Source: Candidatus Bathyarchaeota archaeon (GTDB lineage Archaea; Thermoproteota; Bathyarchaeia; Bathyarchaeales; Bathycorpusculaceae). Taken from it: a stretch of 64,000 nt of DNA. Made by a program: the position numbers and the translations under genes. Of this stretch, positions 1 through 64,000 are shown piece by piece. Each line of letters opens with the position of its first letter. Within the stretch, counting starts at the first letter, position 1. The stretch spans positions 768,001 through 832,000 of the forward strand of contig CAWHVC010000003.1 of assembly GCA_963832745.1 (NCBI GenBank), written 5' to 3'. A model generated the notes under the pieces. That model was not told where the DNA came from, ran no database searches, and saw only the letters and a list, made by a program, of their open reading frames with translations.

Positions 1-420
1 ACGTTAGCCTTTTAGTAAGTCCTCCAAGTAGCAGCTCAAGTTCTCCAACGATAAAGAACAATAACATCCAAAACTGGAAACAATACTGCATCAAAACCGA
101 AACCGCAAGCAGACATTGATGCCAGCGGCAACTGGTGGGGAACAACCGACCTTCAAGCAATAAAGCAAAGCATCTACGACCAAACCTACGATTTCAACTT
201 GGGTAAAGTAACTATTACCCCCATCCTAAACGCGCCAGACCCCCAAGCACCAGAAATCCAGTCCATCCAAATCTCTCCAACCCCCACTTCAACACCTAAC
301 GCTTCACCAACACCTTCAATTCCAGAATACTCAACAACTGCTTTCCTTCTTCTGCTGGTTGCAGTAACACTTGCAATGGTAGTTAGTTTGAGAAAACATT
401 CCGCAAAATCTTACAAGTAA
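1..420 (+). CDS. 3' part of a secreted beta-helix (NosD/CASH-like) surface protein with Pro/Thr linker and PEF-CTERM-like anchor; partial, apparent frameshift near 100-110
   Basis: The frame of ORF 199-420 reads upstream as DIDASGNWWGTTD...IYD...FNLGKV; it ends PTPSIPEY + hydrophobic helix + basic tail. Confidence 0.6.
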
Positions 421-521
421 CAGCTCACTGTTTAAACCTCTCTTTTTGATTCTTTTAATCCTCACATGTCAGGCAAACTCCTATATGTAGGGTTTAGAAT
501 TTTGAATAGCAGCGATTAAAA

Positions 522-713
522 ATGAATCCTGAAAATTATAAAACAAAAAGACAAGGTCAGCCCAAACGCAACAGTCCACTATCAAAACGCAAAAGCCGTA
601 TGATTGCAAACGCCAAAGTCATGCCATTAAACACTTCACCAAAACTGCGCGAAATCTATAACAATAAAACTGAATGGGCAACAAAAGTGCTTCCTAAGCT
701 AAAAGAGCAGTAA
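522..713 (+). CDS. small basic hypothetical protein
   Basis: 63-aa ATG ORF with a TATA-like ctatat upstream; no recognisable motif. Confidence 0.35.
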   Translation: MNPENYKTKRQGQPKRNSPLSKRKSRMIANAKVMPLNTSPKLREIYNNKTEWATKVLPKLKEQ

Positions 714-773
714 AGCCATGCTGCAAAGGCTGGCTTAAGATTTTTCTAATCAAATTTTTAGAAGTAACTGCAT

Positions 774-962
774 TTACTTTTCTTCTTCAAAGATAAACAC
801 GTCTTCTATAGTTGTATTGAGTACTTTTGCAATGTCATGTGCCAACTGGAGGCTGGGGTTGTATTTTCCTTTTTCAAGGAAAAGTATGGTTTCTCTTCTG
901 ACTCCTACCATCTGAGCCAACTGCTCTTGGGTTAGATGCTGTTTTTCCCGCAGTTCCTTCAT
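774..962 (-). CDS. XRE/Cro-family HTH transcriptional regulator
   Basis: [32 protein letters not shown]...IEDVF is typical of HTH_3; the start may lie a few codons upstream (..FRTRMKELR). Confidence 0.9.
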
Positions 963-982
963 ACGTGTTCTAAAAGGAATTG

Positions 983-1327
983 TTAATCTCCTCTCCAGTC
1001 ATAATACACAAAGAAGCCAACGAAGGATAACAGGGCTGTAATGGGAATCACTTCAAACGCCAGCGTAAATACGTTGGTGCGGCTTAAGAAGGCAACGCTT
1101 AACATGGAAGGAATTAGAAAGACGAAGAATGCATTTCGGCAGGCTTTGGTGACGTTTACGTTCCAGCGTTCATCACTTAGGCTGGTTCCTTCTTTAGTTT
1201 TGGGTCTGGCAAATACAAAGAAGAAAAACAGCATGAAAAACACGTAGAAAAAAGTGTAGTCAGATACTAAGCTTACAAGGCCAAGCAATCCAAAGAAGCC
1301 AAAGTATCTTTCATCAATTTTTCCCAT
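983..1327 (-). CDS. small membrane protein, DUF3796/DUF2178-like
   Basis: [10 protein letters not shown]...[16 protein letters not shown] pattern, several TM segments, adjacent to an XRE HTH; start taken at ATG 1327. Confidence 0.65.
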
Positions 1328-1338
1328 AGCGCTGTCTC

Positions 1339-1578
1339 CTAAATTGTGAATGCTCCTATAGCCCATAGCGCCGGAATCACCACTCCCAAGATGCCTAAAA
1401 AGCTTAGGTATTTGAGTTCTTCTTTCCAGTAGTGGAACAGGTAGAAGAGGCTGAAGAAGCCGAATAGGAACAGGTATAGTGGATTGCCTGTTTGAAGTGC
1501 TCTTAATGCTTCTAGTCCGATGAAGCCTGAGAAGCCATAGCAGCCGTTGGTCCAGTAATATTTTCCTTTTGGGTTCAT
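1339..1578 (-). CDS. small membrane protein (DUF3796-like)
   Basis: 79 aa, hydrophobic, GFSGFIG and YLSFLGILG motifs; first gene of the putative operon. Confidence 0.6.
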   Translation of the reverse strand: MNPKGKYYWTNGCYGFSGFIGLEALRALQTGNPLYLFLFGFFSLFYLFHYWKEELKYLSFLGILGVVIPALWAIGAFTI

Positions 1579-1590
1579 TTTTAAGCCACT

Positions 1591-1637
1591 ACGTTAAATA
1601 TTTCTAACGTTATATATTTCTAACATTAAATATTTAA
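1591..1637. promoter_or_regulatory. tandem 16-bp operator repeats (GTTA-N8-TAAC) over the promoter of the XRE operon
   Basis: acgttaaatatttcta / acgttatatatttcta / acattaaatattt immediately upstream of the ATG at 1578. Confidence 0.65.
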
Positions 1638-1793
1638 TTTAAACATTTCTGTTAAAAAATTTCTAAACTAAAAGCAACAAAAGAAGCGTTATGCCCTTGC
1701 TTTACTGTTTAAGCGACAAAGAACAGTTTAATGCGCCCGTTAGAGCCCCTATGAATTTCGACACCAACGCCATCCTTTGATTCTATTGCCATC

Positions 1794-1862
1794 CACCAAC
1801 CTATTTGGCATCTATTAGGCTCCAAATAACAGTTCTATGCAGAAACCTATAGGGAGTCTACC
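1794..1862 (+). repeat. dispersed intergenic repeat family 1, copy A
   Basis: caccaacctatttggcatctatt...gttctatgcagaaacctatag; 21-bp core identical to the reverse complement of 31873-31893. Confidence 0.8.
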
Positions 1863-2115
1863 TTTCGAAATAGTTGTAGATTCTACCCACATTTTTCTGC
1901 CACTAAAACAGCAAAACACCAAGGGTACAGATGCCAACAGCATTTTTCAACCCAAAAAATCCCGAAATCGTTGCCTCAACTTGCCGTTTAGATGGTTTAC
2001 CCCTTTCTGGCTCAACATAACATGTGCTTGCCGCGGTAAAAAGTTTATATTCTTGTCTGATTTTTGCATTATTCCGAGATAAAGAAACAAAGTTCTATTA
2101 AGTAGGGATTAACAC

Positions 2116-3759
2116 ATGGCATATTTAACCACAACAGGCTCAGGACAACCCGTCCTTATCCTTAAAGAAGGAACAACACGAAGCAGAGGCAAAGAAGCCC
2201 AAAGAAACAACATTATGGCAGCACGAGTAATCGGTGAAGTCCTAAAAACCACGCTGGGACCACGAGGCATGGATAAAATGCTTATCGACGGACTCGGCGA
2301 CATCACCATCACCAACGACGGCGCAACCATCCTAAAAGAAATCGACGTAGAACATCCAGCAGCAAAAATGATGGTCGAAATCGCAAAAACCCAAGACGAC
2401 ATGGTTGGCGACGGAACCACCAGCGCAGTTGTCCTTGCCAGCGAACTTTTAAAGAAAGCAGAAGAACTGCTTGACCAAAATATTCACCCAACAATCCTAG
2501 TCAGTGGCTACCGAAAAGCAGCCCAAAAAGCAATCGAGTCAATAGGCAAAATCGCTGAACCATTAGATGTTAACGACCGCAACATTCTGCTTAAAGTAGC
2601 ATTAACATCAACAAGCAGCAAATCAGTCGGCAGCGCAAGAGAACACCTTGCAGAAATCGCCATTGACGCGGTTAAACAAATCGCTGAAGTACGCGGAGAA
2701 AAAACAATCGCCGACATAGACAACATCCAACTAATCAAGAAAACAGGCAAAAGCCTACTTGAAACACAACTGATCAAAGGCATCATCGTTGACAAAGAAA
2801 TCGTCAACCCAGGAATGCCAAAAAAGAAAGAAAACGCAAAAATCGCATTACTCGACTCACCACTTGAAATAGAAAAAACCGAAATCAGCGCAGAAATCAG
2901 AATCAAAGACCCAACCCAAATGAAAGCATTCCTAGACCAAGAAACAGGCATGCTAAAAGAAATGGCTGACAAACTAAAAGCCGCAGGCGCAGACGTTATC
3001 TTCTGCCAAAAAGGCATTGACGACATGGTACAACACTTCCTATCCAAAGAAGGCATCATTGCAGCACGACGCGTAAAAGAATCAGACATGGAAAAACTAT
3101 CACGCGCAACAGGTGCAAGAATCAGCAGCGACCTAGACGACCTAAAGAAAGAAGACCTCGGCCTAGCCGGTTTAGTTGAAGAACGCAAAATCGGCGATGA
3201 CAAAATGATATTCGTCGAAAAATGCAAAGACCCACACAGCGTAGCAATCCTCCTCCGCGCAGGACTCGAACGCATGGTTGACGAAGCCGAACGCGCAATG
3301 ATCGATTCACTCTCAGTCGTTTCAGACGTAGTTGAAAACAACAAAATAGTCCCAGGCGGCGGCGCAGTAGAAATCGAAATCGCAAAAGAACTCCGCAAAT
3401 ACGCCACAAAAGTCGGCGGACGCGAACAACTCGCAGTAGAAGCATTCGCAGACGCAATCGAAGTCATCCCAAGAACACTCGCAGAAAACGCGGGCCTCGA
3501 ACCAATCGACATTCTCGTACAGCTCCGCTCATCACATGACTCAGCAGACGGCAAAAACATGGGAATCAACATTTACGAAGGCAAACTGCAAGACAGCATC
3601 AAAAACGGAGTCATCGAACCAATCATGGTAAAAGAACAAGCAATAAAATCAGCAGCTGAATCAGCAGCCATGATACTACGCATCGACGACGTTATCACCG
3701 CCAAAGCACCAAAAGGCGGCGCCCCAGGCGGAATGCCCGGTGGAATGGGCGAAGAATAA
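2116..3759 (+). CDS. ths: thermosome (group II chaperonin) subunit
   Basis: [23 protein letters not shown] motifs, GGM tail; 547 aa. Confidence 0.97.
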
Positions 3760-3919
3760 ACTTCCCCACTTTAACCCTTTTTAATTTTATATTACTTGTT
3801 AAACTGTTTTTTGCCTCTAGTTTTCACTTTAACTGTTGCTTTTTACACGTTTCTGCTGATGCTTCACGAAAACGTATTTATGTTTAAAGGCTTACCCTTT
3901 TGCGTTAAATGCAGAATGC

Positions 3920-3997
3920 GCTCTGGTAGTATAGTCCGGTCAAGTATAGCGGCCTCTCGAGTCGCGGACCCGGGTCCGAATCCCGGCCAGAGCACCA
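3920..3997 (+). tRNA. tRNA-Glu (CTC), CCA encoded
   Basis: acceptor GCTCTGG/CCAGAGC, anticodon arm gcggc-ct-CTC-ga-gtcgc, T arm ccggg-TCCGAAT-cccgg, ends ACCA. Confidence 0.95.
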
Positions 3998-4067
3998 AAA
4001 ACTCTTCATTGCAAGCATTTGAGATTTATAGTTGTCACTCCTTCTTTGTTGAAAGTAGGCTTCAAGC

Positions 4068-4985
4068 TTGATGACGTTCAAGAAAGAACAAACTGTTGCT
4101 TGTATATCCAGCGTTAAGATAGGTGGACAACCCGGCGAAAACCCAACCTGCATCATACCCAGCATCTTCTACGATGGCCATAAAATCGTCAGCGACCCAG
4201 TCCACGGCATATTTGATAAGCAACAAGCAGAAACATTGCTAAACAGGGCTGAAGAGCTTTCAGAGAAAACTGGTAACCCCTTCTTCATCGACGTTATGGG
4301 AATCACTGTGGAAGCCCTAACCAAATACGTGAACTTTGTAACAGAGACAACTTCCGTTCCTTTTTTGGTAGACAGCATTTCAAGAGACGCCAAACTCCAA
4401 ACCCTACTGCACCTTCAAAAAAACGGTTTAATCAACAAAGTCATCTACAACTCCCTAAACTTCCTATCAACACCCCAAGAATACAGGACACTAAAAGAGT
4501 TAGGCGTTAAATCTGCAATAGTGCTGGCTTATAACCCTAAAGCGTCTTCAAGTGGCAGAGACGACGTTTTAGTTGGCAACAGTAAACAGCCGGGTCTATT
4601 GAAAGCAGCTCAGCAAGCAGGAATAACAAACGTGCTTGTGGATACCGCGGTAACGCAGATTCCCAGCATTGCCACCGCAAGCAAAGCAATCTACGAAATC
4701 AAGGAGAAATTCGGTTTACCCTCAGGCTGCTCACCAGCCAATGCCATTTCAACATGGAAAAAACTCCAAGACGGCGAATTCGGACCCGACGCCCTAAAAG
4801 TCTGCGTGGGCGCTTCTGCCTTATTTACGCAAACGATGGCTGCAGACTTTGTGATTGCAGGCAGAATTGATTATGCTGATGCAGTGTTTGCGGCTTGTGC
4901 TATGGGGGATGCTATTATTGCTGCTGAAGCAGAGAAACTTTGTGTTAAAATTTCTGCTGGGCATCCGTTTTACAAAATATTTTAG
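4068..4985 (+). CDS. MtrH/MtxH-family (methyl-pterin:corrinoid) methyltransferase
   Basis: FKKEQ...KIGGQPGENPT..SIFYDGHKIVSD...GIFD, VDTAV, GLPSGCSPANA motifs. Confidence 0.85.
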   Translation: MMTFKKEQTVACISSVKIGGQPGENPTCIIPSIFYDGHKIVSDPVHGIFDKQQAETLLNRAEELSEKTGNPFFIDVMGITVEALTKYVNFVTETTSVPFLVDSISRDAKLQTLLHLQKNGLINKVIYNSLNFLSTPQEYRTLKELGVKSAIVLAYNPKASSSGRDDVLVGNSKQPGLLKAAQQAGITNVLVDTAVTQIPSIATASKAIYEIKEKFGLPSGCSPANAISTWKKLQDGEFGPDALKVCVGASALFTQTMAADFVIAGRIDYADAVFAACAMGDAIIAAEAEKLCVKISAGHPFYKIF

Positions 4986-5163
4986 CGCTTAAACCCCAAT
5001 TTTTAAGCTAAACTTTAGTTCAAGTTCTGCTATAGTTTAATTTGACGTTGAAAGCTCGGCAAACTTTCGTTTCTTTAAAAGAAACTCATTTAAGACTGAT
5101 GTAGCCGTATGCCTTGAACAAAGTGTGTGAAAAGACCAGTGGCAAATAAAGGAGGCTACCAAG

Positions 5164-8100
5164 TTAAGCAAACAAAACTTCGCCGTTCCGGCAGGCCAAG
5201 AAAACAACGTTACAGTAGCCCAGCCTCCGTTAACTGCTGACGAAATTTTAGGCAAACCTGTACAGGAATTATTCAACCGTTTAGATTCTTCAATCAGTGG
5301 TTTAAGCTCCGAGGAAGCTGAAAACCGCCTTGAAGTTTATGGCCGAAACGAGCTTGCAAAAAAGCACAAACGTTCCGTAATCATCGAGTTTCTGATGAAC
5401 TTCAAAAGCCCACTTGTAATCATTTTAATGGTTGCAGGGTTAATCTCAGGCATCCTTGGCGAATTGCCCAACATGATTATTATTTTCACTATTGTCTTTC
5501 TTAGCGTTATTTTAGACTTCTATCAAGAGTCTAAAGCTGAAAACGCTGCAGAAATGCTAAAAGAAGCCGTAACAACGACTGCCACTGTAATCCGCGACGG
5601 CACAAAACAGGAAGTCAAGCTTCACGATGTTGTACCCGGCGACATAGTTTACCTTTCAGCCGGCGACATAACCCCCGCTGATGCACGAGTAATCTCTGCT
5701 AAAGACCTTTTCATTAACCAATCAGCCTTAACAGGTGAATCTTTCCCTGTAGAAAAAACTCCTTCACTGGTAAAAGTTAAAGACCCCACAATTACGGAAT
5801 GGAATAATTACCTTTTTATGGGAACATCAGTTGTCAGCGGTACATCAACTGCGTTGGTTGTTAGAACAGGCAGCTTAACAGAGTATGGTAAAATCGCCAA
5901 AAAACTTGTCGAGAAAGCTCCTGAAACCGAATTTGAAAAGGGCATCAAAAACTTTGGTTTCTTCATCATGCAGATAACCATACTTTTGGTTCTTTTCGTT
6001 TTCATGGTTAACGCTTTACTTCACCCTGACACACAAGGCATCCTAACCGCACTGCTTTTTGCGGTCGCACTTGCGGTCGGTTTGACTCCTGAACTCTTGC
6101 CAATGATTATCACCGTTAACCTGTCCCGAGGTGGTATTGCCATGTCCAAGAAAGGCGTCATCGTTAAACGTTTAGCTTCCATTGAAAACTTTGGCAGTAT
6201 GAACGTTTTATGCACAGATAAGACAGGGACGCTTACAGAAAACAGGATTACCCTTGTCCTGCACGTGGACCCAGAAGGCAACGATGATGATAAAGTGTTG
6301 CTGTACAGTTATCTTAACAGTTTCTACCAAACAGGCCTAAAAAGTCCTCTTGACGAAGCTATCCTTGTGCACGAAAAAATCGACACTGCAGGCTACCAAA
6401 AAATAGATGAGGTACCTTTCGATTTTGTCCGCAGGCGGGTAAGTGTTGTCGTAGAAAATGACCGACAAAGGTTCTTCATAGGTAAAGGCGCGCCAGAGGA
6501 AATTCTTAAAGTCTCATCATTCTGTGAAATAGGCGGTTTACCTGTTGACTTAACTGAGGAACTTCGTGAAAAGGCTGAACAGAAATATTACGATTTAAGT
6601 TCTGAAGGTTTCCGTGTTTTAGGTGTAGCTTACAAGAAGCTTAAGGAAGAAAAAACTGTTTACTCTGTTAATGATGAACGCGACATGGTGTTCATGGGGT
6701 TTGTGGCTTTTCTTGACCCTCCAAAAGAAACCGCCAAAGAATCTCTAAGACTATTAAGCAACGCTGGTATCGAACTTAAAATTTTGACTGGCGATAATGA
6801 GCAAGTTGCACGAAAAACCTGCGAGTCACTTGGGTTTGAAGTTAAGGGCGTTGCGTTAGGCAATGAAATAGCCTTAATGTCTGATGAAGCCTTAGCCCGC
6901 ATTGTTGAAGAGGACAATGTTTTCGCCCGTGTTACACCTGTTCAGAAAGACCGCATCATTACGCTTTTGAAAAGCAATGGTCATGTGGTCGGCTTCATGG
7001 GTGACGGCATTAACGATGCGCCTTCCTTGAAAAGCTCCGACGTAGGTATCTCAGTTAATAACGCTGTGGATGTTGCCAAAGAATCCGCTGACATTATTCT
7101 ACTTAAAAATGACCTTACCGTGCTAGCTGAGGGTGTGCTGGAGGGCCGAAAAACTTTCGGTAACACCATGAAGTATGTTATGATGGGTGTAAGCAGCAAC
7201 TTTGGAAACATGTTCAGTGTTGCAGGTGCTTCGTTGATTCTGCCGTTTTTAGGCTTTGACTTTTTGCCCATGCTTCCAATTCAGATTCTTCTCAATAACT
7301 TGCTTTACGATATTTCCCAGTCAGCAATAACAACTGATAATGTTGACGCCGAATATGTTGAGAAACCTAAACGTTGGGACATCGGTTACATCCGTAGTTT
7401 CATGATTTCGCTTGGTCCAGTCAGTTCACTGTTTGACTTCTTAACATTCTTCATAATGATGTTCTTCTTCCTACCATATGTAGCGTTGAGCCAGCAACAG
7501 CCACTGTTCCAAACTGCTTGGTTCTTGGAGTCCCTAATAACGCAAACGTTTATCATTTTTGCTATTCGTACACGCAAGTCGCCGTTTTGGAAGAGCAAAC
7601 CGGGAAAATACTTGGTCTTCAGTAGTCTTGCTATTATCGCAATAGCTGTGATTATTCCATTTACTACGTTTGGTGATACTTACTTCCTGTTTATACCGCC
7701 ACCGCCAGAATTCTTCGCTGTACTCGCCGGTTTAGTATTAGCTTACTTGGTGCTTGCTGAAGTGGTTAAACGTTGGTTCTACAAACGTAACTCTTATCGT
7801 GTTGAACAGGCGTTGGTGCCCAAGAAACGCGGTTTGTACCTGAGCAGACGTGCACGGCTTGTACAGGACGTTATCGCAGTGATTTGCCTAAGACTTGAAG
7901 ACGAAATCTCAATTGACTCCTTAATCGAAGACTTGACAAGAAGCCTCAATTACCCAATTAACCCTGACGAAGTGGCTCAAAACCTGCATCATCTTCGCCG
8001 CACAGGCTTAATCAGCATCGACTGGCACAATCGAACAATTAAACGCCAAGGCACAGTTAGAGAATACGTAACAGAGTACGTGGAAACTCAGGCGATTTGG

Positions 8101-8202
8101 CCAATGGTGTATGAGGATTGGGTGCGAATCAACAAGGCAATCTTTGACCGTTATGGCGAAGTTAACACTGAATACTCTGCATTGCTTACACAACAAAGAT
8201 AA
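5164..8202 (+). CDS. mgtA: Mg2+-transporting P-type ATPase (type IIIB) with C-terminal extension; start inferred at TTA 5164 (ORF track starts at 5395)
   Basis: TGES, PELLP, DKTGT, KGAPEE, GDGIND, SSNFGNMFS, LLNNLLYD; N-domain GLSSEEAENRLEVYGRNEL is in frame upstream of 5395. Confidence 0.92.
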   Translation, partial: LSKQNFAVPAGQENNVTVAQPPLTADEILGKPVQELFNRLDSSISGLSSEEAENRLEVYGRNELAKKHKRSVIIEFLMNFKSPLVIILMVAGLISGILGELPNMIIIFTIVFLSVILDFYQESKAENAAEMLKEAVTTTATVIRDGTKQEVKLHDVVPGDIVYLSAGDITPADARVISAKDLFINQSALTGESFPVEKTPSLVKVKDPTITEWNNYLFMGTSVVSGTSTALVVRTGSLTEYGKIAKKLVEKAPETEFEKGIKNFGFFIMQITILLVLFVFMVNALLHPDTQGILTALLFAVALAVGLTPELLPMIITVNLSRGGIAMSKKGVIVKRLASIENFGSMNVLCTDKTGTLTENRITLVLHVDPEGNDDDKVLLYSYLNSFYQTGLKSPLDEAILVHEKIDTAGYQKIDEVPFDFVRRRVSVVVENDRQRFFIGKGAPEEILKVSSFCEIGGLPVDLTEELREKAEQKYYDLSSEGFRVLGVAYKKLKEEKTVYSVNDERDMVFMGFVAFLDPPKETAKESLRLLSNAGIELKILTGDNEQVARKTCESLGFEVKGVALGNEIALMSDEALARIVEEDNVFARVTPVQKDRIITLLKSNGHVVGFMGDGINDAPSLKSSDVGISVNNAVDVAKESADIILLKNDLTVLAEGVLEGRKTFGNTMKYVMMGVSSNFGNMFSVAGASLILPFLGFDFLPMLPIQILLNNLLYDISQSAITTDNVDAEYVEKPKRWDIGYIRSFMISLGPVSSLFDFLTFFIMMFFFLPYVALSQQQPLFQTAWFLESLITQTFIIFAIRTRKSPFWKSKPGKYLVFSSLAIIAIAVIIPFTTFGDTYFLFIPPPPEFFAVLAGLVLAYLVLAEVVKRWFYKRNSYRVEQALVPKKRGLYLSRRARLVQDVIAVICLRLEDEISIDSLIEDLTRSLNYPINPDEVAQNLHHLRRTGLISIDWHNRTIKRQGTVREYVTEYVETQAIWPMVYEDWVRINKAIFDRYGEVNTEYSALLTQQR

Positions 8203-8226
8203 AAACGGAATTTGCCTAAAAAGGGT

Positions 8227-9330
8227 TTATTGGGCTATGCCCATAGTGTTGCCAACGCCGACAATTACAACAGTGTCAGCCTCTTTAGTGCGTTCCAAAA
8301 TGACCCGTTTAATGGTGACCGTAACATCATCTGCTGCTTTCTCAATCGCAGGAGTCATTGGAGCCAAAACTTCCTTAACTGACTGTTTAACAACCACAGC
8401 GTATACTGGAACTTTGTATTTGGCAGCTGCCTCTTCAATTTTGAATTGGTCAATTCCTGGACCACCAATTGCTGGGCCAACACCTTCAGATACGGTGCCT
8501 GATTCTTCGCCTTCAAGTTTAAGTGCTGCATCCATCATGATAACAAGAGCTATTTTGCCCTGATGTATATCCATTAGTTTAGTTATGGCATCACCGGTTT
8601 TGCCGACTGTTCCACCTGGACCTTTAGCTTTAATAACTATAACTCGTCTGCCCTCAATCGAAGTTTCTGCTCCAACTGTGTCTTGAGCTAACTCGAACTT
8701 TTCATGCGGCATCATAAGTCTTTGAGCTGTGAGTGGTCCTATGCCGTCACCAATTGGTTTTCCAGCCTTAAACGCGTCTGTAAATGCAACATATGCTTCA
8801 GCTTCCTCCAAAATGCTTGGAAGCCGCATATCAATTTCAACCAACGAAAACTGTGAACCACCTTTCTTGCCAACAATGTATGCTTGACGGACAACTTTGT
8901 ACATTTTATGTAGCTCCTGTGTGACTTCAACGAGATTTTGCAGGTTTTGCAGTTGCTGTTCGTTGGCTTGTGGTGCGATTGTTTTGATTTCATCTTTTAC
9001 TCTTTGGTCTGTGTTGTCAAGTACGTGTTCAAACCGACGAGTTACGCCTTTGGGATCCATAGTTGAGGGTCTAATGGTGAAGAACTGCATTAGCCTGTCT
9101 ATTTTTGCGTTTGTTGTTTTTTCGTTGGCTGGGTCTTTGGGCAATGCAGAGATGAGTTCTTGTTTGGCTTTGTCCCTCATGCTGGTTATTTTGGTTAAGG
9201 CTTTTGAAAGGTTGCGTGTGGTTTTGAATGCTTGGATTTTTGTTGAAAAGAAGAATGTGACCACGAAAAAGGCGATGTAGCCAACATACATTATTGTGCT
9301 TAGAATATCCGTTGGTGAAGATGCTGACAT
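8227..9330 (-). CDS. DUF1512-family protein
   Basis: N-terminal TM, PIGDGIGP, GPGGTVG, DAALKLEGE, VGVGNTMGIAQ motifs. Confidence 0.8.
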   Translation of the reverse strand: MSASSPTDILSTIMYVGYIAFFVVTFFFSTKIQAFKTTRNLSKALTKITSMRDKAKQELISALPKDPANEKTTNAKIDRLMQFFTIRPSTMDPKGVTRRFEHVLDNTDQRVKDEIKTIAPQANEQQLQNLQNLVEVTQELHKMYKVVRQAYIVGKKGGSQFSLVEIDMRLPSILEEAEAYVAFTDAFKAGKPIGDGIGPLTAQRLMMPHEKFELAQDTVGAETSIEGRRVIVIKAKGPGGTVGKTGDAITKLMDIHQGKIALVIMMDAALKLEGEESGTVSEGVGPAIGGPGIDQFKIEEAAAKYKVPVYAVVVKQSVKEVLAPMTPAIEKAADDVTVTIKRVILERTKEADTVVIVGVGNTMGIAQ

Positions 9331-9915
9331 TTAGTTTTCTCCTTGTTTTGTTTTTTTGCTTTCTTCTTTCTTTTCAATTTGAGATAGTTGCTTATTAATT
9401 TGAGCTAAATCTTCCTGCATTCTTTTAATCATGTCCTCAAGGTGAGCCCGTTTGTTTTCAAGCACTTTTTTTGTATCTTCTGGTTTGCATTTGCCTTCTT
9501 CAAGAAACATTGCAAATGGCGTTTTAGGAAGTTGTTCTTTGTTGACTTCTACATCCAGCACATCCTTCATGTACTCTTTAAGCAAGTCATACATTGTACT
9601 GACTAACTTGTTTTCTTTTGCTAAAGTATGTTCGAGAACTTTTTTGCCTTCAAGTGTTATGGCGTAAATTTTTCTTTTTCTTTTTGTTTCGCAGTCCCAT
9701 TCCCCGTTGATATATCCAGAGTTTTCCAAATCCTGCAGAATGGGGTAGATTCCGCCTGCTGTTGGTTTCCAAAAGCCGCTGGTTCTTTCATCTATAGCTT
9801 TCATCATTTCATAGCCGTGATGTGGCTTTTTGTTTAGCAATATTAGAACGGCGATTCTAATGTAGCCTTTTTGTGTCTCTTTTAGCCAGCCCGCGGCTTT
9901 CTCTTCGGCATGCAT
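9331..9915 (-). CDS. PadR-family transcriptional regulator
   Basis: LLNKKPHHGYE...WKPTAGGIYPILQDLE..GYI...RKIYAITLEG plus coiled-coil tail. Confidence 0.92.
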   Translation of the reverse strand: MHAEEKAAGWLKETQKGYIRIAVLILLNKKPHHGYEMMKAIDERTSGFWKPTAGGIYPILQDLENSGYINGEWDCETKRKRKIYAITLEGKKVLEHTLAKENKLVSTMYDLLKEYMKDVLDVEVNKEQLPKTPFAMFLEEGKCKPEDTKKVLENKRAHLEDMIKRMQEDLAQINKQLSQIEKKEESKKTKQGEN

Positions 9916-9951
9916 TTTCCTTTCACTTTGATATGGGACTTATATAGTTAC

Positions 9952-9988
9952 ATTACGTAATATTTATATCTTGACGCAATATATTGCG
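9952..9988. promoter_or_regulatory. palindromic sites in the divergent PadR/ABC promoter
   Basis: perfect palindromes attacgtaat (9952-9961) and cgcaatatattgcg (9975-9988) flank a tttatat box. Confidence 0.5.
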
Positions 9989-10022
9989 ATGATTACTATC
10001 TGGAATAGGATGTGCTGGATTA

Positions 10023-11039
10023 ATGAATGACAACATAATCGAGGTAAAGAACCTTACTAAGACATTCGGCAAATTCACTGCTGTAGACGACATTTCGTTT
10101 GACGTAAAAAAAGGCGAAATATTTGGTCTTCTGGGCCCAAACGGTGCAGGCAAAAGCACAACTTTGCGTATGCTTTCAACACTGGCAAGACCAACAAAAG
10201 GAACCGCAACAATTGGCGGTTATGATACAGTCAAAAACGATATGGAAGTACGCAAACTAATCGGTATTGTTTCTGAAAAAATGATTATTTACAATCGGCT
10301 AACTGCTAAAGAAAACCTTTGGTTTTTTGGAAACTTGTTTAACATTCCAAAAGATATGTTAAATAAACGAATAGACGAATTGCTTGAACTAGTGAATTTA
10401 ACCAAGTTTAAAGATGCTCAGGTGGGCACTTTTTCAACTGGTATGAGGCAAAGAATGAATGTTATTCGTGCTTTGCTTAACATGCCCAAAGTGCTGTTTC
10501 TCGATGAGCCTACGTTAGGTTTAGATCCTCAATCATCAGTTGAAATCCGCGAGTTCGTAAAGAAACTTAACCGTGAACAAGGAACCACCGTCATCGTTAC
10601 CACTCACATGATGATTGACGCTGACCTAATGTGCGACAGAATCGCAATTGTTGACCACGGCAAAATAATTGCGCTTGACACTTCAACTAATCTTAAAAAA
10701 ATCATTTCAGGAGCAGACACTATGATAATTAAACTTGAAATCGCAAACATGACCCCTGAAATACTTGAAGCTATCAAAAAAATTGATTGTGTTGACACTG
10801 TAACTCAGGAAAACTCTAACAGTTTGCATATTATGGTTCACGGCGAAGACGCATTCGACTCAATAGTTGATAATATCCGAAAAAGAAATGCCAAAATCAC
10901 TTCAATGGCGAACCTTCAGCCAAGTCTTGAAGACGTGTTCTTACACATTACAGGCCATGAAGTGCGTGATGCTGCAGACCAAAAAATTCCGGTTCAACAT
11001 GGTCCACGGGCAATGAGGGCGCAAAGTAGAGTAAGGTGA
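10023..11039 (+). CDS. ABC exporter ATP-binding protein (DrrA-like)
   Basis: GPNGAGKST, FSTGM, LFLDEPT, TTH; C-terminal LEDVFL. Confidence 0.95.
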   Translation: MNDNIIEVKNLTKTFGKFTAVDDISFDVKKGEIFGLLGPNGAGKSTTLRMLSTLARPTKGTATIGGYDTVKNDMEVRKLIGIVSEKMIIYNRLTAKENLWFFGNLFNIPKDMLNKRIDELLELVNLTKFKDAQVGTFSTGMRQRMNVIRALLNMPKVLFLDEPTLGLDPQSSVEIREFVKKLNREQGTTVIVTTHMMIDADLMCDRIAIVDHGKIIALDTSTNLKKIISGADTMIIKLEIANMTPEILEAIKKIDCVDTVTQENSNSLHIMVHGEDAFDSIVDNIRKRNAKITSMANLQPSLEDVFLHITGHEVRDAADQKIPVQHGPRAMRAQSRVR

Positions 11040-11045
11040 TAGACG

Positions 11046-12230
11046 ATGACTGTACAAACAATCTTAAAACACAGCTTTAGAATCGCTTGGAAAGACCTGA
11101 TGGAGCTTTTCCGTAACCGCTTAGGCTTGGTCCTCTTAATTGTTATGCCATTGTTCATGATGGTTATGGTTGGTTTCATTTACCCAACTAACGGTACAGT
11201 TACAGACCTGCAAGTAGGTGTAGTTAACCAAGATGCAGGCTTTAATGGCATGTACCTGCCAAGTCAAGGCTTTCTAACGGGTCTTAACCAAATCAACAAT
11301 CAGACGCACATGCTCATAATGTCCAACGTGTCCAGCTTAGATGACCTTAAAGATCAAGTGCAGAGAGGGCAACTGGAAGGTGGCATTGTGATACCCAGCA
11401 ACTTCTCCCAAAGCATAATGAGTGGACAACAAGGTACCATCATAATCGTTAGTGACGAATCTAACCCGCAGATATCAGCAACAATTCAAGGCGCTTTGAA
11501 AGGCGTATTTGGCGCAATGAGTACACAACTTGCCATTAACAATGTTAAGCCATTAAACGCGACAAACTCACTTGCAGTCGTAGAACCCTACAATGTTCAA
11601 ACTCAAGGTGTCGTCTCAGGAAATCCAAGCTACTTTGACTTCATTGCACCAGGCATCATGGCTATGACCGTAATGATGAGTGTCATGACAGGTTTACCTG
11701 TAGCTATTTCACAAGAGAAAGAAATCGGTACAATGGACGGTATGATGGTTGCACCAGTAAACCGGTTATCTATCCTGCTTGGTAAAACTATGGCTCAAAC
11801 AGCCAGAGGCTTAATCCAAGGCGTAATAATCTTGGCATTGGCTATAGGTATATTTGGTGTCACCATACAAGGAAACATCTTGCTAGTGTTTGCGTTACTG
11901 CTGCTGGGTGTATTTAGCTTTGTAGGTTTAGGCATCGTCGTAACATCATTCACTAAAGACCAAGAAACCGCGCAGATGCTCATGATGACATTGATGTTCC
12001 CTATGATGTTCCTTGGCGGAGTGTTCTTCCCGATACAGCAAATGCCCTGGTACATGCAAGATATCGCACATTTCCTACCGCTAACATATGCAAGCGATGC
12101 TCTTCGAAAAGTTATGGTGCTTGGCGCTGGTATTCCACAGATATCCACTGAACTGATAATCCTGATTGGATTCGGTATAGTGATGATCGCTATTGCTTTG
12201 CCAGTGTTCAGACGAATGATGACTCGCTAA
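11046..12230 (+). CDS. ABC-2 type permease
   Basis: TM1, extracellular loop, 5 TMs, QEKEIGT, PLTYASDALR. Confidence 0.93.
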   Translation: MTVQTILKHSFRIAWKDLMELFRNRLGLVLLIVMPLFMMVMVGFIYPTNGTVTDLQVGVVNQDAGFNGMYLPSQGFLTGLNQINNQTHMLIMSNVSSLDDLKDQVQRGQLEGGIVIPSNFSQSIMSGQQGTIIIVSDESNPQISATIQGALKGVFGAMSTQLAINNVKPLNATNSLAVVEPYNVQTQGVVSGNPSYFDFIAPGIMAMTVMMSVMTGLPVAISQEKEIGTMDGMMVAPVNRLSILLGKTMAQTARGLIQGVIILALAIGIFGVTIQGNILLVFALLLLGVFSFVGLGIVVTSFTKDQETAQMLMMTLMFPMMFLGGVFFPIQQMPWYMQDIAHFLPLTYASDALRKVMVLGAGIPQISTELIILIGFGIVMIAIALPVFRRMMTR

Positions 12231-12240
12231 AATGTCAAAA

Positions 12241-12273
12241 AGGGGGGCAGTTGCCCTCTTAACCTGTTTTTTT
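12241..12273 (+). terminator. hairpin plus T tract after the ABC operon
   Basis: ggggc-agtt-gccct followed by ctgttttttt. Confidence 0.45.
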
Positions 12274-12320
12274 AATATATATTTTGAATTAAATAATCCT
12301 TTATATCCAAAGTTTAACTA

Positions 12321-12617
12321 ATGGTTATGCCTCAAAAGAGCGTTCGCCTAACAATAATACTTCTAACAAACATCGCCCTAATCACCTTAAGCCTGCTTCT
12401 CCTGTTTTATCCCACTTCTACTGTTTCCGCTATCAACACATCTAGCAACCAAAGCTTTGCCATAGATGAACAATACGTCCAAAACAAAGCGCCCACTTCA
12501 ATGGCAATCTTGCAAAGCGCAATTTTTCTGCCAATCCTAAAAATACTAACCGTAATTGGCATGGTAACAATGAGTTACGTTTTACTCTCTAAACTCTTTT
12601 CAAACACCAGGTATTAA
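12321..12617 (+). CDS. hypothetical membrane protein
   Basis: 98 aa, N- and C-terminal hydrophobic helices, tttata box upstream. Confidence 0.45.
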   Translation: MVMPQKSVRLTIILLTNIALITLSLLLLFYPTSTVSAINTSSNQSFAIDEQYVQNKAPTSMAILQSAIFLPILKILTVIGMVTMSYVLLSKLFSNTRY

Positions 12618-12891
12618 ATCCCATTTATAATTTAAAATTAAATGCATAAATTCTGCGTCAAACATGTAATAAGTAAAATATTTGCAAAACTGTTGAGATG
12701 TTTATAGCTTCAAAAGTTACAATAATTGCAAGTTGCTGGTTTTCAATAAGTGTTATTGCTTCTGTTAAAATGATAATGTTCGCAGACAGACTTGGCGACA
12801 TTTTTTTTGGGTACTTTTGCCAGTTGGTGCCTTGGTTTTTGTAGGCTTAATTGTTACTTTGCTGATCGCCCAAAAACAAGTCACCCACGTT

Positions 12892-12954
12892 ATCACCAAC
12901 CTATTTGAATCCTATTAGAAATAGTGTGCAGAAACCTAAGGGGGGTAGGTGCTA
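12892..12954 (+). repeat. dispersed repeat family 1, copy B
   Basis: caccaacctatttgaatcctattag...tgcagaaacctaaggggggtaggtgcta. Confidence 0.75.
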
Positions 12955-13013
12955 TTGACGCGTTTTTACGCCATTAGGATGTTGAAAAACAGTTGTTATT
13001 GGTGTTTACTGTC

Positions 13014-13601
13014 CTACTCAGCTAGCAGGTAACCGCCAAACCCGATTGTCCACAAGAACAATGGATAAACTATTAACCGTTCTATTCCTCCAAAGCATAT
13101 GCCTATATTGAAAAGAGAACTTGGTTTTCCCGCTAAAAGCGATAGAACAAATGCAACAAGAGAGAACACACCCAAAACTGCAGAAACATAGGAAAAAGGC
13201 GACTTTAAAAATTTAAAGGAAAGTATTGCGACTGCTGCCCATGAAATAAAGAAGGCTAACGCAAAAATGAGGTGCACTGGGCCAAAAATGTCCTCAGTAA
13301 CTATACCTACACCGGTATTGCCAATGCCTGCAATGATCAATGATCCAATGAACAGCCTATTTTTCAAATATTTCCTAACAAGTAATGCACCCGTAACAAT
13401 GGTTATCCCAAGCAGGACAGTTGATACATTAAAAATTGCGGCAGCGCTGCCTGCTAAAGTCCAACTGCCTAAGTCACTCATGGCCTGTTGACCAACATTG
13501 TAGCCAGGATAAAGTGCCTCACAAATGATTACGGCAAGAATAAATTGGGTTGGGCCAGCAAAGAAAAGCAAGCCAGCCTTCGTCTTGTTACTTTGAAACA
13601 T
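13014..13601 (-). CDS. DUF998-family membrane protein
   Basis: EALYPGYN....MSDLG, IFN, VGI..E...H, GGIERL.VYP. Confidence 0.8.
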   Translation of the reverse strand: MFQSNKTKAGLLFFAGPTQFILAVIICEALYPGYNVGQQAMSDLGSWTLAGSAAAIFNVSTVLLGITIVTGALLVRKYLKNRLFIGSLIIAGIGNTGVGIVTEDIFGPVHLIFALAFFISWAAVAILSFKFLKSPFSYVSAVLGVFSLVAFVLSLLAGKPSSLFNIGICFGGIERLIVYPLFLWTIGFGGYLLAE

Positions 13602-13765
13602 ATTTTGAGGTGCAGTTTAGGGCTTATAATGTTTGATTACTACAAATATTGTTTTTTGCTGACCTGTTTGGCTCGAAAAAGCCTCAACACAGCCATCAGC
13701 CATGTGTTAGCTACTGTAAAATTAATTAAGTGTCCTGAATTTAGATATCATGGTAATGATTACAA

Positions 13766-14569
13766 ATGAACGATGCACGACCCATCATCCTGAAACTCGG
13801 CGGTTCAGCCATCACCGACAAGACCGCGGAGGCAAGTCCGAACACTCAAATAATCAACCGCTTAGCTGAAGAAATCAAACGCGCAGACCTTGACAACCTG
13901 ATTGTTGTTCACGGAGGCGGCAGCTTCGGTCACCCAGCAGCAGCTAAATATGGCATAAAAGATGGTTACAAAGAAGACCCAACACAAAAGTTTGGTTTCG
14001 CCGAAACCCACCATATGATGACCGTTCTTAACGGTTTAGTTATGGATGCACTTATTTGGCATGAAATCCCCGCAGTCAGCATTGCCCCATCATGCTGCAT
14101 GGTCACAGAAAACGGTAAAGTCAAAACCTTCGATGAAACAGCTCTTAAAGCAATGAGCAAACTTGTTTTCACACCAGTAATGTATGGCGATGCTGTTATG
14201 GACGAAAAATTGGGATTCACAATCCTAAGCGGTGACCAACTCGTAACCTACCTCGCGTTAAAGTATAATGCTGAAAAAATCGTTATCGGTGTAGACACTG
14301 ACGGCATCTTTGAAGCAGACCCAAAAACCAATCCGGAAGCAAAACCATTTAAAAAATTAAATCTTGCAGAACTTAAAGCGTTGCAGCCTAAACTTGGAAA
14401 AGCAGCCGGAACCGACGTTACAGGCGGAATGGCAGGTAAAATCGCTGAACTTATCCCAGCCGTGGAAGCCGGAATTCCAGTCACAGTTACTGGAGCCACA
14501 AAAGCCTTATCTATTTACAGAGCCTTAACAGACCAAAGCGTGTTAGGCACTGTAATAGAGAAGACGTAA
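13766..14569 (+). CDS. ipk: isopentenyl phosphate kinase
   Basis: KLGGSAITDK, HGGGSFGH, SGDQ, DVTGGMAGK; operon with fni and GGPPS. Confidence 0.93.
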   Translation: MNDARPIILKLGGSAITDKTAEASPNTQIINRLAEEIKRADLDNLIVVHGGGSFGHPAAAKYGIKDGYKEDPTQKFGFAETHHMMTVLNGLVMDALIWHEIPAVSIAPSCCMVTENGKVKTFDETALKAMSKLVFTPVMYGDAVMDEKLGFTILSGDQLVTYLALKYNAEKIVIGVDTDGIFEADPKTNPEAKPFKKLNLAELKALQPKLGKAAGTDVTGGMAGKIAELIPAVEAGIPVTVTGATKALSIYRALTDQSVLGTVIEKT

Positions 14570-14570
14570 A

Positions 14571-15653
14571 ATGGCTGCTCAGAAAACTGAAAAAAGAAAA
14601 GGCGAACATATTCGAATCTGCCTTGAAGAGAAGGCACAAGCAAGAAACGTGACAGCAGGGTTTGAGGACATAAAGTTTGTCCATCGGGCTCTGCCTGAAG
14701 TTAACAGAAAGGACATAAACCTTTCAACTTCTTTTTTAAACAAAAAATTTAATGCCCCCCTTATTGTTGGAGCCATGACCGGTGGCACAGAGGAAGCCAT
14801 TAAAATAAACCAAAACATCGCAGTGGCAGTTGAAAAACTTGGAATAGGCATGGGTTTGGGAAGCCAAAGAGCAGCCATAGAAGCACCATGCCTCGAAAAA
14901 ACCTATTCAGTTGCACGCAAAGCCGCACCAAACGCTTTCTTAATCGCCAATGTTGGTGGCGTTCAGCTTGTTCACGGTTATGGCGTCAAAGAAGCCCGGA
15001 AAGTCATTGAAATGATAGATGCCGATGCGGTTGCAATTCATCTTAACGCTTTGCAGGAGGCGGTTCAGCCTGAAGGGCAAACCAACTTCAAAGGGGTCCT
15101 TACAAAAATCGGTGAAATTGCAGGTGAACTTGACAAGCCTGTCATCGTCAAAGAAACTGGTGCAGGCATTTGTGCCGAAGACGCTAAAGCGCTTAAAGAT
15201 GCAGGCGTAAAAGCAATTGACGTTGGCGGTGTTGGCGGAACTAGTTTTGCTGCTGTAGAATACTACCGCGGAGAAAAAATGTTGGGTGAAGCTTTTTGGG
15301 ATTGGGGCATTCCAACCGCTGCAAGTATCGTTGAAGTGTCTGTGTCTGCAAAGTTGCCTGTAATCGGGTCAGGCGGAGTCCGAACGGGAAATGATATCGC
15401 AAAAACCATCGCGATAGGTGCAAGTTTAACCGCCATGTCCCAACCCGTGCTAGAAGCAGCAGTTAAGGGGAGCGTTGAAACAGAACAGTTACTTAAGGGC
15501 TATATTGATGAGTTGCAGAATGTGATGTTTCTTGTTGGCGCAGAAAACGTTGCAGCTTTAGCTAAGGTTCCCTTGGTTATCGGCGGCAAAACTGCGGAGT
15601 GGTTAAAAACTAGAGGATTTAACATAGAAGGGTACGCACGTAGAGGAGCATGA
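14571..15653 (+). CDS. fni: type 2 isopentenyl-diphosphate delta-isomerase
   Basis: RKGEHI, AMTGG, GSQRA, HLNALQEAVQPEG, VKETGAG, GGTSFA. Confidence 0.96.
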   Translation: MAAQKTEKRKGEHIRICLEEKAQARNVTAGFEDIKFVHRALPEVNRKDINLSTSFLNKKFNAPLIVGAMTGGTEEAIKINQNIAVAVEKLGIGMGLGSQRAAIEAPCLEKTYSVARKAAPNAFLIANVGGVQLVHGYGVKEARKVIEMIDADAVAIHLNALQEAVQPEGQTNFKGVLTKIGEIAGELDKPVIVKETGAGICAEDAKALKDAGVKAIDVGGVGGTSFAAVEYYRGEKMLGEAFWDWGIPTAASIVEVSVSAKLPVIGSGGVRTGNDIAKTIAIGASLTAMSQPVLEAAVKGSVETEQLLKGYIDELQNVMFLVGAENVAALAKVPLVIGGKTAEWLKTRGFNIEGYARRGA

Positions 15654-15660
15654 ATAGCGT

Positions 15661-16731
15661 TTGGATATTGAAAAGTTTCTTGAGGAAAAAGCGCCTTTAG
15701 TTGACAAAGCTATTGAAAAGTATATTCCCCGCAAATTCACTAAAGACTCCATCCTTTTCCAAGTTACACCGCCAGCTTACAGCTACAACCTGGAAACGAT
15801 GGATAAAGCAATAGCTGATCCTATCTGGGACATGCTGGACCGTGGAGGAAAACGTTGGCGCCCCGCATTGTTTCTGCTCATCTGTGAAGCCTTAGGCAAA
15901 CAAGAAGGTTACTGCGCAGACTTCGCAATCATCCCAGAAGTCATCCACAACGGCACACTTGTTATTGACGACATTGAAGACACTTCCGAGTTGCGTCGAG
16001 GAAAACCCTGCACTTACAAACTGTACGGGTTAGATATTTCAGTTAACGTCGGTAACGCAATGTACTATCTGCCCTTGCTGGCTTTAATGACTAAAGAGGT
16101 TGATTTGCCGGCAGAGATGCTAAAGGGCGTTTACGAAGTTTACGTGCAAGAAATGGTAAACTTAAGCATGGGACAAGCCATGGACATAGCATGGCATCGT
16201 GGCTTAGCAAACGCTGACAACATCGGCGAAGATGATTACTTGCAAATGTGCGCCTATAAAACAGGTACCTTAGCACGTATGGCTGCAAAGATGGCTGCTG
16301 TTCTCGCAGGCGCAGACAAACAACTTGTCGAGAAGCTCGGAAGGTTTGCTGAAAGCATCGGTGTCGCGTTTCAGATGCAGGATGACATTTTAGATTTAAC
16401 TGGGCAAGAGTTTGCTAAAAAGAAAGGCGGCGTTGGTCAAGATATTACGGAAGGCAAACGCACATTAATGGTTATTTTTACTCTTGAAAACGCAAAAGAC
16501 GCTGATAAGAAGCGGCTTATTGAAATCTTAAATATGCACACCAGCGACCAGAATCTGCGTGATGAAGCAATTGCGCTTATGCAGAAGTACCATGCTATCG
16601 AACACACCAAGCAGACTGCAGAAAAAATCGTGATTGACAGCTGGAACGAGGTTGACCGCTTATTGCCTACGCCGGAGGCTAAGGAAAAATTAAAAGCGTT
16701 CGCCGAATTCTTGATTAAAAGAAATATGTAA
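15661..16731 (+). CDS. polyprenyl (geranylgeranyl) diphosphate synthase
   Basis: GGKRWRP, IDDIED..LRRG, YKT, FQMQDDILD, EGK. Confidence 0.93.
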   Translation: MDIEKFLEEKAPLVDKAIEKYIPRKFTKDSILFQVTPPAYSYNLETMDKAIADPIWDMLDRGGKRWRPALFLLICEALGKQEGYCADFAIIPEVIHNGTLVIDDIEDTSELRRGKPCTYKLYGLDISVNVGNAMYYLPLLALMTKEVDLPAEMLKGVYEVYVQEMVNLSMGQAMDIAWHRGLANADNIGEDDYLQMCAYKTGTLARMAAKMAAVLAGADKQLVEKLGRFAESIGVAFQMQDDILDLTGQEFAKKKGGVGQDITEGKRTLMVIFTLENAKDADKKRLIEILNMHTSDQNLRDEAIALMQKYHAIEHTKQTAEKIVIDSWNEVDRLLPTPEAKEKLKAFAEFLIKRNM

Positions 16732-16738
16732 GACTTAC

Positions 16739-18541
16739 GTGAGCGTAGAAGATTTGTCACTTGAACAAGATAATGATTTAAGAGATTTAATTAGGAAAGC
16801 TGCTTTACTTAACGCGGTTTCTCATGATGGTAAAGCTCAGGCAGGCGCTATGGTTGGCAAAGTTCTTGGAGAAAGACAGGAACTGCGGTCACGCGTTAAG
16901 GAGCTTTCCGTTGTAATTGCTAATGTAGTTAACGAAGTTAATGGTCTTTCTTTGGTTGAGCAGAAGGCTATTGTGGAGCAGAATTGGCCTGAAACTCAAA
17001 AGAAAGAAAAACCCGAAGAAAAACGTCTTCCTGCCCTGCCAAATGCAGATAAATACAAACAAATAGTTACAAGATTCTCCCCGAATCCTGATTGTGTACT
17101 GCATCTTGGTAGTGCCCGAGCTATTGTTCTTAGCCATGAATACGCGCGTATGTATAACGGCAAATTTATTCTACGCTTCGAAGATACTGACCCCAAAATC
17201 AAAAAACCAGCCTTAGAATTTTATGAGAGCATCAAGAAGGACCTCAAATGGCTCGGTGTTAAAGTTGATGAAGAATATATTCAAAGCGACAGGCTTCCAA
17301 TTTATTATGAGTACGTGGAAAAACTGGTTGGTTTGGGTGCAGCGTATGTTTGTGAATGTCAAGCTGAAGTGTTCCACAATATCACTCTTGCCCGAGAAGC
17401 TTGCCCCTGCCGAGATTTGGCGCCTGCAGATCAGCTTGAGCGTTGGCACAAAATGTTAAACGGCGGCTACAAGGAAGGCCAAGCTGTTGTGCGTGTTAAA
17501 ACTGAGCTTGACCATCCTAACCCGGCTGTACGTGATTGGCCTGCCCTACGCATTATTGACACCAAGAAGTATCCGCATCCACGTGTAGGTAGCAAATATA
17601 CTCTTTGGCCACTCTACAATTTAGCTGCGGGTATAGATGATCACTTGATGGGTATGACTCACATCATTCGCGGTAAAGAGCATTACACTAACATGATACG
17701 TCAAAAATACATGTATAACGCGCTTGGCTGGGAATATCCTGAAGCTATACATTACGGTAGACTCAAAATTACGGGCGCGTTCCTTAGCAAATCAAAAATT
17801 ATCGCGGGCGTAAAAGACGGCACTTACGCAGGTTTTGATGACCCCCGTCTGGGTACTTTTGCTGCTTTGCGTAAACGTGGTATTACTCCTGAAGCTATCA
17901 AAAAAATGATTATTGATGTGGGTATAAAATCTAATGATGTTACATTAAGCTGGGAGAACTTGTACTCGTATAACCGTAAAATCTTGGACGCTTCAAGCAA
18001 CAGGTACTTCTTCGTGTCAGAACCCGTTGAACTTAAAGTTTCTGGGCTGCCTAAAGCGTTCACTTCCAAGCTGCCTCTGCATCCTGAAAAGCCAGAAAAA
18101 GGTTTCCGAGAATACACAGTAACCCCAACAGGCGACGACTCATCAGTGAGTTTCTGGATACCCAAAAAAGACGCAATGAACATGGAGCAGGGCAAAATCG
18201 TTAGGCTCATGGAACTCTTCAATGTGGAAACCTTAAAAGTAGGCAAGCAAGCAACCATTGACGCTGTTGAACCTAAAATCATGTCTGTTGACGCTAAATT
18301 CTCCAGCGAATCCTATGAGGACGTTAGAAAAATCAAGGTTCAACTTATCCAGTGGATTCCTAAAGGTACAGAGTTTCTTTGTGAAATTGTCCTTCAAGAC
18401 GCTTCCAGAATGGAGGGTTTTGCTGAGAGTGAATGCAAAAAATTAAAGTCGGACATGATTATACAGTTTGAACGGTTTGGGTTTACCCGCGTGGATGAAG
18501 TTAGCTCCCAGAAAATGGTGGCTTACTTCGCGCACAAGTAA
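16739..18541 (+). CDS. gltX: glutamate--tRNA ligase (archaeal)
   Basis: RFSPNP..LHLG, RFEDTDP, THIIRGKEH, LSKS, QFERFGF. Confidence 0.96.
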   Translation: MSVEDLSLEQDNDLRDLIRKAALLNAVSHDGKAQAGAMVGKVLGERQELRSRVKELSVVIANVVNEVNGLSLVEQKAIVEQNWPETQKKEKPEEKRLPALPNADKYKQIVTRFSPNPDCVLHLGSARAIVLSHEYARMYNGKFILRFEDTDPKIKKPALEFYESIKKDLKWLGVKVDEEYIQSDRLPIYYEYVEKLVGLGAAYVCECQAEVFHNITLAREACPCRDLAPADQLERWHKMLNGGYKEGQAVVRVKTELDHPNPAVRDWPALRIIDTKKYPHPRVGSKYTLWPLYNLAAGIDDHLMGMTHIIRGKEHYTNMIRQKYMYNALGWEYPEAIHYGRLKITGAFLSKSKIIAGVKDGTYAGFDDPRLGTFAALRKRGITPEAIKKMIIDVGIKSNDVTLSWENLYSYNRKILDASSNRYFFVSEPVELKVSGLPKAFTSKLPLHPEKPEKGFREYTVTPTGDDSSVSFWIPKKDAMNMEQGKIVRLMELFNVETLKVGKQATIDAVEPKIMSVDAKFSSESYEDVRKIKVQLIQWIPKGTEFLCEIVLQDASRMEGFAESECKKLKSDMIIQFERFGFTRVDEVSSQKMVAYFAHK

Positions 18542-18553
18542 GGAGGTAAAAAA

Positions 18554-18889
18554 ATGCGAAAAAGTGATAATGCAATAATTTGGCCGGTTTACTTTGATGT
18601 GGCTAAAAGTAAGAGTGAGGGTAGACGTGTCCCTAAAAACTTGGCTGTTGCCACCCCTAAAATTTTGGAGCTTAAAGAAGCCGCTGACAAGCTTGGACTG
18701 CAAAACGAGGTTAACCCAACTGCTGGTTATCCTAAAGCGCCTTGGTTGAAAATGGGTATGTTGACTGTTGAGAAAGGTGAGTCTAAAGAAAAGATTGTTT
18801 TAAAACTTGCAGCGCAATTGGCTAAAATTAAGAGTCAACAGCAGGCTGAGCAACAGAAGCAACAGTCGCAGCATGGTTATAAAAGATAA
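18554..18889 (+). CDS. srp19: signal recognition particle protein SRP19
   Basis: IIWPVYFD..KSKSEGRRVPK.LAV, YPKAPW; AGGAGG SD upstream. Confidence 0.93.
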   Translation: MRKSDNAIIWPVYFDVAKSKSEGRRVPKNLAVATPKILELKEAADKLGLQNEVNPTAGYPKAPWLKMGMLTVEKGESKEKIVLKLAAQLAKIKSQQQAEQQKQQSQHGYKR

Positions 18890-18906
18890 AAAATAAAAAA
18901 TTTTTT

Positions 18907-19302
18907 TTATTGTTTTTCTTTTCCTGCGATTAAGACAGCGTTGATGATTCCGTCTGCGCCTGGTCTGCTGGATACTTTTGCGTGTCCAAGGGTTGTTTCG
19001 ATTTCTGCGCCCTTGGTGATTACGCCTCTACGGTTATAGTCAACGTTTGCGCCGTTTTTGACTACACGGACGATTTCTACTTTTTGTGTTTGTCCAGTTT
19101 TTTGGTCTGTTACTGAGGCAAATTTTTCTGTTAAAGCTTTAACTCGTTTGTTGCCGCCTAAGCCTCTTGTGCTTTTGCGTTTTGGTTCACCGAGAGTAGT
19201 TTCAGCTGGGTAACCGGCTGCTTCATACTTCTTTTTTGAACGGTAAACACGTTTTTTGCCGCCTGTAAGTTTTCTTTTGCGTAAACTGCTATGAGTAGAC
19301 AT
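18907..19302 (-). CDS. rps8e: 30S ribosomal protein S8e
   Basis: RKLTGG, RGLGGN, RRGVITKGA, SRPGADGIINAVL. Confidence 0.96.
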   Translation of the reverse strand: MSTHSSLRKRKLTGGKKRVYRSKKKYEAAGYPAETTLGEPKRKSTRGLGGNKRVKALTEKFASVTDQKTGQTQKVEIVRVVKNGANVDYNRRGVITKGAEIETTLGHAKVSSRPGADGIINAVLIAGKEKQ

Positions 19303-19517
19303 ATTCTACATTCCTTTTAATTCGCGTAGTCAGTAAAACTGTTAATTTCCATATAAACGTATCCGTTTAAAGACTGCGGTTTTGTGTCAGGATTGTTTTT
19401 TTGTTAGAAGCTGTTGATGGAACCTGTTTGATTTTCATTGCTTGTTGTCTGGTCTTTTTCTTATTTTTCAGCCAAATTTTTTGTGTTTTTGTGGGGTTTG
19501 TTTTGGGTTGCTTTTTT

Positions 19518-19600
19518 GATTCTAAGCCTGAAACGTTTGCAGAGCACGTCAAAAAAAGGCGGCAGGCGTCAATAAAAGTCAAAGGAAGTCAAAGAGTCAA
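19518..19600 (+). repeat. dispersed repeat family 2 copy with 10-bp-phased GTC(AA) array
   Basis: 46/64 ungapped identity (hand count) to 53975-54038; gtc at 19548, 19568, 19578, 19588. Confidence 0.65.
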
Positions 19601-19830
19601 CAGAACAGCAATGAAGGCACAATGCGATCGGGCACTAACATGACCCAAACAAAGGTTAACCCCGCTCAGAAAAAACCAGTACCCAACCCAACCCTATAAA
19701 CAATTTTAGCGTTAAAAAAGCCCAAAAAAGGCAATTGGAAAAAAGAGCATTTCCACATTGGGCTTATATTGACTTGATTACTTCATTTTTTAAAGATTCA
19801 GTTCACTAAATTCTTATGCAAGCTGGTGTG

Positions 19831-21003
19831 TTAGCCTACGCACCATCCGAACCGTTTAATGTCCGCTGGGGCGATTCTTTCTTTTTCTAAGAGTTCTTTT
19901 AGGCATACTGGGTCTGTTTCCAGTGGGTCGCCTGTGCATGCGTATGCTCTTCCTCTGCATCCTCCGCATGTTGCTCGGTATTGGCAGGCTCTGCATTCGC
20001 CTTTGAGGTTAGCGCGGTTTCTTAGGGTTTGGAGGATGGGTGAGTTGTACCAGATGTCGCTGAGGCTTTGTTTTCTGATGTTGCCGACGGTGATGGGTAA
20101 AAACGTGCAGGGGTAGATGTCGCCGTTTGGGCGTAAGCTGAAGTAAAACGTGCCTGCGTGGCATCCGACTGGGTTGTGTACCCAGAACTCTTTGAGGAGC
20201 AAGTCTTTTGGATGAGAGCCGTTGCGTTTGTGGATTTGCATTGCAACGTCGGGGTATAATGGCTGGCCGCCTGACATTGTGAAGACAAGTTCCCTTTGCT
20301 CCTGAAGGCTTTGCAGGTAACGCATCAAATCCACCCGTTGCTCTTGGGTCATTGCTTGCTGCATCATGTCATGCCCCCTGCCCACAGGTATAAGGTCATA
20401 AACAGCTACTTGGTCAACACCCAAGCCCTCAAGGAACTCGATTCTTGCAGGCATCTCAGCCACAGTATCCTTAAGTGCCATCGTAGTTATGACCACTTCC
20501 AAATCAAGCTCTATACAAGTCTTAATTGCCTCGACAGCCTTCCTGAAAGTACCCTTCAAGTTCCGCAGTTCATCATGCTTTTCAGGCACCACCGAATCAA
20601 TAGGGATACCAACAGCTTTAATGCCTGCATCTTTGAGCTCAACTGCTACTTCAGGTGTCAAAAGCAACCCGTTAGTCAGCAATGCAGGAATTATGCCTGC
20701 GCCGTTACAGTATTCAGCAAGCTGCAAAACAAAATCTTTCCGTGTTAATGGTTCACCGCCGCTAATGATTAGCGCCTGTGTTCCAAGGATTTTCATTTCG
20801 TCGATGGCACGCATGGCTTCGGTTAGGCTTAGCTCGTTTGGCAAGGGTTCACGGGCGCTAACGTGGCAGTGCAGGCAGCTTAAGTTGCAGCCGCGGGTTA
20901 CTGCGTAGGACACGATTAGAGGCGTGTTTTGTTCACCTTTTAAGCCTTGATTGAACAGTTTTTGGCGAAGCAGCAACTCAACCATTCTTAAACCTGTACC
21001 CAA
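19831..21003 (-). CDS. radical SAM/SPASM domain protein (NirJ/Ahb/PqqE-like superfamily)
   Basis: CNLSCLHC, GGEP, CHAG...GDIYPC, CRACQYRATCGGCRGRA...DPVC. Confidence 0.92.
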   Translation of the reverse strand: MGTGLRMVELLLRQKLFNQGLKGEQNTPLIVSYAVTRGCNLSCLHCHVSAREPLPNELSLTEAMRAIDEMKILGTQALIISGGEPLTRKDFVLQLAEYCNGAGIIPALLTNGLLLTPEVAVELKDAGIKAVGIPIDSVVPEKHDELRNLKGTFRKAVEAIKTCIELDLEVVITTMALKDTVAEMPARIEFLEGLGVDQVAVYDLIPVGRGHDMMQQAMTQEQRVDLMRYLQSLQEQRELVFTMSGGQPLYPDVAMQIHKRNGSHPKDLLLKEFWVHNPVGCHAGTFYFSLRPNGDIYPCTFLPITVGNIRKQSLSDIWYNSPILQTLRNRANLKGECRACQYRATCGGCRGRAYACTGDPLETDPVCLKELLEKERIAPADIKRFGWCVG

Positions 21004-21016
21004 CTTTGAAGCCTCC

Positions 21017-21946
21017 TTACGCCTTGGGTTTTATCAACCAAATCTGAACCGCACGACGCAGAAACCACGCAACCGCGAAAACCACGGCAATAACAATCGC
21101 TGCAATCATAATGTTGGGTCCAATATCGATGGCTGCCTCAGCAACCTGCGGGTCAAGGTCAGTTATTTTAACTTCGTCAATGCTTGCAAGAGAGTCATGC
21201 CCAAGATAGATTTCTGTGCCGTTAATGATGTTGCCTTGCGGGTTCTGCACGCCGTGAAGCACATCCACTTTTTGCTCTGCACCGTCAATGTAAAGATGCA
21301 TGCCAGTAACTGTCCGCGTAAACTCCACATGTATCCACTGATTCATGGGCACCTGTTGGGTTGTTACGATTTCGCTGAAGCCATCTTGGTCAGTGTACAC
21401 GTAGCCAGAAAGGGCGCCTTGCACATAGTTTTCTCCAGCCTCAGGCGTGCCAGCCCGAATTGAAAGTCCCAGCACGCGGGTAGTGTTCTGCCACGCACAC
21501 GCTTGGTCAGGATGGTTAGCCTTTACAACAATATTATTGTACGGTTCATCCCTAAACGCTGAAACATTAATCCAAGCTTCAATAGCAACCTGTTTTTGCA
21601 CGTCAAGATTCGGCGAAATCTGCATGTAAACGGGCTGCGGAGTCGGCGGAAACCCAACCACAAATTTTATGGGAATATAGACGCCGTTTGCGCCGTCGAA
21701 CTGCATTGCTTTACCGAATTTTCCGTCAATCAAAGCCGGTTCTGGGTGCCCAACGATAATGCCGGAATTCACGCTTGCAACATCAGGAGTTACAGTGTTA
21801 TAGCCGCTTGCTTGCACCGTATCCAACGGCCAATACCCCACAGTAACGCCGTTTCCCTGCGCACCAACCGCAACAACCAGAAATGAGCCTAACAGAATAG
21901 TTAACAATGAAAAGAAAACCATCAATTGAACATTTTTTGTAGACAT
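21017..21946 (-). CDS. secreted LamG/concanavalin-like jellyroll protein with C-terminal TM anchor
   Basis: signal peptide, VGYWPLD, GKFGKAMQFDG, IEAWIN, QWIHV, LYIDG, IDEVKI; C-terminal TM. Confidence 0.8.
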   Translation of the reverse strand: MSTKNVQLMVFFSLLTILLGSFLVVAVGAQGNGVTVGYWPLDTVQASGYNTVTPDVASVNSGIIVGHPEPALIDGKFGKAMQFDGANGVYIPIKFVVGFPPTPQPVYMQISPNLDVQKQVAIEAWINVSAFRDEPYNNIVVKANHPDQACAWQNTTRVLGLSIRAGTPEAGENYVQGALSGYVYTDQDGFSEIVTTQQVPMNQWIHVEFTRTVTGMHLYIDGAEQKVDVLHGVQNPQGNIINGTEIYLGHDSLASIDEVKITDLDPQVAEAAIDIGPNIMIAAIVIAVVFAVAWFLRRAVQIWLIKPKA

Positions 21947-22092
21947 CTTCACTTCACACACTTGCAGAAGGACATAGGCTGCTTATAGCTCTCCCACGGG
22001 AACAAGGTGTTCTCCAAAAAGAACAACAGGTTCAAACTGAATTTTGAAAATGCAGATAAGTAGGCGGCGGCATCAATATTGTAGCGGTTTGG

Positions 22093-22443
22093 ATGAAGGA
22101 ACGTTACTATGTTGTTTTTATCGTTTTAGGGCTTGCATTGCTAAGCGTTTTCGTTTTTGCAGATTTTAATGCTAACTTTGCAGGTAACACGTTTGTTACA
22201 AAAGGAACTATTGCCTCAAAACAAGTAACCTCCATAATGCCCGTAGCAGACGGCCAAGAATACTGTTATAACATAACCTGCACAAACGGAAACTGGTTCG
22301 AAATAAAAAATAGTTCACACCTATCCAACTGCACAAACTTATACAACTGCCTGGAAGAAAACGCAACCTACACCTTCACCACCTGGTTTGACACAAACAC
22401 TGGCACCTGGAATATCATCGACACAACAAAAGTCCACGATTAA
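22093..22443 (+). CDS. small secreted/membrane-anchored hypothetical protein
   Basis: N-terminal TM, four Cys, Asn/Thr-rich. Confidence 0.6.
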   Translation: MKERYYVVFIVLGLALLSVFVFADFNANFAGNTFVTKGTIASKQVTSIMPVADGQEYCYNITCTNGNWFEIKNSSHLSNCTNLYNCLEENATYTFTTWFDTNTGTWNIIDTTKVHD

Positions 22444-22485
22444 AGTTGCTCTTAAGCATTAGAGTTAATACTGCCAAAAGCTTAC

Positions 22486-23208
22486 TTGACCAATAAGGCG
22501 CTCCATATGCGAAAACTCAAAGGTTCCGGCAGCTACCTAAAGCGGCAAACCAGAAAAAACCTTGCCAAAGCAACCCTAAGCCTACTGATTTTCTGCTTAA
22601 TTTTTGCCGCTACAAGCTACTTTGCAATTGTCGCGAAAAACATTTGCGTTTTTGAAACAGCAGGTTTTATTGCTTCACTAATTCCTCTGGGAGCTTTCTT
22701 GTTTTATCAACGCAAATACCGCATCTACAAAGGCGGAAGCAAAGGCGAACAAGACGTAATCAAAACCCTAAACAGAAACCTAAACGACGACTATTATCTC
22801 ATCAACGAAGTGTACTTAGGCAGAGGCGGCGACGTCGACCACATAGTTTTAGGTCCCACCGGCGTTTTTGTTTTAGAAACAAAAAACTGGAGCGGCAAAA
22901 TCCTCTGTGACGGCGACAACTGGCAGCGTCCCGGCAAACACCCGATGGGCAGCCCAAGCCTGCAAGTCAAACGTAATACCCAAAAAATCAAACACTTAAT
23001 TGACTCATCACCAGTTTTAAGGGAAAATGGGGTTTGGGTTGAAGGCATTGTTGTTTTTACTAATCAATATTCCAGCCTAAACATCAGCAACCCAACTGTA
23101 ACAATTCTTAAACTACAACAGCTACCAAGCCACATAACAAGCCAAAAAAACATGTTAACTCCAGAACAAATCCAGCAAATCGCCAAACAAATCCAAAACC
23201 AAAGTTAA
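22486..23208 (+). CDS. NERD domain membrane protein
   Basis: 2 TMs then KGE..V...L, DVDHIVLGPTGVFVLETKNWSG, SPSLQ. Confidence 0.88.
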   Translation: MTNKALHMRKLKGSGSYLKRQTRKNLAKATLSLLIFCLIFAATSYFAIVAKNICVFETAGFIASLIPLGAFLFYQRKYRIYKGGSKGEQDVIKTLNRNLNDDYYLINEVYLGRGGDVDHIVLGPTGVFVLETKNWSGKILCDGDNWQRPGKHPMGSPSLQVKRNTQKIKHLIDSSPVLRENGVWVEGIVVFTNQYSSLNISNPTVTILKLQQLPSHITSQKNMLTPEQIQQIAKQIQNQS

Positions 23209-23873
23209 CACTGAATTTTAAGCCAATCTTTCCGTTTAACCAAAGCTAAAGCAGTGATAACAGTTATCAACAAACTGCCAATAAGGAAAGAGTCAGGCAA
23301 AGCGCGTGCAGGATTTTGAATAGTAAAAGCAATTATTGCCACGGTCAGGTAAAGGCTCACGACGCCGCTGACCAATTGGGTAACGTATAGTGCTTTTCTT
23401 GCTTTGTAAGCTTGCAGTTTTAGCCAATCCAGAAACCGCGAACATCTTGATGACACGTCGGGCAAATCATCCAGTAGCAAAGCTAAACCTCCAAGAGTAA
23501 AGAATCTTCCAGCAGTAACTTCAACGGTAGATGAGTCAACCAGAAACAGCCTAAACAGGGAAACCGGAGTAAAAAATATGACAAAAAAAGCTGAGACAAA
23601 CAGGACTATAAACCCGTAAACGTAATGGTGGAACAGGAGTCGCCCAGTATGCAATGCCCGGCCTATGCTTGCGCTTGGAAAAATGTTAACCAACCCCGCG
23701 ATGATTATGAATATGAAGAGGTTGCCGTTTAACGCGTAAGGCGGATATGGTTCAGTTGATGTAGAATAGTAATAGTTGAGGATTCCTATTACGCCGCCGA
23801 TGGTTATGAGCGCATTTAGGATTAAGGCTATGCTGAAAGTTTTTTTAAGCCACGTCATTACTGTGCCAGCCAT
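23205..23873 (-). CDS. hypothetical multi-pass membrane protein
   Basis: about 6 TMs, conserved-looking FHHYVYG and LLLDDLPD. Confidence 0.7.
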   Translation of the reverse strand: MAGTVMTWLKKTFSIALILNALITIGGVIGILNYYYSTSTEPYPPYALNGNLFIFIIIAGLVNIFPSASIGRALHTGRLLFHHYVYGFIVLFVSAFFVIFFTPVSLFRLFLVDSSTVEVTAGRFFTLGGLALLLDDLPDVSSRCSRFLDWLKLQAYKARKALYVTQLVSGVVSLYLTVAIIAFTIQNPARALPDSFLIGSLLITVITALALVKRKDWLKIQC

Positions 23874-24058
23874 ATATCCTAAATCCCCTTTAATGATGGT
23901 TAGCCGTTTTAACGGATTAACTGTCTAGGCACCCAATAATAAACAACGCGCAATTACACGGAAAAAATCCAAGGAAAAAACTATCGCAAACTAATACATA
24001 ATTTATTATGCATAAATTCTTAAGCTAGAACTCTAAAGGCACAATAGAGGTATCTCGC

Positions 24059-24757
24059 TTGAAGTTTGAAGTAAAATACAAACCATCCTACGCCCTGCTC
24101 GTCGCCAGCCTCGAACAAGGCGAAACAATCACCGCTGAATCCGGCGCCATGACCTACATGGACCCCACCATCGAAGTCCACACCCGTAAACGCGAAAGAA
24201 GCCTACTAGGCAGTTTAGGCTTAAGCATAATTGGCGGGCAATCCTTTTGGGTTAACGATTACACAGCCACAAAAGGACCCGGAGACGCCGCGTTTGTAGC
24301 CGCACCAGTTGGAGACATCGAAAAACTTGATGTGGCACCCGGCAAAGGCTACATTATCCAAAAATCCGCCTACATCGCCTCAACGCCAGACATTAACTTG
24401 GACGTTAAATGGGAAGGCTTCACCAAAGGCTTATTCGGTCAAGGCTTATTCATGCTAAAAGCCACCGGCAACGGACCATTATTCATTAACACTTTCGGAG
24501 CCATAGACGTTCACACTTTAGCGGCAGGACAAACATTGATTGTTGACAACTTCCACCTTGTCGGCTTCAGCGACACATGCAGCTACAAAGTAACCAAGTT
24601 CGGCGGTTTAAAAGAAACCCTGCTTGGCGGCGAAGGCTTCGTAACACAAATCACAGGCCCCGGAGACGTACACATCCAAACAAAGAACCTGCAAGAATTC
24701 ACAGAATGGCTCTGGACACTGCTTGAACCAAAAGTACGCAACACACGAAGCCGCTAA
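24059..24757 (+). CDS. AIM24 / TIGR00266 family protein
   Basis: AESGAM, GLFGQGLF, FGAI, VDNFHLVGF, GGEG..Q..GPG.V.IQT. Confidence 0.9.
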   Translation: MKFEVKYKPSYALLVASLEQGETITAESGAMTYMDPTIEVHTRKRERSLLGSLGLSIIGGQSFWVNDYTATKGPGDAAFVAAPVGDIEKLDVAPGKGYIIQKSAYIASTPDINLDVKWEGFTKGLFGQGLFMLKATGNGPLFINTFGAIDVHTLAAGQTLIVDNFHLVGFSDTCSYKVTKFGGLKETLLGGEGFVTQITGPGDVHIQTKNLQEFTEWLWTLLEPKVRNTRSR

Positions 24758-24816
24758 AAAAACAAGATTTAATACCTTCTTTTTATTTTTAAGCCCTAAA
24801 AAACTGGTGAAAAAGA

Positions 24817-25182
24817 TTGGGGAGCACACTAACGGGCGCTTTCGTAGGTTTTGTAGTTATTCTTGCTTTAGCATGGCTTTTCCCAGGCATCGGACACATT
24901 ATAGGCGGTTTAATCGGCGGCTTCATAGCAGGAATCGTCGCAGGCGGCATAATTAAAGGTCCAATCGCAGGCTTTTTAGCAGCTATCGGTGCAGGCATCA
25001 TATTAGCAATCTTGGCGTTCTTGGGCGCAATTTACATTGGCGGAATCAACTTTGGCTTCTTTGGTGCACTATTCGGTGGACTGTCAGGTTTAGGCGCAAG
25101 CATAGCTGCTTTGATTTTAGGCGGCATAGAAGGCATCATGGCAGCCATCGGCGGATTCGTAGGCGGCTTACTACACAGATAA
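24817..25182 (+). CDS. Gly-rich membrane protein (DUF5518-like)
   Basis: repeated GxxxG TM helices, GGLIGGFIAG. Confidence 0.65.
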   Translation: MGSTLTGAFVGFVVILALAWLFPGIGHIIGGLIGGFIAGIVAGGIIKGPIAGFLAAIGAGIILAILAFLGAIYIGGINFGFFGALFGGLSGLGASIAALILGGIEGIMAAIGGFVGGLLHR

Positions 25183-25214
25183 AAAAGGCAGGCTAAAGTA
25201 AGCCCAACATTTTT

Positions 25215-26759
25215 TTATCGATCTAAACTTGTCACTTTATCAGCCGTTGGTTTTTCTGGCACTTGGTCAAGAATCATTTTCTCTTCAGGCTTTTTGCTTA
25301 GTACAATCGGCTGAAGCTCTTTTGCCAACTCCAAGGCTGAGGCAAGCTTACTGGCTCTGTCAGCGTGAATCTCAAGCAAAACCCCATCCTTGCGTACGGT
25401 ATCTCCTATCTTAGCATGAAGTATTACACCTGCGCCTTTCTCTTTGGGCGTGCCAGCTTCACGTGCAATTCGGACAAGCGCGTCAGTGCTAAGCCAAAGT
25501 ACTCTGCCAGTTCTGTCTGAACGTAAAACTTCATGGAACTTACCAACCGGCAAATCTTCAGGCTGAATTGTTGGGTCTCCGCCTTGGGCAGCTATGATTT
25601 CACGCATTTTCTTCTCAGCTTTGCCTGAATTTATCATGTCTTCGGCTATGGCGCGACCGTTCTGGGCGCCTACCATTTCAAAAAGCATTCCTGCAAGGCT
25701 AACTGCTTTTTCTCGCAGGTCAGGCGTGCCTGCACCCATCAAGGTTTGCAGTGCTTCTCTTGCTTCCAAAGCTGGTCCCATACTGCAGCCTAATGGTTGT
25801 TCTCCAAACGTTAAAGCGCAGTGAATGTTTAAGCCGAGGCGTTTTCCTAAGTCAACAAAGTCTGCTGCTAAATTGTAGGCTTCTGTTCGGGTTTTGATTT
25901 TGGCGCCCATGCCAGTTGGTATGTCTATTGCTACGTGGGTGGCTCCGATAGCTACCTTTTTGCTTAAAATCGATGGCAGAAGCAAGGGGTCAATACCCAA
26001 TGGGTACTCAACTTGGATAAACAAGTCATCTGCAGGAGCTAACTCTAATGCGCCGCCCCAGACAAGGCAACCGTTGGTTTTTGCTACTACGTCTTTGATT
26101 TCGTCAAGTGACAGGTTAACGGGGCACAAGGTTTCGACACGGTCGGCTGTTCCGGCTGGTGAGGTGATGGCGCGTGAAGAAGTTTTGGGGATAGTGTATC
26201 CTGCCGCTGCAACTATAGGCACAACAAGCATGCTGGTTTTATCGCCGGGAATGCCGCCGACACTATGCTTGTCAAGAATTGGTCCGGGACCAAAATTAAG
26301 CGATTTACCCGTTTCAATCATCGCCTTAGACATGCCCTCAGCTTCGCTCGTGCTTAACCCATAAATCTTCAAGGCAGTTAGAAACGCGGCGATTTCTACT
26401 GAGCTTAAGTGGCGTTCAACTACGTCTTGAACAATAGTTTTTAGGTCTTGTTCACGGAGTCGGTCGCCTCGTAGTTTGGCTCGTACGTTGATTAGTGACT
26501 CTGGTACGGGTGCAAGATTAACGGTGACTGTTTCGTCTCCTTTAACACCCAAGGCTATAGCGATTTCTTCGTACAGCCCAATGCGGTTCATGGGAAAATT
26601 GGCGGCAATGTTAGCAATTGCAATTGCCTCTTGTGTGCCGTAGGTTAAACGTATTCTGTCGGAACTGTGCACGCCAAGAAGACTGGCGCTTTGTTCACTG
26701 AGAATGGCGATTCTGTTGCCGCCTGTTGTAATGTTTAGTACTTCAGCGATGAGCTCCAT
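25215..26759 (-). CDS. AMP phosphorylase (thymidine phosphorylase family, archaeal)
   Basis: N-terminal extension, DKHSVGGIPG, PKTSSRAITSPAGTAD, GPALEA; divergent from RuBisCO. Confidence 0.92.
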   Translation of the reverse strand: MELIAEVLNITTGGNRIAILSEQSASLLGVHSSDRIRLTYGTQEAIAIANIAANFPMNRIGLYEEIAIALGVKGDETVTVNLAPVPESLINVRAKLRGDRLREQDLKTIVQDVVERHLSSVEIAAFLTALKIYGLSTSEAEGMSKAMIETGKSLNFGPGPILDKHSVGGIPGDKTSMLVVPIVAAAGYTIPKTSSRAITSPAGTADRVETLCPVNLSLDEIKDVVAKTNGCLVWGGALELAPADDLFIQVEYPLGIDPLLLPSILSKKVAIGATHVAIDIPTGMGAKIKTRTEAYNLAADFVDLGKRLGLNIHCALTFGEQPLGCSMGPALEAREALQTLMGAGTPDLREKAVSLAGMLFEMVGAQNGRAIAEDMINSGKAEKKMREIIAAQGGDPTIQPEDLPVGKFHEVLRSDRTGRVLWLSTDALVRIAREAGTPKEKGAGVILHAKIGDTVRKDGVLLEIHADRASKLASALELAKELQPIVLSKKPEEKMILDQVPEKPTADKVTSLDR

Positions 26760-26837
26760 AAGCTAACCACCCTTATTTGATTGGTTTTGGGATAGTTAAA
26801 GATTTTAAGGCAACCAGATTTAAAAGTAAGCTAGAGT

Positions 26838-28070
26838 GTGACCGTTTTGAAGTATACGGACTTTGTTGATTTAAATTACAAACCAAAAGAAACCGATTTA
26901 ATTTGCACATTCACTGTTGAACCCGAAGGCATAAGCCTCAAAGAAGCAGCAGGCGGCGTTGCAGCGGAAAGCAGCGTCGGAACATGGACCGAACTAACCA
27001 CAATTAAACCGTATGTTGAAGAACTTGCTGCTCACGTCTTCAGTATCCAAGAAAACACCATCAAAATCGCATACCCAGTCGAACTTTTTGAAGACTCAAA
27101 CATGCCAAACATCCTAAGCAGCGTAGCAGGAAACGTTTTCGGCTTAAAAGCATTAAAAAACTTGCGGCTTCTTGATATTCACTTTCCCAAAGAGCTTCTT
27201 GACGGCTTTTATGGTCCAGCTTACGGCATAAAAGGAATACGCAAACTCCTAAAAGTAGAAAAACGTCCACTTGTAGGTACAATAATTAAGCCTAAACTGG
27301 GTCTTAAAACGGTTGACCACGCCAAAGTCGCGTATGACGCTTGGTATGGAGGCTGCGACATCGTGAAAGATGACGAAAACCTAAGCAGCCAAACGTTTAA
27401 CCCGTTTGAGGCACGCTTGACCAAAACTTTGGAGAGTCGTGACCGCGCCGAGAAAGAAACTGGTGAACGCAAGGTTTACATGATTAATGTTACCGCTGAA
27501 ACTGACACCATGATTGAACGCGCACAAGCCGTGGAGGATCAAGGCGGCAAATACGTGATGGTTGACATTTTAACCTGCGGTTGGTCAGCCCTGCAAACGT
27601 TGAGAAATCAAGAGTTCAAACTGGTTATTCATGCACACAGGGCAGGTCATGCAGCTTTCACAAAGAATCCCCTGCATGGTATCGCCATGAAACCTATCGC
27701 CACGGTCGCTCGAATCATCGGTGTAGACCAACTACACGTGGGCACAGTGGTAGGTAAAATGTCTGAGACCAAAGCTGAAGTTGTGGAAAATATCGAAGCC
27801 TGCAAGTCAGAAATGGGCGAGATAAACCCTGTTTTGCCTGTAGCCTCAGGAGGACTCCACCCGCGATTGGTGCCTGCGCTTCTTGAAACCTTTGGCAATG
27901 ACGTTGTTTTGCAGGCTGGCGGCGGAATCCACGGCAATCCGCTGGGCACAGTTTCAGGTGCGAGAGCGATGCGGCAAGCAGTCGACGCCACCTTGGAAGG
28001 CAAGACGCTTGAAGAATACGCCAAGACCCATAAAGAGTTGCAGGCAGCTTTAGACACTTGGAAAGCCTAG
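26838..28070 (+). CDS. rbcL: RuBisCO large subunit, form III
   Basis: AAESSVGTW, GTIIKPKLGL, GGCDIVKDDE, HAHRAGH, GTVVGKM, SGG, GGGIHG. Confidence 0.95.
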   Translation: MTVLKYTDFVDLNYKPKETDLICTFTVEPEGISLKEAAGGVAAESSVGTWTELTTIKPYVEELAAHVFSIQENTIKIAYPVELFEDSNMPNILSSVAGNVFGLKALKNLRLLDIHFPKELLDGFYGPAYGIKGIRKLLKVEKRPLVGTIIKPKLGLKTVDHAKVAYDAWYGGCDIVKDDENLSSQTFNPFEARLTKTLESRDRAEKETGERKVYMINVTAETDTMIERAQAVEDQGGKYVMVDILTCGWSALQTLRNQEFKLVIHAHRAGHAAFTKNPLHGIAMKPIATVARIIGVDQLHVGTVVGKMSETKAEVVENIEACKSEMGEINPVLPVASGGLHPRLVPALLETFGNDVVLQAGGGIHGNPLGTVSGARAMRQAVDATLEGKTLEEYAKTHKELQAALDTWKA

Positions 28071-28273
28071 CCCGCTTTTCTTTTTTGGAGTAACCTGTTT
28101 TTTTAACTTTTTTCGCTATTAGTAATTACCTCATTAAGGATTTTTTTGCTTTAAGATAAATGGTGAGTTGAATGAATAACAGAAGGTAGAGTTTGTTGTG
28201 TCTATACGTCTAACAAGTAGACTTGTGGACTGAAAATCAATAATGTTTATTACTATTCACTACAACAAAGGGC

Positions 28274-28906
28274 TTGGCGACCATCATGGAGAAAATTGAA
28301 GAAAGTGCACAGTACCTAAAAGGTTGCGCCAGCATTGAAACTCAAACCTTCAAACTCTACGAAACATTAGCCAAAAAAATTAACCATCCTGAAAGCAGTT
28401 TCATTTTAGGCTTTGCTTATGACAGCATAAAAAACGCCAAAATCATCCAAAGCATGCTCCAAACAATCGATTTGCCAGATGAGGATAACGAAAATAAAAA
28501 AACTGTGTCAGTACTTGCCAGCGAAGTCTACGCGTTTTCAAGAAGAATCGAAAAAACAAATAACGTTGACCAGAGAGGTCTTATTGAAATTTTCAAGGAA
28601 TTAATTCGGCTTGAGGACCTTATAAGCAAACTTTACTCGGAGTACATGGAGTCAAGTTACCCTAAAGTTTTAGCTGAAGAAATGTCAAGGTTTGTTAAGT
28701 TGGATTTTGGGAATTTCAAGAAAGTTTTCGAGGGCTTTGTTGCTGAAAAGCAAAGTCACCGTGAAACAATGATTGAAATCGTTTACTGCGTTGAAGCAAA
28801 GGAAGCTGAACGACTCAAAAACTCGACGCCGACTGTTAAATACCAGAATCCTGACGCTTGGATTAACCAGTCATCACTTCACGTGTTCTCAAGAAACAAT
28901 TACTAA
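28274..28906 (+). CDS. ferritin-like four-helix-bundle hypothetical protein
   Basis: paired E....LY..L helices and EKQSH motif. Confidence 0.5.
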   Translation: MATIMEKIEESAQYLKGCASIETQTFKLYETLAKKINHPESSFILGFAYDSIKNAKIIQSMLQTIDLPDEDNENKKTVSVLASEVYAFSRRIEKTNNVDQRGLIEIFKELIRLEDLISKLYSEYMESSYPKVLAEEMSRFVKLDFGNFKKVFEGFVAEKQSHRETMIEIVYCVEAKEAERLKNSTPTVKYQNPDAWINQSSLHVFSRNNY

Positions 28907-29010
28907 ACCCTTTTTTCATATCCAGTTTTTTGCGTGTTCGTTCGTGCGGTATTGCCCGTTATAGTTTTATATTGAATCATCGTAAAACACGATAAAGAAG
29001 AGTATTTAGC

Positions 29011-30453
29011 ATGTCAGATACTGGAGTAACTGTAAAGAAAAATGTAGACTTCAGCGAATGGTACGTTGAAGTAGTCTTGAAAGCTGAACTTGCCGATTAC
29101 GCCCCCGTAAAGGGCTGCATGATTATCCGCCCAGACGCTTACGCGGTTTGGGAAAAAATCCAAGAAGTGGTCAACCAAAAAATCAAAGCCACCGGCCACA
29201 GAAACACTTACTTCCCAATGTTCATTCCCGAAGCATTCCTCAAAAAGGAAGCTGAACATTTTGAAGGGTTCACTCCAGAAGTTGCATGGATCACACAAGG
29301 CGGAGACACCCCGCTTGAAGAAAAACTTGCAGTGCGTCCAACCAGCGAAACCATAATGTACGCTATGTTTAACAAGTGGGTACGTAGCTGGCGAGACCTG
29401 CCTCTGAAAATTAATCAATGGTGCAACATTGTCCGTTGGGAAACCAAAGCCACAAAACTGTTTCTGCGAACCCGCGAGTTCCTTTGGCAGGAAGGCCACA
29501 CAGCACACGCCACCGCCGAAGAAGGGGAAGCCGAAGTCATGTGGGCACTAAACATGTACAAAGACGTCATAGAAAACACCTTAGCCATTCCAGTATTGAT
29601 TGGCACGAAAAGTGAAAGCGAAAAATTCGCAGGCGCCCTCTACACAACCGCGCTCGAGTCCATTATGCCAGACGGCAAAGCATTGCAAATGGGAACCAGC
29701 CACAACCTAGGCCAACACTTCGCCAAAGTCTTTGATGTAAAATACATCGGCGAAGACAAGCAAGACCATTATGTTTGGCAAACCAGTTGGGGCATTACGA
29801 CACGGTTGATTGGCGCCATGATTATGGTTCACGGAGACGACAAAGGCTTGATTATGCCACCAAAAGTTGCGCCAGTTCAAGTCGTTATTATTCCAATTCC
29901 ATTTAAGGGTCTAGAAGCAGAAGCAATCGCCGCCAAAACAAAAGAAATTGCGGAGTTACTCAAAGCCAAAGGTGTAAGCGTAATCTTAGATGACCGCAAC
30001 GAGTACACACCAGGCTGGAAATTCAACCAGTGGGAACTCAAAGGCGTTCCAGTGCGCATCGAACTTGGCCCACGCGACCTGAAAAACGGTCAAGTAGTCA
30101 TGGTACGACGCGACACCAAAGAGAAACTGTTTGTCAAAGAAGCAGGCATCCCCGCCACAATCGAAAAACTGCTCCAAGACATACAAGACAGTATGCTCGC
30201 AAAAGCCAAAGCAATCCTTGCAGACAAAACCACAGAAGTACAGACTTATGATGAGTTCAAGCAGGTTGTTGAAGGCAAAGGCGGATTCATCAAAGCAGCA
30301 TGGTGCGGAGACCCAGCTTGTGAAGCAAAAATCAAGGAAGAAACAGGCGCAACAATCCGCGTTATACCCTTCCAGCGAGAAGAGCCAAAATCGGGTTGCG
30401 TGTTCTGCGGCAAAGAAGCAAAAGACACCGCCTATTTCGCAAGGTCTTACTAG
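29011..30453 (+). CDS. proS: proline--tRNA ligase (archaeal/eukaryal type)
   Basis: RPTSET, FLRTREFLWQEGHT, GTSHNLGQHF, C-terminal Zn site, FARSY. Confidence 0.97.
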   Translation: MSDTGVTVKKNVDFSEWYVEVVLKAELADYAPVKGCMIIRPDAYAVWEKIQEVVNQKIKATGHRNTYFPMFIPEAFLKKEAEHFEGFTPEVAWITQGGDTPLEEKLAVRPTSETIMYAMFNKWVRSWRDLPLKINQWCNIVRWETKATKLFLRTREFLWQEGHTAHATAEEGEAEVMWALNMYKDVIENTLAIPVLIGTKSESEKFAGALYTTALESIMPDGKALQMGTSHNLGQHFAKVFDVKYIGEDKQDHYVWQTSWGITTRLIGAMIMVHGDDKGLIMPPKVAPVQVVIIPIPFKGLEAEAIAAKTKEIAELLKAKGVSVILDDRNEYTPGWKFNQWELKGVPVRIELGPRDLKNGQVVMVRRDTKEKLFVKEAGIPATIEKLLQDIQDSMLAKAKAILADKTTEVQTYDEFKQVVEGKGGFIKAAWCGDPACEAKIKEETGATIRVIPFQREEPKSGCVFCGKEAKDTAYFARSY

Positions 30454-30566
30454 ACCAAAATTTTTTCCATTTTTTTAATTGCTAAAAATTTTAGTCTTCT
30501 TGTTTGCGTGGGCAAGATTTATTTTTTTCTCCACTATGTCTCTTGGGTACAGGTCGGTAACTACCA

Positions 30567-31799
30567 TTGTCAAACGTTAAAGTAACTAAACGTGCAAGCA
30601 ACATCGAATACGCCATTCGCGATGTAATAGTTCACACTAAAGACCTAATAAAGAACGGCAAAAAAATCTATTACCTAAACATCGGCGACCCAGCCGCATT
30701 CGACTTTAAAACACCTCCCAGCTTAAAAGATGCATTATGCAACGCCATCGCCAAAGAGGACAATTATTATTCACCTTCAGAAGGTCTTCCCGAGCTTAGG
30801 CAGGCAGTTGCAAATAAAGAGAAAAAAGTAAACAATGTAGACATTACAGCAGATGATGTCATTGTTACTGAAGGAATCTCGGAAGGCATTCAAATGCTGC
30901 TTGGCGCCATCGTTGAGAAAGGAGACGAAATTCTCTTTCCAGGCCCAACTTATTCACCATACATTTCCTACACCAAATTCTTTGACGGTACACCAGTCTC
31001 CTATGAGACAATCGAAAAAGAAGGGTGGCAACCCAACATTGAGGACCTGCGCAAAAAAATCACCGATAGAACACGCGCTATCGCCATAATTAACCCAAAC
31101 AATCCCACAGGCGCAGTCTATGACAGCAAAACCATCAAAGCAATCCTTGACATCGCAGGAGAACACAACTTACCGGTTATCAGCGACGAAATCTACGACC
31201 AACTAACATATGAAAAACCATTTGTTAGCGCAGCCAACGTCACTACTGACGTTCCCGTCATCGGTTTAAACGGTTTTAGTAAAGTTTACCAGATGACCGG
31301 TTGGCGACTCGGCTACATGTACTTTAAAGGCGAAGGCGACAAGCTAAAGGCTCTTAAAGATGGTGTCGAGAAAGAGTGCAGAATCAGAATATGCGCTAAC
31401 ACGCCAGTCCAAATCGCGGCAACCGCAGCGCTTAACGGTCCACAGGACTTTGTCAAAGACATCGTTGAACGTTTAAAGCAACGCCGTGACTACAGCTGGA
31501 AACGTTTAAACGAAATCGAAGGCGTATCCACAACCAAACCTGAAGGCGCATTCTATATTTTCCCCAAAATTGAAGACATAGGTAAACGCTGGAAAGACGA
31601 CATGGATTTCGTAGTTTCATTGCTAAAAGAAACAGGCGTTTTAATCGTTAACGGTTCAGGTTTTGACCCAGTTTACGGTAAAGACCATGCAAGAATCGTG
31701 TTCCTTCCGCCAGTTAACGAGCTTGAAAAAGCGTATGACGCACTTGAAGGCTTCGTAAAGAATGGGCATAGAGGGCGCGGTCACGTAGGCAAAGGGTAA
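30567..31799 (+). CDS. class I/II PLP aminotransferase (alanine aminotransferase-like)
   Basis: YAIRD, LNIGDP, INPNNPTG, SDEIY, GFSKVYQMTGWRLG. Confidence 0.9.
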   Translation: MSNVKVTKRASNIEYAIRDVIVHTKDLIKNGKKIYYLNIGDPAAFDFKTPPSLKDALCNAIAKEDNYYSPSEGLPELRQAVANKEKKVNNVDITADDVIVTEGISEGIQMLLGAIVEKGDEILFPGPTYSPYISYTKFFDGTPVSYETIEKEGWQPNIEDLRKKITDRTRAIAIINPNNPTGAVYDSKTIKAILDIAGEHNLPVISDEIYDQLTYEKPFVSAANVTTDVPVIGLNGFSKVYQMTGWRLGYMYFKGEGDKLKALKDGVEKECRIRICANTPVQIAATAALNGPQDFVKDIVERLKQRRDYSWKRLNEIEGVSTTKPEGAFYIFPKIEDIGKRWKDDMDFVVSLLKETGVLIVNGSGFDPVYGKDHARIVFLPPVNELEKAYDALEGFVKNGHRGRGHVGKG

Positions 31800-31859
31800 A
31801 CCCTTCAACTTTTTTAGAACTTTTTTGTTTCAACATTGTTTGAAAGAATTCTTTATCAT

Positions 31860-31910
31860 TAGCACCTACCCTCTATAGGTTTCTGCATAGAACCTCTAAT
31901 AGGCTCCAAA
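31860..31910 (-). repeat. dispersed repeat family 1, copy C
   Basis: reverse complement reads tttggagcctattagaggttctatgcagaaacctatagagggtaggtgcta. Confidence 0.8.
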
Positions 31911-31989
31911 AATTCTCTAAATTGAGTCTATTTAGCCATAGCCTGAATTAGTCAAGAAAGTTTGACGAATAAGTTTTTATCAGTTTCAA

Positions 31990-32538
31990 ATGTTTGAAGG
32001 TTCTATGAATAACAAGCGTTTAGGTATCACTATTCTGATATCCGCAGTTTTGTTGGTAGCTGCGTTTGCTGGCACTATAACGTACTTTCTTTCTGAAATA
32101 AACTCTTTAAACAAACAAATAATTGAACGCAACAGCGAAATTTCCGATCTAAACAGTCAAATAGCAAATCTAACAAAAAAACTGTCAACAGCAAACCTAA
32201 CCGCTTCTTTAACTGTTGAAGATTACTCTGATTATTTTCTTTCTCTTGACGGTTCAGTATCAAATATTGGGAGAGAAACTGCAACGAACGCTGGTTTACA
32301 TGTAACGGGGTATGATGCACAGGGAGTATTGAAAATTAATGCTACAGTTCCTCTGGCTTTTCAAGAAGAGTTCAGTAATCCTTTTGGGAACTTGGAGGCA
32401 GGGGGCAGTTTAATTGGCGGCAGTCATTCGGTAACAAGTTTAGACGGCGGGCAGTCTGCTCAAATTCGTTTAGATATTGACCATACAGGGTCGGTTGCAA
32501 ACTGGACAATTATTCCCATATGGACAACTACGGCTTAG
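31990..32538 (+). CDS. membrane-anchored protein with coiled coil and Ig-like domain
   Basis: N-terminal TM, heptad stretch, G.VSNIG..TA.N beta domain. Confidence 0.7.
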   Translation: MFEGSMNNKRLGITILISAVLLVAAFAGTITYFLSEINSLNKQIIERNSEISDLNSQIANLTKKLSTANLTASLTVEDYSDYFLSLDGSVSNIGRETATNAGLHVTGYDAQGVLKINATVPLAFQEEFSNPFGNLEAGGSLIGGSHSVTSLDGGQSAQIRLDIDHTGSVANWTIIPIWTTTA

Positions 32539-32659
32539 CTAAAATTTAACCAAGCAAAAAGCATCTAAACCCTAATACGCCAAATGGGTAGCACTGGAAT
32601 TAAGAGTACATGACCAATAAATAATAATTATCCTATGATTTAAAAAAGAAAGAGAAAGT

Positions 32660-33544
32660 TTAGATTTTTGTGCCCTGACTTGGGTCACAGATTACTTTTT
32701 GGAATTCAACCATCAATTTTTTGGTGACTGGCCCCGGTTTGCCGTCGCCGATTACGCGTTTGTTGACTTCACGTATTGGAGCCATTTCCATGGCGGTTCC
32801 AGTGAAGAATGCTTCGTCAGCAGTGAATAGCATGAACGGTGTCAGGTTGCATATGTTGACTTTTATGCCGAGTTTAGCTGCGATTTGTGTGACAACTTCC
32901 GCAGTGATACCAGCTAGTGCGCCTGTTGATGTTGGTGGACTGAAGAGTTCGCCATCTTTAACGATAAACACGTTTTCGCCGACGCCTTCTGCAATGTAAC
33001 CGTTGTTTTCTAGGCACATGGCTTCGTCAACGCCGTTATTGTTGGCCTCAATTTTGGCAAGGATGCTGTTTAGGTAATTGAGTGATTTAACTTCGTGTGT
33101 GGTTGCGTCAACAGGGTTTCTTCGAACCCAACTGAACATTGTGGTTATGCCTGTCTCTTGAGCGTTGCCAGACTTGATTTTAATTGTATCCGCAATTACT
33201 ATGACTGTTGGTTTGGGACATTTGCGTGGGTCCAAGCCTAAATCGCCGACGCCCCTTGAAACCACGAGACGGATGTAGGAGTCTTTCATTTGGTTTTTGC
33301 GCAGGGTTTCTACTACGGCTTGAATCATTTCTTCCTTGGTTAATGGCATGTTTAGCATTATGGCGTGTGCTGAACGGTACAAGCGGTCAACATGCTCTTT
33401 AAGTTTGAAGACCACGCCGTTGTATGCGCGGATGCCTTCGAAAACGCCGTCTCCGTAAAGGAATCCGTGGTCATAAACGGAAACTTTTGCCTCTGATTTA
33501 GGATAATATTTGCCGTCTATGTATATTTGCAGTTCATTGGTCAT
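32660..33544 (-). CDS. ilvE: branched-chain amino acid aminotransferase
   Basis: DHGFLYGDGVFEGIR, KSLNYLN, LAGIT, EAFFTGT. Confidence 0.95.
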   Translation of the reverse strand: MTNELQIYIDGKYYPKSEAKVSVYDHGFLYGDGVFEGIRAYNGVVFKLKEHVDRLYRSAHAIMLNMPLTKEEMIQAVVETLRKNQMKDSYIRLVVSRGVGDLGLDPRKCPKPTVIVIADTIKIKSGNAQETGITTMFSWVRRNPVDATTHEVKSLNYLNSILAKIEANNNGVDEAMCLENNGYIAEGVGENVFIVKDGELFSPPTSTGALAGITAEVVTQIAAKLGIKVNICNLTPFMLFTADEAFFTGTAMEMAPIREVNKRVIGDGKPGPVTKKLMVEFQKVICDPSQGTKI

Positions 33545-33637
33545 TTGTCTTTCACTTCTTGGATGCAGGTTTCTTATTGTTCAATGTTTGATATAGTTTA
33601 TCACAATGATACGTATAGTTCATTTACGGTTAATTTA

Positions 33638-35551
33638 TTAACCGTGGAACTGGGGACGTTTCGAGAGATAAACTGGCAAGGGCAAGGGTTTGTAGGGTTT
33701 GCCTGCAATTTTTTCTGTGACTTTGGTGATGAGCTGCTCGGTGGTTAAGGCTTCTTGTTGACCCTTAAGTTCTCGTACGCGGACGGAAAGAGTGCCTGAT
33801 TCAATTTCTTTTTCGCCAACAACGATTATGTAAGGTACCCATTCCTGTTCTGCTTCACGGATTTTCTTCTGCAGAGTAGATGCTGAATCGTCGATGTCAA
33901 CGCGGATACAGTGACCAGCAATTTGAGTGGCTAATTGCTCAACTTTGTCAAGGAACTTGTCGGAAATTGGAATCAAACGTACCTGAGTTGGTGAGAGCCA
34001 GACTGGAAGCATTGGTGCTTTGCCTGTCATTTGTTCACGGTAAGCCTTTTCAAGCAATGCGTAAATGTCACGTTCGATGGCGCCGCTTGGGCTACAGTGC
34101 AAAATGAGTGGGAACTGTTTTTCGCCCGCCTCGTTAACGTAAGTGATTTCATAACGTTTGGCATTTTCTACGTCGATTTGGTCAGTGCTTAATGCTGCGG
34201 CTTTGTCTTGGTTGTCAACAAAGTTAAGGTCCCATTTCAAAGCAAAATAGAAGAACCGTTCATTCCAAACTTCAGCAAGGATTGGCTTGCCGAATGCTTT
34301 GGCAAGTTCTGCTATGAAGTCTTTGTTTTCAGCGTAGAAGTCTTTGGTGAAACGCATTGCAATCTCGTAATCGTCATGTACCAAGCCTATGTTGGCAAGC
34401 ACGTCGATACAGAGGTTGAAGCGTACCATGAATTCCTTCTTCGCCTGTTCAAGGTCAGTACAGAAAGCGTGGCAATCAGGCATGGTGAATGCGCGTAAAC
34501 GTTTTAGGCCGACGACTTCGCCGCTTTTCTCTCGTCTGAAACTGTAACGTGTAAGCTCGTAAAGTTTGATAGGCATTTGTTTGTAACTAAACTGGGCGTC
34601 ATGTGCCATCAAGAATTGCCCAAAGCATGCCGCAAACCGCAAAAACAGTTCTTTATCTTCTGATTTAAGGACGTATTGACGTGCTGGGAACCTGTTTAGG
34701 TAGCTTTTGAGGCTTGGATGGTTGAAGTCATACATAATTGGGGTTTCAACTTCCATGCCGCCGTAAGCCTGCACGCGGGCTGTAACATATTGTTCGAGCA
34801 AGGATTTTATCATGCGTCCTTTGGGATACCAGCGGACGTTGCCGGGGTCACTGCCAGGTTCATAATCAGCAATCTCAAGACGTTTCATCAAGGGCACGTG
34901 TGGTGGCATGACAGTGACTGCGCGGGTCTTCTTGATTTCATAGTTGGCGAATTTTTGCAGGTTAGCATGTCCTTTGAATTTGAATTCTTCGACTGGTACA
35001 AGTGAACCGTCAGTTTGCAGGATATGCCAGTAAGACTTCATTGTGTCCTCGGCTTTAAGCGCCGCTGAAACTGGTTCCTCTTCCTTTTTAGGTCCAAATA
35101 CGCCTTCGGCTTCCGTTTTCGCTTCTGTTGAGGGGGTTGCTTCTGGAGTGTAAGCGCGGGCTTGCTCAGCCAACGGGTGGCCTTTGATGGATATTGTGAA
35201 CTGTTTGTTCCAGCCAAAAGGTGCACGGTAGGTTTCTATGCCTTTTTGTTTTGCAAAGTCTTCCATTTCTTTGATTACAGGGAAGGCTTCAGAAGGTTTT
35301 GATAAGTTGCTGCTTAAATGTGCGAATGGGTAGATGAGTATTTTGTTAACTTTTAGTTTACCCAGAAAAGCTCTTGCGTCGTTGATGGCTTTCTGTGCAA
35401 TTTGGGCGTTGTCGCCTTCTTCAACCGCTGTGAAAAGTACAACGACTTCTTCTACGCGAACTTCATTTTTTTCTGCTTCTTCAGCTTGCGGAATTTCTTT
35501 TTCTACTGGCTTGTAAGTTATAAAGTTAGAGTGTAACTGTAAAATTCGCAT
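33638..35551 (-). CDS. thrS: threonine--tRNA ligase, archaeal type with N-terminal editing domain
   Basis: MRILQLH, YPFAHLS, RAPFGW, RFAACFG, LRAFTMPD.H, LHCSPSGAIER. Confidence 0.96.
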   Translation of the reverse strand: MRILQLHSNFITYKPVEKEIPQAEEAEKNEVRVEEVVVLFTAVEEGDNAQIAQKAINDARAFLGKLKVNKILIYPFAHLSSNLSKPSEAFPVIKEMEDFAKQKGIETYRAPFGWNKQFTISIKGHPLAEQARAYTPEATPSTEAKTEAEGVFGPKKEEEPVSAALKAEDTMKSYWHILQTDGSLVPVEEFKFKGHANLQKFANYEIKKTRAVTVMPPHVPLMKRLEIADYEPGSDPGNVRWYPKGRMIKSLLEQYVTARVQAYGGMEVETPIMYDFNHPSLKSYLNRFPARQYVLKSEDKELFLRFAACFGQFLMAHDAQFSYKQMPIKLYELTRYSFRREKSGEVVGLKRLRAFTMPDCHAFCTDLEQAKKEFMVRFNLCIDVLANIGLVHDDYEIAMRFTKDFYAENKDFIAELAKAFGKPILAEVWNERFFYFALKWDLNFVDNQDKAAALSTDQIDVENAKRYEITYVNEAGEKQFPLILHCSPSGAIERDIYALLEKAYREQMTGKAPMLPVWLSPTQVRLIPISDKFLDKVEQLATQIAGHCIRVDIDDSASTLQKKIREAEQEWVPYIIVVGEKEIESGTLSVRVRELKGQQEALTTEQLITKVTEKIAGKPYKPLPLPVYLSKRPQFHG

Positions 35552-35565
35552 TTATCTGTAACCTT

Positions 35566-35772
35566 CTACATTCCGTGACGCCATTTGTCAAGGAGTTTAT
35601 CTTTCTTGGACTTCTTTTTGTATTCTTTATAGTGCTCCTTGCAAAGGTAAGCACGTTTGTCAGTATTAATTTTTAATCCTGCAGCTTTAACTTTGTCAGC
35701 TGAAATTGAACGTTCTGCTTCGTTACTGCAGCCTGACACACTGCATTTTTCGCCTTTATCTATTCGTCCCAC
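35566..35772 (-). CDS. small zinc-binding protein
   Basis: CSVSGC...YLCKEH; GTG start at 35772. Confidence 0.7.
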   Translation of the reverse strand: MGRIDKGEKCSVSGCSNEAERSISADKVKAAGLKINTDKRAYLCKEHYKEYKKKSKKDKLLDKWRHGM

Positions 35773-35820
35773 GATAGTGCGCCTCAAATCTAACTGATTT
35801 ACTTTTAGTTACATGTATAC

Positions 35821-36747
35821 TTATTGCTTAAGTTCTTTTTCATAAAGGTAAGTAGCTCTTTTTAGGATTTCTTGCTTTTCCCCAAAATAAGTTGAACCAA
35901 TTCCTTCCACCACCATCGAAGCGGCAGCAGACCCTACAGAAGCACACCACAAAGACGTCTTATCCCGCAGGTACTCAGTTAAGAAACCGCCAATGAAAAC
36001 GTCGCCTGCACCAGTTGGGTCAACAAGCACGCTTGATTGGCAAGCAGGAACATTATACTGTGCCCCTTCAACAGAAAGCAATGAACCTTTAGCACCCATG
36101 GTTACAATAACTGTTTCTACGCCAACATCATGTAACGCTTTAATTGCCGATTTAAGCTCAGATTGCCCAGTTAAAGCAAAAATTTCGTCTTGTGACGCTT
36201 TGCAAATGTTAACCAAGCCCATGATGCGTTTGTCTGCCTGAAGGCTCTGGGTTACGTTGCCGTTTTGGTCAAAACATCGCAGGAATCCTTGAGGGTCAAG
36301 TGATAGGACATCGCAGCATGCTTTTAAGCGTTCTACGGTTTCGTAGCTGATTTCGTTAGCTATCGGCGCAATGTGAATGGCTTTAGCTTGCAGGTCGCGT
36401 GGGATGTCGTCAATGTTAATTGGGTTGCCTTTGCAGGTTAGTTTTAGTGTGCGTTCGGAGAAGTCTTGGTTGTAAGCAAGTTCAAAATGGGTTGTTGTTT
36501 CTTGCATGTAACGTTTTACGGCTGAAACATCGATGCCTTCTTCTTTTAGCCACCACAGATAGGCTTCTGGAAAGTCTTCTCCGACCCGTGACACAACTGA
36601 TACTGCTCCTTCGAGGGTTTTTACTGCAAAAGAAGTGTAAGTGGTTGCGCCGCCCAAATTGTGAAATGGTTTGTCTCGGGTGGGAACTATTATGGAGTCT
36701 AACGAGAAACTGCCGACTACGCAGACGTCACATTTTTGGGTTGCCAT
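35821..36747 (-). CDS. PfkB-family carbohydrate/nucleoside kinase
   Basis: GG..Y, DPQG, VTMGAKG, DPTGAGDVF. Confidence 0.92.
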   Translation of the reverse strand: MATQKCDVCVVGSFSLDSIIVPTRDKPFHNLGGATTYTSFAVKTLEGAVSVVSRVGEDFPEAYLWWLKEEGIDVSAVKRYMQETTTHFELAYNQDFSERTLKLTCKGNPINIDDIPRDLQAKAIHIAPIANEISYETVERLKACCDVLSLDPQGFLRCFDQNGNVTQSLQADKRIMGLVNICKASQDEIFALTGQSELKSAIKALHDVGVETVIVTMGAKGSLLSVEGAQYNVPACQSSVLVDPTGAGDVFIGGFLTEYLRDKTSLWCASVGSAAASMVVEGIGSTYFGEKQEILKRATYLYEKELKQ

Positions 36748-36871
36748 TTTGCTGTTCCGATTGATTTTATGGTTACAGGTGATATATAGAATTAGCCTTC
36801 TTTACAGGATGACTGACTTAAGGTTTTTTGTTGGTAAATTTAATATATTCCTCAAGCTTGAAGAAGGGGTT

Positions 36872-36935
36872 GGCTATGGCATTAGCCTTGGCGTAGTCCA
36901 GAACCGCAAACCATGAGGATGCTGATAATGCCTAC
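36872..36935 (+). ncRNA. fluoride riboswitch (crcB motif), variant
   Basis: GGCTA-TGGCAT-TAGCC P1, AACCGC, GCTGATAATGCCTAC with GGCATT/AATGCC pseudoknot; directly upstream of crcB. Confidence 0.85.
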
Positions 36936-36957
36936 CAGAAAAGGCAGGTAATAGACA

Positions 36958-37347
36958 GTGAAGTGGATAGAGTTAGCCCTTTTGGCGGCGGGTGCAGTAA
37001 TTGGCGCAGGTTTACGTTACAAACTTGTTGAGTCTCCAGCATCAATCTACGGGTTACCCCTAAACGTGCTCCTCGTAAACATAATCGGTAGCTTCATACT
37101 GGGATTCTTCGCAGTCATGTCCCCAGCACTTAATCTTGACCCAAAATACACCCTTTTTATGGGTGTTGGTTTCTGCGGCAGCCTAACAACAATGTCCTCG
37201 TTTGCGCTGGAAACAAGCAACCTGTTTGACAACAGCCGATACGGATTAATGGCGTTAAACGTCTTAACAAACGTGGGTTTATCGTTGGGGGCAGTTTTCG
37301 CGGGCAAAACCATAGCTGACGTGGTAATGGAGAGGTTTATGCGTTGA
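36958..37347 (+). CDS. crcB: fluoride channel Fluc/CrcB
   Basis: GAVIGAGLRY, VNIIGSFILG, GFCGSLTTMSSF. Confidence 0.95.
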   Translation: MKWIELALLAAGAVIGAGLRYKLVESPASIYGLPLNVLLVNIIGSFILGFFAVMSPALNLDPKYTLFMGVGFCGSLTTMSSFALETSNLFDNSRYGLMALNVLTNVGLSLGAVFAGKTIADVVMERFMR

Positions 37348-37655
37348 AACAAAAAATGTGGCAACTAACCATCCGAATAAAACGCAACGACACTGTAGAT
37401 GGCAAACGACTTGAACACTTACTGCTGGATTTGCTAAAAAAGGCGGGGGTTTCAGGGGCAACAGTTTGGACTGGCGTTGACGGCTTTGGAAAACGAGGAA
37501 AATCCACCATGCATCTTGAGGGCATCCAAATAAATATGCCTCTAATTATCGAAGTTATTGATTTAGAAGAAAAACTCGAACCCTTGCTGGTTGAGCTTAA
37601 ACGGCTTATTGACGACAACGGACTAGTCACGGTTCAAGAAACCTATGTAATCTGA
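37344..37655 (+). CDS. DUF190 (PII-like) protein
   Basis: GVSGATV..GVDGFG, PLIIEVID, GLVT; usual crcB partner. Confidence 0.9.
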   Translation: MKQKMWQLTIRIKRNDTVDGKRLEHLLLDLLKKAGVSGATVWTGVDGFGKRGKSTMHLEGIQINMPLIIEVIDLEEKLEPLLVELKRLIDDNGLVTVQETYVI

Positions 37656-38432
37656 TCAGTTTATATTTTCGTTTACTCTTTTGCGGTTCTTTTTTGCAAG
37701 AACAACAAGCGCAGCCGCTAAAACCACAACTACAACAAACAAAACGATTGCAACCTGCTGCCAATCAAAACCAAATAACACTTCAGCCAGAACATTTGAT
37801 TGTTGAGCTGCTTGTGTGCCATCGGGAATTGTTACATTTTGCGTCTGGCTCCAACCGCTTGTTTCGTCAATAATGTAAACTTTTCTCTCTTCAACGCCAT
37901 ACTCAGGACCCAACATTGGATGCAAAGGGTGCAATTCGATTTCTGAATGACTAACAAATGCTATCACTTGAAAATCGATTTGGGCTTTAAGTGGATACTG
38001 GGTGGATACTGAAATGTTTGTGTATTCTGAATTTGATTGGGATGGGTAATGGAAGTATTCGCCGCTGGGCGCTTGATAAAGTTCATTCCAGCCTTCTTCA
38101 AAATGACCCTTACTGCGAACATTATAACTCAAACTATACGTTATGTTGTTAGAACTGTAAGCATAGGGCTGATTTTTTATAGATACCTCTATGTCGTAGG
38201 CTTGCACATGGCGTCCAGGGATGGTTATGGCTTCGCCAGTATAGGGGTCAACAGAAGTTGTTGGAGCAACATCATGTGACTTGTCGATTATGTTTACGGT
38301 GAATTCGGGCAAAGAAGGTTTAGGAACCGTTGAAGCAGCATAAACAGTTGGAGTTAGTACAACCAGAAGTGCAATCAAAGCAATTCCAGTCAGGGTTATG
38401 CCGATTTTTCGGTTTCTACCGTGATTGCCCAC
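37656..38432 (-). CDS. secreted protein with C-terminal TM anchor
   Basis: signal peptide, PKPSLPEFT...DPYTG...IKNQP...YNVRSKGHF, TM + basic tail; GGAGG SD. Confidence 0.75.
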   Translation of the reverse strand: MGNHGRNRKIGITLTGIALIALLVVLTPTVYAASTVPKPSLPEFTVNIIDKSHDVAPTTSVDPYTGEAITIPGRHVQAYDIEVSIKNQPYAYSSNNITYSLSYNVRSKGHFEEGWNELYQAPSGEYFHYPSQSNSEYTNISVSTQYPLKAQIDFQVIAFVSHSEIELHPLHPMLGPEYGVEERKVYIIDETSGWSQTQNVTIPDGTQAAQQSNVLAEVLFGFDWQQVAIVLFVVVVVLAAALVVLAKKNRKRVNENIN

Positions 38433-38781
38433 TTTTAAGCCTCCAAGTCAGCCCTAAATAAGGCTGGGACAAAAAAGGCTAATAAGGCTTCTTGAAAATC
38501 AGCGCAGACAACATAAAATGTCCAAAAAGCAGAATCAACTTTCAAATATAGTAACCAACAGCAGCCGCCATTCTGCTTTTTAACTAAATTTTAAATCAGA
38601 ACAAAACAATAGAAATACTAAGATAAGCAATGTGGGCTTTAGCTATCGTTGACCCAACAATTTACGCGTTACCTTACATTATTATGCATTCGCGTTTATC
38701 GCAGTTTTTTCAGGGCTCATCTTAAAGTTTAAGGTTCTTCACAGTTTTCACAAAAAACGCAGCCTCGCCTTTTACGCTGTT

Positions 38782-39249
38782 ATGACAGCGGTTGGGGTTT
38801 TGCTGGGTTTCTTGGCGTATGATGCAGGTTTAGGTCCAACTCATATCTCGTACCATTTTGTTTTTGGTTCGGACTCATTTAACCCTGAAGGGGTGAACCA
38901 GTTTAACGTTAATTCAATCAACAATGGCATACGAACGGCAAGCTACAATCTGGTTCTTCACGGCATAAACGCGTCTTTCACCGAAACAAACCCGCCTGAA
39001 TACGTTAGAATTGACGAGTCAACCATCAAAATGCCTTATACATTCAACACTGCCGCAGAAGCAAGCATAAGCAAACCAGTTTTCTTCACTATAAACCAAG
39101 GCGCATCAGGCTTTTCAGTTAATATTGACATGGAAACTTCAGAAGGCACCAACCTACTAGTTACCACTTGTACAGACTCGATGATTTGCACATACAACTC
39201 CACGCTTAACAGTTACACAATAAAGTCAATATCATCAGTGACAGCCTAG
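38782..39249 (+). CDS. membrane-anchored hypothetical protein (5' end uncertain)
   Basis: frame is open upstream to 38653 with hydrophobic residues; a frameshift from ATG 38630 is possible. Confidence 0.55.
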   Translation: MTAVGVLLGFLAYDAGLGPTHISYHFVFGSDSFNPEGVNQFNVNSINNGIRTASYNLVLHGINASFTETNPPEYVRIDESTIKMPYTFNTAAEASISKPVFFTINQGASGFSVNIDMETSEGTNLLVTTCTDSMICTYNSTLNSYTIKSISSVTA

Positions 39250-39272
39250 AAAAATGTGGAAGCGCCAATTTG

Positions 39273-39340
39273 ACCTACCTCCTATAGGTTTTTGCCTAGA
39301 ACCACTAATAGGCATCCAAATAGACGCCAAATAGGTTGGC
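39273..39340 (-). repeat. dispersed repeat family 1, copy D (most complete)
   Basis: reverse complement reads gccaacctatttggcgtctatttggatgcctattagtggttctaggcaaaaacctataggaggtaggt. Confidence 0.8.
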
Positions 39341-39384
39341 TGAAAAACTAAAAATGAATAAAACAAGAAAATGAAATTTTGAGT

Positions 39385-39747
39385 TTAGGAAAGCAGCAAG
39401 ATTGCTTTTGCCAAGTCGCCGCCGCATTCCTCAAGTGCTTCTTTTGCTTTCTCGAGGCTTTTGCCGGTTTGGTCTGCTACCAACTGTGCGTCTTCGTCAG
39501 TGAATGTTGGTTTTGCTGGGGCTGCTGAGGTGATTTTTCCGGGTGCTTGCTCGCTGACTTGTCCGCCGATGACTTGGTACATTTTTTGTCCTTGAACCTG
39601 CAGAATTGCAACTTCTGGCTCGTCGATGACTATGTCTTTTGTGGCTGTTCGGATGATTACTTGGTTAACATCTTCAACAGAATCCATGTTCATGCCCATT
39701 TTTTGCATCATGCGTTTCTGTTCACGAGGATTCATACGTTTATGCAT
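39385..39747 (-). CDS. nac: nascent polypeptide-associated complex protein
   Basis: MNPR...MMQKMG, DAQLVADQTG, GGDLAKAIL (UBA). Confidence 0.95.
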   Translation of the reverse strand: MHKRMNPREQKRMMQKMGMNMDSVEDVNQVIIRTATKDIVIDEPEVAILQVQGQKMYQVIGGQVSEQAPGKITSAAPAKPTFTDEDAQLVADQTGKSLEKAKEALEECGGDLAKAILLLS

Positions 39748-39815
39748 ACAGCTACACTCTTCAAGTATAGTGTATTCTGCATTAGAACCAAATATACTTA
39801 ACGACGAACCAACAG

Positions 39816-39864
39816 TTTTGTTTAGTAGTTGTTGCCGCAGAGGCCCTTTAGCACAACAACAACC
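39816..39864 (+). repeat. dispersed repeat family 3 (hairpin) copy
   Basis: ttttgtttagtagttgttgccgcagaggccctttagcacaacaac matches the reverse complement of 52952-53002. Confidence 0.75.
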
Positions 39865-39974
39865 AGCGGGTTGTGGGGTAGGTTTTGTTTTTGTGTCAGG
39901 GACTGTTTTGGTTTGCTGATTGGTTGTGGGGTTTTCTGTAAGCAGAGTTAAACTGGAACATTTAAAATTAGTTA

Positions 39975-41111
39975 TTACTGGCGTGATTGCGTTTTTGCCG
40001 CTTGTATTAGCGGGTAATTGTCTTTGTTGTTTGCATCTATTATGTATGGTGTGTTGTAGGTGCCAGTGGCGCTGTTTTGTGTGGCATCAGGGTATCGGGT
40101 TTGGTAGTCACCCCAATAGTTGCCTACTGTACCGTTATCCCATGAAACTAAGTCTGTACCATTTAGTTCATTTGGTACCTGATGAGTTGCTGTCGTCTCA
40201 ACGACCGCTTGCCTTTGATTATCCAACAAGTTGTTACTAAAAAATAGGTTTCCACTACCAATTGATGGTGTTTCTACGGAATAAAAATAATAATTTTGCA
40301 CGGAAACTCCAACCGAGCAATTGGTTAAAGAATTAGTGTATACTAAAGAATTGTTAGCGCCTTGGTATTGAATTCCATTTTTAAAGCCATTAACATTGTT
40401 TTCAAAAACTTCGCAGTTTTTACCAGGACCTAGGACTATGCCCCCATATAAGTAGTCATAAAGGCCACTATATACTCCGTCATGGGTAACGCCGTTAGAG
40501 ACCGTGTTTTTTTCAACAATCACATCACTTGCATTGCCCTTAATGACAATTCCTCTCTCGCAATTGCCTATATCGTTTTGAGAAATCAAAGTATTGTTGC
40601 CAACGCATGTGATGGCATTGCCGCAATTTGCAGAAATACTGTTATTTGTTATGGCAATATTTGCTCCAGCAATTGATACTCCTTCACCAAACCCGTTAAT
40701 TATGTTATTAGTCAATTGACAGTTGGAACATTTTGACCCTAATGTTACTCCATATGTGCAACCTGTTATTGTGAAGTTAGATATTGATACATCACTTGCG
40801 TTAACGATTACATTAACAAAACTCATATATTTTTCATAATGACCATGGATTACCGTTTTTTCGGGGTTTTGTCCAATCAGCGTTAGAGGTTTATCAATTA
40901 CTATTTCTTCAGTGTAATTGCCATTGCGAACATAAATTGTATCACCTGGCCATGAATTGTTTATGGCTGCTTGTATGGTTGGATAATCGGTTGGGACAAC
41001 GATTGTTCCTAATGGTGAAGGCCAATGGCGAAGATAATTTAGAAACACAGTAACCGATGCCGCAAAAAGGAGAATAACCAATAATATTGCCAATTTACGT
41101 CTATCCAACAT
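39975..41111 (-). CDS. NosD/CASH right-handed beta-helix surface protein
   Basis: VPTDYPTIQAAIN, GDTIYVRNG.Y.E, Asn ladders, WDNGTVGNYWGDY, DNYPL. Confidence 0.88.
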   Translation of the reverse strand: MLDRRKLAILLVILLFAASVTVFLNYLRHWPSPLGTIVVPTDYPTIQAAINNSWPGDTIYVRNGNYTEEIVIDKPLTLIGQNPEKTVIHGHYEKYMSFVNVIVNASDVSISNFTITGCTYGVTLGSKCSNCQLTNNIINGFGEGVSIAGANIAITNNSISANCGNAITCVGNNTLISQNDIGNCERGIVIKGNASDVIVEKNTVSNGVTHDGVYSGLYDYLYGGIVLGPGKNCEVFENNVNGFKNGIQYQGANNSLVYTNSLTNCSVGVSVQNYYFYSVETPSIGSGNLFFSNNLLDNQRQAVVETTATHQVPNELNGTDLVSWDNGTVGNYWGDYQTRYPDATQNSATGTYNTPYIIDANNKDNYPLIQAAKTQSRQ

Positions 41112-41220
41112 GTCAACCGAAAAGTGGTAACCTACGGGTTAGATATTAGGCTGCCGCTTCTTGCAATGTCAAGCACAATTTTTTCTAAAAAGCAGCATCT
41201 AAAATGGGTAAATGGAAAAA

Positions 41221-41697
41221 TTAGTCTTTTTCTTTACTGTTTATGCCATGGCGCACTTTTACGGCGACGCCTGTTTTGAAGGCTCGGATTTCTGGAGCTG
41301 CAAGTGTCGCCCGTCCAACTGCCAAAAGTTGCTTGTTTTCGTCAACAACGATAACTTCGTCTTTTGCTCGGATTTCATCATCCACTGAGACTACATGCAC
41401 CGCGAACACGTCGCCGCCTGCCGCTATGTACTTGGAAACATCGTTTTTTAGTACAACAAAGCCTTTGGCTTCAGGAATAGTTTCTGTAATGGTTTTTGCG
41501 GCTTTGATGCTTAAGGAGAATAAGCCGTCGGTTGGGCGTAGCGTGGCTAAGCGTTCCCCGTCAAGGTTAACAAACCGTATTCTGCCCGTGCGTTTTGAAA
41601 GCTCGAAGGTTACGTTGTCTGGGAACAGTTTTTCGCCTACATTTTTGCCGAACTGGTAATCAGCTATGCTTCTTATTCTGCCAAGTTGGTTCTCCAC
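41221..41697 (-). CDS. PUA-domain protein (TGT C-terminal-like)
   Basis: IADYQFG, SKRTGRIR, GGDVFA.HV, AVGRA, GVAVKVRHG. Confidence 0.88.
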   Translation of the reverse strand: MENQLGRIRSIADYQFGKNVGEKLFPDNVTFELSKRTGRIRFVNLDGERLATLRPTDGLFSLSIKAAKTITETIPEAKGFVVLKNDVSKYIAAGGDVFAVHVVSVDDEIRAKDEVIVVDENKQLLAVGRATLAAPEIRAFKTGVAVKVRHGINSKEKD

Positions 41698-41783
41698 GCC
41701 TGAACTCCACCGTATTATTTCACTTTTGTTTCGATAAGTATAAACTTATCATTCTGAATAAAATGGTTAAAAGGTGAAAGTTT

Positions 41784-42356
41784 ACGGTAAGATGTGAAGT
41801 TTGCGGGCGTAAAATTCACAATGACCCAATTCGGGCAAATATTGAAGGCGCAAAATTAACCGTCTGTGCTGAATGTGCCAAACATGGCAAAATCATTTAT
41901 CCAGAAGAGGAAAATCGTGCACCTAAATCACCCTTCCTAACCATTGCATCAGGTTCCACTTCAGCCTCAGTAGCAAAACCCAAGAGGCAACCTCAAATGA
42001 TGCAGAGAAAACGCAACCTTGTCGCAAAGGTAGAATTCACTCAAGAATTAATCGAAGACTACGCCACCCTAATCCGCGTTACAAGAGAAAAACTTGGTTA
42101 CACCCATGAGGACCTTGGCTTAAAAATCAGCGAAAGAGCATCAGTACTAAAACATATTGAACTAGGCAAAATGGAGCCAAATAACCTTCTTGCCAGCAAG
42201 CTTGAACGCGCACTAAAAATCAAGCTGCTGGTCCCCATAGAAGAAGAAAAACCGACCCCGATTGCTTCAACTAAAAATCAAGAGATGACTTTGGGTGATC
42301 TTATCGAAATTGACAGTAACGACACGGAGGAACCCAAAGAACGAAAGCAATCATAG
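41784..42356 (+). CDS. mbf1: archaeal multiprotein bridging factor MBF1 (Zn ribbon + HTH); start inferred at ACG 41784
   Basis: RCEVCG...IEGAKLTVCAECAKHG is in frame upstream of ORF 41997; HTH and TLGD motif follow. Confidence 0.9.
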   Translation, partial: TVRCEVCGRKIHNDPIRANIEGAKLTVCAECAKHGKIIYPEEENRAPKSPFLTIASGSTSASVAKPKRQPQMMQRKRNLVAKVEFTQELIEDYATLIRVTREKLGYTHEDLGLKISERASVLKHIELGKMEPNNLLASKLERALKIKLLVPIEEEKPTPIASTKNQEMTLGDLIEIDSNDTEEPKERKQS

Positions 42357-43612
42357 CTCAAAGACGCCTAAACCGTGAAGAATCAAGCCTTGAAGAATTA
42401 AAGGCACTTGCAGAGTCAGCAGGATACACAGTTGTTGGCACCCTAGAGCAAACAAGACCGCCTGATTCACGATACCAAATAGGTGCAGGAAAAGTTGAAG
42501 AACTCGCCAACATGGTAAAAGAAACAGGCGCAACCAAAATCATTTTTGACAACACTTTACGTACAATACAAAACTATAATTTAGCTAAAGCCACAAGAGT
42601 CGAAGTCATCGACCGTTTTCAACTTATCCTTGAAATCTTTACACACCGCGCAACAACCACAGAGGCTCAACTGCAAATCCAGTTGGCAACTCTTAAAAAC
42701 GAGCTTAAACATGCCCGAGAAAAAGTGCGCTTATCCAAAGGCACCGAACAACCAGGTTTTATGGGTTTAGGCGCTTACGAAGCAGACGTTTACCGAGACG
42801 CCATCAAACTGCAAGTACAAACCAACTTGAAAAAATTGGCGGCAATCCGAACAAAACGCGTTTTGCAACGTGAAAGAAGAATAGAACTCGGTTTCATTTC
42901 AATTTCACTTGCAGGCTACACAAGCGCAGGTAAAAGCACCTTATTTAATGCTTTAACGGAGGAGACCGCAAGAGTTGAAAAATCCCTATTCACTACTTTA
43001 TCGACCCAAACGCGTATTGTAGAGTTTTCTAACCGCAAATTCCTCTTAACCGACACCGTCGGCTTCATTGACCGCTTGCCAATTTCACTTATTGAAGCTT
43101 TCCATTCAACATTGGAAGAAACCATTTACTCTGACTTAATCGTCATAGTCCTTGACCTTAAAGAGCCGTTGGAGTTAATTGAAAAGAAAATCCGCGTCTG
43201 CCATGACACAATCAACCGTTTAGGAGCAGGCGGCATCCCACAAATTACAGCCTTAAACAAGGTTGACAGGCTAAGCCCTGAAGAGACACAACAAAAACTT
43301 GAAGCCTTAAAAGAAAAAATCCTCAACCCAATACTAATTTCAGCAAAAAAACGTACAAACCTAGATGAGTTAAAACGGCAGATTGTACGTATGCTGGAAA
43401 ATTATGTGCAAGGAAGCTTTGCTGTTCCATTGAAGGGCGAGTCAATGCCGTTTATTTCGTGGGTTCATGAAAAAGCTGAAGTTAAAAAAGAAGAATTCTT
43501 AGGCGACCGTGTACAGGTTGAATTTGAAGCTAACCCACAAGTTGCTGAACAAATAAGAAGAAAAGTGGAAAAACTCAATGGAAAATTCACCCAACCAGTT
43601 AATGGCCAATAA
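42341..43612 (+). CDS. hflX: GTPase HflX; start inferred at ACG 42341
   Basis: KAIIAQ...LEELKALAESAGY...YQIGAGKVEE is in frame upstream of ORF 42512; GYTSAGKST, DTVGF, NKVD. Confidence 0.93.
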   Translation, partial: TKAIIAQRRLNREESSLEELKALAESAGYTVVGTLEQTRPPDSRYQIGAGKVEELANMVKETGATKIIFDNTLRTIQNYNLAKATRVEVIDRFQLILEIFTHRATTTEAQLQIQLATLKNELKHAREKVRLSKGTEQPGFMGLGAYEADVYRDAIKLQVQTNLKKLAAIRTKRVLQRERRIELGFISISLAGYTSAGKSTLFNALTEETARVEKSLFTTLSTQTRIVEFSNRKFLLTDTVGFIDRLPISLIEAFHSTLEETIYSDLIVIVLDLKEPLELIEKKIRVCHDTINRLGAGGIPQITALNKVDRLSPEETQQKLEALKEKILNPILISAKKRTNLDELKRQIVRMLENYVQGSFAVPLKGESMPFISWVHEKAEVKKEEFLGDRVQVEFEANPQVAEQIRRKVEKLNGKFTQPVNGQ

Positions 43613-44165
43613 ACCAAAAATTGTCGTGCTAAGATGGGGACACCGTATCCACCGCGACAGCCGTCTAACCACGCACTGCGCGTTAACAGCCCGTGCCCTG
43701 TGCGCTTCAGGCTTCATACTCGCCGACATTGAAGACAAATCCATCGAAAAAACCGTCAAAGGCATCACACAGCATTGGGGAGGAGACTTCACCTTCGAAA
43801 TGGGAACCAGCTGGCGCAGCGTCGTCAGAGATTGGAAAGCACAAGGCGGCATAGTAGTACATTTAACTGCTTACGGCGAAAACTTGCAAACAAGCAACGC
43901 CATAAATCGCATACGCGAAACGGGAAAAAACATTCTGCTTTTGGTAGGTAGCCAAAAAGTCCCCGGCGAATTCTACAGCACAGAAGTTTCTGACTTTAAC
44001 ATTGGCGTTGGCAATCAACCGCACAGTGAATGCAGCGCTTTGGCAATTTTTTTGGACCGCTTCTTTGAAGGCAAAGAATTAACGGTAGATTTTGAAAAAG
44101 CTAAAATGAAAATTGTTCCTCAAGAGCATGGCAAAAACGTCTCGTCGATGGAAGAAAAATCGTGA
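43602..44165 (+). CDS. trm56: tRNA (cytidine(56)-2'-O)-methyltransferase
   Basis: VLRWGHR..RD.RLTTH, VHLTAYG, VGSQKVP, GNQPHSE. Confidence 0.93.
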   Translation: MANKPKIVVLRWGHRIHRDSRLTTHCALTARALCASGFILADIEDKSIEKTVKGITQHWGGDFTFEMGTSWRSVVRDWKAQGGIVVHLTAYGENLQTSNAINRIRETGKNILLLVGSQKVPGEFYSTEVSDFNIGVGNQPHSECSALAIFLDRFFEGKELTVDFEKAKMKIVPQEHGKNVSSMEEKS

Positions 44166-44225
44166 ATCTTGTGCGAATAGTTTTATGTATGAATGTGCCA
44201 TAATTATAGGTATTAACAAGGAAAA

Positions 44226-44744
44226 TTGAGTATGTTGTCAACTATTGATGATGCAACTTTAATGAAGGTGGCTTCTGCGTTGGGTGAGGAAGAAGCCGTC
44301 AGACTTATTGAGCATTTAAAAGGCGTAGACGAAATAACGGATGATGAAATAGCCAACAAAACCGGTATCCGCCTAAACAGTGTCCGCAAAATCCTCTACA
44401 AACTCTATGACCACTCCTTGGTTAGCTTACGCAGAACACGCGACCCCAAAACAGGCTGGTTCATCTTCCACTGGAAACTTCAGCCAGACCAACTGGAAGG
44501 CTTCATCTTAAGCCAAAAACGCAGAGTACTTGAAAAACTCAACGTACGCCTTGAATACGAGAAAAATCATGACTTTTACTTCTGCAACAGTGTAGGATGT
44601 AAACGGGTACCTTTTGAAGAAGCCGTAGAACTTGTATTCCACTGCAGCACATGCGGTCAACCCTTAGTGCATTTTGGAAACGAGCAAATGATCTGCAAGC
44701 TTTCAGAAAAAGTGGAGATTCTAAGGAAGGAACTCGGTGAATAA
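44226..44744 (+). CDS. tfe: transcription factor E alpha
   Basis: TDDEIA...IRLNSVRKILYKL, TGWFIFHW, Zn ribbon. Confidence 0.93.
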   Translation: MSMLSTIDDATLMKVASALGEEEAVRLIEHLKGVDEITDDEIANKTGIRLNSVRKILYKLYDHSLVSLRRTRDPKTGWFIFHWKLQPDQLEGFILSQKRRVLEKLNVRLEYEKNHDFYFCNSVGCKRVPFEEAVELVFHCSTCGQPLVHFGNEQMICKLSEKVEILRKELGE

Positions 44745-45264
44745 GCCGCTTCCCACAAGGGAGCAAGCCATCGAGATTCTGCAAAGAAACGGATGTCACC
44801 CCAAAGTAATTGCGCACTGTCAGGCAGTAGCTTCGTTGGCTCTTGAATTGGCAGAGAGGTTCAAAGCAAAAAATTTTACTGTAGATTTAAGGCTAGTTGA
44901 AGCTGGTGCACTTTTGCATGATCTTGGACGCTCCAAAACCCACAGCGTTAACCACGCAGTTGAAGGCATGAAACTAGCTCAAGCAGAAGGTTTACCAGAA
45001 GAAGTAATATGCATCATCAAACGGCATGTTGGCGCCGGTATCACAGCGGAAGAAGCAGAATGGCTCGGCTGGCCCAAAGACAATTACATTCCAGAGTCAC
45101 TGGAAGAAAAAATTGTCTGTTACGCAGACAAATGCATCGGCAGCGACGAACGCATCCCAGTGGAAGCAACAATTAAGCAGTTGCATGACCAGAAGCTTTA
45201 TGACGCTGCCGAAAGAGTTAGAAAACTCCATATAGAAATAACCAGTTATCTTGAGGCACAATAA
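44737..45264 (+). CDS. HD-domain protein (TIGR00295-like)
   Basis: HC..V, LLHDLG, HVGAGI, EEKIVCYAD. Confidence 0.88.
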   Translation: MNKPLPTREQAIEILQRNGCHPKVIAHCQAVASLALELAERFKAKNFTVDLRLVEAGALLHDLGRSKTHSVNHAVEGMKLAQAEGLPEEVICIIKRHVGAGITAEEAEWLGWPKDNYIPESLEEKIVCYADKCIGSDERIPVEATIKQLHDQKLYDAAERVRKLHIEITSYLEAQ

Positions 45265-45265
45265 T

Positions 45266-46027
45266 TTGACCATTTTAACCTTATTTACCAAAGTGCATAA
45301 TCAGGGGCAAATAAAACAGATTCAAGTTTCCCTGCAGGCGGCTTTTGAAGATTTAGACGTGCAAGTCCAAGTTTTAGGCGCCCCAGTTAATCGGTGGGTA
45401 AAAGTTGAAGTCACCGGCGAAGACGAAGGCGTAGCCAAAAGCTACATAACCAAACAAATAGGAGTTTGCCCAAACAGCATCAACGACGTCACGGAAGGCT
45501 CAGAGCTTAAAGGTTACATTCAAAAAATGGATACTCCCGAAACGTTAACAGTTGATGTTGGCATTTTGGAACCAAAAATAATCAATGCCACCATTCCGCT
45601 ATCTACCCTGCAGACACAATTGCTTGCTGGCAGAGAAGTACCGTTGAAAAAAATTGCGGAACTTTTCGCGCTTAACGCTGATTTGCCGGTAAGTATCAAA
45701 ATCAAGGAGTTGCATGTTGCAGAGGGCAAGATTGATGCGGAGTTATCGGCGGTTCAGGTTGAGAAGTTTAAGAATTGGCAGGATTCTTTTTTGGACCGGC
45801 TCATAATTTTAGGTACAACAAGTGAGGATGTCACTGTGACGCTTGAGCGTACAAGGTTAAATCGTGACGTTATCGACACTGAGGCGTTAGGGTTGTTTGA
45901 GCATGTGCTTACTTGTAAGTTGGGTACGGATGCTGCTGGGCTTATCTCCAAGATTGGTCGTTATATGCGTAATGCCCGGTTTGTGGTGTTTAATCCTAAG
46001 AGGATTGCGGGTTTTTTGGATGAATAA
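45266..46027 (+). CDS. DUF2110-family protein
   Basis: GEDE.VA, OB-like core, LTCKLGTDAAGLISKIG; typical tfe neighbour. Confidence 0.75.
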   Translation: MTILTLFTKVHNQGQIKQIQVSLQAAFEDLDVQVQVLGAPVNRWVKVEVTGEDEGVAKSYITKQIGVCPNSINDVTEGSELKGYIQKMDTPETLTVDVGILEPKIINATIPLSTLQTQLLAGREVPLKKIAELFALNADLPVSIKIKELHVAEGKIDAELSAVQVEKFKNWQDSFLDRLIILGTTSEDVTVTLERTRLNRDVIDTEALGLFEHVLTCKLGTDAAGLISKIGRYMRNARFVVFNPKRIAGFLDE

Positions 46028-46079
46028 GCATTAACCTTATATTTGGTAATAGATAGTTAAACATTTTATTACCAAAAAT

Positions 46080-46277
46080 TTGGTCATAGAAGAGAGGGGG
46101 AAAATAGTTACGAGCCAAAATCAACCCGAAGAGGGCAGAGGAAAAAAATACCGTATAGACATTGGAGCATACGGCAGCATAGGAATTGAAGCTCCAACCA
46201 AAGAAGAATGCCTAGAACTTTTTAAAGAAGTAACAAGAACACGCCGCGATTCAAGAATCGACGAAGCAATCAGATAA
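46080..46277 (+). CDS. small hypothetical protein (start TTG 46080 or ACG 46110)
   Basis: coding-like 65-aa ORF with T tract after the stop; GAGGGGG lies 9 nt before an in-frame ACG. Confidence 0.55.
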   Translation: MVIEERGKIVTSQNQPEEGRGKKYRIDIGAYGSIGIEAPTKEECLELFKEVTRTRRDSRIDEAIR

Positions 46278-46335
46278 GCAATTTTTACGGCACCTTCCAT
46301 TTTTCAAAAAAAAAGAAAAGAGAAATTTTTTGGTT

Positions 46336-46767
46336 CTAACTTTTGATAGGTACCCTGCGGTACAAAACAACGCCTACAACACTACCTAACCCGGTACCCA
46401 AGACCGCCATAATACCCAAAACAACCCAAATTTCATCATCACCTGATTCTACTTGTGCAGAGACAAGGTTTGTTTCACCTGCACCGGGAACTAAAGTGTC
46501 ACCTGCTTCGATTGTAGAGTTTTGGTTTTGAGCAGTGTAGGGGATTGCGTCTCCGGAAGATACCGCTGAATCGGGGCCGGCTGATTCGGGGAGGGGTTCG
46601 GGTTGGGATACATCGCGTGGGGAATTAGGCGAGTTACCGGTCACTGATTTAGAGGGAGGTACGGAGGCGGTGGCGGTTCCTGTATCGGCGTTAGCGATGG
46701 AGGCAAAAACGGTGCACACCAGCAGGGTTGCCAGCATTGAGAGCACTATTAGGTTTTTTGTTTTCAT
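46336..46767 (-). CDS. secreted low-complexity protein with C-terminal TM
   Basis: signal peptide MKTKNLIVLSML.., S/T/P-rich, TM + RR. Confidence 0.7.
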   Translation of the reverse strand: MKTKNLIVLSMLATLLVCTVFASIANADTGTATASVPPSKSVTGNSPNSPRDVSQPEPLPESAGPDSAVSSGDAIPYTAQNQNSTIEAGDTLVPGAGETNLVSAQVESGDDEIWVVLGIMAVLGTGLGSVVGVVLYRRVPIKS

Positions 46768-46967
46768 AGTTTTTCTCCAAATTTTTGCAATCATAGAGTT
46801 AGAAGGCTGGGTTATTTACAGCCAAGCCTTAGAACCAACCGTCCAAAAAATAGAACCATAAAAGTCAGCAAACGAAACTGCCCAAATCAAGTTGTTTAAA
46901 GACAAATGCCTTGTTACCGAAAAGTTAAAACAATTATTGCTTCAAAGAGACTTTTTGGGAGACAATA

Positions 46968-48656
46968 TTGAAGGACAAGGTTGTAACTTTATTGTTAGTT
47001 ACTCTTTTAGCTTGCTTGCTATATCCAAGTTTTTCAAACAATCTGAAAACAGTGACGGGTGATACTTCAAGTGTCAACACTGATTCCTGGCCTATGTTCC
47101 AAAAAGATTTGGCGCATTCAGGATACTCCACAACTTGGGGTCCCCAAACAAACAATGTTCTATGGACCACTTCGGTGGGTGAAATTGAATCTTCCCCTGC
47201 TATAGTTAACGGCGTTGTCTATGTTGGCTCTTATTCAGGGTTTGTTTATGCGTTAAATGCGTCTTCGGGAGCAATAATTTGGAGTTACGCAGCGAATGAG
47301 AATACAGAGTCATCTCCAACGGTTGTAGATAACGTCGTTTACATAGGAGCAGGAAATTATTCTGCAACTCGAGACAACGGGCACGTTTATGCCTTACAAG
47401 CGACTACAGGAGAAAAGCTGTGGAGTTACCAAACAGGCGGTACAGTTGAGTCTTCTCCTGCAGTAGCGTACGGCAAGGTTTACGTAGGATGCGGTGACGG
47501 GAACGTTTACGCTTTTGATGCTGCTACGGGCAACGTTATTTGGAGCTATAAAACAGATGCAACTATTTTGAAGTCTTCACCCGCTGTAGTCGAAGGAGTA
47601 GTTTACATATGCTCAATTGAATATCTTTATGCTTTAAACGCAACCAACGGCATGAAGCTCTGGAGTCAAACCGGTGACTGGAGAATTCTTTCATCATCCC
47701 CTATGGTTACAAATAACATTGTTTACCTAAGCGCTGACGGCGTTTATGCTTTTGACTCAAAAACCGGTGAATTACTATGGCATCAAATATCTGACAGATA
47801 TCCAAATTCCTCAGAATCCACTCCTGCTTTAGCCGATGGTGTTATTTATGTTGGAACCACAGAGGGTAATGTTTTGGCTTTAAACGCTTCGGATGGCTCG
47901 AAACTTTGGGCTTTTCCCACAGAGAGCACTGTTGCTGCTTCACCTGCAGTTGTCCGGGGAGTAGTTTATGTTATTTCATGCAATGGCACCTTTTACGCGT
48001 TGAACGCCTATAACGGAACTAACCTATGGAGTTATTCAATAAGTGATATACAGTCAGGGGTTTTATCATCTGTTGCAGTAGTCGACGGCATAGCTTACGT
48101 AGGCTCAAATAGCGGACTGTACGCTTTTGGTGATTTATCCTACACTCCACCTGAGCAATCCACTAATTCAACTTGGACCTTACCAGTCACAACACAAAAC
48201 GGTACAACAATAAATCTCACAATGAGCGGAAACATAACAATTGAGCAAATGTCCAACGTTACAATATCTATGGACATACCCTCTTTAACAGCAAACATCT
48301 CTTTCGCGTTAACAGGCGAAAACGGCACCACAGGGTTTAGTAACATAACATTACCGAGAAATGAAATTCCAGGGGGAACAACACCCCTTGTCTACATAGA
48401 CAACTCGCCAGCCGATAATCAAGGATTCACTCAAGACAATAACAACTATTACGTATGGTACACAACCCACTTTAGCACACATCAAATATCCATATTATTT
48501 GCTTCACCAACTTCTCCGACGGGGGATAATCAATCTACAACGCAACCAAGCTGGGTTCAAATTATCTATGGAGTAGCAGTTGGAGTAGCCATTGCAGCAG
48601 TTATCATTATCGCACTTGCACTATTAATGAGGGACAAAACTAAAGTCCAGAAGTAA
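46968..48656 (+). CDS. PQQ-like beta-propeller (BamB-type repeats) surface protein with C-terminal anchor
   Basis: WPMFQ.D..HSG, repeated SSPAV..G.VYVG...G.VYAL.A.TG..LW; C-terminal TM. Confidence 0.9.
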   Translation: MKDKVVTLLLVTLLACLLYPSFSNNLKTVTGDTSSVNTDSWPMFQKDLAHSGYSTTWGPQTNNVLWTTSVGEIESSPAIVNGVVYVGSYSGFVYALNASSGAIIWSYAANENTESSPTVVDNVVYIGAGNYSATRDNGHVYALQATTGEKLWSYQTGGTVESSPAVAYGKVYVGCGDGNVYAFDAATGNVIWSYKTDATILKSSPAVVEGVVYICSIEYLYALNATNGMKLWSQTGDWRILSSSPMVTNNIVYLSADGVYAFDSKTGELLWHQISDRYPNSSESTPALADGVIYVGTTEGNVLALNASDGSKLWAFPTESTVAASPAVVRGVVYVISCNGTFYALNAYNGTNLWSYSISDIQSGVLSSVAVVDGIAYVGSNSGLYAFGDLSYTPPEQSTNSTWTLPVTTQNGTTINLTMSGNITIEQMSNVTISMDIPSLTANISFALTGENGTTGFSNITLPRNEIPGGTTPLVYIDNSPADNQGFTQDNNNYYVWYTTHFSTHQISILFASPTSPTGDNQSTTQPSWVQIIYGVAVGVAIAAVIIIALALLMRDKTKVQK

Positions 48657-48694
48657 GGTTGTATTTTTCCAAGCTTTAATCGCTACTAAGAGTT

Positions 48695-48772
48695 TGGTGG
48701 GCCGAGCCGGATTCGGACCGGCGACCTTTGGCTCGTAAAGCCAACGTCCTAACCAGGCTAGACGATCGGCCC
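48695..48772 (-). tRNA. tRNA-Val (TAC), CCA encoded
   Basis: acceptor GGGCCGA/TCGGCCC, anticodon arm ttggc-tt-TAC-ga-gccaa, T arm gccgg-TCCGAAT-ccggc. Confidence 0.95.
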
Positions 48773-48930
48773 ACATTTACCTGTTGCCGTTTGATTAAGA
48801 CAACGTTTTTGTTTTTAAGGTTGTCTGTAGGATTGTTTGGATACAGATATAAATTCGTATTTGTATAGGTCAAACAAAACCTGCACGAACCACAAGCGTC
48901 AGGTAAATTGATGGTTAAAGGTGAATCTGG

Positions 48931-50008
48931 TTGGCGAAACGAATTCTTTGTACTGGTGCCGGCGGTCCAGCAGGCATAAACTTTGTAAAATCCCTAACAG
49001 TAGCCCCCGAAAAACTTCATATCGTAGGAACAGAAGCCAGTGAATATTATCTACACACAATGCCTGCTGACACCAAATATTTAGTGCCAAGAGCAAAAGA
49101 CCCCAGCTACATAGACCGCTTAAACGAGATAATTCGTAAAGAAAAAATCGATTTTCTGCACGCCCAACCAGATGTTGAAGTCGAAGTGGTTTCTGAGCAA
49201 AGAGAAAAACTGGAAGCCCCCGTGTTCTTGCCATCAAAACAAGCCGTGGCAGCCTGCCAAGACAAACTCGCTTCTGCTAACGCTTGGAAAAACAAGGGCA
49301 TACCAGTTGCCAAAACCATCGTTATTAAACAGGAAGCTGATATTGATCGTGCGTTTGCAGAGTTTGGTTCACCAATCTGGATACGTGCTACACGTGGCGC
49401 AGGCGGAAGGGGAAGCACACCCGCAAGCAACCGTGAAACAGCCGTTTCCTGGATAAACTATTGGCGAGCCCGCAATGTTGACTGGGAATTTATCGCCCAA
49501 GAAATGCTGCCAGGCCGAAACATCGCTTTCCACAGTTTATGGCAAAACGGGGAACTCGTCACTTCCATGGCACGTGAACGCCTCGAGTACATTTACTCTT
49601 ATCTGGCACCGTCAGGCATCATGGGAACACCAGCCGTGCAAAAAACGGTGCATGAGAACACAGTTAACAAAATCAGCACCGAAGCCGTCCTCGCCATTGA
49701 CCCCAACTTTACCGGCATTGCAAGCGTAGACCTAAAAGAGAACGCTAAAGGCGTGCCTTGTGTAACCGAAATCAACCCAGGACGCATGTTCACCACCTCG
49801 TTCTTCTTCAGTTACGCCAGCAAAGTCCTTCTTCAACGATTACCGCATCAACATCCCCTACCTCTACACCAAACTCGCCTACAAAGAAGCCTTGCCAAAA
49901 CTGGAAAAATACAATCCGCTCCCCGCCGACGTTTACTGGATACGTCACATGGACGCTCCAGCCCGCCTCGTAAAGGACAATAAAGTGTTGGGAGCAATGT
50001 ATCAGTAA
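48931..50008 (+). CDS. ATP-grasp domain protein, frameshift near 49830
   Basis: TGAGGPAG, DK, GAGGRG, QEMLPG, TEINPGR; the shifted frame continues FNDYRINIPYLY...YWIRHMD..YQ to TAA 50006-50008, abutting the next ATG. Confidence 0.8.
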
Positions 50009-50503
50009 ATGATTCGAGCCGTCGTTTTTGATTTAGACGGAACCCTTCTGGATTTACCCATCGATTACCCTCGTATGTTTGAGGAGTTCAAGCAGTTAAT
50101 GGGTGTTGATGAGGTTCGGCCTATTTTGAAAACGGTGGCACAAATCAAAGACCCCAAAGTGTTACAGCAGGTTTTTGATTGCTGGACTGGTTTTGAAGCG
50201 GAAATAATCGACAAAACCACCGTGCATGAGGAAGGCATGCAGCTTTACCGCCAACACGCCAGCTTGCTAAAAGCGCTGGTGACGATGCAAGGAAAAGAAA
50301 CCCTCCGCAAAATCTGTCAAAAGTTTGACCTGCAGTTTGATGCTGTTTTTACTCGTGAGGATTCTTTTAGTCGAGCAGAACAGCTGAAGATGGCAATTGC
50401 AAAGCTTGGCTTCAACCCGACAGACGTGTTGTTTGTCGGCAACATGGACAACGACGAGGCTGCAGCTAAACAAGTAGGTTGCCAATTCACCCGCGTAAAA
50501 TAA
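50009..50503 (+). CDS. HAD-family hydrolase
   Basis: FDLDGTL, VT, FVGNMDND. Confidence 0.88.
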   Translation: MIRAVVFDLDGTLLDLPIDYPRMFEEFKQLMGVDEVRPILKTVAQIKDPKVLQQVFDCWTGFEAEIIDKTTVHEEGMQLYRQHASLLKALVTMQGKETLRKICQKFDLQFDAVFTREDSFSRAEQLKMAIAKLGFNPTDVLFVGNMDNDEAAAKQVGCQFTRVK

Positions 50504-50507
50504 TAGG

Positions 50508-50905
50508 CTATTGGGGAATAACAGCGGTTGCGTCGATTTCAAGCAGCCATTCAGGATTACCTAAACCAGCTACAAAGACCACTGTTATAGCTGGAAGATT
50601 CTGGCTTGCCCATTTCTGTTGAAAAACCATAAAACCTTCAGCAGGGTTTTGTCCTACAAGAATGTAAATGTTGAATTTGACTACGTTTTCAAGTTTGCCG
50701 CCGGCCTTTTGCAGGATTTTTTCAATGTTGGATAAAACCTGTTCTGTTTGTTCTCGTAGGTTACCTTTGCCGATCAGTTCGCCAGTCTGGTTTATGGCGT
50801 TTTGTCCGCCTATGTAAACGGTTTTGTGGTTGCCGCTGACGCTAATGGCGTGTGAGTATCCTTTGGTGCCGCCATGGTTTCAGGGTTAATGGGTTCTATT
50901 GGCAT
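50508..50905 (-). pseudogene. RidA-family protein with two frameshifts
   Basis: pieces read MPIEPINP..PK / GYSHA...VYIGGQ...EQTEQVLSNI...VVKFNIY / LPAITVVFVAGL..PEWLLEIDATA; missed by the ORF track. Confidence 0.8.
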
Positions 50906-51000
50906 TTTGGAGCCTCTTGACTGTTTTCAAAACACGGACTATTAACTTTTGGGAAGACGCAAAAATAAGCTTAATCATTGAATAACGCGCTTCAACGATT

Positions 51001-51732
51001 TTATTTTTCTTTTTTCCGCTTTAATTTTGGATTGGCACTCATCAGTTTAAACGTGAAATATTCCCAACCGCGTTCATTTTTTACGCTTTTTAGAATCTGT
51101 TCTCTCTTGAACCCGTTTTTTCTTATCAACCGTTTAAAGTACGCTAAATCTCCAGAAGTTCCAAAAAACATTAACACTCGCCCATCGATAGTCAAGTAAT
51201 CTCTCACTTTTGCAAGAAAATTTTGCAGAGTCACGTACCCTTCATCGGCCGAACATATCTCCCAAACATCACGCGGTTTAGTCCATCTAAACGGCGGATC
51301 AAAAATCACCAAATCAAATTTGCCCTCAACATTCTCAAACAAGTTGCTTTCAAGCACTTTCACCCTCGAAGACAAACCGTTCAATTCAACATTCCTCCTG
51401 GCGCAATCCACTGCGAAAGGATTCAAATCAACTGCAGTAACATCTTGCGATTTAGAAGCAGCAAAAATAGCTTGAACACCACTACCCGTACCCATGTCTA
51501 AAATTCTGTCGGTCTCCTTAACTTCCATTAGAACGGTTTGAGCAAGCAAGTTCCATTTCCAATCAGTCGGAGGCAAGAAAACGTTTTGGGGCACTACTAA
51601 TTTTATTCCATGAAGTTCAACCGAAGTATCACCAGTTCTTAGATGCTCTTGATAACATCTATCCTGATGTGCAATCCGTCGTTTCTTATCTTCTTCTGAT
51701 AACGTTGAGTCATAAGTCATTAACAAAGGCAC
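51001..51732 (-). CDS. SAM-dependent methyltransferase (HemK2/PrmC-like)
   Basis: LDMGTGSG, DLNPFA, SNLF, FDLVIFDPPF. Confidence 0.88.
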   Translation of the reverse strand: MPLLMTYDSTLSEEDKKRRIAHQDRCYQEHLRTGDTSVELHGIKLVVPQNVFLPPTDWKWNLLAQTVLMEVKETDRILDMGTGSGVQAIFAASKSQDVTAVDLNPFAVDCARRNVELNGLSSRVKVLESNLFENVEGKFDLVIFDPPFRWTKPRDVWEICSADEGYVTLQNFLAKVRDYLTIDGRVLMFFGTSGDLAYFKRLIRKNGFKREQILKSVKNERGWEYFTFKLMSANPKLKRKKEK

Positions 51733-51737
51733 CTTTC

Positions 51738-52290
51738 TTATTTTTTCCAGTCTTTTTCAAGGATTGCATAATTAAGTTCATCATGCCATTCCCCTTTGCA
51801 GTACATATTCTCTCTAAAATGGCCTTCATATTTCAGTCCAATCTTTTCCAAAACATGCGCAGACACCAATTTGCTGGGTCGCAGGTGGCAAATATTCGAT
51901 GCAAATTGAGCTTGTTAAAGCCAAATTCAAGAAGCGCCCGCGCTGTTTCAGTTGCGTATCCTTGACCCCAAAACTGGCGGTTTAAACAATAACCAATGTA
52001 CCCTCTCGGTTTTCAATATTCGATAAATATATCGCCGCAAGATCCGATAAGCCTACTCAGGTCACGAACCACAATAGCTAGCGAATAACGCATCCGAGGT
52101 TTCTCACCTGATAGCCAATAGATCTCTGAATAAATCGGTGCGTTTCTTCTTCCGTATTAGGACCCCAATTCATAAAACGAGCAACCATAGGGTCAGAACC
52201 AAACTCATGCACCTCAGCTCAATCGACTCCAAAAATCTCGCAGATCAAGCGTGCAGTATGAAGAATGAGAGGATTTTGAGAATTTCCTTG
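51738..52290 (-). pseudogene. RimJ/RimL-type GNAT acetyltransferase, multiply frameshifted; 5' end approximate
   Basis: fragments MNWGPNTEEET, IGYCLNRQFWGQGYATE.A.ALLEFGF..LNLHRIFATCD, VLEKIG..YEGHFRE..KGEWHD..YAIL. Confidence 0.75.
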
Positions 52291-52475
52291 TCAAGTACCA
52301 TACGGTGTTAAATACTGACAATAACTAAATAATATTTTCGAGTTTTTCGCTTGCATAGTATTCAATAAATCAGACAATAACGAAATAGTAGAGTTGAATC
52401 ATTTGAAGTGTTGTAAAATCGAAGTTTTTAAGAGCTTAACAAGCATTAATTCCAAGCAAGGGCACGTATGATACA

Positions 52476-52655
52476 ATGGACAAGTTACCCTACTTGAGTT
52501 TGACGGCGACCAGGCAGCATTAATTGAACCTTCTAATTCTAAAGATTGCCACCTGTCAGAACACTGCGTTATAGTTTTCTACAACTCGGTCATTCAAAGG
52601 CTAAAGCAAGATCAAATGCTTGAAAAAAATTTACGAAATCAAGTCCGTGCTTCAG
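52476..52655 (+). pseudogene. 5' fragment resembling a nucleoside phosphorylase-family gene
   Basis: LLEFDGDQAALIEP....LSEHCVIVFYNSVI resembles the N-terminus of uridine phosphorylase-like proteins; frameshifted and truncated. Confidence 0.4.
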
Positions 52656-52951
52656 ATGACCAGATTTTCAAAGCTGACGAAAAGGTTTCGCGGGTTTTTG
52701 AGTACGAAGCTGTTGAGGCGGGCTCGTACGTTCTGGATGCGCATTACCGCATCGTGGTTAACGACGTTTCAATTCAATAAAATAGATGACATAATAAAAG
52801 TAAGATAAGATAGCGGAAGTCTGCCGCGCAACCCCCCCAACCAATTGTTTTTAAAAGAAGCTCTGCTAACTTTTTTCAGTTTGTGGCAGTTTGCACAACC
52901 AGCCTGCAGTTCAAGTTAAGTTTAGAAAGCAATAATCAGCAAGCAGCATGA

Positions 52952-53002
52952 CCTGTTGGTTGTTGTGCTAAGGGGGTCTGTGGCAACAACTTCTAAACAA
53001 AA
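52952..53002 (-). repeat. dispersed repeat family 3 (hairpin) copy
   Basis: gttgttg-N18-caacaac hairpin; reverse complement matches 39816-39864. Confidence 0.75.
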
Positions 53003-53087
53003 AAACAAGCAGGCAATTTATAGGAAGGCTTAAGAATAAAGCTTAACCATGAATTGACAATCGCATTCAACGGGAATTGACACAAAA

Positions 53088-53899
53088 ATGAACGTATGTG
53101 TTATTGGTCTTGGACAAATCGGTTTTCCAGTTGCAAAATACATTGCCGCTAAAGGTTTTGACGTTTACGGTTTTGACATTAACCCAGCCGCGGTTGAACA
53201 CGGCATCCAAAACGGAAAATTCAAAGCAACCACAGAGTGGAACCAAATCCCAAAAGCCGACGCTTACATAATCTGTGTCACAACAAGCCAAGTCAACAAT
53301 CAAGCTGAATTGACTGCGGTTTTTGAGGTCTGCAAAAAAGTTGCTGAAAAAGCTGACTCAAACACTCTGGTTGCTATTGAAAGCACTATTTTGCCTGGAA
53401 CTTCAAAAAAGATTTTCCAAGAAATCTTTAATGACAAAGTACAGCTTGTTCATGCCCCGCACCGTTACTGGGCGGACCAAGAAGACAAATACGGCGTAAA
53501 CCAAGTTCGTGTAATCGGCGGCGTTAACCAACAAAGCCTTGATGCAGGCATGAAATTCTATAAAGACCAACTTGGCATTCCAATGCACACTGTCTCCACG
53601 GTTGAAGTTGCGGAAATGTGCAAAATCATCGAAAACAGTCACCGTTACCTGCAAATCGCTTTTGCAGAAGACCTGAAAATGATGTGCAGCCGTATAGGCA
53701 TGAACTTTGATGAGTTGCGGGGAGCTATGAATACCAAATGGAACGTTGATTTGCCTGAGGCACGCGATGGCATTGGTAGACATTGCTTGCCAAAAGACAT
53801 ACGTTATGTTACTTCTTTGACTCCAAGCATCCTGCTGATGCAGCGATGGATGCTGACAAACAGTACCGTGAATGGTTAGCTAAACAGCCAAAGAAGTAG
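53088..53899 (+). CDS. short UDP-sugar dehydrogenase family protein, frameshift near 53835
   Basis: IGLGQIG, CVTT, ESTILPGT, AEMCKIIENS.R, GIGRHCLPKD; the shifted frame ends DAAMDADKQYREWLAKQPKK. Confidence 0.82.
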
Positions 53900-53974
53900 T
53901 GATAAGTGTTTAGTCTTCTTTAGAACAACACCTCTTCTACCCCTTTTGAAAGCCTTGTTTTTTGCTTCTTTTTT

Positions 53975-54038
53975 CATTTAGAGCTTGTAACGCTTGCAGG
54001 CGGCGTAAAAGAAAGTCGGTAAGCGTCAATAAGCGTCA
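53975..54038 (+). repeat. dispersed repeat family 2 copy
   Basis: aagtcggt-aagcgtcaat-aagcgtca 10-bp units; similar to 19518-19581. Confidence 0.65.
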
Positions 54039-54141
54039 GCTAAAACCGGTTCACGGGGCAGTCATGTGTTGACTTTAACAGCCAAGTTTCTGTAAAGATA
54101 AACCTTTAATGCCAAACACTTCCTTTCCTACTTTAACACGT

Positions 54142-55177
54142 ATGTCCGACCACGTCTGGTTAGACACTGTTACACCTAAAATCAGCATAGCGATTAACAG
54201 TTTACTACCTATCTTACATAACAAAGGCTATTCTACGCTCGTTACAGCTAAAAGGCAAACTCAAACAACTGACATGCTCGATGCGCTTAAAAGTGTCCTA
54301 TGAAATCGTCGGTGAATACGGAACTACCCTAAAAGAAAAATTCGTTGCCGAGCAAAAACGTACGTTAGAGTTTTTGGACCTTTTTGATAGAATCGGCTAC
54401 CCTGAAGTGCTCTGGACACACGGGGATGTTTCAGCCATCCGTACAGCGTTTGGGCTAAGAATCCCTGTGGTTTACGCTAACGACACCGTTTTCGCTTACG
54501 CAGTCGCCAAACTGGCTTGCCCCTTAGTTGATTATCTTGTAACGCCCAAATGTTTTGGCAAGTCATGGAGCAGATTCGGCATCTCCAAAAACCGCATAGT
54601 CCAGTATGATGGGCTCGAAGAGTTGGCGTATGTTGGTTCAGAATTTGAAAAACCAGCCTTCCTTGAAGAATTGATTGGTAAGAAGAAACCGGTGATTCTG
54701 TTCCGTGACGCAGAATACCAAGCCGTCTACTGCAAAGACGTTAAGGTAGAGTCAGAAAAATTATTACAGGAACTTGCCAAGTTGGGCACAGTTGTTTGCC
54801 TGCCACGGTATGAGTGGGAACGGGCTAAACTTAAGGAGATTCCTAACGTTTGGGTTTCACCCAAGCCAGTCTTAACGGCACAGCTTATGCCTTACATTGA
54901 TTTGATGGTTGGCAGCGGCGGAACAGCCTGCCGAGAAACAGCACTCTGCGGAATCCCAACAATAAACTTCCACTTCTGGGACGTCCAAGCACGTTACCTG
55001 CGCAAGAAAGGCTTCCCAATCCAGATTATCCGTAACACCAACCGCATAATTGCAGTTGCAAAGAAACTGTTATCTAACCCACAAAAAACGGACACCAAAC
55101 AAACTCTAAGCAAGCTTGAATCTCCGATACCTGTCTGGGAAAAATATGTTGAAGAATGTATGAAGTCAAAGCTTTGA
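54142..55177 (+). CDS. DUF354-family GT-B-like protein, frameshift at AAAA 54289-54292
   Basis: VWLDTVTPK ... LDALK/VSYEIVGEYG..LKEK, YDGLEE, GSGGTACRETALCGIPT. Confidence 0.8.
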
Positions 55178-56059
55178 AGCGAATTTTCCCGCTTTTAAAT
55201 AGCCCTTCATGTAATAGAAACGGACCAGCGGATGAATAACTGCCACTGTTGCCTCCCTTGTCTTATACGCAACAAACAGGCCGGTGAAGGGCGAGATTAT
55301 GAAACGGTAAATTATTCCAAACTTTGTTATTGGCGGTGGTTGATGAGTTTCTTGCTCGATTCGGCTCCAGATTTCGTGCACTTGAGTGCCATACCAGTAT
55401 TGATGGCTTAATTCATGCTTTAGGTCGCTTCGCATGTGAACTGACTGTATGTTGTAGTCGACTATCCAACCGTACCCTGCCTTGTTAAGTCTGTAAGCCA
55501 AGGTTGTATCTACACCAGCGTTAACTTTAATTTTTGGGAAACCGCCAATTTTGCGTACAACCTCAGTCTTGTAAATAGTATTATCAAGTGTGCTTCCTAA
55601 AGTGAAAGCAGCCTTCTGCCTACCACGCAGCCAAGCGGCTAAAGCTGCTTCTCCACGGTATTTGCGTGCTACATACTTCTGGAGGGCTCTAACTCCGGGC
55701 GGTTTGTCTGCAAAACGCATGCCAGAAGCGGCGCCAACTGATTCGTGCTCAAGATAAGCTGGAACCTTGCTCCACCAGTCTTTAGATAAAAGTAAATCCT
55801 GCTCAAAACTAACAAAATATTCGGTTTCCACGTTTTTTAAGGCGGTGTTTGCGCCGTCGCTGATGCCTTTTCCTTCATTAAAGATTACTGTCCAACCGTG
55901 GGCTACAGCTATTTCACGTGTGTTGTCTGTGCTTTGGTCATCAACAATCAAACGTTTATTCACACATTCGGGCGGAATAACAGCGTTGATACGTTTCAAG
56001 ACGATCGGTAGCGTTTTTGCGCCGTTTTTTGTCCACATTACTAAGTCGACTTTGCCCAT
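55166..56059 (-). CDS. glycosyltransferase family 2
   Basis: VMWTKN, IVDDQSTDNT, FEQD, IGGFP; start at ATG 56059. Confidence 0.88.
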   Translation of the reverse strand: MGKVDLVMWTKNGAKTLPIVLKRINAVIPPECVNKRLIVDDQSTDNTREIAVAHGWTVIFNEGKGISDGANTALKNVETEYFVSFEQDLLLSKDWWSKVPAYLEHESVGAASGMRFADKPPGVRALQKYVARKYRGEAALAAWLRGRQKAAFTLGSTLDNTIYKTEVVRKIGGFPKIKVNAGVDTTLAYRLNKAGYGWIVDYNIQSVHMRSDLKHELSHQYWYGTQVHEIWSRIEQETHQPPPITKFGIIYRFIISPFTGLFVAYKTREATVAVIHPLVRFYYMKGYLKAGKFASKL

Positions 56060-56128
56060 CAAGAGTAACCCCAGTACTTTTAATAAGACGGTTAATAAAA
56101 ATGCTATCACTAACCAAAGGGGAACCTG

Positions 56129-57112
56129 ATGCAGCAAATTGAGCCTAAAGTCAGCGTGGTTGTTCTCAACTATAACGGCGCAAACTATGTCAGAGGGTGC
56201 CTTGAATCACTATTCAAAAATGACTACGGTAACTTTGAGGTAATTTTTGTTGATAACAATTCCCCTGACAAAAGCGTCGAGATAGCCAAAAAACTGTTTA
56301 AAAATGAGCGTCGCTTAAAAATTATTGAAAATAAAGAAAACTATGGCTTCTCAATAGGAAACAACATAGGCTTCAAAGCTTCAGACGCAAAATATGTGCT
56401 CTCATTAAATAATGACACTAAAGTCCAAGAAAATTTTATCAGAACAATGGTTAACGTGGCTGAAGCAGACGAGAAAGTTGGAAGTGTAGGCTGCAAAATT
56501 GTCCAGTTAGATGGCGTTATCAGTTACGGACCAAAATACATGAACTACGGCTTTATCACTAGTGCTTTAAACAGGCAGTCATACGAAAAGGAAACCTGCA
56601 ACATAGCTAACTGTGGATGTGCTACTCTTTTCAGAAAATCTTTACTGGATAAAATCGGCGGTTTTGACCCTTACTTATGGACCGACTGGGAAGACCACGA
56701 TTTAGGTTACCGAATAAACATAGCAGGCTACAAATGTCTCTACACGCCTAAGACGACAGTGCTTCATCTTGGCGGCGGAAACTATCTGGGAATGAGTCCA
56801 GAAAGAAGAAGCCGAATAATAAGAAACAAACTCCTTGGACACTACAAGAACTATGAAACCAAAAATCTGTTTGCACGGTTTCCACTGGTGACACTTAAAA
56901 CTTTAACGTGGGATAGTTTGCCTTTACTTAAGGAAGGAAAAATTTCAGCCGTGATTAAGGCAGTGGCTGGATTTTATGTTCTTTTAGAGCCAATTTCAAA
57001 AGAAAGAGCAAAAATTCAAAAGCAAAGAGTTGTCTCGGATAAAGAGATTTTTAAGAAGTGCCGTGTGCCTGAAAGACAATCCTTCCTCTTCAAAACTCTA
57101 AAGAAACTTTAG
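56129..57112 (+). CDS. glycosyltransferase family 2
   Basis: VSVVVLNYNG, VDNNSPD, NYGFSIGNN.G, LNNDT, GGFD, EDHDL. Confidence 0.92.
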   Translation: MQQIEPKVSVVVLNYNGANYVRGCLESLFKNDYGNFEVIFVDNNSPDKSVEIAKKLFKNERRLKIIENKENYGFSIGNNIGFKASDAKYVLSLNNDTKVQENFIRTMVNVAEADEKVGSVGCKIVQLDGVISYGPKYMNYGFITSALNRQSYEKETCNIANCGCATLFRKSLLDKIGGFDPYLWTDWEDHDLGYRINIAGYKCLYTPKTTVLHLGGGNYLGMSPERRSRIIRNKLLGHYKNYETKNLFARFPLVTLKTLTWDSLPLLKEGKISAVIKAVAGFYVLLEPISKERAKIQKQRVVSDKEIFKKCRVPERQSFLFKTLKKL

Positions 57113-57114
57113 GG

Positions 57115-58095
57115 TTAAGCTATTTCTTTTCCTTTAAACCCAGTAAAGAGGCTTACAAAGTAACCGTAAGAGACGGCGATGCCACATGGTGAATAATACA
57201 AGAACGCAACCAGTCCCCATGTTCGGTGCCTTTTAGACCGCCAAACATGATAACACAAGTTAAACAACACATAAGCAACCGCAAAAACGGTTGCAGTCAA
57301 CCATGGAACAAGGGCGAAAGCAAAATTTACCAGCCAAAGCACGATTATTATGGGCAGGGCAAAATAGTAAAGGATTCTAAACAGGTGCGCTTTTGAACCA
57401 GCCCTTATCAATTCTCGATACAGGAAAGGTTGACTGGAGTAACACCATTTTAGCCTGCCACGATAATCCCGCAGTATAGTGCTGAAGCTTGATTTTTTTT
57501 CTTTCTTGAGGTGCAAGCAGGGGGTTGAACCGTCAAACTTGATTTGGTACCCAAAGTTTCGTGCTCTTGAGAAAAAGTCGGTGTCCTCGTTAACCTTGAG
57601 TTTCTCGTTAAATGTGCCGGCTTTCTGGAATACTTCTCGTTTTATTGCGGTAAAACCCATGCCGCCCAGCACGGTTTCAGACTGCATTATCCGCTCGTAC
57701 AGCGAAGGGGTCTCTGTAAAATACGGAAAACCAGCGATTGCGGCTGAACCGTCAATCATTTTTAGAACGCGAGTTAACGCTTCTGGGTCAGGCGCGATTA
57801 CGTCTGAATCCCAAAAGAAAATCACGTTGCCTTCCATATGGGTGATGCACAGGTTTCTTGCATTGGAAATGTAACCGTTTGATTCAGCTTTTAGGAGGTC
57901 AAAACCGAAATATTCACTGCCGTATTGTTCTTTCCAGCTTAAAAGTTTCTCGTAGGTTCCATCGTTGCTTTCGTCTATGATTACTATTTTGGTTTTGTTT
58001 TTTGGGTAGGCTTGAGTGTAAATTGAGGATAGGACTCTGTTAATGTAAAGAAGCCGGTTTCTTGTAGGTATAGCGATTGTAATGAGTCCATCCAA
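57115..58095 (-). CDS. glycosyltransferase family 2 with C-terminal TMs
   Basis: IAIPTRNR, IDESNDGT, ARN, WDSD, NEDTDF. Confidence 0.9.
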   Translation of the reverse strand: MDGLITIAIPTRNRLLYINRVLSSIYTQAYPKNKTKIVIIDESNDGTYEKLLSWKEQYGSEYFGFDLLKAESNGYISNARNLCITHMEGNVIFFWDSDVIAPDPEALTRVLKMIDGSAAIAGFPYFTETPSLYERIMQSETVLGGMGFTAIKREVFQKAGTFNEKLKVNEDTDFFSRARNFGYQIKFDGSTPCLHLKKEKKSSFSTILRDYRGRLKWCYSSQPFLYRELIRAGSKAHLFRILYYFALPIIIVLWLVNFAFALVPWLTATVFAVAYVLFNLCYHVWRSKRHRTWGLVAFLYYSPCGIAVSYGYFVSLFTGFKGKEIA

Positions 58096-58144
58096 TTAGT
58101 ATCACTCCAGTTAAATCCTCGTAATTGGTATTTTTAGATTTAGT

Positions 58145-59089
58145 TTAGGATTGATTTGTTAAGGGTTTCTTTAGAAAACAAATTTGCTGATTTCGTTTTC
58201 GGTATATTTTTGAAAACTCTCTTAGTCCTGCAATATTACCTTTTACATAAGAAGGAACAAGGCTTAACTTCTTGTTTCTGGCAAATTTGTACAGTTTTCT
58301 GCTCACCTTTTTTGGCTGCTTTAAGATAAACCGTAGCAGTATCTTTGCGGGCTGATTCTTTATTTTGTAATAGTATTGATTGCGCTCTAACAAGTAAGTC
58401 TTGAACGGTGAATCAGTCACAGCAGTAGCTGAACCATAATGATAAACTACAGCAGAAGGCACAAACATGCATTTCCAACCTGCCTTCTTTAACCGTAAAG
58501 CCACATCCACGTCCTCGTAGAAAGCAAAAAAGTCAGGGTCAAAACCGCCTATTTGCTCAATAGCACTTCGACGATAAAGAACCGACGCTGAACAGGCACC
58601 TAACAATTCTTTGGGCTTACTATATTGGCCTGTATCTTTTTCTTGAACGCCTAACTGGTAAGCGTCGCCTTCCCAATTCAAAGCTAAACCAACCGTGTCA
58701 ATTGTCTGGGGATTTTGCATCGAAAGAATTTTGGGTTGACAAGAACCTATGCGTTGGTTGGATTCAGCCATTTTTATTAATTCGCTTAACCAATTTTGGT
58801 CCACTGTTGTGTCGTTGTTTAAAGCTATAACATACTTGCTTTTTGAATTCTCTATACCAGCGTTCATACCAACGCTATAACCAAGATTTTTTGGCAACTG
58901 GACAATTTTGACTTCTGGAAAATTTTTTTGAACAAAACCCACTGACTCATCAACTGAGCCGTTATCGACCAAAACAACTTCGAAATCATGGTACCTCTGG
59001 TTTTTAAGTGAGTTTAGGCAACCTGTGAGATGCTTTTTCCCGTTCCAGTTAACAATAATTATAGTTACCATGGGTTTGTTCAAAGGCAT
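58145..59089 (-). CDS. glycosyltransferase family 2
   Basis: IIVNWNG, VDNGSVD, LNNDT, GGFDPDFFAFYEDVD. Confidence 0.92.
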   Translation of the reverse strand: MPLNKPMVTIIIVNWNGKKHLTGCLNSLKNQRYHDFEVVLVDNGSVDESVGFVQKNFPEVKIVQLPKNLGYSVGMNAGIENSKSKYVIALNNDTTVDQNWLSELIKMAESNQRIGSCQPKILSMQNPQTIDTVGLALNWEGDAYQLGVQEKDTGQYSKPKELLGACSASVLYRRSAIEQIGGFDPDFFAFYEDVDVALRLKKAGWKCMFVPSAVVYHYGSATAVTDSPFKTYLLERNQYYYKIKNQPAKILLRFILKQPKKVSRKLYKFARNKKLSLVPSYVKGNIAGLREFSKIYRKRNQQICFLKKPLTNQS

Positions 59090-59219
59090 CCCTTGTTTTA
59101 GTATAAGCTCGTAGTTATTTCATTTTCTATTTAACTGTTTATTAGCCTCAAAATTGGGTTTTCGTTAAACACATTATTTATTATCAAAGACAACGTTCAC
59201 TTATGGCAATTGAGATACC

Positions 59220-60698
59220 ATGATTAAACTTAGGCTTGACGTTGATTACCCTTACCCTTCAAGATACAAAAGTTTCGCTGTAACAGCCCTAGGAATAAAA
59301 AGGCCCGGCAGTGGCTACTTAAAATACGCTAAAATCATTGCCAAAATGGTTAACGAATCACAAAGAGACGTCAAAGCAGTCTGGTTCTTCACACCCTATA
59401 CAATCCCAGACAAAGAATTACTTGACCTGTTAACAACTGACAAGCATGAAGTCGGGTTACATGTAGCAACCAACCCGTACCGTGAAATGAACAACATAGA
59501 AAAAGCGACAGGTAGAAAACTGAATTATTACACGGTACACGGGACAGAGCGTTTGCTTGGAAGAATAATTTGGCACAGAAAATTAAGCCAGGCAAAAGTG
59601 CCCGTACCAGAAGATTTTCCGCTTCAATCCTACTATGTTTACCATCATCTTGGATTGGACGTGATAGCTCACACTTGCGCAGTGGAAGAAGCGGTAAAAC
59701 AAACAGAAGAGGCCATAACCAAAGGTGACGTTATACTAATTCACCCAGAATGGCTGTTTCAAAGAGGAAAACACAACCCCCGAGGACCATACTATGAACC
59801 ATTAAAGCGACTCTTAGGGGTCGATGTCGACCTAAACTATTTAGAGGTTAGAAAAAAAGGCCTAATTAAACTGGCAGAAATCGTAGACGTCTTTGCTTAC
59901 CTAAACAGGGTTAACCCAACAGAACGGTTTATTTCGAAAGTTAAAGACCGAGACGCTGACGCTTTCACATTTATTGAACGAACATGGTGCGACCCCCACA
60001 TTAACCCAGCCAGTTCATGGGTTAAAGAGCAAGATAACATTGCCCTGCTCAGCATCAGTACTTACCAAGAATGGTTTGAAAGAGTAGGCAAGAAAACCCG
60101 CAATATGATTCGGAAAGCAGAAAAAAGCGGTATAGAAACCAAAATTGTGGTGCCAGACGAAAAGTTTGCGGAGGGCATCTGGAAAATTTTCAATGAGACC
60201 CCGATTAGGCAAGGTCGAGCCTCACCGTATTATGGTATCTCGATAGAGAAGGTAAAGCAGGATATTTTGAACGATAGAGGCTTCACTTTTGTAGGAGCAT
60301 ACTTGGGGGATGAACTGGCAGGTTTTATCCAACTTGTACACGGCGACCAGTTAAGCATTATTACTCAGATTTTGGCGCTGCAAAAACACCAAGACAAAGC
60401 AGTAAACAATGCTACCGTTGCAAAGGCAGTCCAGTACTGTGCTGAACATGGCATAGCTAACTTGATGTACGGCAGAATGGAAAACCATCCGTCACTTGAC
60501 AAGTTCAAAGAAAGCAACGGCTTTATCAAATGTGACTTAAACAGGTACTACATACCCTTAACAACTAAAGGCAGTATTGCGATAAAACTGCGGTTACATC
60601 GTCCACTCAAAGACACAATGCCTGATAGCCTAAAAAAGAGGTTGTTTGGGGTTTATAGTTGGGTTAGCCGAACAAAAATGAAGATTAGAAGACGATAA
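59220..60698 (+). CDS. two-domain protein: polysaccharide-deacetylase-like N-terminus + GNAT/FemAB-like C-terminus
   Basis: LRLDVD, HEVGLH, TVHG, LIHP; then KKTRNMIRKAEKSG, GAYLGDELAG, SLDKFKESNGF. Confidence 0.65.
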   Translation: MIKLRLDVDYPYPSRYKSFAVTALGIKRPGSGYLKYAKIIAKMVNESQRDVKAVWFFTPYTIPDKELLDLLTTDKHEVGLHVATNPYREMNNIEKATGRKLNYYTVHGTERLLGRIIWHRKLSQAKVPVPEDFPLQSYYVYHHLGLDVIAHTCAVEEAVKQTEEAITKGDVILIHPEWLFQRGKHNPRGPYYEPLKRLLGVDVDLNYLEVRKKGLIKLAEIVDVFAYLNRVNPTERFISKVKDRDADAFTFIERTWCDPHINPASSWVKEQDNIALLSISTYQEWFERVGKKTRNMIRKAEKSGIETKIVVPDEKFAEGIWKIFNETPIRQGRASPYYGISIEKVKQDILNDRGFTFVGAYLGDELAGFIQLVHGDQLSIITQILALQKHQDKAVNNATVAKAVQYCAEHGIANLMYGRMENHPSLDKFKESNGFIKCDLNRYYIPLTTKGSIAIKLRLHRPLKDTMPDSLKKRLFGVYSWVSRTKMKIRRR

Positions 60699-60702
60699 AA
60701 AA

Positions 60703-60972
60703 TTAAAGAAGCAGAACGGCAAGAAGGTCATTTAGGTCTTTCTTGGTTTTTATGCCTCTGAAAATGATTTTGCCGCTGGCGTAGAAACGAAAAGAATATT
60801 GTTGGAAAACCAAGTCGTAAATCATTCCGGCAACTTGGCTTTTCAAAGTGGCTTTTTTCAATATATTTTGTAGTGCTTGGTCTTTTTTGTCAAATTTTAG
60901 GACGACTATGACGTCGCTTTCAGCGCCGCAAGTGCCTTCGATTCTTGAGACATAGTCGCCTACCGTTGACAT
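60703..60972 (-). CDS. small hypothetical protein at the end of the Fe-S operon
   Basis: 89 aa, start overlaps the sufS stop, GTCG and FRFYASGKIIFRG. Confidence 0.7.
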   Translation of the reverse strand: MSTVGDYVSRIEGTCGAESDVIVVLKFDKKDQALQNILKKATLKSQVAGMIYDLVFQQYSFRFYASGKIIFRGIKTKKDLNDLLAVLLL

Positions 60973-62210
60973 TAAAGCGCCTGGAACTCCTTTAGCACTT
61001 CAAGGAAACGGTTTACCTCTTCCTTAGTATTATAGAGATAGAAGCTAGCGCGGGCGCTGGATTGCAACTGGAAGATTTGGTGCAGTGGTTGTGCACAGTG
61101 ATATCCGCTACGTATGGCTATTCCGTAGCTGTCGCATAAGAGGGCAACATCATGTGATGATAAGCCTACAACGCTGAAAGGTATTATCCCACATTTGCTT
61201 GAAAGCTCTGTTGGACCGTGAACGGTTATTTTGCTCATGTCTTTCATGCCTTTCATTGCCTGTTTTGTGAGGGCTTTTTCGTGAGCTAAAATATTTTCCA
61301 TTTCAACTTGTTGAAGGTATTTTATGGCTGCTGCTAACCCGATTGCACCCGATATGTTCGGTGTGCCTGCTTCAAACTTCCAAGGGGATTCATTCCAGCT
61401 TATGTCGCATTGCTGACTTTGGAAATTGTAAGCTACGTCTTTTATCATTTCTCCGCCGCCTTGGAATGGCCCCATCTTTTCAAGCAACGTTTTCTTGCCA
61501 TATAAGACGCCGATTCCTGTTGGAGCAAGCATTTTGTGTCCCGAGAAAGCCAAAAAGTCAGCGTCAAGATCTTGAACGTCAACTTTCATGTGCGGAACGG
61601 ATTGAGCGCCGTCTACAAGCATTAAAGCGCCGTTATCATGTGCAATTTTTGATAAGCGTTTTATGTCGTTTACTACGCCTGTAACGTTTGAAACTTGGCT
61701 TATGCAGGTGATTTTTGTTTTCGGTGTAATTTTGCTTTCAAAATCTTTGATGTCTAAAACACCCTCGGATGTGACGTTTGCATAGTTTATTTTGAAGCCA
61801 CGGATTTTAGCGGTAATTTCCCATGGAACAATGTTGCTGTGATGCTCCATTAGGGAAACGAGGACTTCGTCACCCTTTTTGAGGTTGTTTAGTCCCCAAG
61901 AGTAAGCGGCAAGGTTAATTGCTTCAGTTGTTCCTCTAACAAAAACTATTTCGGAAGACTCTTTTGCGTTTATGAATTTTGCAACTTGTTCACGGCTTTT
62001 CTCATACATTTCAGTAGCTTCTAAAGAGAGCGTGTGTACTCCTCGGTGAACGTTAGCGTTATTGTTTTCGTAATAGTCGGTTATGGCTTGTATGACTTGT
62101 CGGGGTTTTTGTGTTGTTGCGGCGTTGTCAAAGTAGATGAGGGGGTTATTGTTTACTTTACGTTTTAGAATTGGAAAATCGTCGCGAATCCGAGTTAGAT
62201 CTATTGGGAT
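60972..62210 (-). CDS. sufS: group II cysteine desulfurase; start inferred at ATC 62210 (or ATA 62204)
   Basis: IRDDFPIL..IYFDNAATTQKP...NVHRG is in frame upstream of ORF start 62009; MEHHSN, DGAQ, SGHK, RSGYHCA. Confidence 0.93.
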   Translation of the reverse strand: MPIDLTRIRDDFPILKRKVNNNPLIYFDNAATTQKPRQVIQAITDYYENNNANVHRGVHTLSLEATEMYEKSREQVAKFINAKESSEIVFVRGTTEAINLAAYSWGLNNLKKGDEVLVSLMEHHSNIVPWEITAKIRGFKINYANVTSEGVLDIKDFESKITPKTKITCISQVSNVTGVVNDIKRLSKIAHDNGALMLVDGAQSVPHMKVDVQDLDADFLAFSGHKMLAPTGIGVLYGKKTLLEKMGPFQGGGEMIKDVAYNFQSQQCDISWNESPWKFEAGTPNISGAIGLAAAIKYLQQVEMENILAHEKALTKQAMKGMKDMSKITVHGPTELSSKCGIIPFSVVGLSSHDVALLCDSYGIAIRSGYHCAQPLHQIFQLQSSARASFYLYNTKEEVNRFLEVLKEFQAL

Positions 62211-62716
62211 TTTTCTTCCTCCGGCTTTAGCCTCTTAGACAGCGTCTTGGCTAATTCTTCCTCTTCTAAGGCTTGCTTTTCTTCAAAAGTGTTTTCCTTA
62301 GGCATCCATGCTGGTTCAGCGCCTTTTTTGGCATCAAAATATTTTCTGATTGCACGTTTCAACGCGCCGACGGCGAGAACTCCGCAGTGGAATTTAACGC
62401 TTGGCAAGCCGCCGATTGCGTCGGTAACTTTTTTCCAAGTAATGTCATTCCAAGCAACTTCAAGAGTTAAACCTTTAACCATTTCAGTAACTATGCTTGA
62501 GGTTGCAATGTTAGCGGCACAACCGTAGCTTTCGAATTGTGCTTTTTCAATAATTTGAGTTTCCTCGTTAATTTTTAGGTAAAAAGTTATCATGTCTCCG
62601 CATGCAGGGTTGCCAGCGACTGCTACGACTGTGGCGTCATCCATTTTTCCAAGGTTTTTGGGGTTGCGGAATAAATCCATAACTTTCGGGTTATAAGGTA
62701 AAGGTATACGCGACGT
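62201..62716 (-). CDS. iscU: Fe-S scaffold IscU/NifU-N; start inferred at ACG 62716
   Basis: YNPKVMDLFRNPKNLG, GNPACGD, GCAANIA, KFHC. Confidence 0.92.
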   Translation of the reverse strand, partial: TSRIPLPYNPKVMDLFRNPKNLGKMDDATVVAVAGNPACGDMITFYLKINEETQIIEKAQFESYGCAANIATSSIVTEMVKGLTLEVAWNDITWKKVTDAIGGLPSVKFHCGVLAVGALKRAIRKYFDAKKGAEPAWMPKENTFEEKQALEEEELAKTLSKRLKPEEEKSQ

Positions 62717-62719
62717 TTT

Positions 62720-63943
62720 TTACTCCACTCCTGTTGAACCAACTATCCGTCTAATACGATTAACAGCTGATGGTAATACTTCCAAAACGTAAGCTATATC
62801 TTCTTCTGTAAGATAACGCGTCGTCTTCATAAGCACGCTACCGTGAGCTTCTTCAAATCTGCGTCCAATAGCTACCAACACGTGACTGGGCTGGAGCAGT
62901 CTTCGGCTGCACGCACTTCCGCTTGAAATGTAGACACCTTTGAGGCTCAACTCGATTGTTAGAGCCTCACCTTCTGCACGTAGGAAACTGATGTTTGCAT
63001 TGTCGGGGGAACGCTTTTCGCCTTTTGGACCGTTAAACCGTAAATCAGGCAGTTCAGTGAATATGCCATCAACCAGTTTGTCTCTTAAAGTGCGCATTTT
63101 TGTAGTGTTTGCCTCAAAATCTTCAAAAGCCAACTCGGAGGCTTTAATGAAGCCAACAATTAAGGGCGTGTTTTCTACGCCTGGCCAAAGTTTTTGTGTA
63201 CCGATTTGTCCTTCGATTATGCGGTCAAGGTTTATGCCTTCTTTTAGATACATGGCACCCATTCCTCGGGGACCCTGGATTTTGTAGCTGCTTACTGTTG
63301 CCAAGTCAACGTTTAAGTCTTGTACATTGAAGGGTACTCTACCGTAGGCGTCGGTTGCGTCTGTATGGAAAAGCGTGTGAGGGTTTTTATCTTTGACAAT
63401 TTTAACTGCCTCTTTGATGTCTTGAACTGTGCCTAATTCATTGTTTACTGTTGCGACGCTTACAAGGATGGTTTCTTTGTCGATTGCTTCTTTGAGTTTT
63501 TCCATGTTCAAGAAGCCTTCATGGTCAACAGGGATTTTGGTTATGGTGAAACCGAATTTTTGCATCATCTCCGCAACTTGCATAACATTTACTGGTTCAA
63601 TTTCTGAGATGACAATTTTTTTGCCTTTATCTTTCTGGGCAAAACATGACCCCATTACTGCAAGGTTGTTTGCTTCGGTTTCGCCTGGGGTGAAGGTGAT
63701 TTCTTCAAGGATTTTGGCGCCCATGGTTTTGCTGATTTTTTGGAAGCAGTTCATGATTACTTCGAAGGCTTCCCAGCCTGGTTTGTGGGTGAGAGTTGGG
63801 TTGCCGTAAGCGGTCTTGTTAAAGTACGGAAGCATTGCGTCTACGACTTCTTGGGGAACGATGCTTGAGTTTTCGTTGTCTAAGTAGACCTCGTGTGTGA
63901 TGCCTTCGTGAAGTTTAAGAAGTTCTTTTACGTTTTCAACCAT
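62720..63943 (-). CDS. IscS/NifS-like (group I) protein with degenerate PLP-site motifs
   Basis: YGNP, TEANN, NNELGT, SSYK..GPRG.G, SSGSACS, PSHVL.AIG. Confidence 0.85.
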   Translation of the reverse strand: MVENVKELLKLHEGITHEVYLDNENSSIVPQEVVDAMLPYFNKTAYGNPTLTHKPGWEAFEVIMNCFQKISKTMGAKILEEITFTPGETEANNLAVMGSCFAQKDKGKKIVISEIEPVNVMQVAEMMQKFGFTITKIPVDHEGFLNMEKLKEAIDKETILVSVATVNNELGTVQDIKEAVKIVKDKNPHTLFHTDATDAYGRVPFNVQDLNVDLATVSSYKIQGPRGMGAMYLKEGINLDRIIEGQIGTQKLWPGVENTPLIVGFIKASELAFEDFEANTTKMRTLRDKLVDGIFTELPDLRFNGPKGEKRSPDNANISFLRAEGEALTIELSLKGVYISSGSACSRRLLQPSHVLVAIGRRFEEAHGSVLMKTTRYLTEEDIAYVLEVLPSAVNRIRRIVGSTGVE

Positions 63944-64000
63944 AAAGTATCCTTACCATAGAAAGTGATTAGATAACTCGTCACCTTGCTATATCCCTGT

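What the first reader, a model, noticed from the sequence alone, without database searches (positions are those of the whole stretch)
5151..62722. Recurrent non-canonical start codons (ACG x3, ATC/ATA, TTA) on conserved genes
Seen: in five genes (mgtA, mbf1, hflX, sufS, iscU) family-conserved N-terminal residues lie downstream of an in-frame stop and upstream of the first in-frame ATG/GTG/TTG. In each, an SD motif (GGAGG, GGTGA or GGAG) sits 6-10 nt before a near-cognate codon that would give a natural N-terminus. Canonical genes here show similar spacing: GGTGA+6 at 11046, 24817 and 48931, GGAGG+7 at 18554. Known: ACG/ATA/ATC/TTA starts are considered very rare in prokaryotes. Inference: five of roughly 60 genes is hard to explain by random base error and points to relaxed, SD-driven start selection (e.g. 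altered aIF1/aIF2 fidelity) or C-to-U editing of ACG to AUG as in plant organelles. Standard gene callers would truncate these proteins.
Basis: partly seen in the sequence, partly recalled or inferred. Interest (0 to 1): 0.9.

Follow-up and report, generated by a model that had tools for sequence, protein, structure and literature searches.

The report
Conserved non-standard start codons in Bathyarchaeia
Several ordinary genes of this uncultured archaeon begin at codons such as ACG, ATA, ATC or TTA instead of ATG/GTG/TTG, and related genomes share them, so they are inherited features and not sequencing errors.

Summary
In all five genes a Pfam domain begins upstream of the first in-frame ATG/GTG/TTG, and the stated SD motifs and spacings are present.

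The genome belongs to Bathyarchaeia, genus Candidatus Bathycorpusculum. Four of the five cases recur in independently assembled relatives, at the position where other relatives carry ATG/GTG/TTG.
- hflX: ACG in 78 of 80 loci, ATT in 1, ATG in 1. Protein-type conservation starts exactly at this codon. It sits in a fixed GGAGG-N10-ACG arrangement inside the 3' end of mbf1.
- sufS: ATA in 8 of 17 genus genomes, GTG in 8.
- mgtA: TTA in 4 of 5.
- mbf1: ACG-GTA in 2 of 29.
- iscU: ACG in this genome only, so an assembly error is not excluded.

A genome screen added purF: ATA in 12, ACG in 2, ATG in 4 genus genomes.

The best reading is weak initiation at near-cognate codons, SD-led or coupled to the upstream gene. 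A genome-wide relaxation of start selection is not shown, because a control pair scored no lower. Initiator tRNA, aIF1 and the t6A genes look ordinary. RNA editing could not be tested. My searches found no published ACG start in archaea.

The parts
5151..5155 (+). SD-like GGAGG, 8 nt before the mgtA start position
   Evidence: Conserved in the four closest orthologous loci.
5164..8202 (+). P-type cation ATPase (mgtA-like), read from TTA 5164. The first canonical ATG is at 5395.
   Evidence: Frame is open from 5131. Cation_ATPase_N starts 47 residues before the first ATG. TTA is at this position in G000, G008, G017 and G006; GTG is there in G018. In G017 and G006 an in-frame TAG lies 4 codons upstream.
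41773..41777 (+). GGTGA motif, 6 nt before ACG. Its TGA is the in-frame stop that opens the mbf1 frame.
41784..42356 (+). mbf1, read from ACG 41784. GTA 41787 is the codon homologous to the start codon of relatives. The first canonical codon is at 41997.
   Evidence: Among 29 loci, 26 have TTG (17), ATG (5) or GTG (4) two codons before the first zinc-ribbon Cys. G000 and G008 have ACG-GTA there, and 1 locus (G024) is ambiguous.
42326..42330 (+). GGAGG inside the 3' end of mbf1, 10 nt before the hflX ACG
   Evidence: GGAGG stands at exactly 10 nt in 57 of 80 loci.
42341..43612 (+). hflX, read from ACG 42341. It overlaps mbf1 by 16 nt (mbf1 stop TAG at 42354-42356). The first canonical ATG is at 42512.
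62714..62726 (-). iscU start region: GGAG (62726-62723), the stop TAA of the upstream class-V aminotransferase gene (62722-62720), AAA, then ACG (62716-62714)
62201..62716 (-). iscU, read from ACG 62716. The next ATG is at 62680.
   Evidence: At this position relatives have ATG (17 of 20 loci) or GTG (2 of 20); G000 alone has ACG. NifU_N begins 5 residues before the ATG.
62218..62222 (-). GGAGG inside the 3' end of iscU, 7 nt before ATC
60972..62210 (-). sufS, read from ATC 62210. ATA 62204 is the codon homologous to the GTG of relatives and overlaps the iscU stop (ATAG). The first canonical ATG is at 62009.
   Evidence: Aminotran_5 starts 43 residues before the first ATG.

Best explanation
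These are genuine, inherited near-cognate start codons, most likely read by the ordinary initiator Met-tRNA at reduced efficiency.

Two settings make this workable.
- Stand-alone genes. A Shine-Dalgarno duplex (GGAGG, GGTGA or GGAG, 6-10 nt upstream) places the codon in the P site. This applies to mgtA (TTA), mbf1 (ACG) and purF (ATA or ACG, outside the window).
- Coupled genes. The start lies within a few bases of, or overlaps, the stop of the upstream gene, so a terminating ribosome is already there. This applies to hflX after mbf1, sufS after iscU, and iscU after a NifS-like gene.

The hflX ACG is ancient. It is fixed across one order of Bathyarchaeia in a rigid GGAGG-N10-ACG-N10-TAG arrangement. 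It probably keeps HflX low and tied to mbf1 translation. The other four cases are younger replacements of ATG/GTG within the genus.

Shown: the absence of canonical starts, homology to the start codons of relatives, the conservation boundary at the hflX ACG, the SD motifs and the gene overlaps. Inferred: that Met-tRNAi initiates there, that output is low, and that the coupling matters.
For: hflX
- ACG is in 78 of 80 loci from genome contigs; the other two have ATT and ATG.
- An in-frame stop directly precedes ACG in 10 of these loci.
- Among the 76 loci that share the TAG overlap, the hflX frame upstream of ACG is variable and carries stops at 8 of the 10 upstream codon positions. From ACG onward it reads T(75) K(76) A(73).
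- Codon 3 uses all four Ala codons. The same bases give Pro/Gln/Leu/Arg in the mbf1 frame, so selection acts on the hflX frame from at least codon 3.
- In other orders and classes of the phylum, ATG/TTG/GTG stands directly before the same K/R-A/V-I/V motif. The locus with ATG (L170) has the classical ATGA overlap.

purF (found by an unbiased screen)
- The codon two before the catalytic N-terminal Cys is ATA in 12, ACG in 2 and ATG in 4 of 18 genus genomes.
- In 4 genomes a stop lies one codon upstream, so only AAA, ATA/ACG and GGC separate the stop from the Cys.
- 10 of the 18 have no canonical codon upstream of the Cys in the frame.

sufS: GTG in 8, ATA in 8 and CTA in 1 of 17 genus genomes. 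In G002, G012, G010 and G001 the frame opens only 5-6 codons before ATA.

mgtA, mbf1, iscU.

Pfam domain starts lie upstream of the first canonical codon in all five genes. SD spacings match those of canonical genes in the window.

From passages read in PMC6237735: in Pyrococcus abyssi, 30S:mRNA:aIF1 toeprints depended mainly on SD strength and at most marginally on the AUG.
Against: - No protein or ribosome-profiling evidence exists for any of these starts.
- The invariance of ACG in hflX is partly forced by the overlapping mbf1 frame, where its C and G belong to a conserved Arg codon CGA. The lack of synonymous Thr variants is therefore not independent proof.
- TTA (mgtA) and GTA (mbf1) mismatch the CAU anticodon at two positions, so efficient initiation there would be unexpected. 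For mbf1 the neighbouring ACG is more plausible. For mgtA no better codon is conserved.
- The iscU ACG is unique to this assembly, and an ATG 12 codons downstream could serve instead. The assembly shows apparent frameshifts elsewhere, so a base error is not excluded there.
- Public annotation places the hflX start at ATC, ATA or GTG, 3-5 codons further down. At least some loci do carry such codons.
- The genome-wide screen gave no excess over a control pair.
Confidence: 0.75

Rival explanations
1. Lineage-wide relaxed start-codon selection. On this reading Bathycorpusculum, or Bathyarchaeia as a whole, has altered initiation fidelity (aIF1, aIF2 or an initiator-tRNA modification), so that ACG, ATA, ATC, ATT, TTA and similar codons are used routinely in a few percent of genes. 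This concerns the cause and is compatible with the best explanation.
For: - Six genes with near-cognate starts were found. Substitutions arose repeatedly and independently within one genus: purF ATG/ATA/ACG, sufS GTG/ATA, iscU ATG to ACG.
- Manual reading of the screen suggested further cases: ATT at C4:258547, CTG at C5:379610, and AAG in the G010 mgtA homologue where G011 has ATG.
- Several replacements are ATG/GTG/TTG with the third base changed to A (ATA, GTA, TTA). That pattern would fit an initiator tRNA whose C34 also reads A.
Against: - The strict screen passed 4 of 263 and 6 of 263 pairs in the Bathycorpusculum pair, against 11 of 221 and 12 of 221 in the control pair. The control is GC-richer (55-59%), so it is not well matched.
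- A tally of codons aligned to the partner's start codon showed no clear enrichment of near-cognates. An SD-anchored tally was weak (ACG 29 against 15 in the control spacing).
- The initiator tRNA gene is canonical.
- aIF1 loop 1 reads K-F-G-R. The residues that matter in P. abyssi are R31, Y32 and K34.
- The t6A genes are present.
- The five window genes were picked because they are non-canonical here, so counting them across relatives is biased.
Confidence: 0.25
2. Programmed -1 ribosomal frameshifting, or reinitiation without any defined start codon. Ribosomes translating mbf1 (or iscU) slip into the hflX (or sufS) frame within the overlap and make a fusion protein, so that no start codon is needed.
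For: - The hflX frame is -1 relative to mbf1.
- The overlap holds A-AAG, a lysine slip motif. This point is my recall, not taken from a call.
- GGAGG lies 10 nt upstream, a spacing that also stimulates -1 shifts in bacterial dnaX (recalled).
- The conservation boundary at ACG would look the same under this model.
Against: - The sequence is not an X-XXY-YYZ heptamer. The P-site codon CGA cannot re-pair on ACG.
- Outgroups and locus L170 carry ATG/TTG/GTG at exactly this codon, and L096 carries ATT.
- purF, mgtA and mbf1 have no upstream gene to shift from.
Confidence: 0.04
3. RNA editing restores a canonical start: C-to-U turns ACG into AUG, or A-to-I turns AUA, UUA and GUA into AUG-, UUG- and GUG-like codons.
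For: Only the codon pattern itself: ACG in hflX, mbf1, iscU and purF, and third-position A in sufS, mgtA, mbf1 and purF.
Against: - To my recall, no mRNA start-codon editing is known in archaea, and my literature searches returned nothing of the kind.
- Two different editing chemistries would be needed.
- No RNA data were available to test it.
Confidence: 0.03
4. Assembly errors or decaying genes: the codons are mis-called bases, or the genes are pseudogenes or start downstream with truncated products.
For: - The iscU ACG is seen only in this assembly.
- One metagenome contig of a relative reads GTG there.
- The assembly has apparent frameshifts.
- iscU has an ATG 12 codons downstream.
Against: - hflX, sufS, mgtA, mbf1 and purF codons are shared by 2 to 78 independently assembled genomes.
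- The N-terminal extensions are conserved as protein and are part of Pfam domains.
- PurF needs its N-terminal Cys, which lies 21 to 122 codons upstream of the first canonical codon in 10 genomes.
Confidence: 0.05

Closest known systems
Bacterial infC (IF3) AUU start codon (recalled; no call)
   Same: An unusual, weak start codon is conserved over a large clade on a gene for a ribosome or translation factor. It presumably sets a low or regulated output.
   Different: Here the organism is an archaeon, the codon is ACG and the gene is hflX. No evidence exists that HflX discriminates against its own start codon. The start is embedded in the 3' end of mbf1.
Translational coupling by termination-reinitiation at overlapping gene pairs (Huber et al. 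2019, PMC6728339; abstract and passages read)
   Same: The downstream start lies at or next to the upstream stop, with an SD inside the upstream ORF. sufS ATA overlaps the iscU stop as ATAG, and iscU follows TAA by 3 nt. In locus L170 hflX has the classical ATGA overlap.
   Different: The described pairs use ATGA or TGATG with canonical starts. Here the restart codons are ACG, ATC or ATA, and the hflX overlap is 16 nt. Dependence on upstream translation was not tested.
Alternative start codons of NCBI table 11 (ATA, ATC, ATT, CTG)
   Same: The sufS ATC/ATA and purF ATA fall within this accepted but rarely used set. Public hflX records that begin MA, MV or MLA (11 of 120) fit starts at such codons 3-4 codons downstream.
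   Different: ACG, TTA and GTA are not start codons in table 11. Conservation of one such codon across an order, and its interchange with ATG and ATA within a genus, did not turn up in my searches.
Eukaryotic and viral ACG initiation, and organellar ACG-to-AUG editing (search listings only; otherwise recalled)
   Same: ACG at the position of the initiator codon of a conserved protein.
   Different: Those systems rely on scanning and Kozak context, or on PPR-type editing factors. Here the context is a prokaryote-type SD or a gene overlap.
mbf1-hflX gene neighbourhood in Crenarchaeota (PMC3062615; passage read)
   Same: mbf1 and hflX lie close together, as reported for Crenarchaeota.
   Different: In the passages I read, that paper does not describe an overlap or a non-canonical hflX start.

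Membership tests
Near-cognate (non ATG/GTG/TTG) initiation codon | No canonical start lies between the upstream in-frame stop and the conserved N-terminal domain. | tested here: met
   for all five genes. For purF, (10 of 18 genus genomes).
Near-cognate (non ATG/GTG/TTG) initiation codon | The codon is homologous to the canonical start codon of orthologues. | tested here: met
   hflX. sufS. iscU. mgtA: (one GTG orthologue only). mbf1: (the homologous codon is GTA; ACG is one codon upstream). purF.
Near-cognate (non ATG/GTG/TTG) initiation codon | Protein-type conservation begins at the codon, and stops are tolerated just upstream of it. | tested here: met
   Tested for hflX only (76 loci). A stop directly precedes ACG in 10 of 80 loci.
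Near-cognate (non ATG/GTG/TTG) initiation codon | The protein starts with Met at that codon, or an initiating ribosome footprint is seen there. | not testable with these tools
   No proteome or ribosome-profiling data were available. No RNA run was listed.
Termination-reinitiation coupling | Stop and start overlap or lie within a few nt of each other, with an SD in the upstream ORF. | tested here: met
   the upstream stop lies at +13 relative to the hflX start, at +7 relative to the sufS ATC, and at -6 relative to the iscU ACG. Not met for mgtA, mbf1 or purF.
Termination-reinitiation coupling | Downstream translation depends on upstream translation. | not testable with these tools
   This needs reporter assays.
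Programmed -1 frameshift site | A slippery heptamer X-XXY-YYZ on which both tRNAs can re-pair. | tested here: not met
   The overlap reads A-CGA-AAG in the mbf1 frame.
ACG-to-AUG RNA editing | The RNA differs from the DNA at the C of ACG. | not testable with these tools
   No RNA holder was listed. The only run laid consisted of DNA contigs of relatives.
HflX GTPase | The GTP-bdg_N, GTP-bdg_M and MMR_HSR1 domains occur in that order. | tested here: met
   residues 21-107, 110-187 and 195-314.
infC-type autoregulated weak start | The gene product discriminates against its own start codon. | not tested
   No data. HflX is not known to me as a start-codon fidelity factor.

The most novel reading that the evidence does not exclude
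Bathyarchaeia of this order use ACG as a bona fide, selected start codon, fixed for hflX since the order's ancestor. The genus Bathycorpusculum has in addition a broadened start-codon repertoire (ACG, ATA, ATC, ATT, perhaps TTA, AAG and CTG) that affects on the order of one to a few percent of genes. This would point to a lineage-specific change in how the archaeal pre-initiation complex proofreads the codon-anticodon pair. The hflX ACG would then act as a sensor of initiation stringency that ties a ribosome-rescue GTPase to MBF1.
Probability: 0.25. Interest if true: 0.8.

Novelty: new variant of a known kind. Interest (0 to 1): 0.65.

Why it matters
ACG is not a recognised start codon in the prokaryotic code tables. 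Natural non-ATG/GTG/TTG starts are regarded as rare curiosities.

Here one ACG start is fixed across an archaeal order, and ATG, ATA and ACG replace one another at the same start position within a genus. This gives a natural system for studying how an SD-led, eukaryote-like archaeal initiation complex tolerates mismatched start codons.

There is also a practical consequence. Gene callers restricted to ATG/GTG/TTG mis-start these proteins. In the 120 best public HflX relatives, the N-termini begin at five or more different codons. In this genome a caller restricted to ATG/GTG/TTG would truncate HflX, SufS, MgtA and MBF1 by 57 to 77 residues, cutting into their N-terminal domains. In PurF it would remove the catalytic cysteine.

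Tried and rejected
- SD-anchored codon tally over the whole genome. The signal was weak (ATG 134 against 54, ACG 29 against 15), because most SD-like motifs lie inside genes. Not used as evidence.
- Tally of the codon aligned to the partner's first canonical start. Too noisy to show enrichment.
- Loose ortholog screen. Of 330 pairs, 53 (G000) and 54 (G014) had alignments reaching 4 or more residues upstream of the first canonical codon. Inspection of the G000 candidates with an extension of 6 or more residues showed many to be artefacts: conserved 3' ends of upstream genes read in another frame, rRNA-region ORFs (which I dropped: C5 643-646 kb and the matching G014 stretch), and gene fragments.
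- Strict screen. It passed 4 of 263 and 6 of 263. One of the four G000 hits is the second half of a frameshifted gene, and one is a 110-residue ORF at 94% identity that I did not resolve.
- Control pair G041/G103. It passed 11 and 12 of 221, so an excess in Bathycorpusculum is not shown. The control is GC-rich, and some of its hits look like promoter conservation or real anomalies. I did not resolve them.
- Synonymous-codon argument for ACG. Thr is ACG in only 10.5% of cases genome-wide, yet hflX has ACG in 78 of 78. I downgraded this after seeing that the mbf1 frame constrains the same bases.
- Machinery checks. The initiator tRNA, tRNA-Thr(CGU), aIF1 and the t6A genes were inspected, and nothing unusual was found. 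Aragorn found only two CAT tRNAs, the initiator and one resembling tRNA-Ile; the elongator tRNA-Met was not detected.
- 16S 3'-end motif search in a script. No match, and not pursued.
- Sequencing runs. No RNA holder was listed. There was one DNA run (X1, a marsh metagenome kept as contigs) holding 0.07 of the words.
- Reads laid on 43000-62900. The run holds fragments of relatives. One contig, with 31 differences over 214 bases, reads GTG at the iscU start. No contig of this organism bridges the site. The hflX and mbf1 starts were outside the 20-kb limit of the single call.
- In-frame ATG 41763 followed by TGA 41775 upstream of mbf1, present in G000 and G008. I considered TGA readthrough or a mini-ORF. 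I judged it unlikely, because the ATG sits where relatives have a TATA-like box. Not tested.
- Literature searches. None returned a paper describing ACG or other non-table-11 starts in archaea, or start codons in Bathyarchaeia. Supplementary files of papers were not opened. The start re-annotation tables of PMC6728339 might bear on how often conserved non-canonical starts were seen.

Full report
**What is in the window.** The window is G000:C3:768001-832000 of a 3.02-Mb, five-contig genome. Titles of the closest public records place it in Bathyarchaeia, genus Candidatus Bathycorpusculum.

Comparing ORFs called from the first ATG/GTG/TTG with stop-to-stop frames picks out the five genes of the finding. 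Each frame is open well upstream of the first canonical codon:
- mgtA-like P-type ATPase: open from 5131, first ATG at 5395.
- mbf1: open from 41778, first canonical codon at 41997.
- hflX: open from 42320, first ATG at 42512.
- sufS: minus strand, open from 62234, first ATG at 62009.
- iscU: minus strand, open from 62719, ATG at 62680.

Pfam confirms that family domains begin upstream of those first canonical codons in every case. Cation_ATPase_N begins 47 residues earlier, GTP-bdg_N 44 earlier, Aminotran_5 43 earlier and NifU_N 5 earlier. The MBF1 zinc ribbon lies about 70 residues earlier, though that match is below the Pfam cut-off.

This holds for the five genes and for the four canonical comparison genes.

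**Comparative test, gene by gene.** I fetched the orthologous loci from 30 relatives: 18 of the same genus and 12 from 11 other families of the order.

- mbf1. Of 29 loci, 26 have TTG (17), ATG (5) or GTG (4) two codons before the first zinc-ribbon cysteine. G000 and its closest relative G008 have GTA at that codon, with ACG immediately before it. One locus (G024) is ambiguous.
- iscU. Of 20 loci, 17 have ATG and 2 have GTG. G000 alone has ACG at exactly that codon.
- sufS.
  - Of 17 genus genomes, 8 have GTG, 8 have ATA and 1 has CTA at the homologous codon.
  - The G011 locus, counted among the ATA genomes, also shows an apparent frameshift nearby.
  - The G000 subclade carries a conserved ATC two codons upstream, 7 nt after GGAGG.
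  - In G002, G012, G010 and G001 the frame opens only 5-6 codons before ATA, and there is no canonical codon before the conserved I-R-x-D-F-P-I-L motif.
  - The three genomes from other genera have ATG or GTG.
- mgtA. Among the five closest orthologues, four have GGAGG-N8-TTA and one (G018) has GTG at the same place. In G017 and G006 an in-frame TAG lies four codons upstream.

**hflX is the strongest case.**
- In the first set of relatives, 19 of 20 parsed loci have ACG and 1 has ATT. Nine of the 29 loci did not contain, or did not parse for, the hflX N-terminus.
- In 80 further loci from public genomes, ACG occurs in 78, ATT in 1 and ATG in 1. An in-frame stop directly precedes ACG in 10 of them.
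- The architecture is rigid.
  - GGAGG stands exactly 10 nt upstream in 57 of 80 loci; the others have GGAG or GGGAG variants.
  - The upstream (mbf1) frame is open for 100 or more codons in 67 of 80.
  - The mbf1 stop TAG lies at +14 to +16 in 76 of 79 loci examined.
- In those 76 loci the hflX frame upstream of ACG is unconserved and carries stop codons at 8 of the 10 upstream positions. From ACG on it reads T (75), K (76), A (73), I/V, I/L.
- Codon 3 uses all four alanine codons. The same bases read Pro, Gln, Leu or Arg in the mbf1 frame. Selection therefore acts on the hflX frame from at least codon 3. This excludes the ATC, ATA or GTG starts 3-5 codons downstream that the N-termini of many public records imply.
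- Outside the order the same position holds a canonical start directly before the K/R-A/V-I/V motif, in other orders of the class and in other classes of the phylum. Inside the family and order, 5 of 6 further genomes have ACG and one has ACT.
- The single ATG locus (L170) shows the textbook ATGA overlap with the upstream stop.

Caveat: the C and G of ACG are also the first two bases of a conserved Arg codon in the mbf1 tail. The absence of synonymous Thr variants (ACG is only 10.5% of Thr codons genome-wide) is therefore not independent evidence.

**Is it a property of the genome?** I compared all stop-to-stop ORFs of G000 with 400 kb of a more distant congener, G014.

The top hit was purF, outside the window. 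Its catalytic N-terminal cysteine is preceded by ATA-GGC in G000 and ACG-GGC in G014. Across 18 genus genomes the codon is ATA in 12, ACG in 2 and ATG in 4. In G014, G002, G011 and G001 a stop lies one codon upstream. In 10 genomes the first canonical codon is 21-122 codons downstream of the cysteine. Other families of the order use an ATG eight codons upstream or another canonical codon; 5 of 7 loci parsed.

This is an independent and clean demonstration that ATA and ACG replace ATG at a start position in this genus. Manual reading suggested a few more cases (ATT, CTG, ATC).

The automatic counts do not show that the genome is exceptional. The strict filter passed 4 of 263 (G000) and 6 of 263 (G014) pairs. 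An equally treated control pair from another class passed 11 and 12 of 221. That control has 55-59% GC and is therefore poor in stop codons. Some of its hits look like promoter conservation and some like real anomalies. I leave the genome-wide question open.

**Mechanism.** hflX, sufS and iscU start at or next to the stop of the upstream gene. mgtA, mbf1 and purF stand alone behind an SD-like motif.

The machinery looks ordinary:
- One initiator-type tRNA with anticodon CAU, an A1:U72 pair and the GGG/CCC anticodon stem.
- A normal elongator tRNA-Thr(CGU).
- aIF1 with its zinc knuckle and a basic loop 1 reading K-F-G-R. Residues R31, Y32 and K34 matter in P. abyssi.
- TsaD/Kae1 and Sua5.

In the passages I read of PMC6237735, formation of the archaeal 30S:mRNA:aIF1 complex depended mainly on SD strength and hardly on the AUG. 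aIF1 is said to disfavour non-AUG complexes. Termination-reinitiation at overlapping pairs is established in archaea (PMC6728339, abstract and passages).

I therefore read these codons as weak starts. They are made usable by SD pre-positioning or by ribosomes delivered from the upstream gene. For hflX they have been selected as such for a long time.

Alternatives are less likely or untestable:
- A -1 frameshift fusion is unlikely, because there is no slippery heptamer and canonical starts occupy the same codon elsewhere.
- Editing is untestable here, because no RNA run was listed.
- The iscU ACG remains the weakest case. It is unique to this assembly, a downstream ATG is available, a relative's contig reads GTG there, and the assembly shows apparent frameshifts elsewhere.

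**Novelty.** Searches of the held library returned no report of ACG or other non-table-11 starts in archaea, and nothing on start codons in Bathyarchaeia. The terms searched were Bathyarchaeia with start codon, ACG start or initiation codon with archaea or bacteria, near-cognate starts with aIF1, and Bathycorpusculum.

The mbf1-hflX neighbourhood itself is known from Crenarchaeota (PMC3062615, passage).

Public protein records of the HflX orthologues begin at many different codons. Of the 120 best:
- 50 begin beyond the Q-R-R motif.
- 54 begin at codon 6.
- 11 begin at codons 4-5.
- 2 begin M-K-A at the conserved position.

Noticed in passing
window 38630-38700 (+): The membrane-protein ORF 38653-39249 lacks an early canonical start because of an apparent 1-nt frameshift. 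An ATG-initiated frame reads M-W-A-L-A-I-V-D-P-T-I-Y-A-L-P-Y-I-I and matches the N-terminus of the G014 orthologue. The rest of the protein continues in another frame. This is either an assembly indel or a real frameshift.
   Followed up: partly
G000:C4:258547-260066 (locus L273) and G014:C1:116789-118281: A gene whose product I did not identify is split into two overlapping ORFs in both genomes, at different sites about 30 nt apart. G000 is split at a run of five A. G014 has an extra T just before the conserved S-C-P motif. The first ORF of G000 has no ATG/GTG/TTG at all; an ATT aligns with the ATG of G014.
   Followed up: partly
window 5151-5230 (+): About 70 nt downstream of the mgtA SD (GGAGG), a CCTCC within the codons for A-Q-P-P is conserved in four of the five closest orthologues. 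It could pair with the SD and mask it. Not folded or tested.
   Followed up: no
window 41763-41777 (+): An ATG lies in frame with mbf1, followed by GTT AAA AGG TGA, just upstream of the ACG. It is present in G000 and G008, the two genomes without a canonical mbf1 start, and not in the other loci inspected. It could be a mini-ORF, a readthrough site or a promoter remnant.
   Followed up: partly
L213 (G084), L214 (G069), L209 (G125), L197 (G074): hflX lacks a canonical start in other lineages of the phylum too. G084 and G069 have TAAGGAGGG-N8-ATA directly after an in-frame stop. G125 has no canonical codon upstream of the conserved motif. G074, of the same order, has ACT where its relatives have ACG. 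hflX may be prone to weak starts in general.
   Followed up: no
L066 (G010) versus L070 (G011): In a more distant mgtA-type ATPase, G011 has ATG before L-S-S-E-E-L-L, and G010 has AAG at the aligned codon. G010 has no canonical start before the conserved domain.
   Followed up: no
Control genomes G041/G103 (L232-L271): Several conserved ORFs in this GC-rich control pair also lack a canonical start upstream of conserved sequence. One example is B103 131980-133048, where a TAA directly precedes G-A-S-L-Q-A-Y-L-V-L-E-D-G. Whether these are errors, leaderless oddities or real non-canonical starts was not resolved.
   Followed up: no
G000 whole genome: Aragorn, with introns allowed, finds 47 tRNAs but only two with anticodon CAT: the initiator at C3:573685-573763 and one resembling tRNA-Ile at C2:443736-443810. 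No elongator tRNA-Met was detected. One call is an odd tRNA-Gly with a 1.7-kb 'intron' at C3:70055-71823.
   Followed up: no

Follow-up and report, generated by a model that had tools for sequence, protein, structure and literature searches.

ACG as the probable start codon of the adjacent mbf1 and hflX genes in an archaeon of the Bathyarchaeia

The mbf1-hflX locus

The window, that is the whole stretch of DNA analysed, comprises 64,000 nt of assembly GCA_963832745.1 (contig CAWHVC010000003.1, positions 768,001-832,000, forward strand), and all positions given here are counted from its first letter. The host is an uncultured soil or gut archaeon of the Bathyarchaeia, represented by a metagenome-type assembly. 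The features of two adjacent genes of this window, mbf1 and hflX, are collected in Table 1.

Table 1. Features of the mbf1-hflX locus (positions in the window)
Feature	Position	Strand	Remarks
Putative BRE/TATA promoter element (TTTCGATAAGTATAAAC) of the mbf1-hflX unit	41729..41745	+	presumed function, from the sequence
Mini-ORF ATG GTT AAA AGG TGA	41763..41777	+	in frame, stop within the Shine-Dalgarno motif; read directly
Shine-Dalgarno motif GGTGA of mbf1	41773..41777	+	6 nt before ACG 41784
ACG, proposed mbf1 start codon	41784..41786	+	conservation and Shine-Dalgarno spacing
GTA, homologous to the GTG/TTG/ATG start of relatives	41787..41789	+	alignment position in relatives
mbf1 CDS (190 codons plus TAG)	41784..42356	+	zinc ribbon 41793-41876, HTH about 42078-42227
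Shine-Dalgarno motif GGAGG of hflX, within the mbf1 CDS	42326..42330	+	10 nt before ACG
ACG, proposed hflX start codon	42341..42343	+	order-level conservation
hflX CDS (423 codons plus stop)	42341..43612	+	three Pfam domains above cut-offs
Overlap of mbf1 end and hflX start (16 nt)	42341..42356	+	mbf1 stop TAG 42354-42356

Read directly, the mbf1 frame runs from TGA 41775 through AAG TTT ACG(41784) GTA(41787) AGA TGT(41793) GAA GTT TGC, and AAG, TTT, ACG, GTA and AGA are the only codons between this stop and the first cysteine codon. The first in-frame ATG, GTG or TTG is ATG 41997, which lies 71 codons downstream, beyond the CxxC...CxxC zinc ribbon. The hflX frame reads TAA 42317, GGAGG 42326-42330, 10 nt, then ACG 42341 AAA GCA ATC ATA; its first canonical start (ATG 42512) is 57 codons downstream and falls within the GTP-bdg_N domain of Pfam, the beginning of which is 14 residues past ACG. 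Both frames had been described in this way in the initial annotation, including the GGTGA located 6 nt before the mbf1 ACG and the loss of the zinc ribbon if translation began at ATG 41997, and direct reading bears it out on each of these points.

Upstream of mbf1, a TTCGACAAGTATAAAC-like motif was found in most relatives. At the start place of the mini-ORF (41763), the closest relatives have ATG or TTG; the transcript probably begins at this mini-ORF or downstream of it. As a start codon, the out-of-frame ATG at 41792 was rejected, since TGA comes at once. The possibility, foreseen in the initial annotation, that a missing TG had disrupted an ATG-TGT-GAA start at this place is contradicted by the motif AGATGYGAA, which encodes R-C-E in all relatives.

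Neither frame is interrupted, and purifying selection acts on both. The hflX product was identified as an HflX GTPase: it has the N-terminal HflX domain (GTP-bdg_N, 97.2 bits, cut-off 25.4), the helical region in the middle (GTP-bdg_M, 41.6 bits, cut-off 29.5) and the G domain (MMR_HSR1, 68.4 bits, cut-off 21.9). The mbf1 product carries a CEVC...CAEC zinc ribbon followed by a C-terminal HTH, as in archaeal MBF1; the HTH_3 domain reaches 27.7 bits (cut-off 23), and the HVO_2718-like ribbon, with 24.4 bits, stays under its cut-off of 30.3. A TLGDL motif near the C-terminus is typical of archaeal MBF1. Among the genomes that have GTA at the homologous place, the zinc ribbon of mbf1 shows dS of 0.35-0.56 and dN of 0.011-0.021 (dN/dS about 0.03-0.04), a strong purifying selection which indicates that the ribbon is translated.

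The hflX start in relatives

Judged from comparative sequence data, the ACG start of hflX appears to be ancient and to have been retained throughout an order of the Bathyarchaeia. ACG was found in 52 of the 63 loci sampled from the order (25/27 in the same genus, 12/12 in the family's other genera and 15/24 in the order's other families) and in 71 of the 76 named loci; the contig of one relative, compared over 42272-42642, shows no difference at 42341-42343 among the differences listed. The non-ACG loci of the order carry ATG (three order-level loci), or ATT/ATA at or beside the position, and each of these exceptions is counted here as a single letter or less away from ATG. Loci of other orders mostly have ATG, TTG or GTG at this position, directly before a conserved [KR]-A-[IV]-[IV]-V strand, the hflX ACG being thereby homologous in position to canonical starts.

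In 51 of the 52 order-level ACG loci, no canonical start occurs in frame after the upstream stop and before ACG, and in these ACG loci the next canonical start comes 4 to 140 codons downstream, at a position that is not conserved. A stop codon stands 0 or 1 codon 5' of ACG in eight loci. The GGAGG motif is placed exactly 10 nt 5' of ACG in nearly all ACG-bearing relatives. A point against the proposed start is that this spacing is shared by only 2 of the 47 canonical GGAGG cases of the genome, for which the mode is 9, one base shorter.

The end of mbf1 is more variable in its placement. Among 54 ACG-bearing loci, the mbf1 stop lies at +13 relative to the hflX ACG in 37, forms TAACG with a one-base overlap in five, lies at +10 in four and takes other positions in eight; it falls between -2 and +13 nt in 46 of them. 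Two ATG-bearing loci (L060 and L072) show a classical ATGA junction with mbf1. In the +13 overlap, a threonine (ACN) in hflX together with an arginine (CGN) in mbf1 would alone fix the letters A-C-G. However, the ACG persists wherever the mbf1 stop falls, and dual coding is therefore ruled out as the sole cause of its invariance. A weak or conditional start may be under selection in hflX.

The mbf1 start in relatives

Directly before the R-C-E-V-C-G of MBF1, a GTG, TTG or ATG codon is present in 27 of 29 relatives and in 70 of the 77 named loci (TTG 44, GTG 13, ATG 13; GTA in three). The homologous codon in the host is GTA 41787, and ACG 41784 stands one codon upstream. GTA was found in the host genome and in three other species-level genomes, each time as ACG GTA (4/4), whereas only two of the 70 canonical starts are preceded by ACG. 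With GGTGA, the 6 nt spacing to ACG is the mode of the genome (40 of 65 canonical-start cases), and the 9 nt spacing to GTA is seen in 6 of 65.

The GTA genomes do not form one clade (AU test p 0.022), with moderate tree support for paraphyly, and GTG lineages nested among them have ACC, ATC, ATT, ACT or TTT in place of ACG before the start. As these genomes are close relatives (dS about 0.35-0.56), the retention of ACG in all four GTA genomes constitutes weak statistical evidence. The conservation of ACG in sister genomes, proposed in the initial annotation as a check for both genes, is thus seen at order level for hflX (see above), and in mbf1 an ACG start is restricted to 4 of about 74 genomes. 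The alternative named there, that close relatives would all have ATG, does not agree with the ACG arrangement that relatives share. Together, these distributions point to separate histories, the ACG start of mbf1 being apparently recent and that of hflX order-wide.

Candidate ACG starts elsewhere in the genome

Across the genome, no non-canonical codon other than ACG shows a clear enrichment behind Shine-Dalgarno motifs. In the host genome, 13 of 193 ACG codons situated ahead of the first canonical start follow such a motif, compared with 169 of 17,343 for other codons (p 8e-8), and the next codon in this ranking is CGT (4/136). These ACG starts are found in unrelated genes, namely those of a family 2 glycosyltransferase, an A24 peptidase, a NuoF-like protein and a DnaG-like primase; the last has, at one position in 27 loci, ACG in 19 and ATG in six. 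In three further ACG candidates, Pfam domains start ahead of the first canonical start. ACG is dispensable in 2 of the 13 candidates, an ABC-2 permease whose domain starts at GTG and a class I tRNA synthetase-like protein with ATG at codon 13. ATT, ATA and ATC also occur at start positions in relatives (hflX, A24 peptidase and cysteine desulfurase).

A whole-genome count, independent of ORFs, of the codons behind GGTGA, AGGTG or GGAGG lacked power, ATG itself not being clearly recovered, and a cruder enrichment over all long-ORF positions was uninformative. RNA folding around the hflX and mbf1 starts revealed no structure beyond that of shuffled sequences (z 0.89 and -0.49, respectively), and none of the public sequencing runs searched contains the stretch (best share of words 0.15), no RNA run being listed with the locus either. 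The genome encodes a single, normal initiator tRNA (A1:U72, GGG/CCC stem, CAT) and a tRNA-Thr(CGT) which is an ordinary elongator; a dedicated ACG-reading initiator was rejected, no initiator-like tRNA with a CGT anticodon having been found in the genome. The aIF1 gene of the host has an ordinary ATG start.

Probable initiation at ACG

We consider it likely, from the sequence comparisons, that both genes are intact and translated by near-cognate initiation at ACG with the ordinary initiator tRNA. The proposal of the initial annotation that both genes start at ACG is most likely correct, with strong support for hflX and reasonable support for mbf1, and it has to be refined for the latter in that the start of relatives corresponds to the GTA position. 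The evidence consists of the lack of a canonical start for the conserved N-termini, positional homology, conservation, Shine-Dalgarno geometry, purifying selection on the N-terminus and genome-wide enrichment. Strong Shine-Dalgarno pairing (GGTGA + 6 nt for mbf1, GGAGG + 10 nt for hflX) would first set ACG in the P site, where the initiator Met-tRNA (anticodon CAU) would read it with a mismatch at the middle position. In mbf1, a recent hand-over probably took place in which ACG arose beside the old GTG start, after which GTG would have been free to decay to GTA. For a minority of the genes of this lineage, ACG would then be an additional start codon beside the usual three, presumably a weak one.

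A comparable use of ACG is described in eukaryotes and their viruses, for example for the Sendai virus C' protein (PMC3542737), where ACG is read by Met-tRNAi in a context-dependent way and with reduced output, as we propose here, and archaea and eukaryotes share an e/aIF1, e/aIF1A and e/aIF2 core. Unlike in that system, the context here would be Shine-Dalgarno pairing rather than scanning and a Kozak sequence, ACG would be the sole start of the protein rather than that of an alternative N-terminal extension, and the host is an archaeon. In E. coli, ACG belongs to a class of codons that initiate at 0.1-1% of AUG (bioRxiv 10.1101/063800), so that an efficient use here would need a lineage-specific tolerance. 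The rare ATT start proposed for an Asgard tubulin gene (PMC13394414) is similar in that the deposited protein is truncated at its N-terminus and a near-cognate codon at a plausible RBS distance restores the conserved first strand; it differs in concerning a single gene and ATT rather than ACG, and no conservation analysis is given in the available part of that report.

Alternative explanations

The arrangement of the two genes suggests that HflX could be made mainly by termination-reinitiation, ribosomes ending mbf1 being caught by GGAGG and restarting at ACG with negligible de novo initiation, which would tie HflX synthesis to MBF1 translation. In nearly all loci of the order the two genes overlap or adjoin each other, and the TAACG (five loci) and ATGA junctions are classical coupling geometries. 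Such coupling between co-directed genes with overlapping stop and start has been described in archaea (PMC6728339; PMC12548453), and the mbf1-hflX neighbourhood is also known from Crenarchaeota (PMC3062615). However, the archaeal junctions described there use ATG, GTG or TTG, whereas the restart codon here would be ACG, within a 16 nt overlap. ACG starts are also present at genes devoid of such an upstream partner, including mbf1 itself, the strong and conserved Shine-Dalgarno motif of hflX would equally be needed by a de novo start, and the folding results predict no hairpin around it that would need unfolding. We therefore regard reinitiation as unlikely to be the main source of HflX, and it is in any case a sub-mechanism of ACG initiation which does not replace the ACG start. 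For mbf1, a start at GTA 41787, with an irrelevant ACG before it, would agree with the positional homology to the GTG, TTG and ATG of relatives and with the distance of 9 nt from GGTGA at which relatives start mbf1. Against it, GTA has two mismatches to AUG and is, to our knowledge, not a known start codon, ACG and GTA occur together in all four genomes although ACG is rare before canonical starts, and it is ACG that has the modal spacing and the genome-wide enrichment; we find a GTA start improbable.

The initial annotation had compared these weak starts with the AUU start of bacterial infC, which is likewise a conserved atypical weak start on a translation-related gene. IF3 discriminates against the start codon of its own gene infC, and an autoregulated loop of this kind would make the synthesis of MBF1 and HflX a sensor of initiation fidelity. 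Both proteins act on ribosomes, and the order-wide retention of the hflX ACG, when a single mutation would give ATG, suggests that a weak or conditional start is selected for. The analogy was otherwise not supported: the atypical start is conserved in hflX, recent and rare in mbf1, and spread over several unrelated genes, so that the link to ribosomes is not special; aIF1, the actual archaeal fidelity factor, starts with ATG, and we know of nothing that makes MBF1 or HflX a start-codon discriminator. This regulatory loop is consequently rather improbable. A C-to-U editing of ACG to AUG in the mRNA, followed by normal initiation, would account for the fact that some relatives have ATG where others have ACG, and in plant organelles some start codons are edited in this way. 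It would fail to convert to AUG the ATT, ATA and ATC found at start positions in relatives, and we know of no mRNA editing in archaea; a search of the genome for DYW-type deaminases gave no match, which weighs little as the control genomes were silent too. We consider editing highly improbable. Finally, sequencing or assembly errors, pseudogenes or an MBF1-HflX fusion by -1 frameshift might be suspected in a metagenome-type assembly, the more so as a ridA-like gene in the same window does carry a frameshift. The same codons recur in independent species-level genomes, and both frames are open and selected; since ACG GTA is present in three further species-level genomes and the hflX ACG in most named loci, a local sequencing error is not the cause. 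A programmed -1 frameshift was also rejected, as ACG AAA, ACG AGA and ACG AGG vary without a conserved slippery site and a stop directly precedes ACG in four loci. The chance of artefact or decay is so slight that we give it hardly any weight.

Implications

Archaeal start codons are generally taken to be AUG, GUG and UUG (PMC7531240, a 2020 review; PMC4705826), and ACG is unmentioned as an archaeal start in the available text of that review. A literature search for ACG starts in archaea or Bathyarchaeia, supplements aside, found no description of them. Gene callers assume AUG, GUG or UUG and miss ACG starts; if near-cognate initiation at ACG is correct, HflX, MBF1, the DnaG-like primase and about ten other proteins in each genome would be truncated or mis-started in the annotations of a large, ubiquitous uncultured lineage. 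The mbf1 series of ACA TTG, ACG GTG and ACG GTA, and back, offers a rare view of a start codon passing between neighbours.

We tentatively extend this reading to the whole order, as a possibility rather than an expectation. ACG would then be a fourth start codon in regular use, alongside an occasional ATA, ATT or ATC, under a eukaryote-like tolerance of near-cognate initiation set by e/aIF1-type fidelity machinery, and the retention of ACG in hflX might reflect a selected weak, condition-dependent start through which this ribosome-splitting GTPase is tied to the state of the initiation apparatus and to the translation of MBF1, the collision sensor. If ACG initiation holds true, this lineage would provide a natural system for how eukaryote-like archaeal initiation factors set start-codon stringency.

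Arrangement of the mbf1 and hflX starts

The window corresponds to G000:C3:768001-832000, G000 being the source genome (3.02 Mb, 5 contigs C1 to C5, 99% completeness). The initial annotation had placed the starts of the neighbouring genes mbf1 (41784-42356) and hflX (42341-43612) at ACG codons preceded by GGTGA and GGAGG, respectively, and direct reading confirmed this arrangement. The mbf1 frame runs from TGA (41775) through AAG TTT ACG (41784) GTA AGA TGT GAA GTT TGC; its earliest in-frame canonical start (ATG, GTG or TTG) is ATG 41997, 71 codons 3' of the ACG and beyond the ribbon, and its product has a Pfam match to HTH_3. The hflX frame reads TAA (42317), GGAGG, 10 nt and ACG (42341) AAA GCA ATC ATA; the earliest in-frame canonical start is ATG 42512, and the HflX N-terminal domain (Pfam) begins 14 residues past the ACG, at open-frame residue 21. 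A mini-ORF (ATG GTT AAA AGG TGA, 41763-41777, forward strand) was also observed in the mbf1 frame, its stop within the Shine-Dalgarno (SD) motif; position 41763 is ATG or TTG in the closest relatives too.

Features of mbf1 and hflX (window positions) and ACG-start candidates elsewhere in the source genome (contig:position)
Feature	Position	Strand	Remark
SD GGTGA of mbf1	41773-41777	+	6 nt 5' of ACG 41784
CxxC...CxxC ribbon of mbf1	41793-41876	+	upstream of ATG 41997
SD GGAGG of hflX	42326-42330	+	10 nt 5' of ACG 42341
mbf1 stop TAG	42354-42356	+	16-nt mbf1/hflX overlap
Family 2 glycosyltransferase	C5:39918-41088	-	Pfam domain from residue 9, first canonical start codon 48
A24 peptidase	C5:278227-279139	-	Pfam domain from residue 16, first canonical start codon 46
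NuoF-like protein, thioredoxin-like 2Fe-2S domain	C4:184257-186003	-	Pfam domain from residue 18, first canonical start codon 40
DnaG-like Toprim protein	C1:26552	+	SD-preceded ACG candidate
Two paralogous small membrane proteins	C4:2984, C4:84623	+	identical GGAGG-N8-ACG leaders
Kelch-repeat protein, signal-peptide-like N-terminus	C1:378629-380363	-	SD-preceded ACG candidate

Conservation of the hflX start position

The codon aligned to the window ACG of hflX was read in each relative's locus. It is ACG in 25 of 27 loci of the same genus (the other two being ATT and ATG), in 12/12 genomes from the family's other genera and in 15/24 genomes of other families of the order. Among the nine non-ACG loci at order level, two have ATG, one has ATA at the position, four (L062, L064, L067 and L076) have ATA or ATT there or one codon 5', and the start assignment is ambiguous in L066 (GTA ACA) and L084. 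For the 46 loci of other orders in the class, four had no match, three have ACG, and most of the others have ATG (11), TTG (6), CTG (4) or GTG (1), directly preceding a conserved [KR]-A-[IV]-[IV]-V strand; in all further rows the alignment is offset. The hflX ACG is thus the positional homologue of a start codon, its replacements being one letter from ATG. The 77 named loci of a second set came from the same species-representative collection, so that the two sets overlap; of the 76 with a match, 71 have ACG, and two more are off by one base.

Within the order, the stretch from the upstream stop to the ACG is free of in-frame canonical starts in 51 of the 52 ACG loci; this stop lies directly before the ACG in four and one codon further up in four more. 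The next canonical start is 4-140 codons 3', at an unconserved position, and GGAGG stands exactly 10 nt 5' of the ACG in nearly all 52. Spacing in the source genome was taken from 903 confidently placed canonical starts, 146 of them with a 5-mer SD: GGAGG is most often 9 nt from the start (19/47) and 10 nt away in 2/47, the hflX distance thus being one base past the mode. In L088 and L092-L094 (another family of the class), CTG occupies the aligned start behind AAGGTG, and the in-frame GTG three codons 5' of it may be either SD or start.

ACG and GTA at the mbf1 start

In relatives, the mbf1 start codon directly precedes (A/C)GN TGY GAA GTY TGY (product M-R-C-E-V-C), so that the homologous position in the window is GTA 41787. 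This position is GTG, TTG or ATG in 27 of 29 loci, with one GTA and one GTC; the GTC locus (L031, genome G030, same order) has an in-frame GTG five codons 5' and may have a shifted start. In the 77 named loci we counted TTG 44, GTG 13, ATG 13, GTA 3, misaligned 1 and no match 3. All genomes with GTA (the source genome and the three named ones) read ACG GTA. ACG precedes a canonical mbf1 start in just 2/70 loci (ACG GTG and ACG TTG), the others having ACA, ACC, ACT, TTC, ATC and other codons.

A maximum-likelihood tree was built from mbf1-hflX DNA (16 rows, the short L148 omitted and the trait's own 9 columns removed). The GTA genomes form successive branches rather than one group, and their monophyly is rejected (AU test, p 0.022). 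GTG lineages nested among them carry ACC, ATC, ATT, ACT or TTT instead of ACG. On this tree, GTG would either have disappeared repeatedly in lineages that already had ACG or have been regained with later ACG decay; either way, ACG is tied to the lack of a canonical mbf1 start. The ribbon (40 codons) appears to be still translated, because dN (0.011-0.021) is far below dS (0.35-0.56) between GTA genomes. GGTGA lies 6 nt from canonical starts of the source genome in 40/65 cases and 9 nt in 6/65, which puts ACG at the modal spacing and GTA in the tail.

Candidate ACG starts elsewhere in the genome

A hexamer coding model was applied to 4,376 open frames of at least 100 codons in the source genome. 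It gave 2,626 gene-like frames, in 112 of which coding potential begins well 5' of the first canonical start. Among 17,536 codons located at least 4 codons 5' of that start, 182 (1.0%) stand behind a 5-mer SD at 5-10 nt, against 13/193 (6.7%) for ACG (binomial p 8e-8); the runner-up is CGT (4/136). Both mbf1 and hflX are among the 13 candidates. In three more (the glycosyltransferase, the A24 peptidase and the NuoF-like protein) a Pfam domain starts 5' of the first canonical start. Two others, a class I tRNA synthetase-like gene and an ABC-2 permease, can do without the ACG start, and Pfam is uninformative on the N-terminus for the remaining six. By simple post hoc arithmetic, 13 genes among 2,626 would give ~0.06 adjacent ACG-start pairs by chance. 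For the Toprim gene, which we take to encode DnaG, 27 loci were compared: 19 have ACG and 6 have ATG at one position, the other two having ATG or TTG one codon later. The A24 peptidase position is ACG in the source genome and one sister, ATT in three relatives and ATA in two; five relatives have TTG one codon later.

Other unusual starts and frames in the window

Three other genes of the window were recorded. A class-V aminotransferase (cysteine desulfurase-like, 60975-62234, reverse strand) is without a canonical start: its Pfam domain begins at open-frame residue 33, its first ATG/GTG/TTG is codon 75, and ATC (62210) and ATA (62204) stand 7 and 13 nt, respectively, behind GGAGG. At the ATA position, 7 loci of same-genus relatives have GTG and 5 share ATA with the source genome; one relative has GTA with ATA before it. 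A RidA/L-PSP-like gene (50511-50879 plus ~45 nt upstream, reverse strand) is frameshifted, its first ~15 codons (ATG CCA ATA GAA...) being in another frame that joins at CCAAAGGATAC. Both orthologues found in relatives have a single frame; possible causes are an indel in the assembly, decay to a pseudogene and a -1 slip at A AAG. Finally, a P-type cation ATPase (5131-8199, forward strand) has Cation_ATPase_N from open-frame residue 42, its first canonical start at codon 88 and GGAGG near codon 8, with no obvious near-cognate codon at the usual spacing.

Alternative explanations

In the common overlap geometry, a Thr codon (ACN) in hflX and an Arg codon (CGN) in mbf1 would together fix A-C-G, and the hflX ACG could be a mere by-product of the mbf1 frame. 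Varying mbf1 stop positions rule this out. Among 54 ACG-bearing loci the stop is at +13, as in the window, in 37 and at +10 in 4; in 5 the mbf1 TAA shares one base with the ACG (TAACG, the classical TAATG with C for T), and 8 have other arrangements. The MBF1 tail also differs in L005 (hflX ATT) and L043 (hflX ATG), so ACG tracks hflX and not the MBF1 tail. The hflX ATG loci L060 and L072 show a classical ATGA junction.

C-to-U editing of ACG into AUG would account for the ACG/ATG alternation among relatives but leaves ATT, ATA and ATC at the same positions unexplained; a DYW deaminase search gave no match in the source genome, the control set being likewise silent. Reinitiation after termination on mbf1 may play a part at hflX, but it is excluded as a general explanation because mbf1 and other ACG genes lack such an upstream partner. 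No stable RNA structure was predicted at either start.

Probable initiation at ACG

The mbf1-hflX neighbourhood is already known from Crenarchaeota (PMC3062615). A 2020 review of archaeal initiation lists AUG, GUG and UUG but not ACG (PMC7531240). Our literature search for ACG and other non-canonical starts in archaea, Bathyarchaeia included, turned up no account of ACG initiation. For an Asgard tubulin, a rare ATT has been proposed as the start (PMC13394414). ACG is reported in the codon group initiating at 0.1-1% of AUG in E. coli (bioRxiv 10.1101/063800) and among codons that allow 2-30% in eukaryotes (PMC3542737). The initial annotation had also likened these starts to the AUU start of bacterial infC, as a regulatory link to initiation fidelity; this reading is unsupported, and the aIF1 gene of the source genome starts at ATG. 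The genome encodes a single initiator tRNA, of the ordinary type (A1:U72, GGG/CCC anticodon stem, CAT), and its tRNA-Thr(CGT) is an ordinary elongator. From the sequence evidence, hflX very likely starts at ACG, and mbf1 probably does so as well rather than at GTA. In the simplest reading, SD pairing would set the ACG in the P site, where Met-tRNAi would then initiate at the near-cognate codon.
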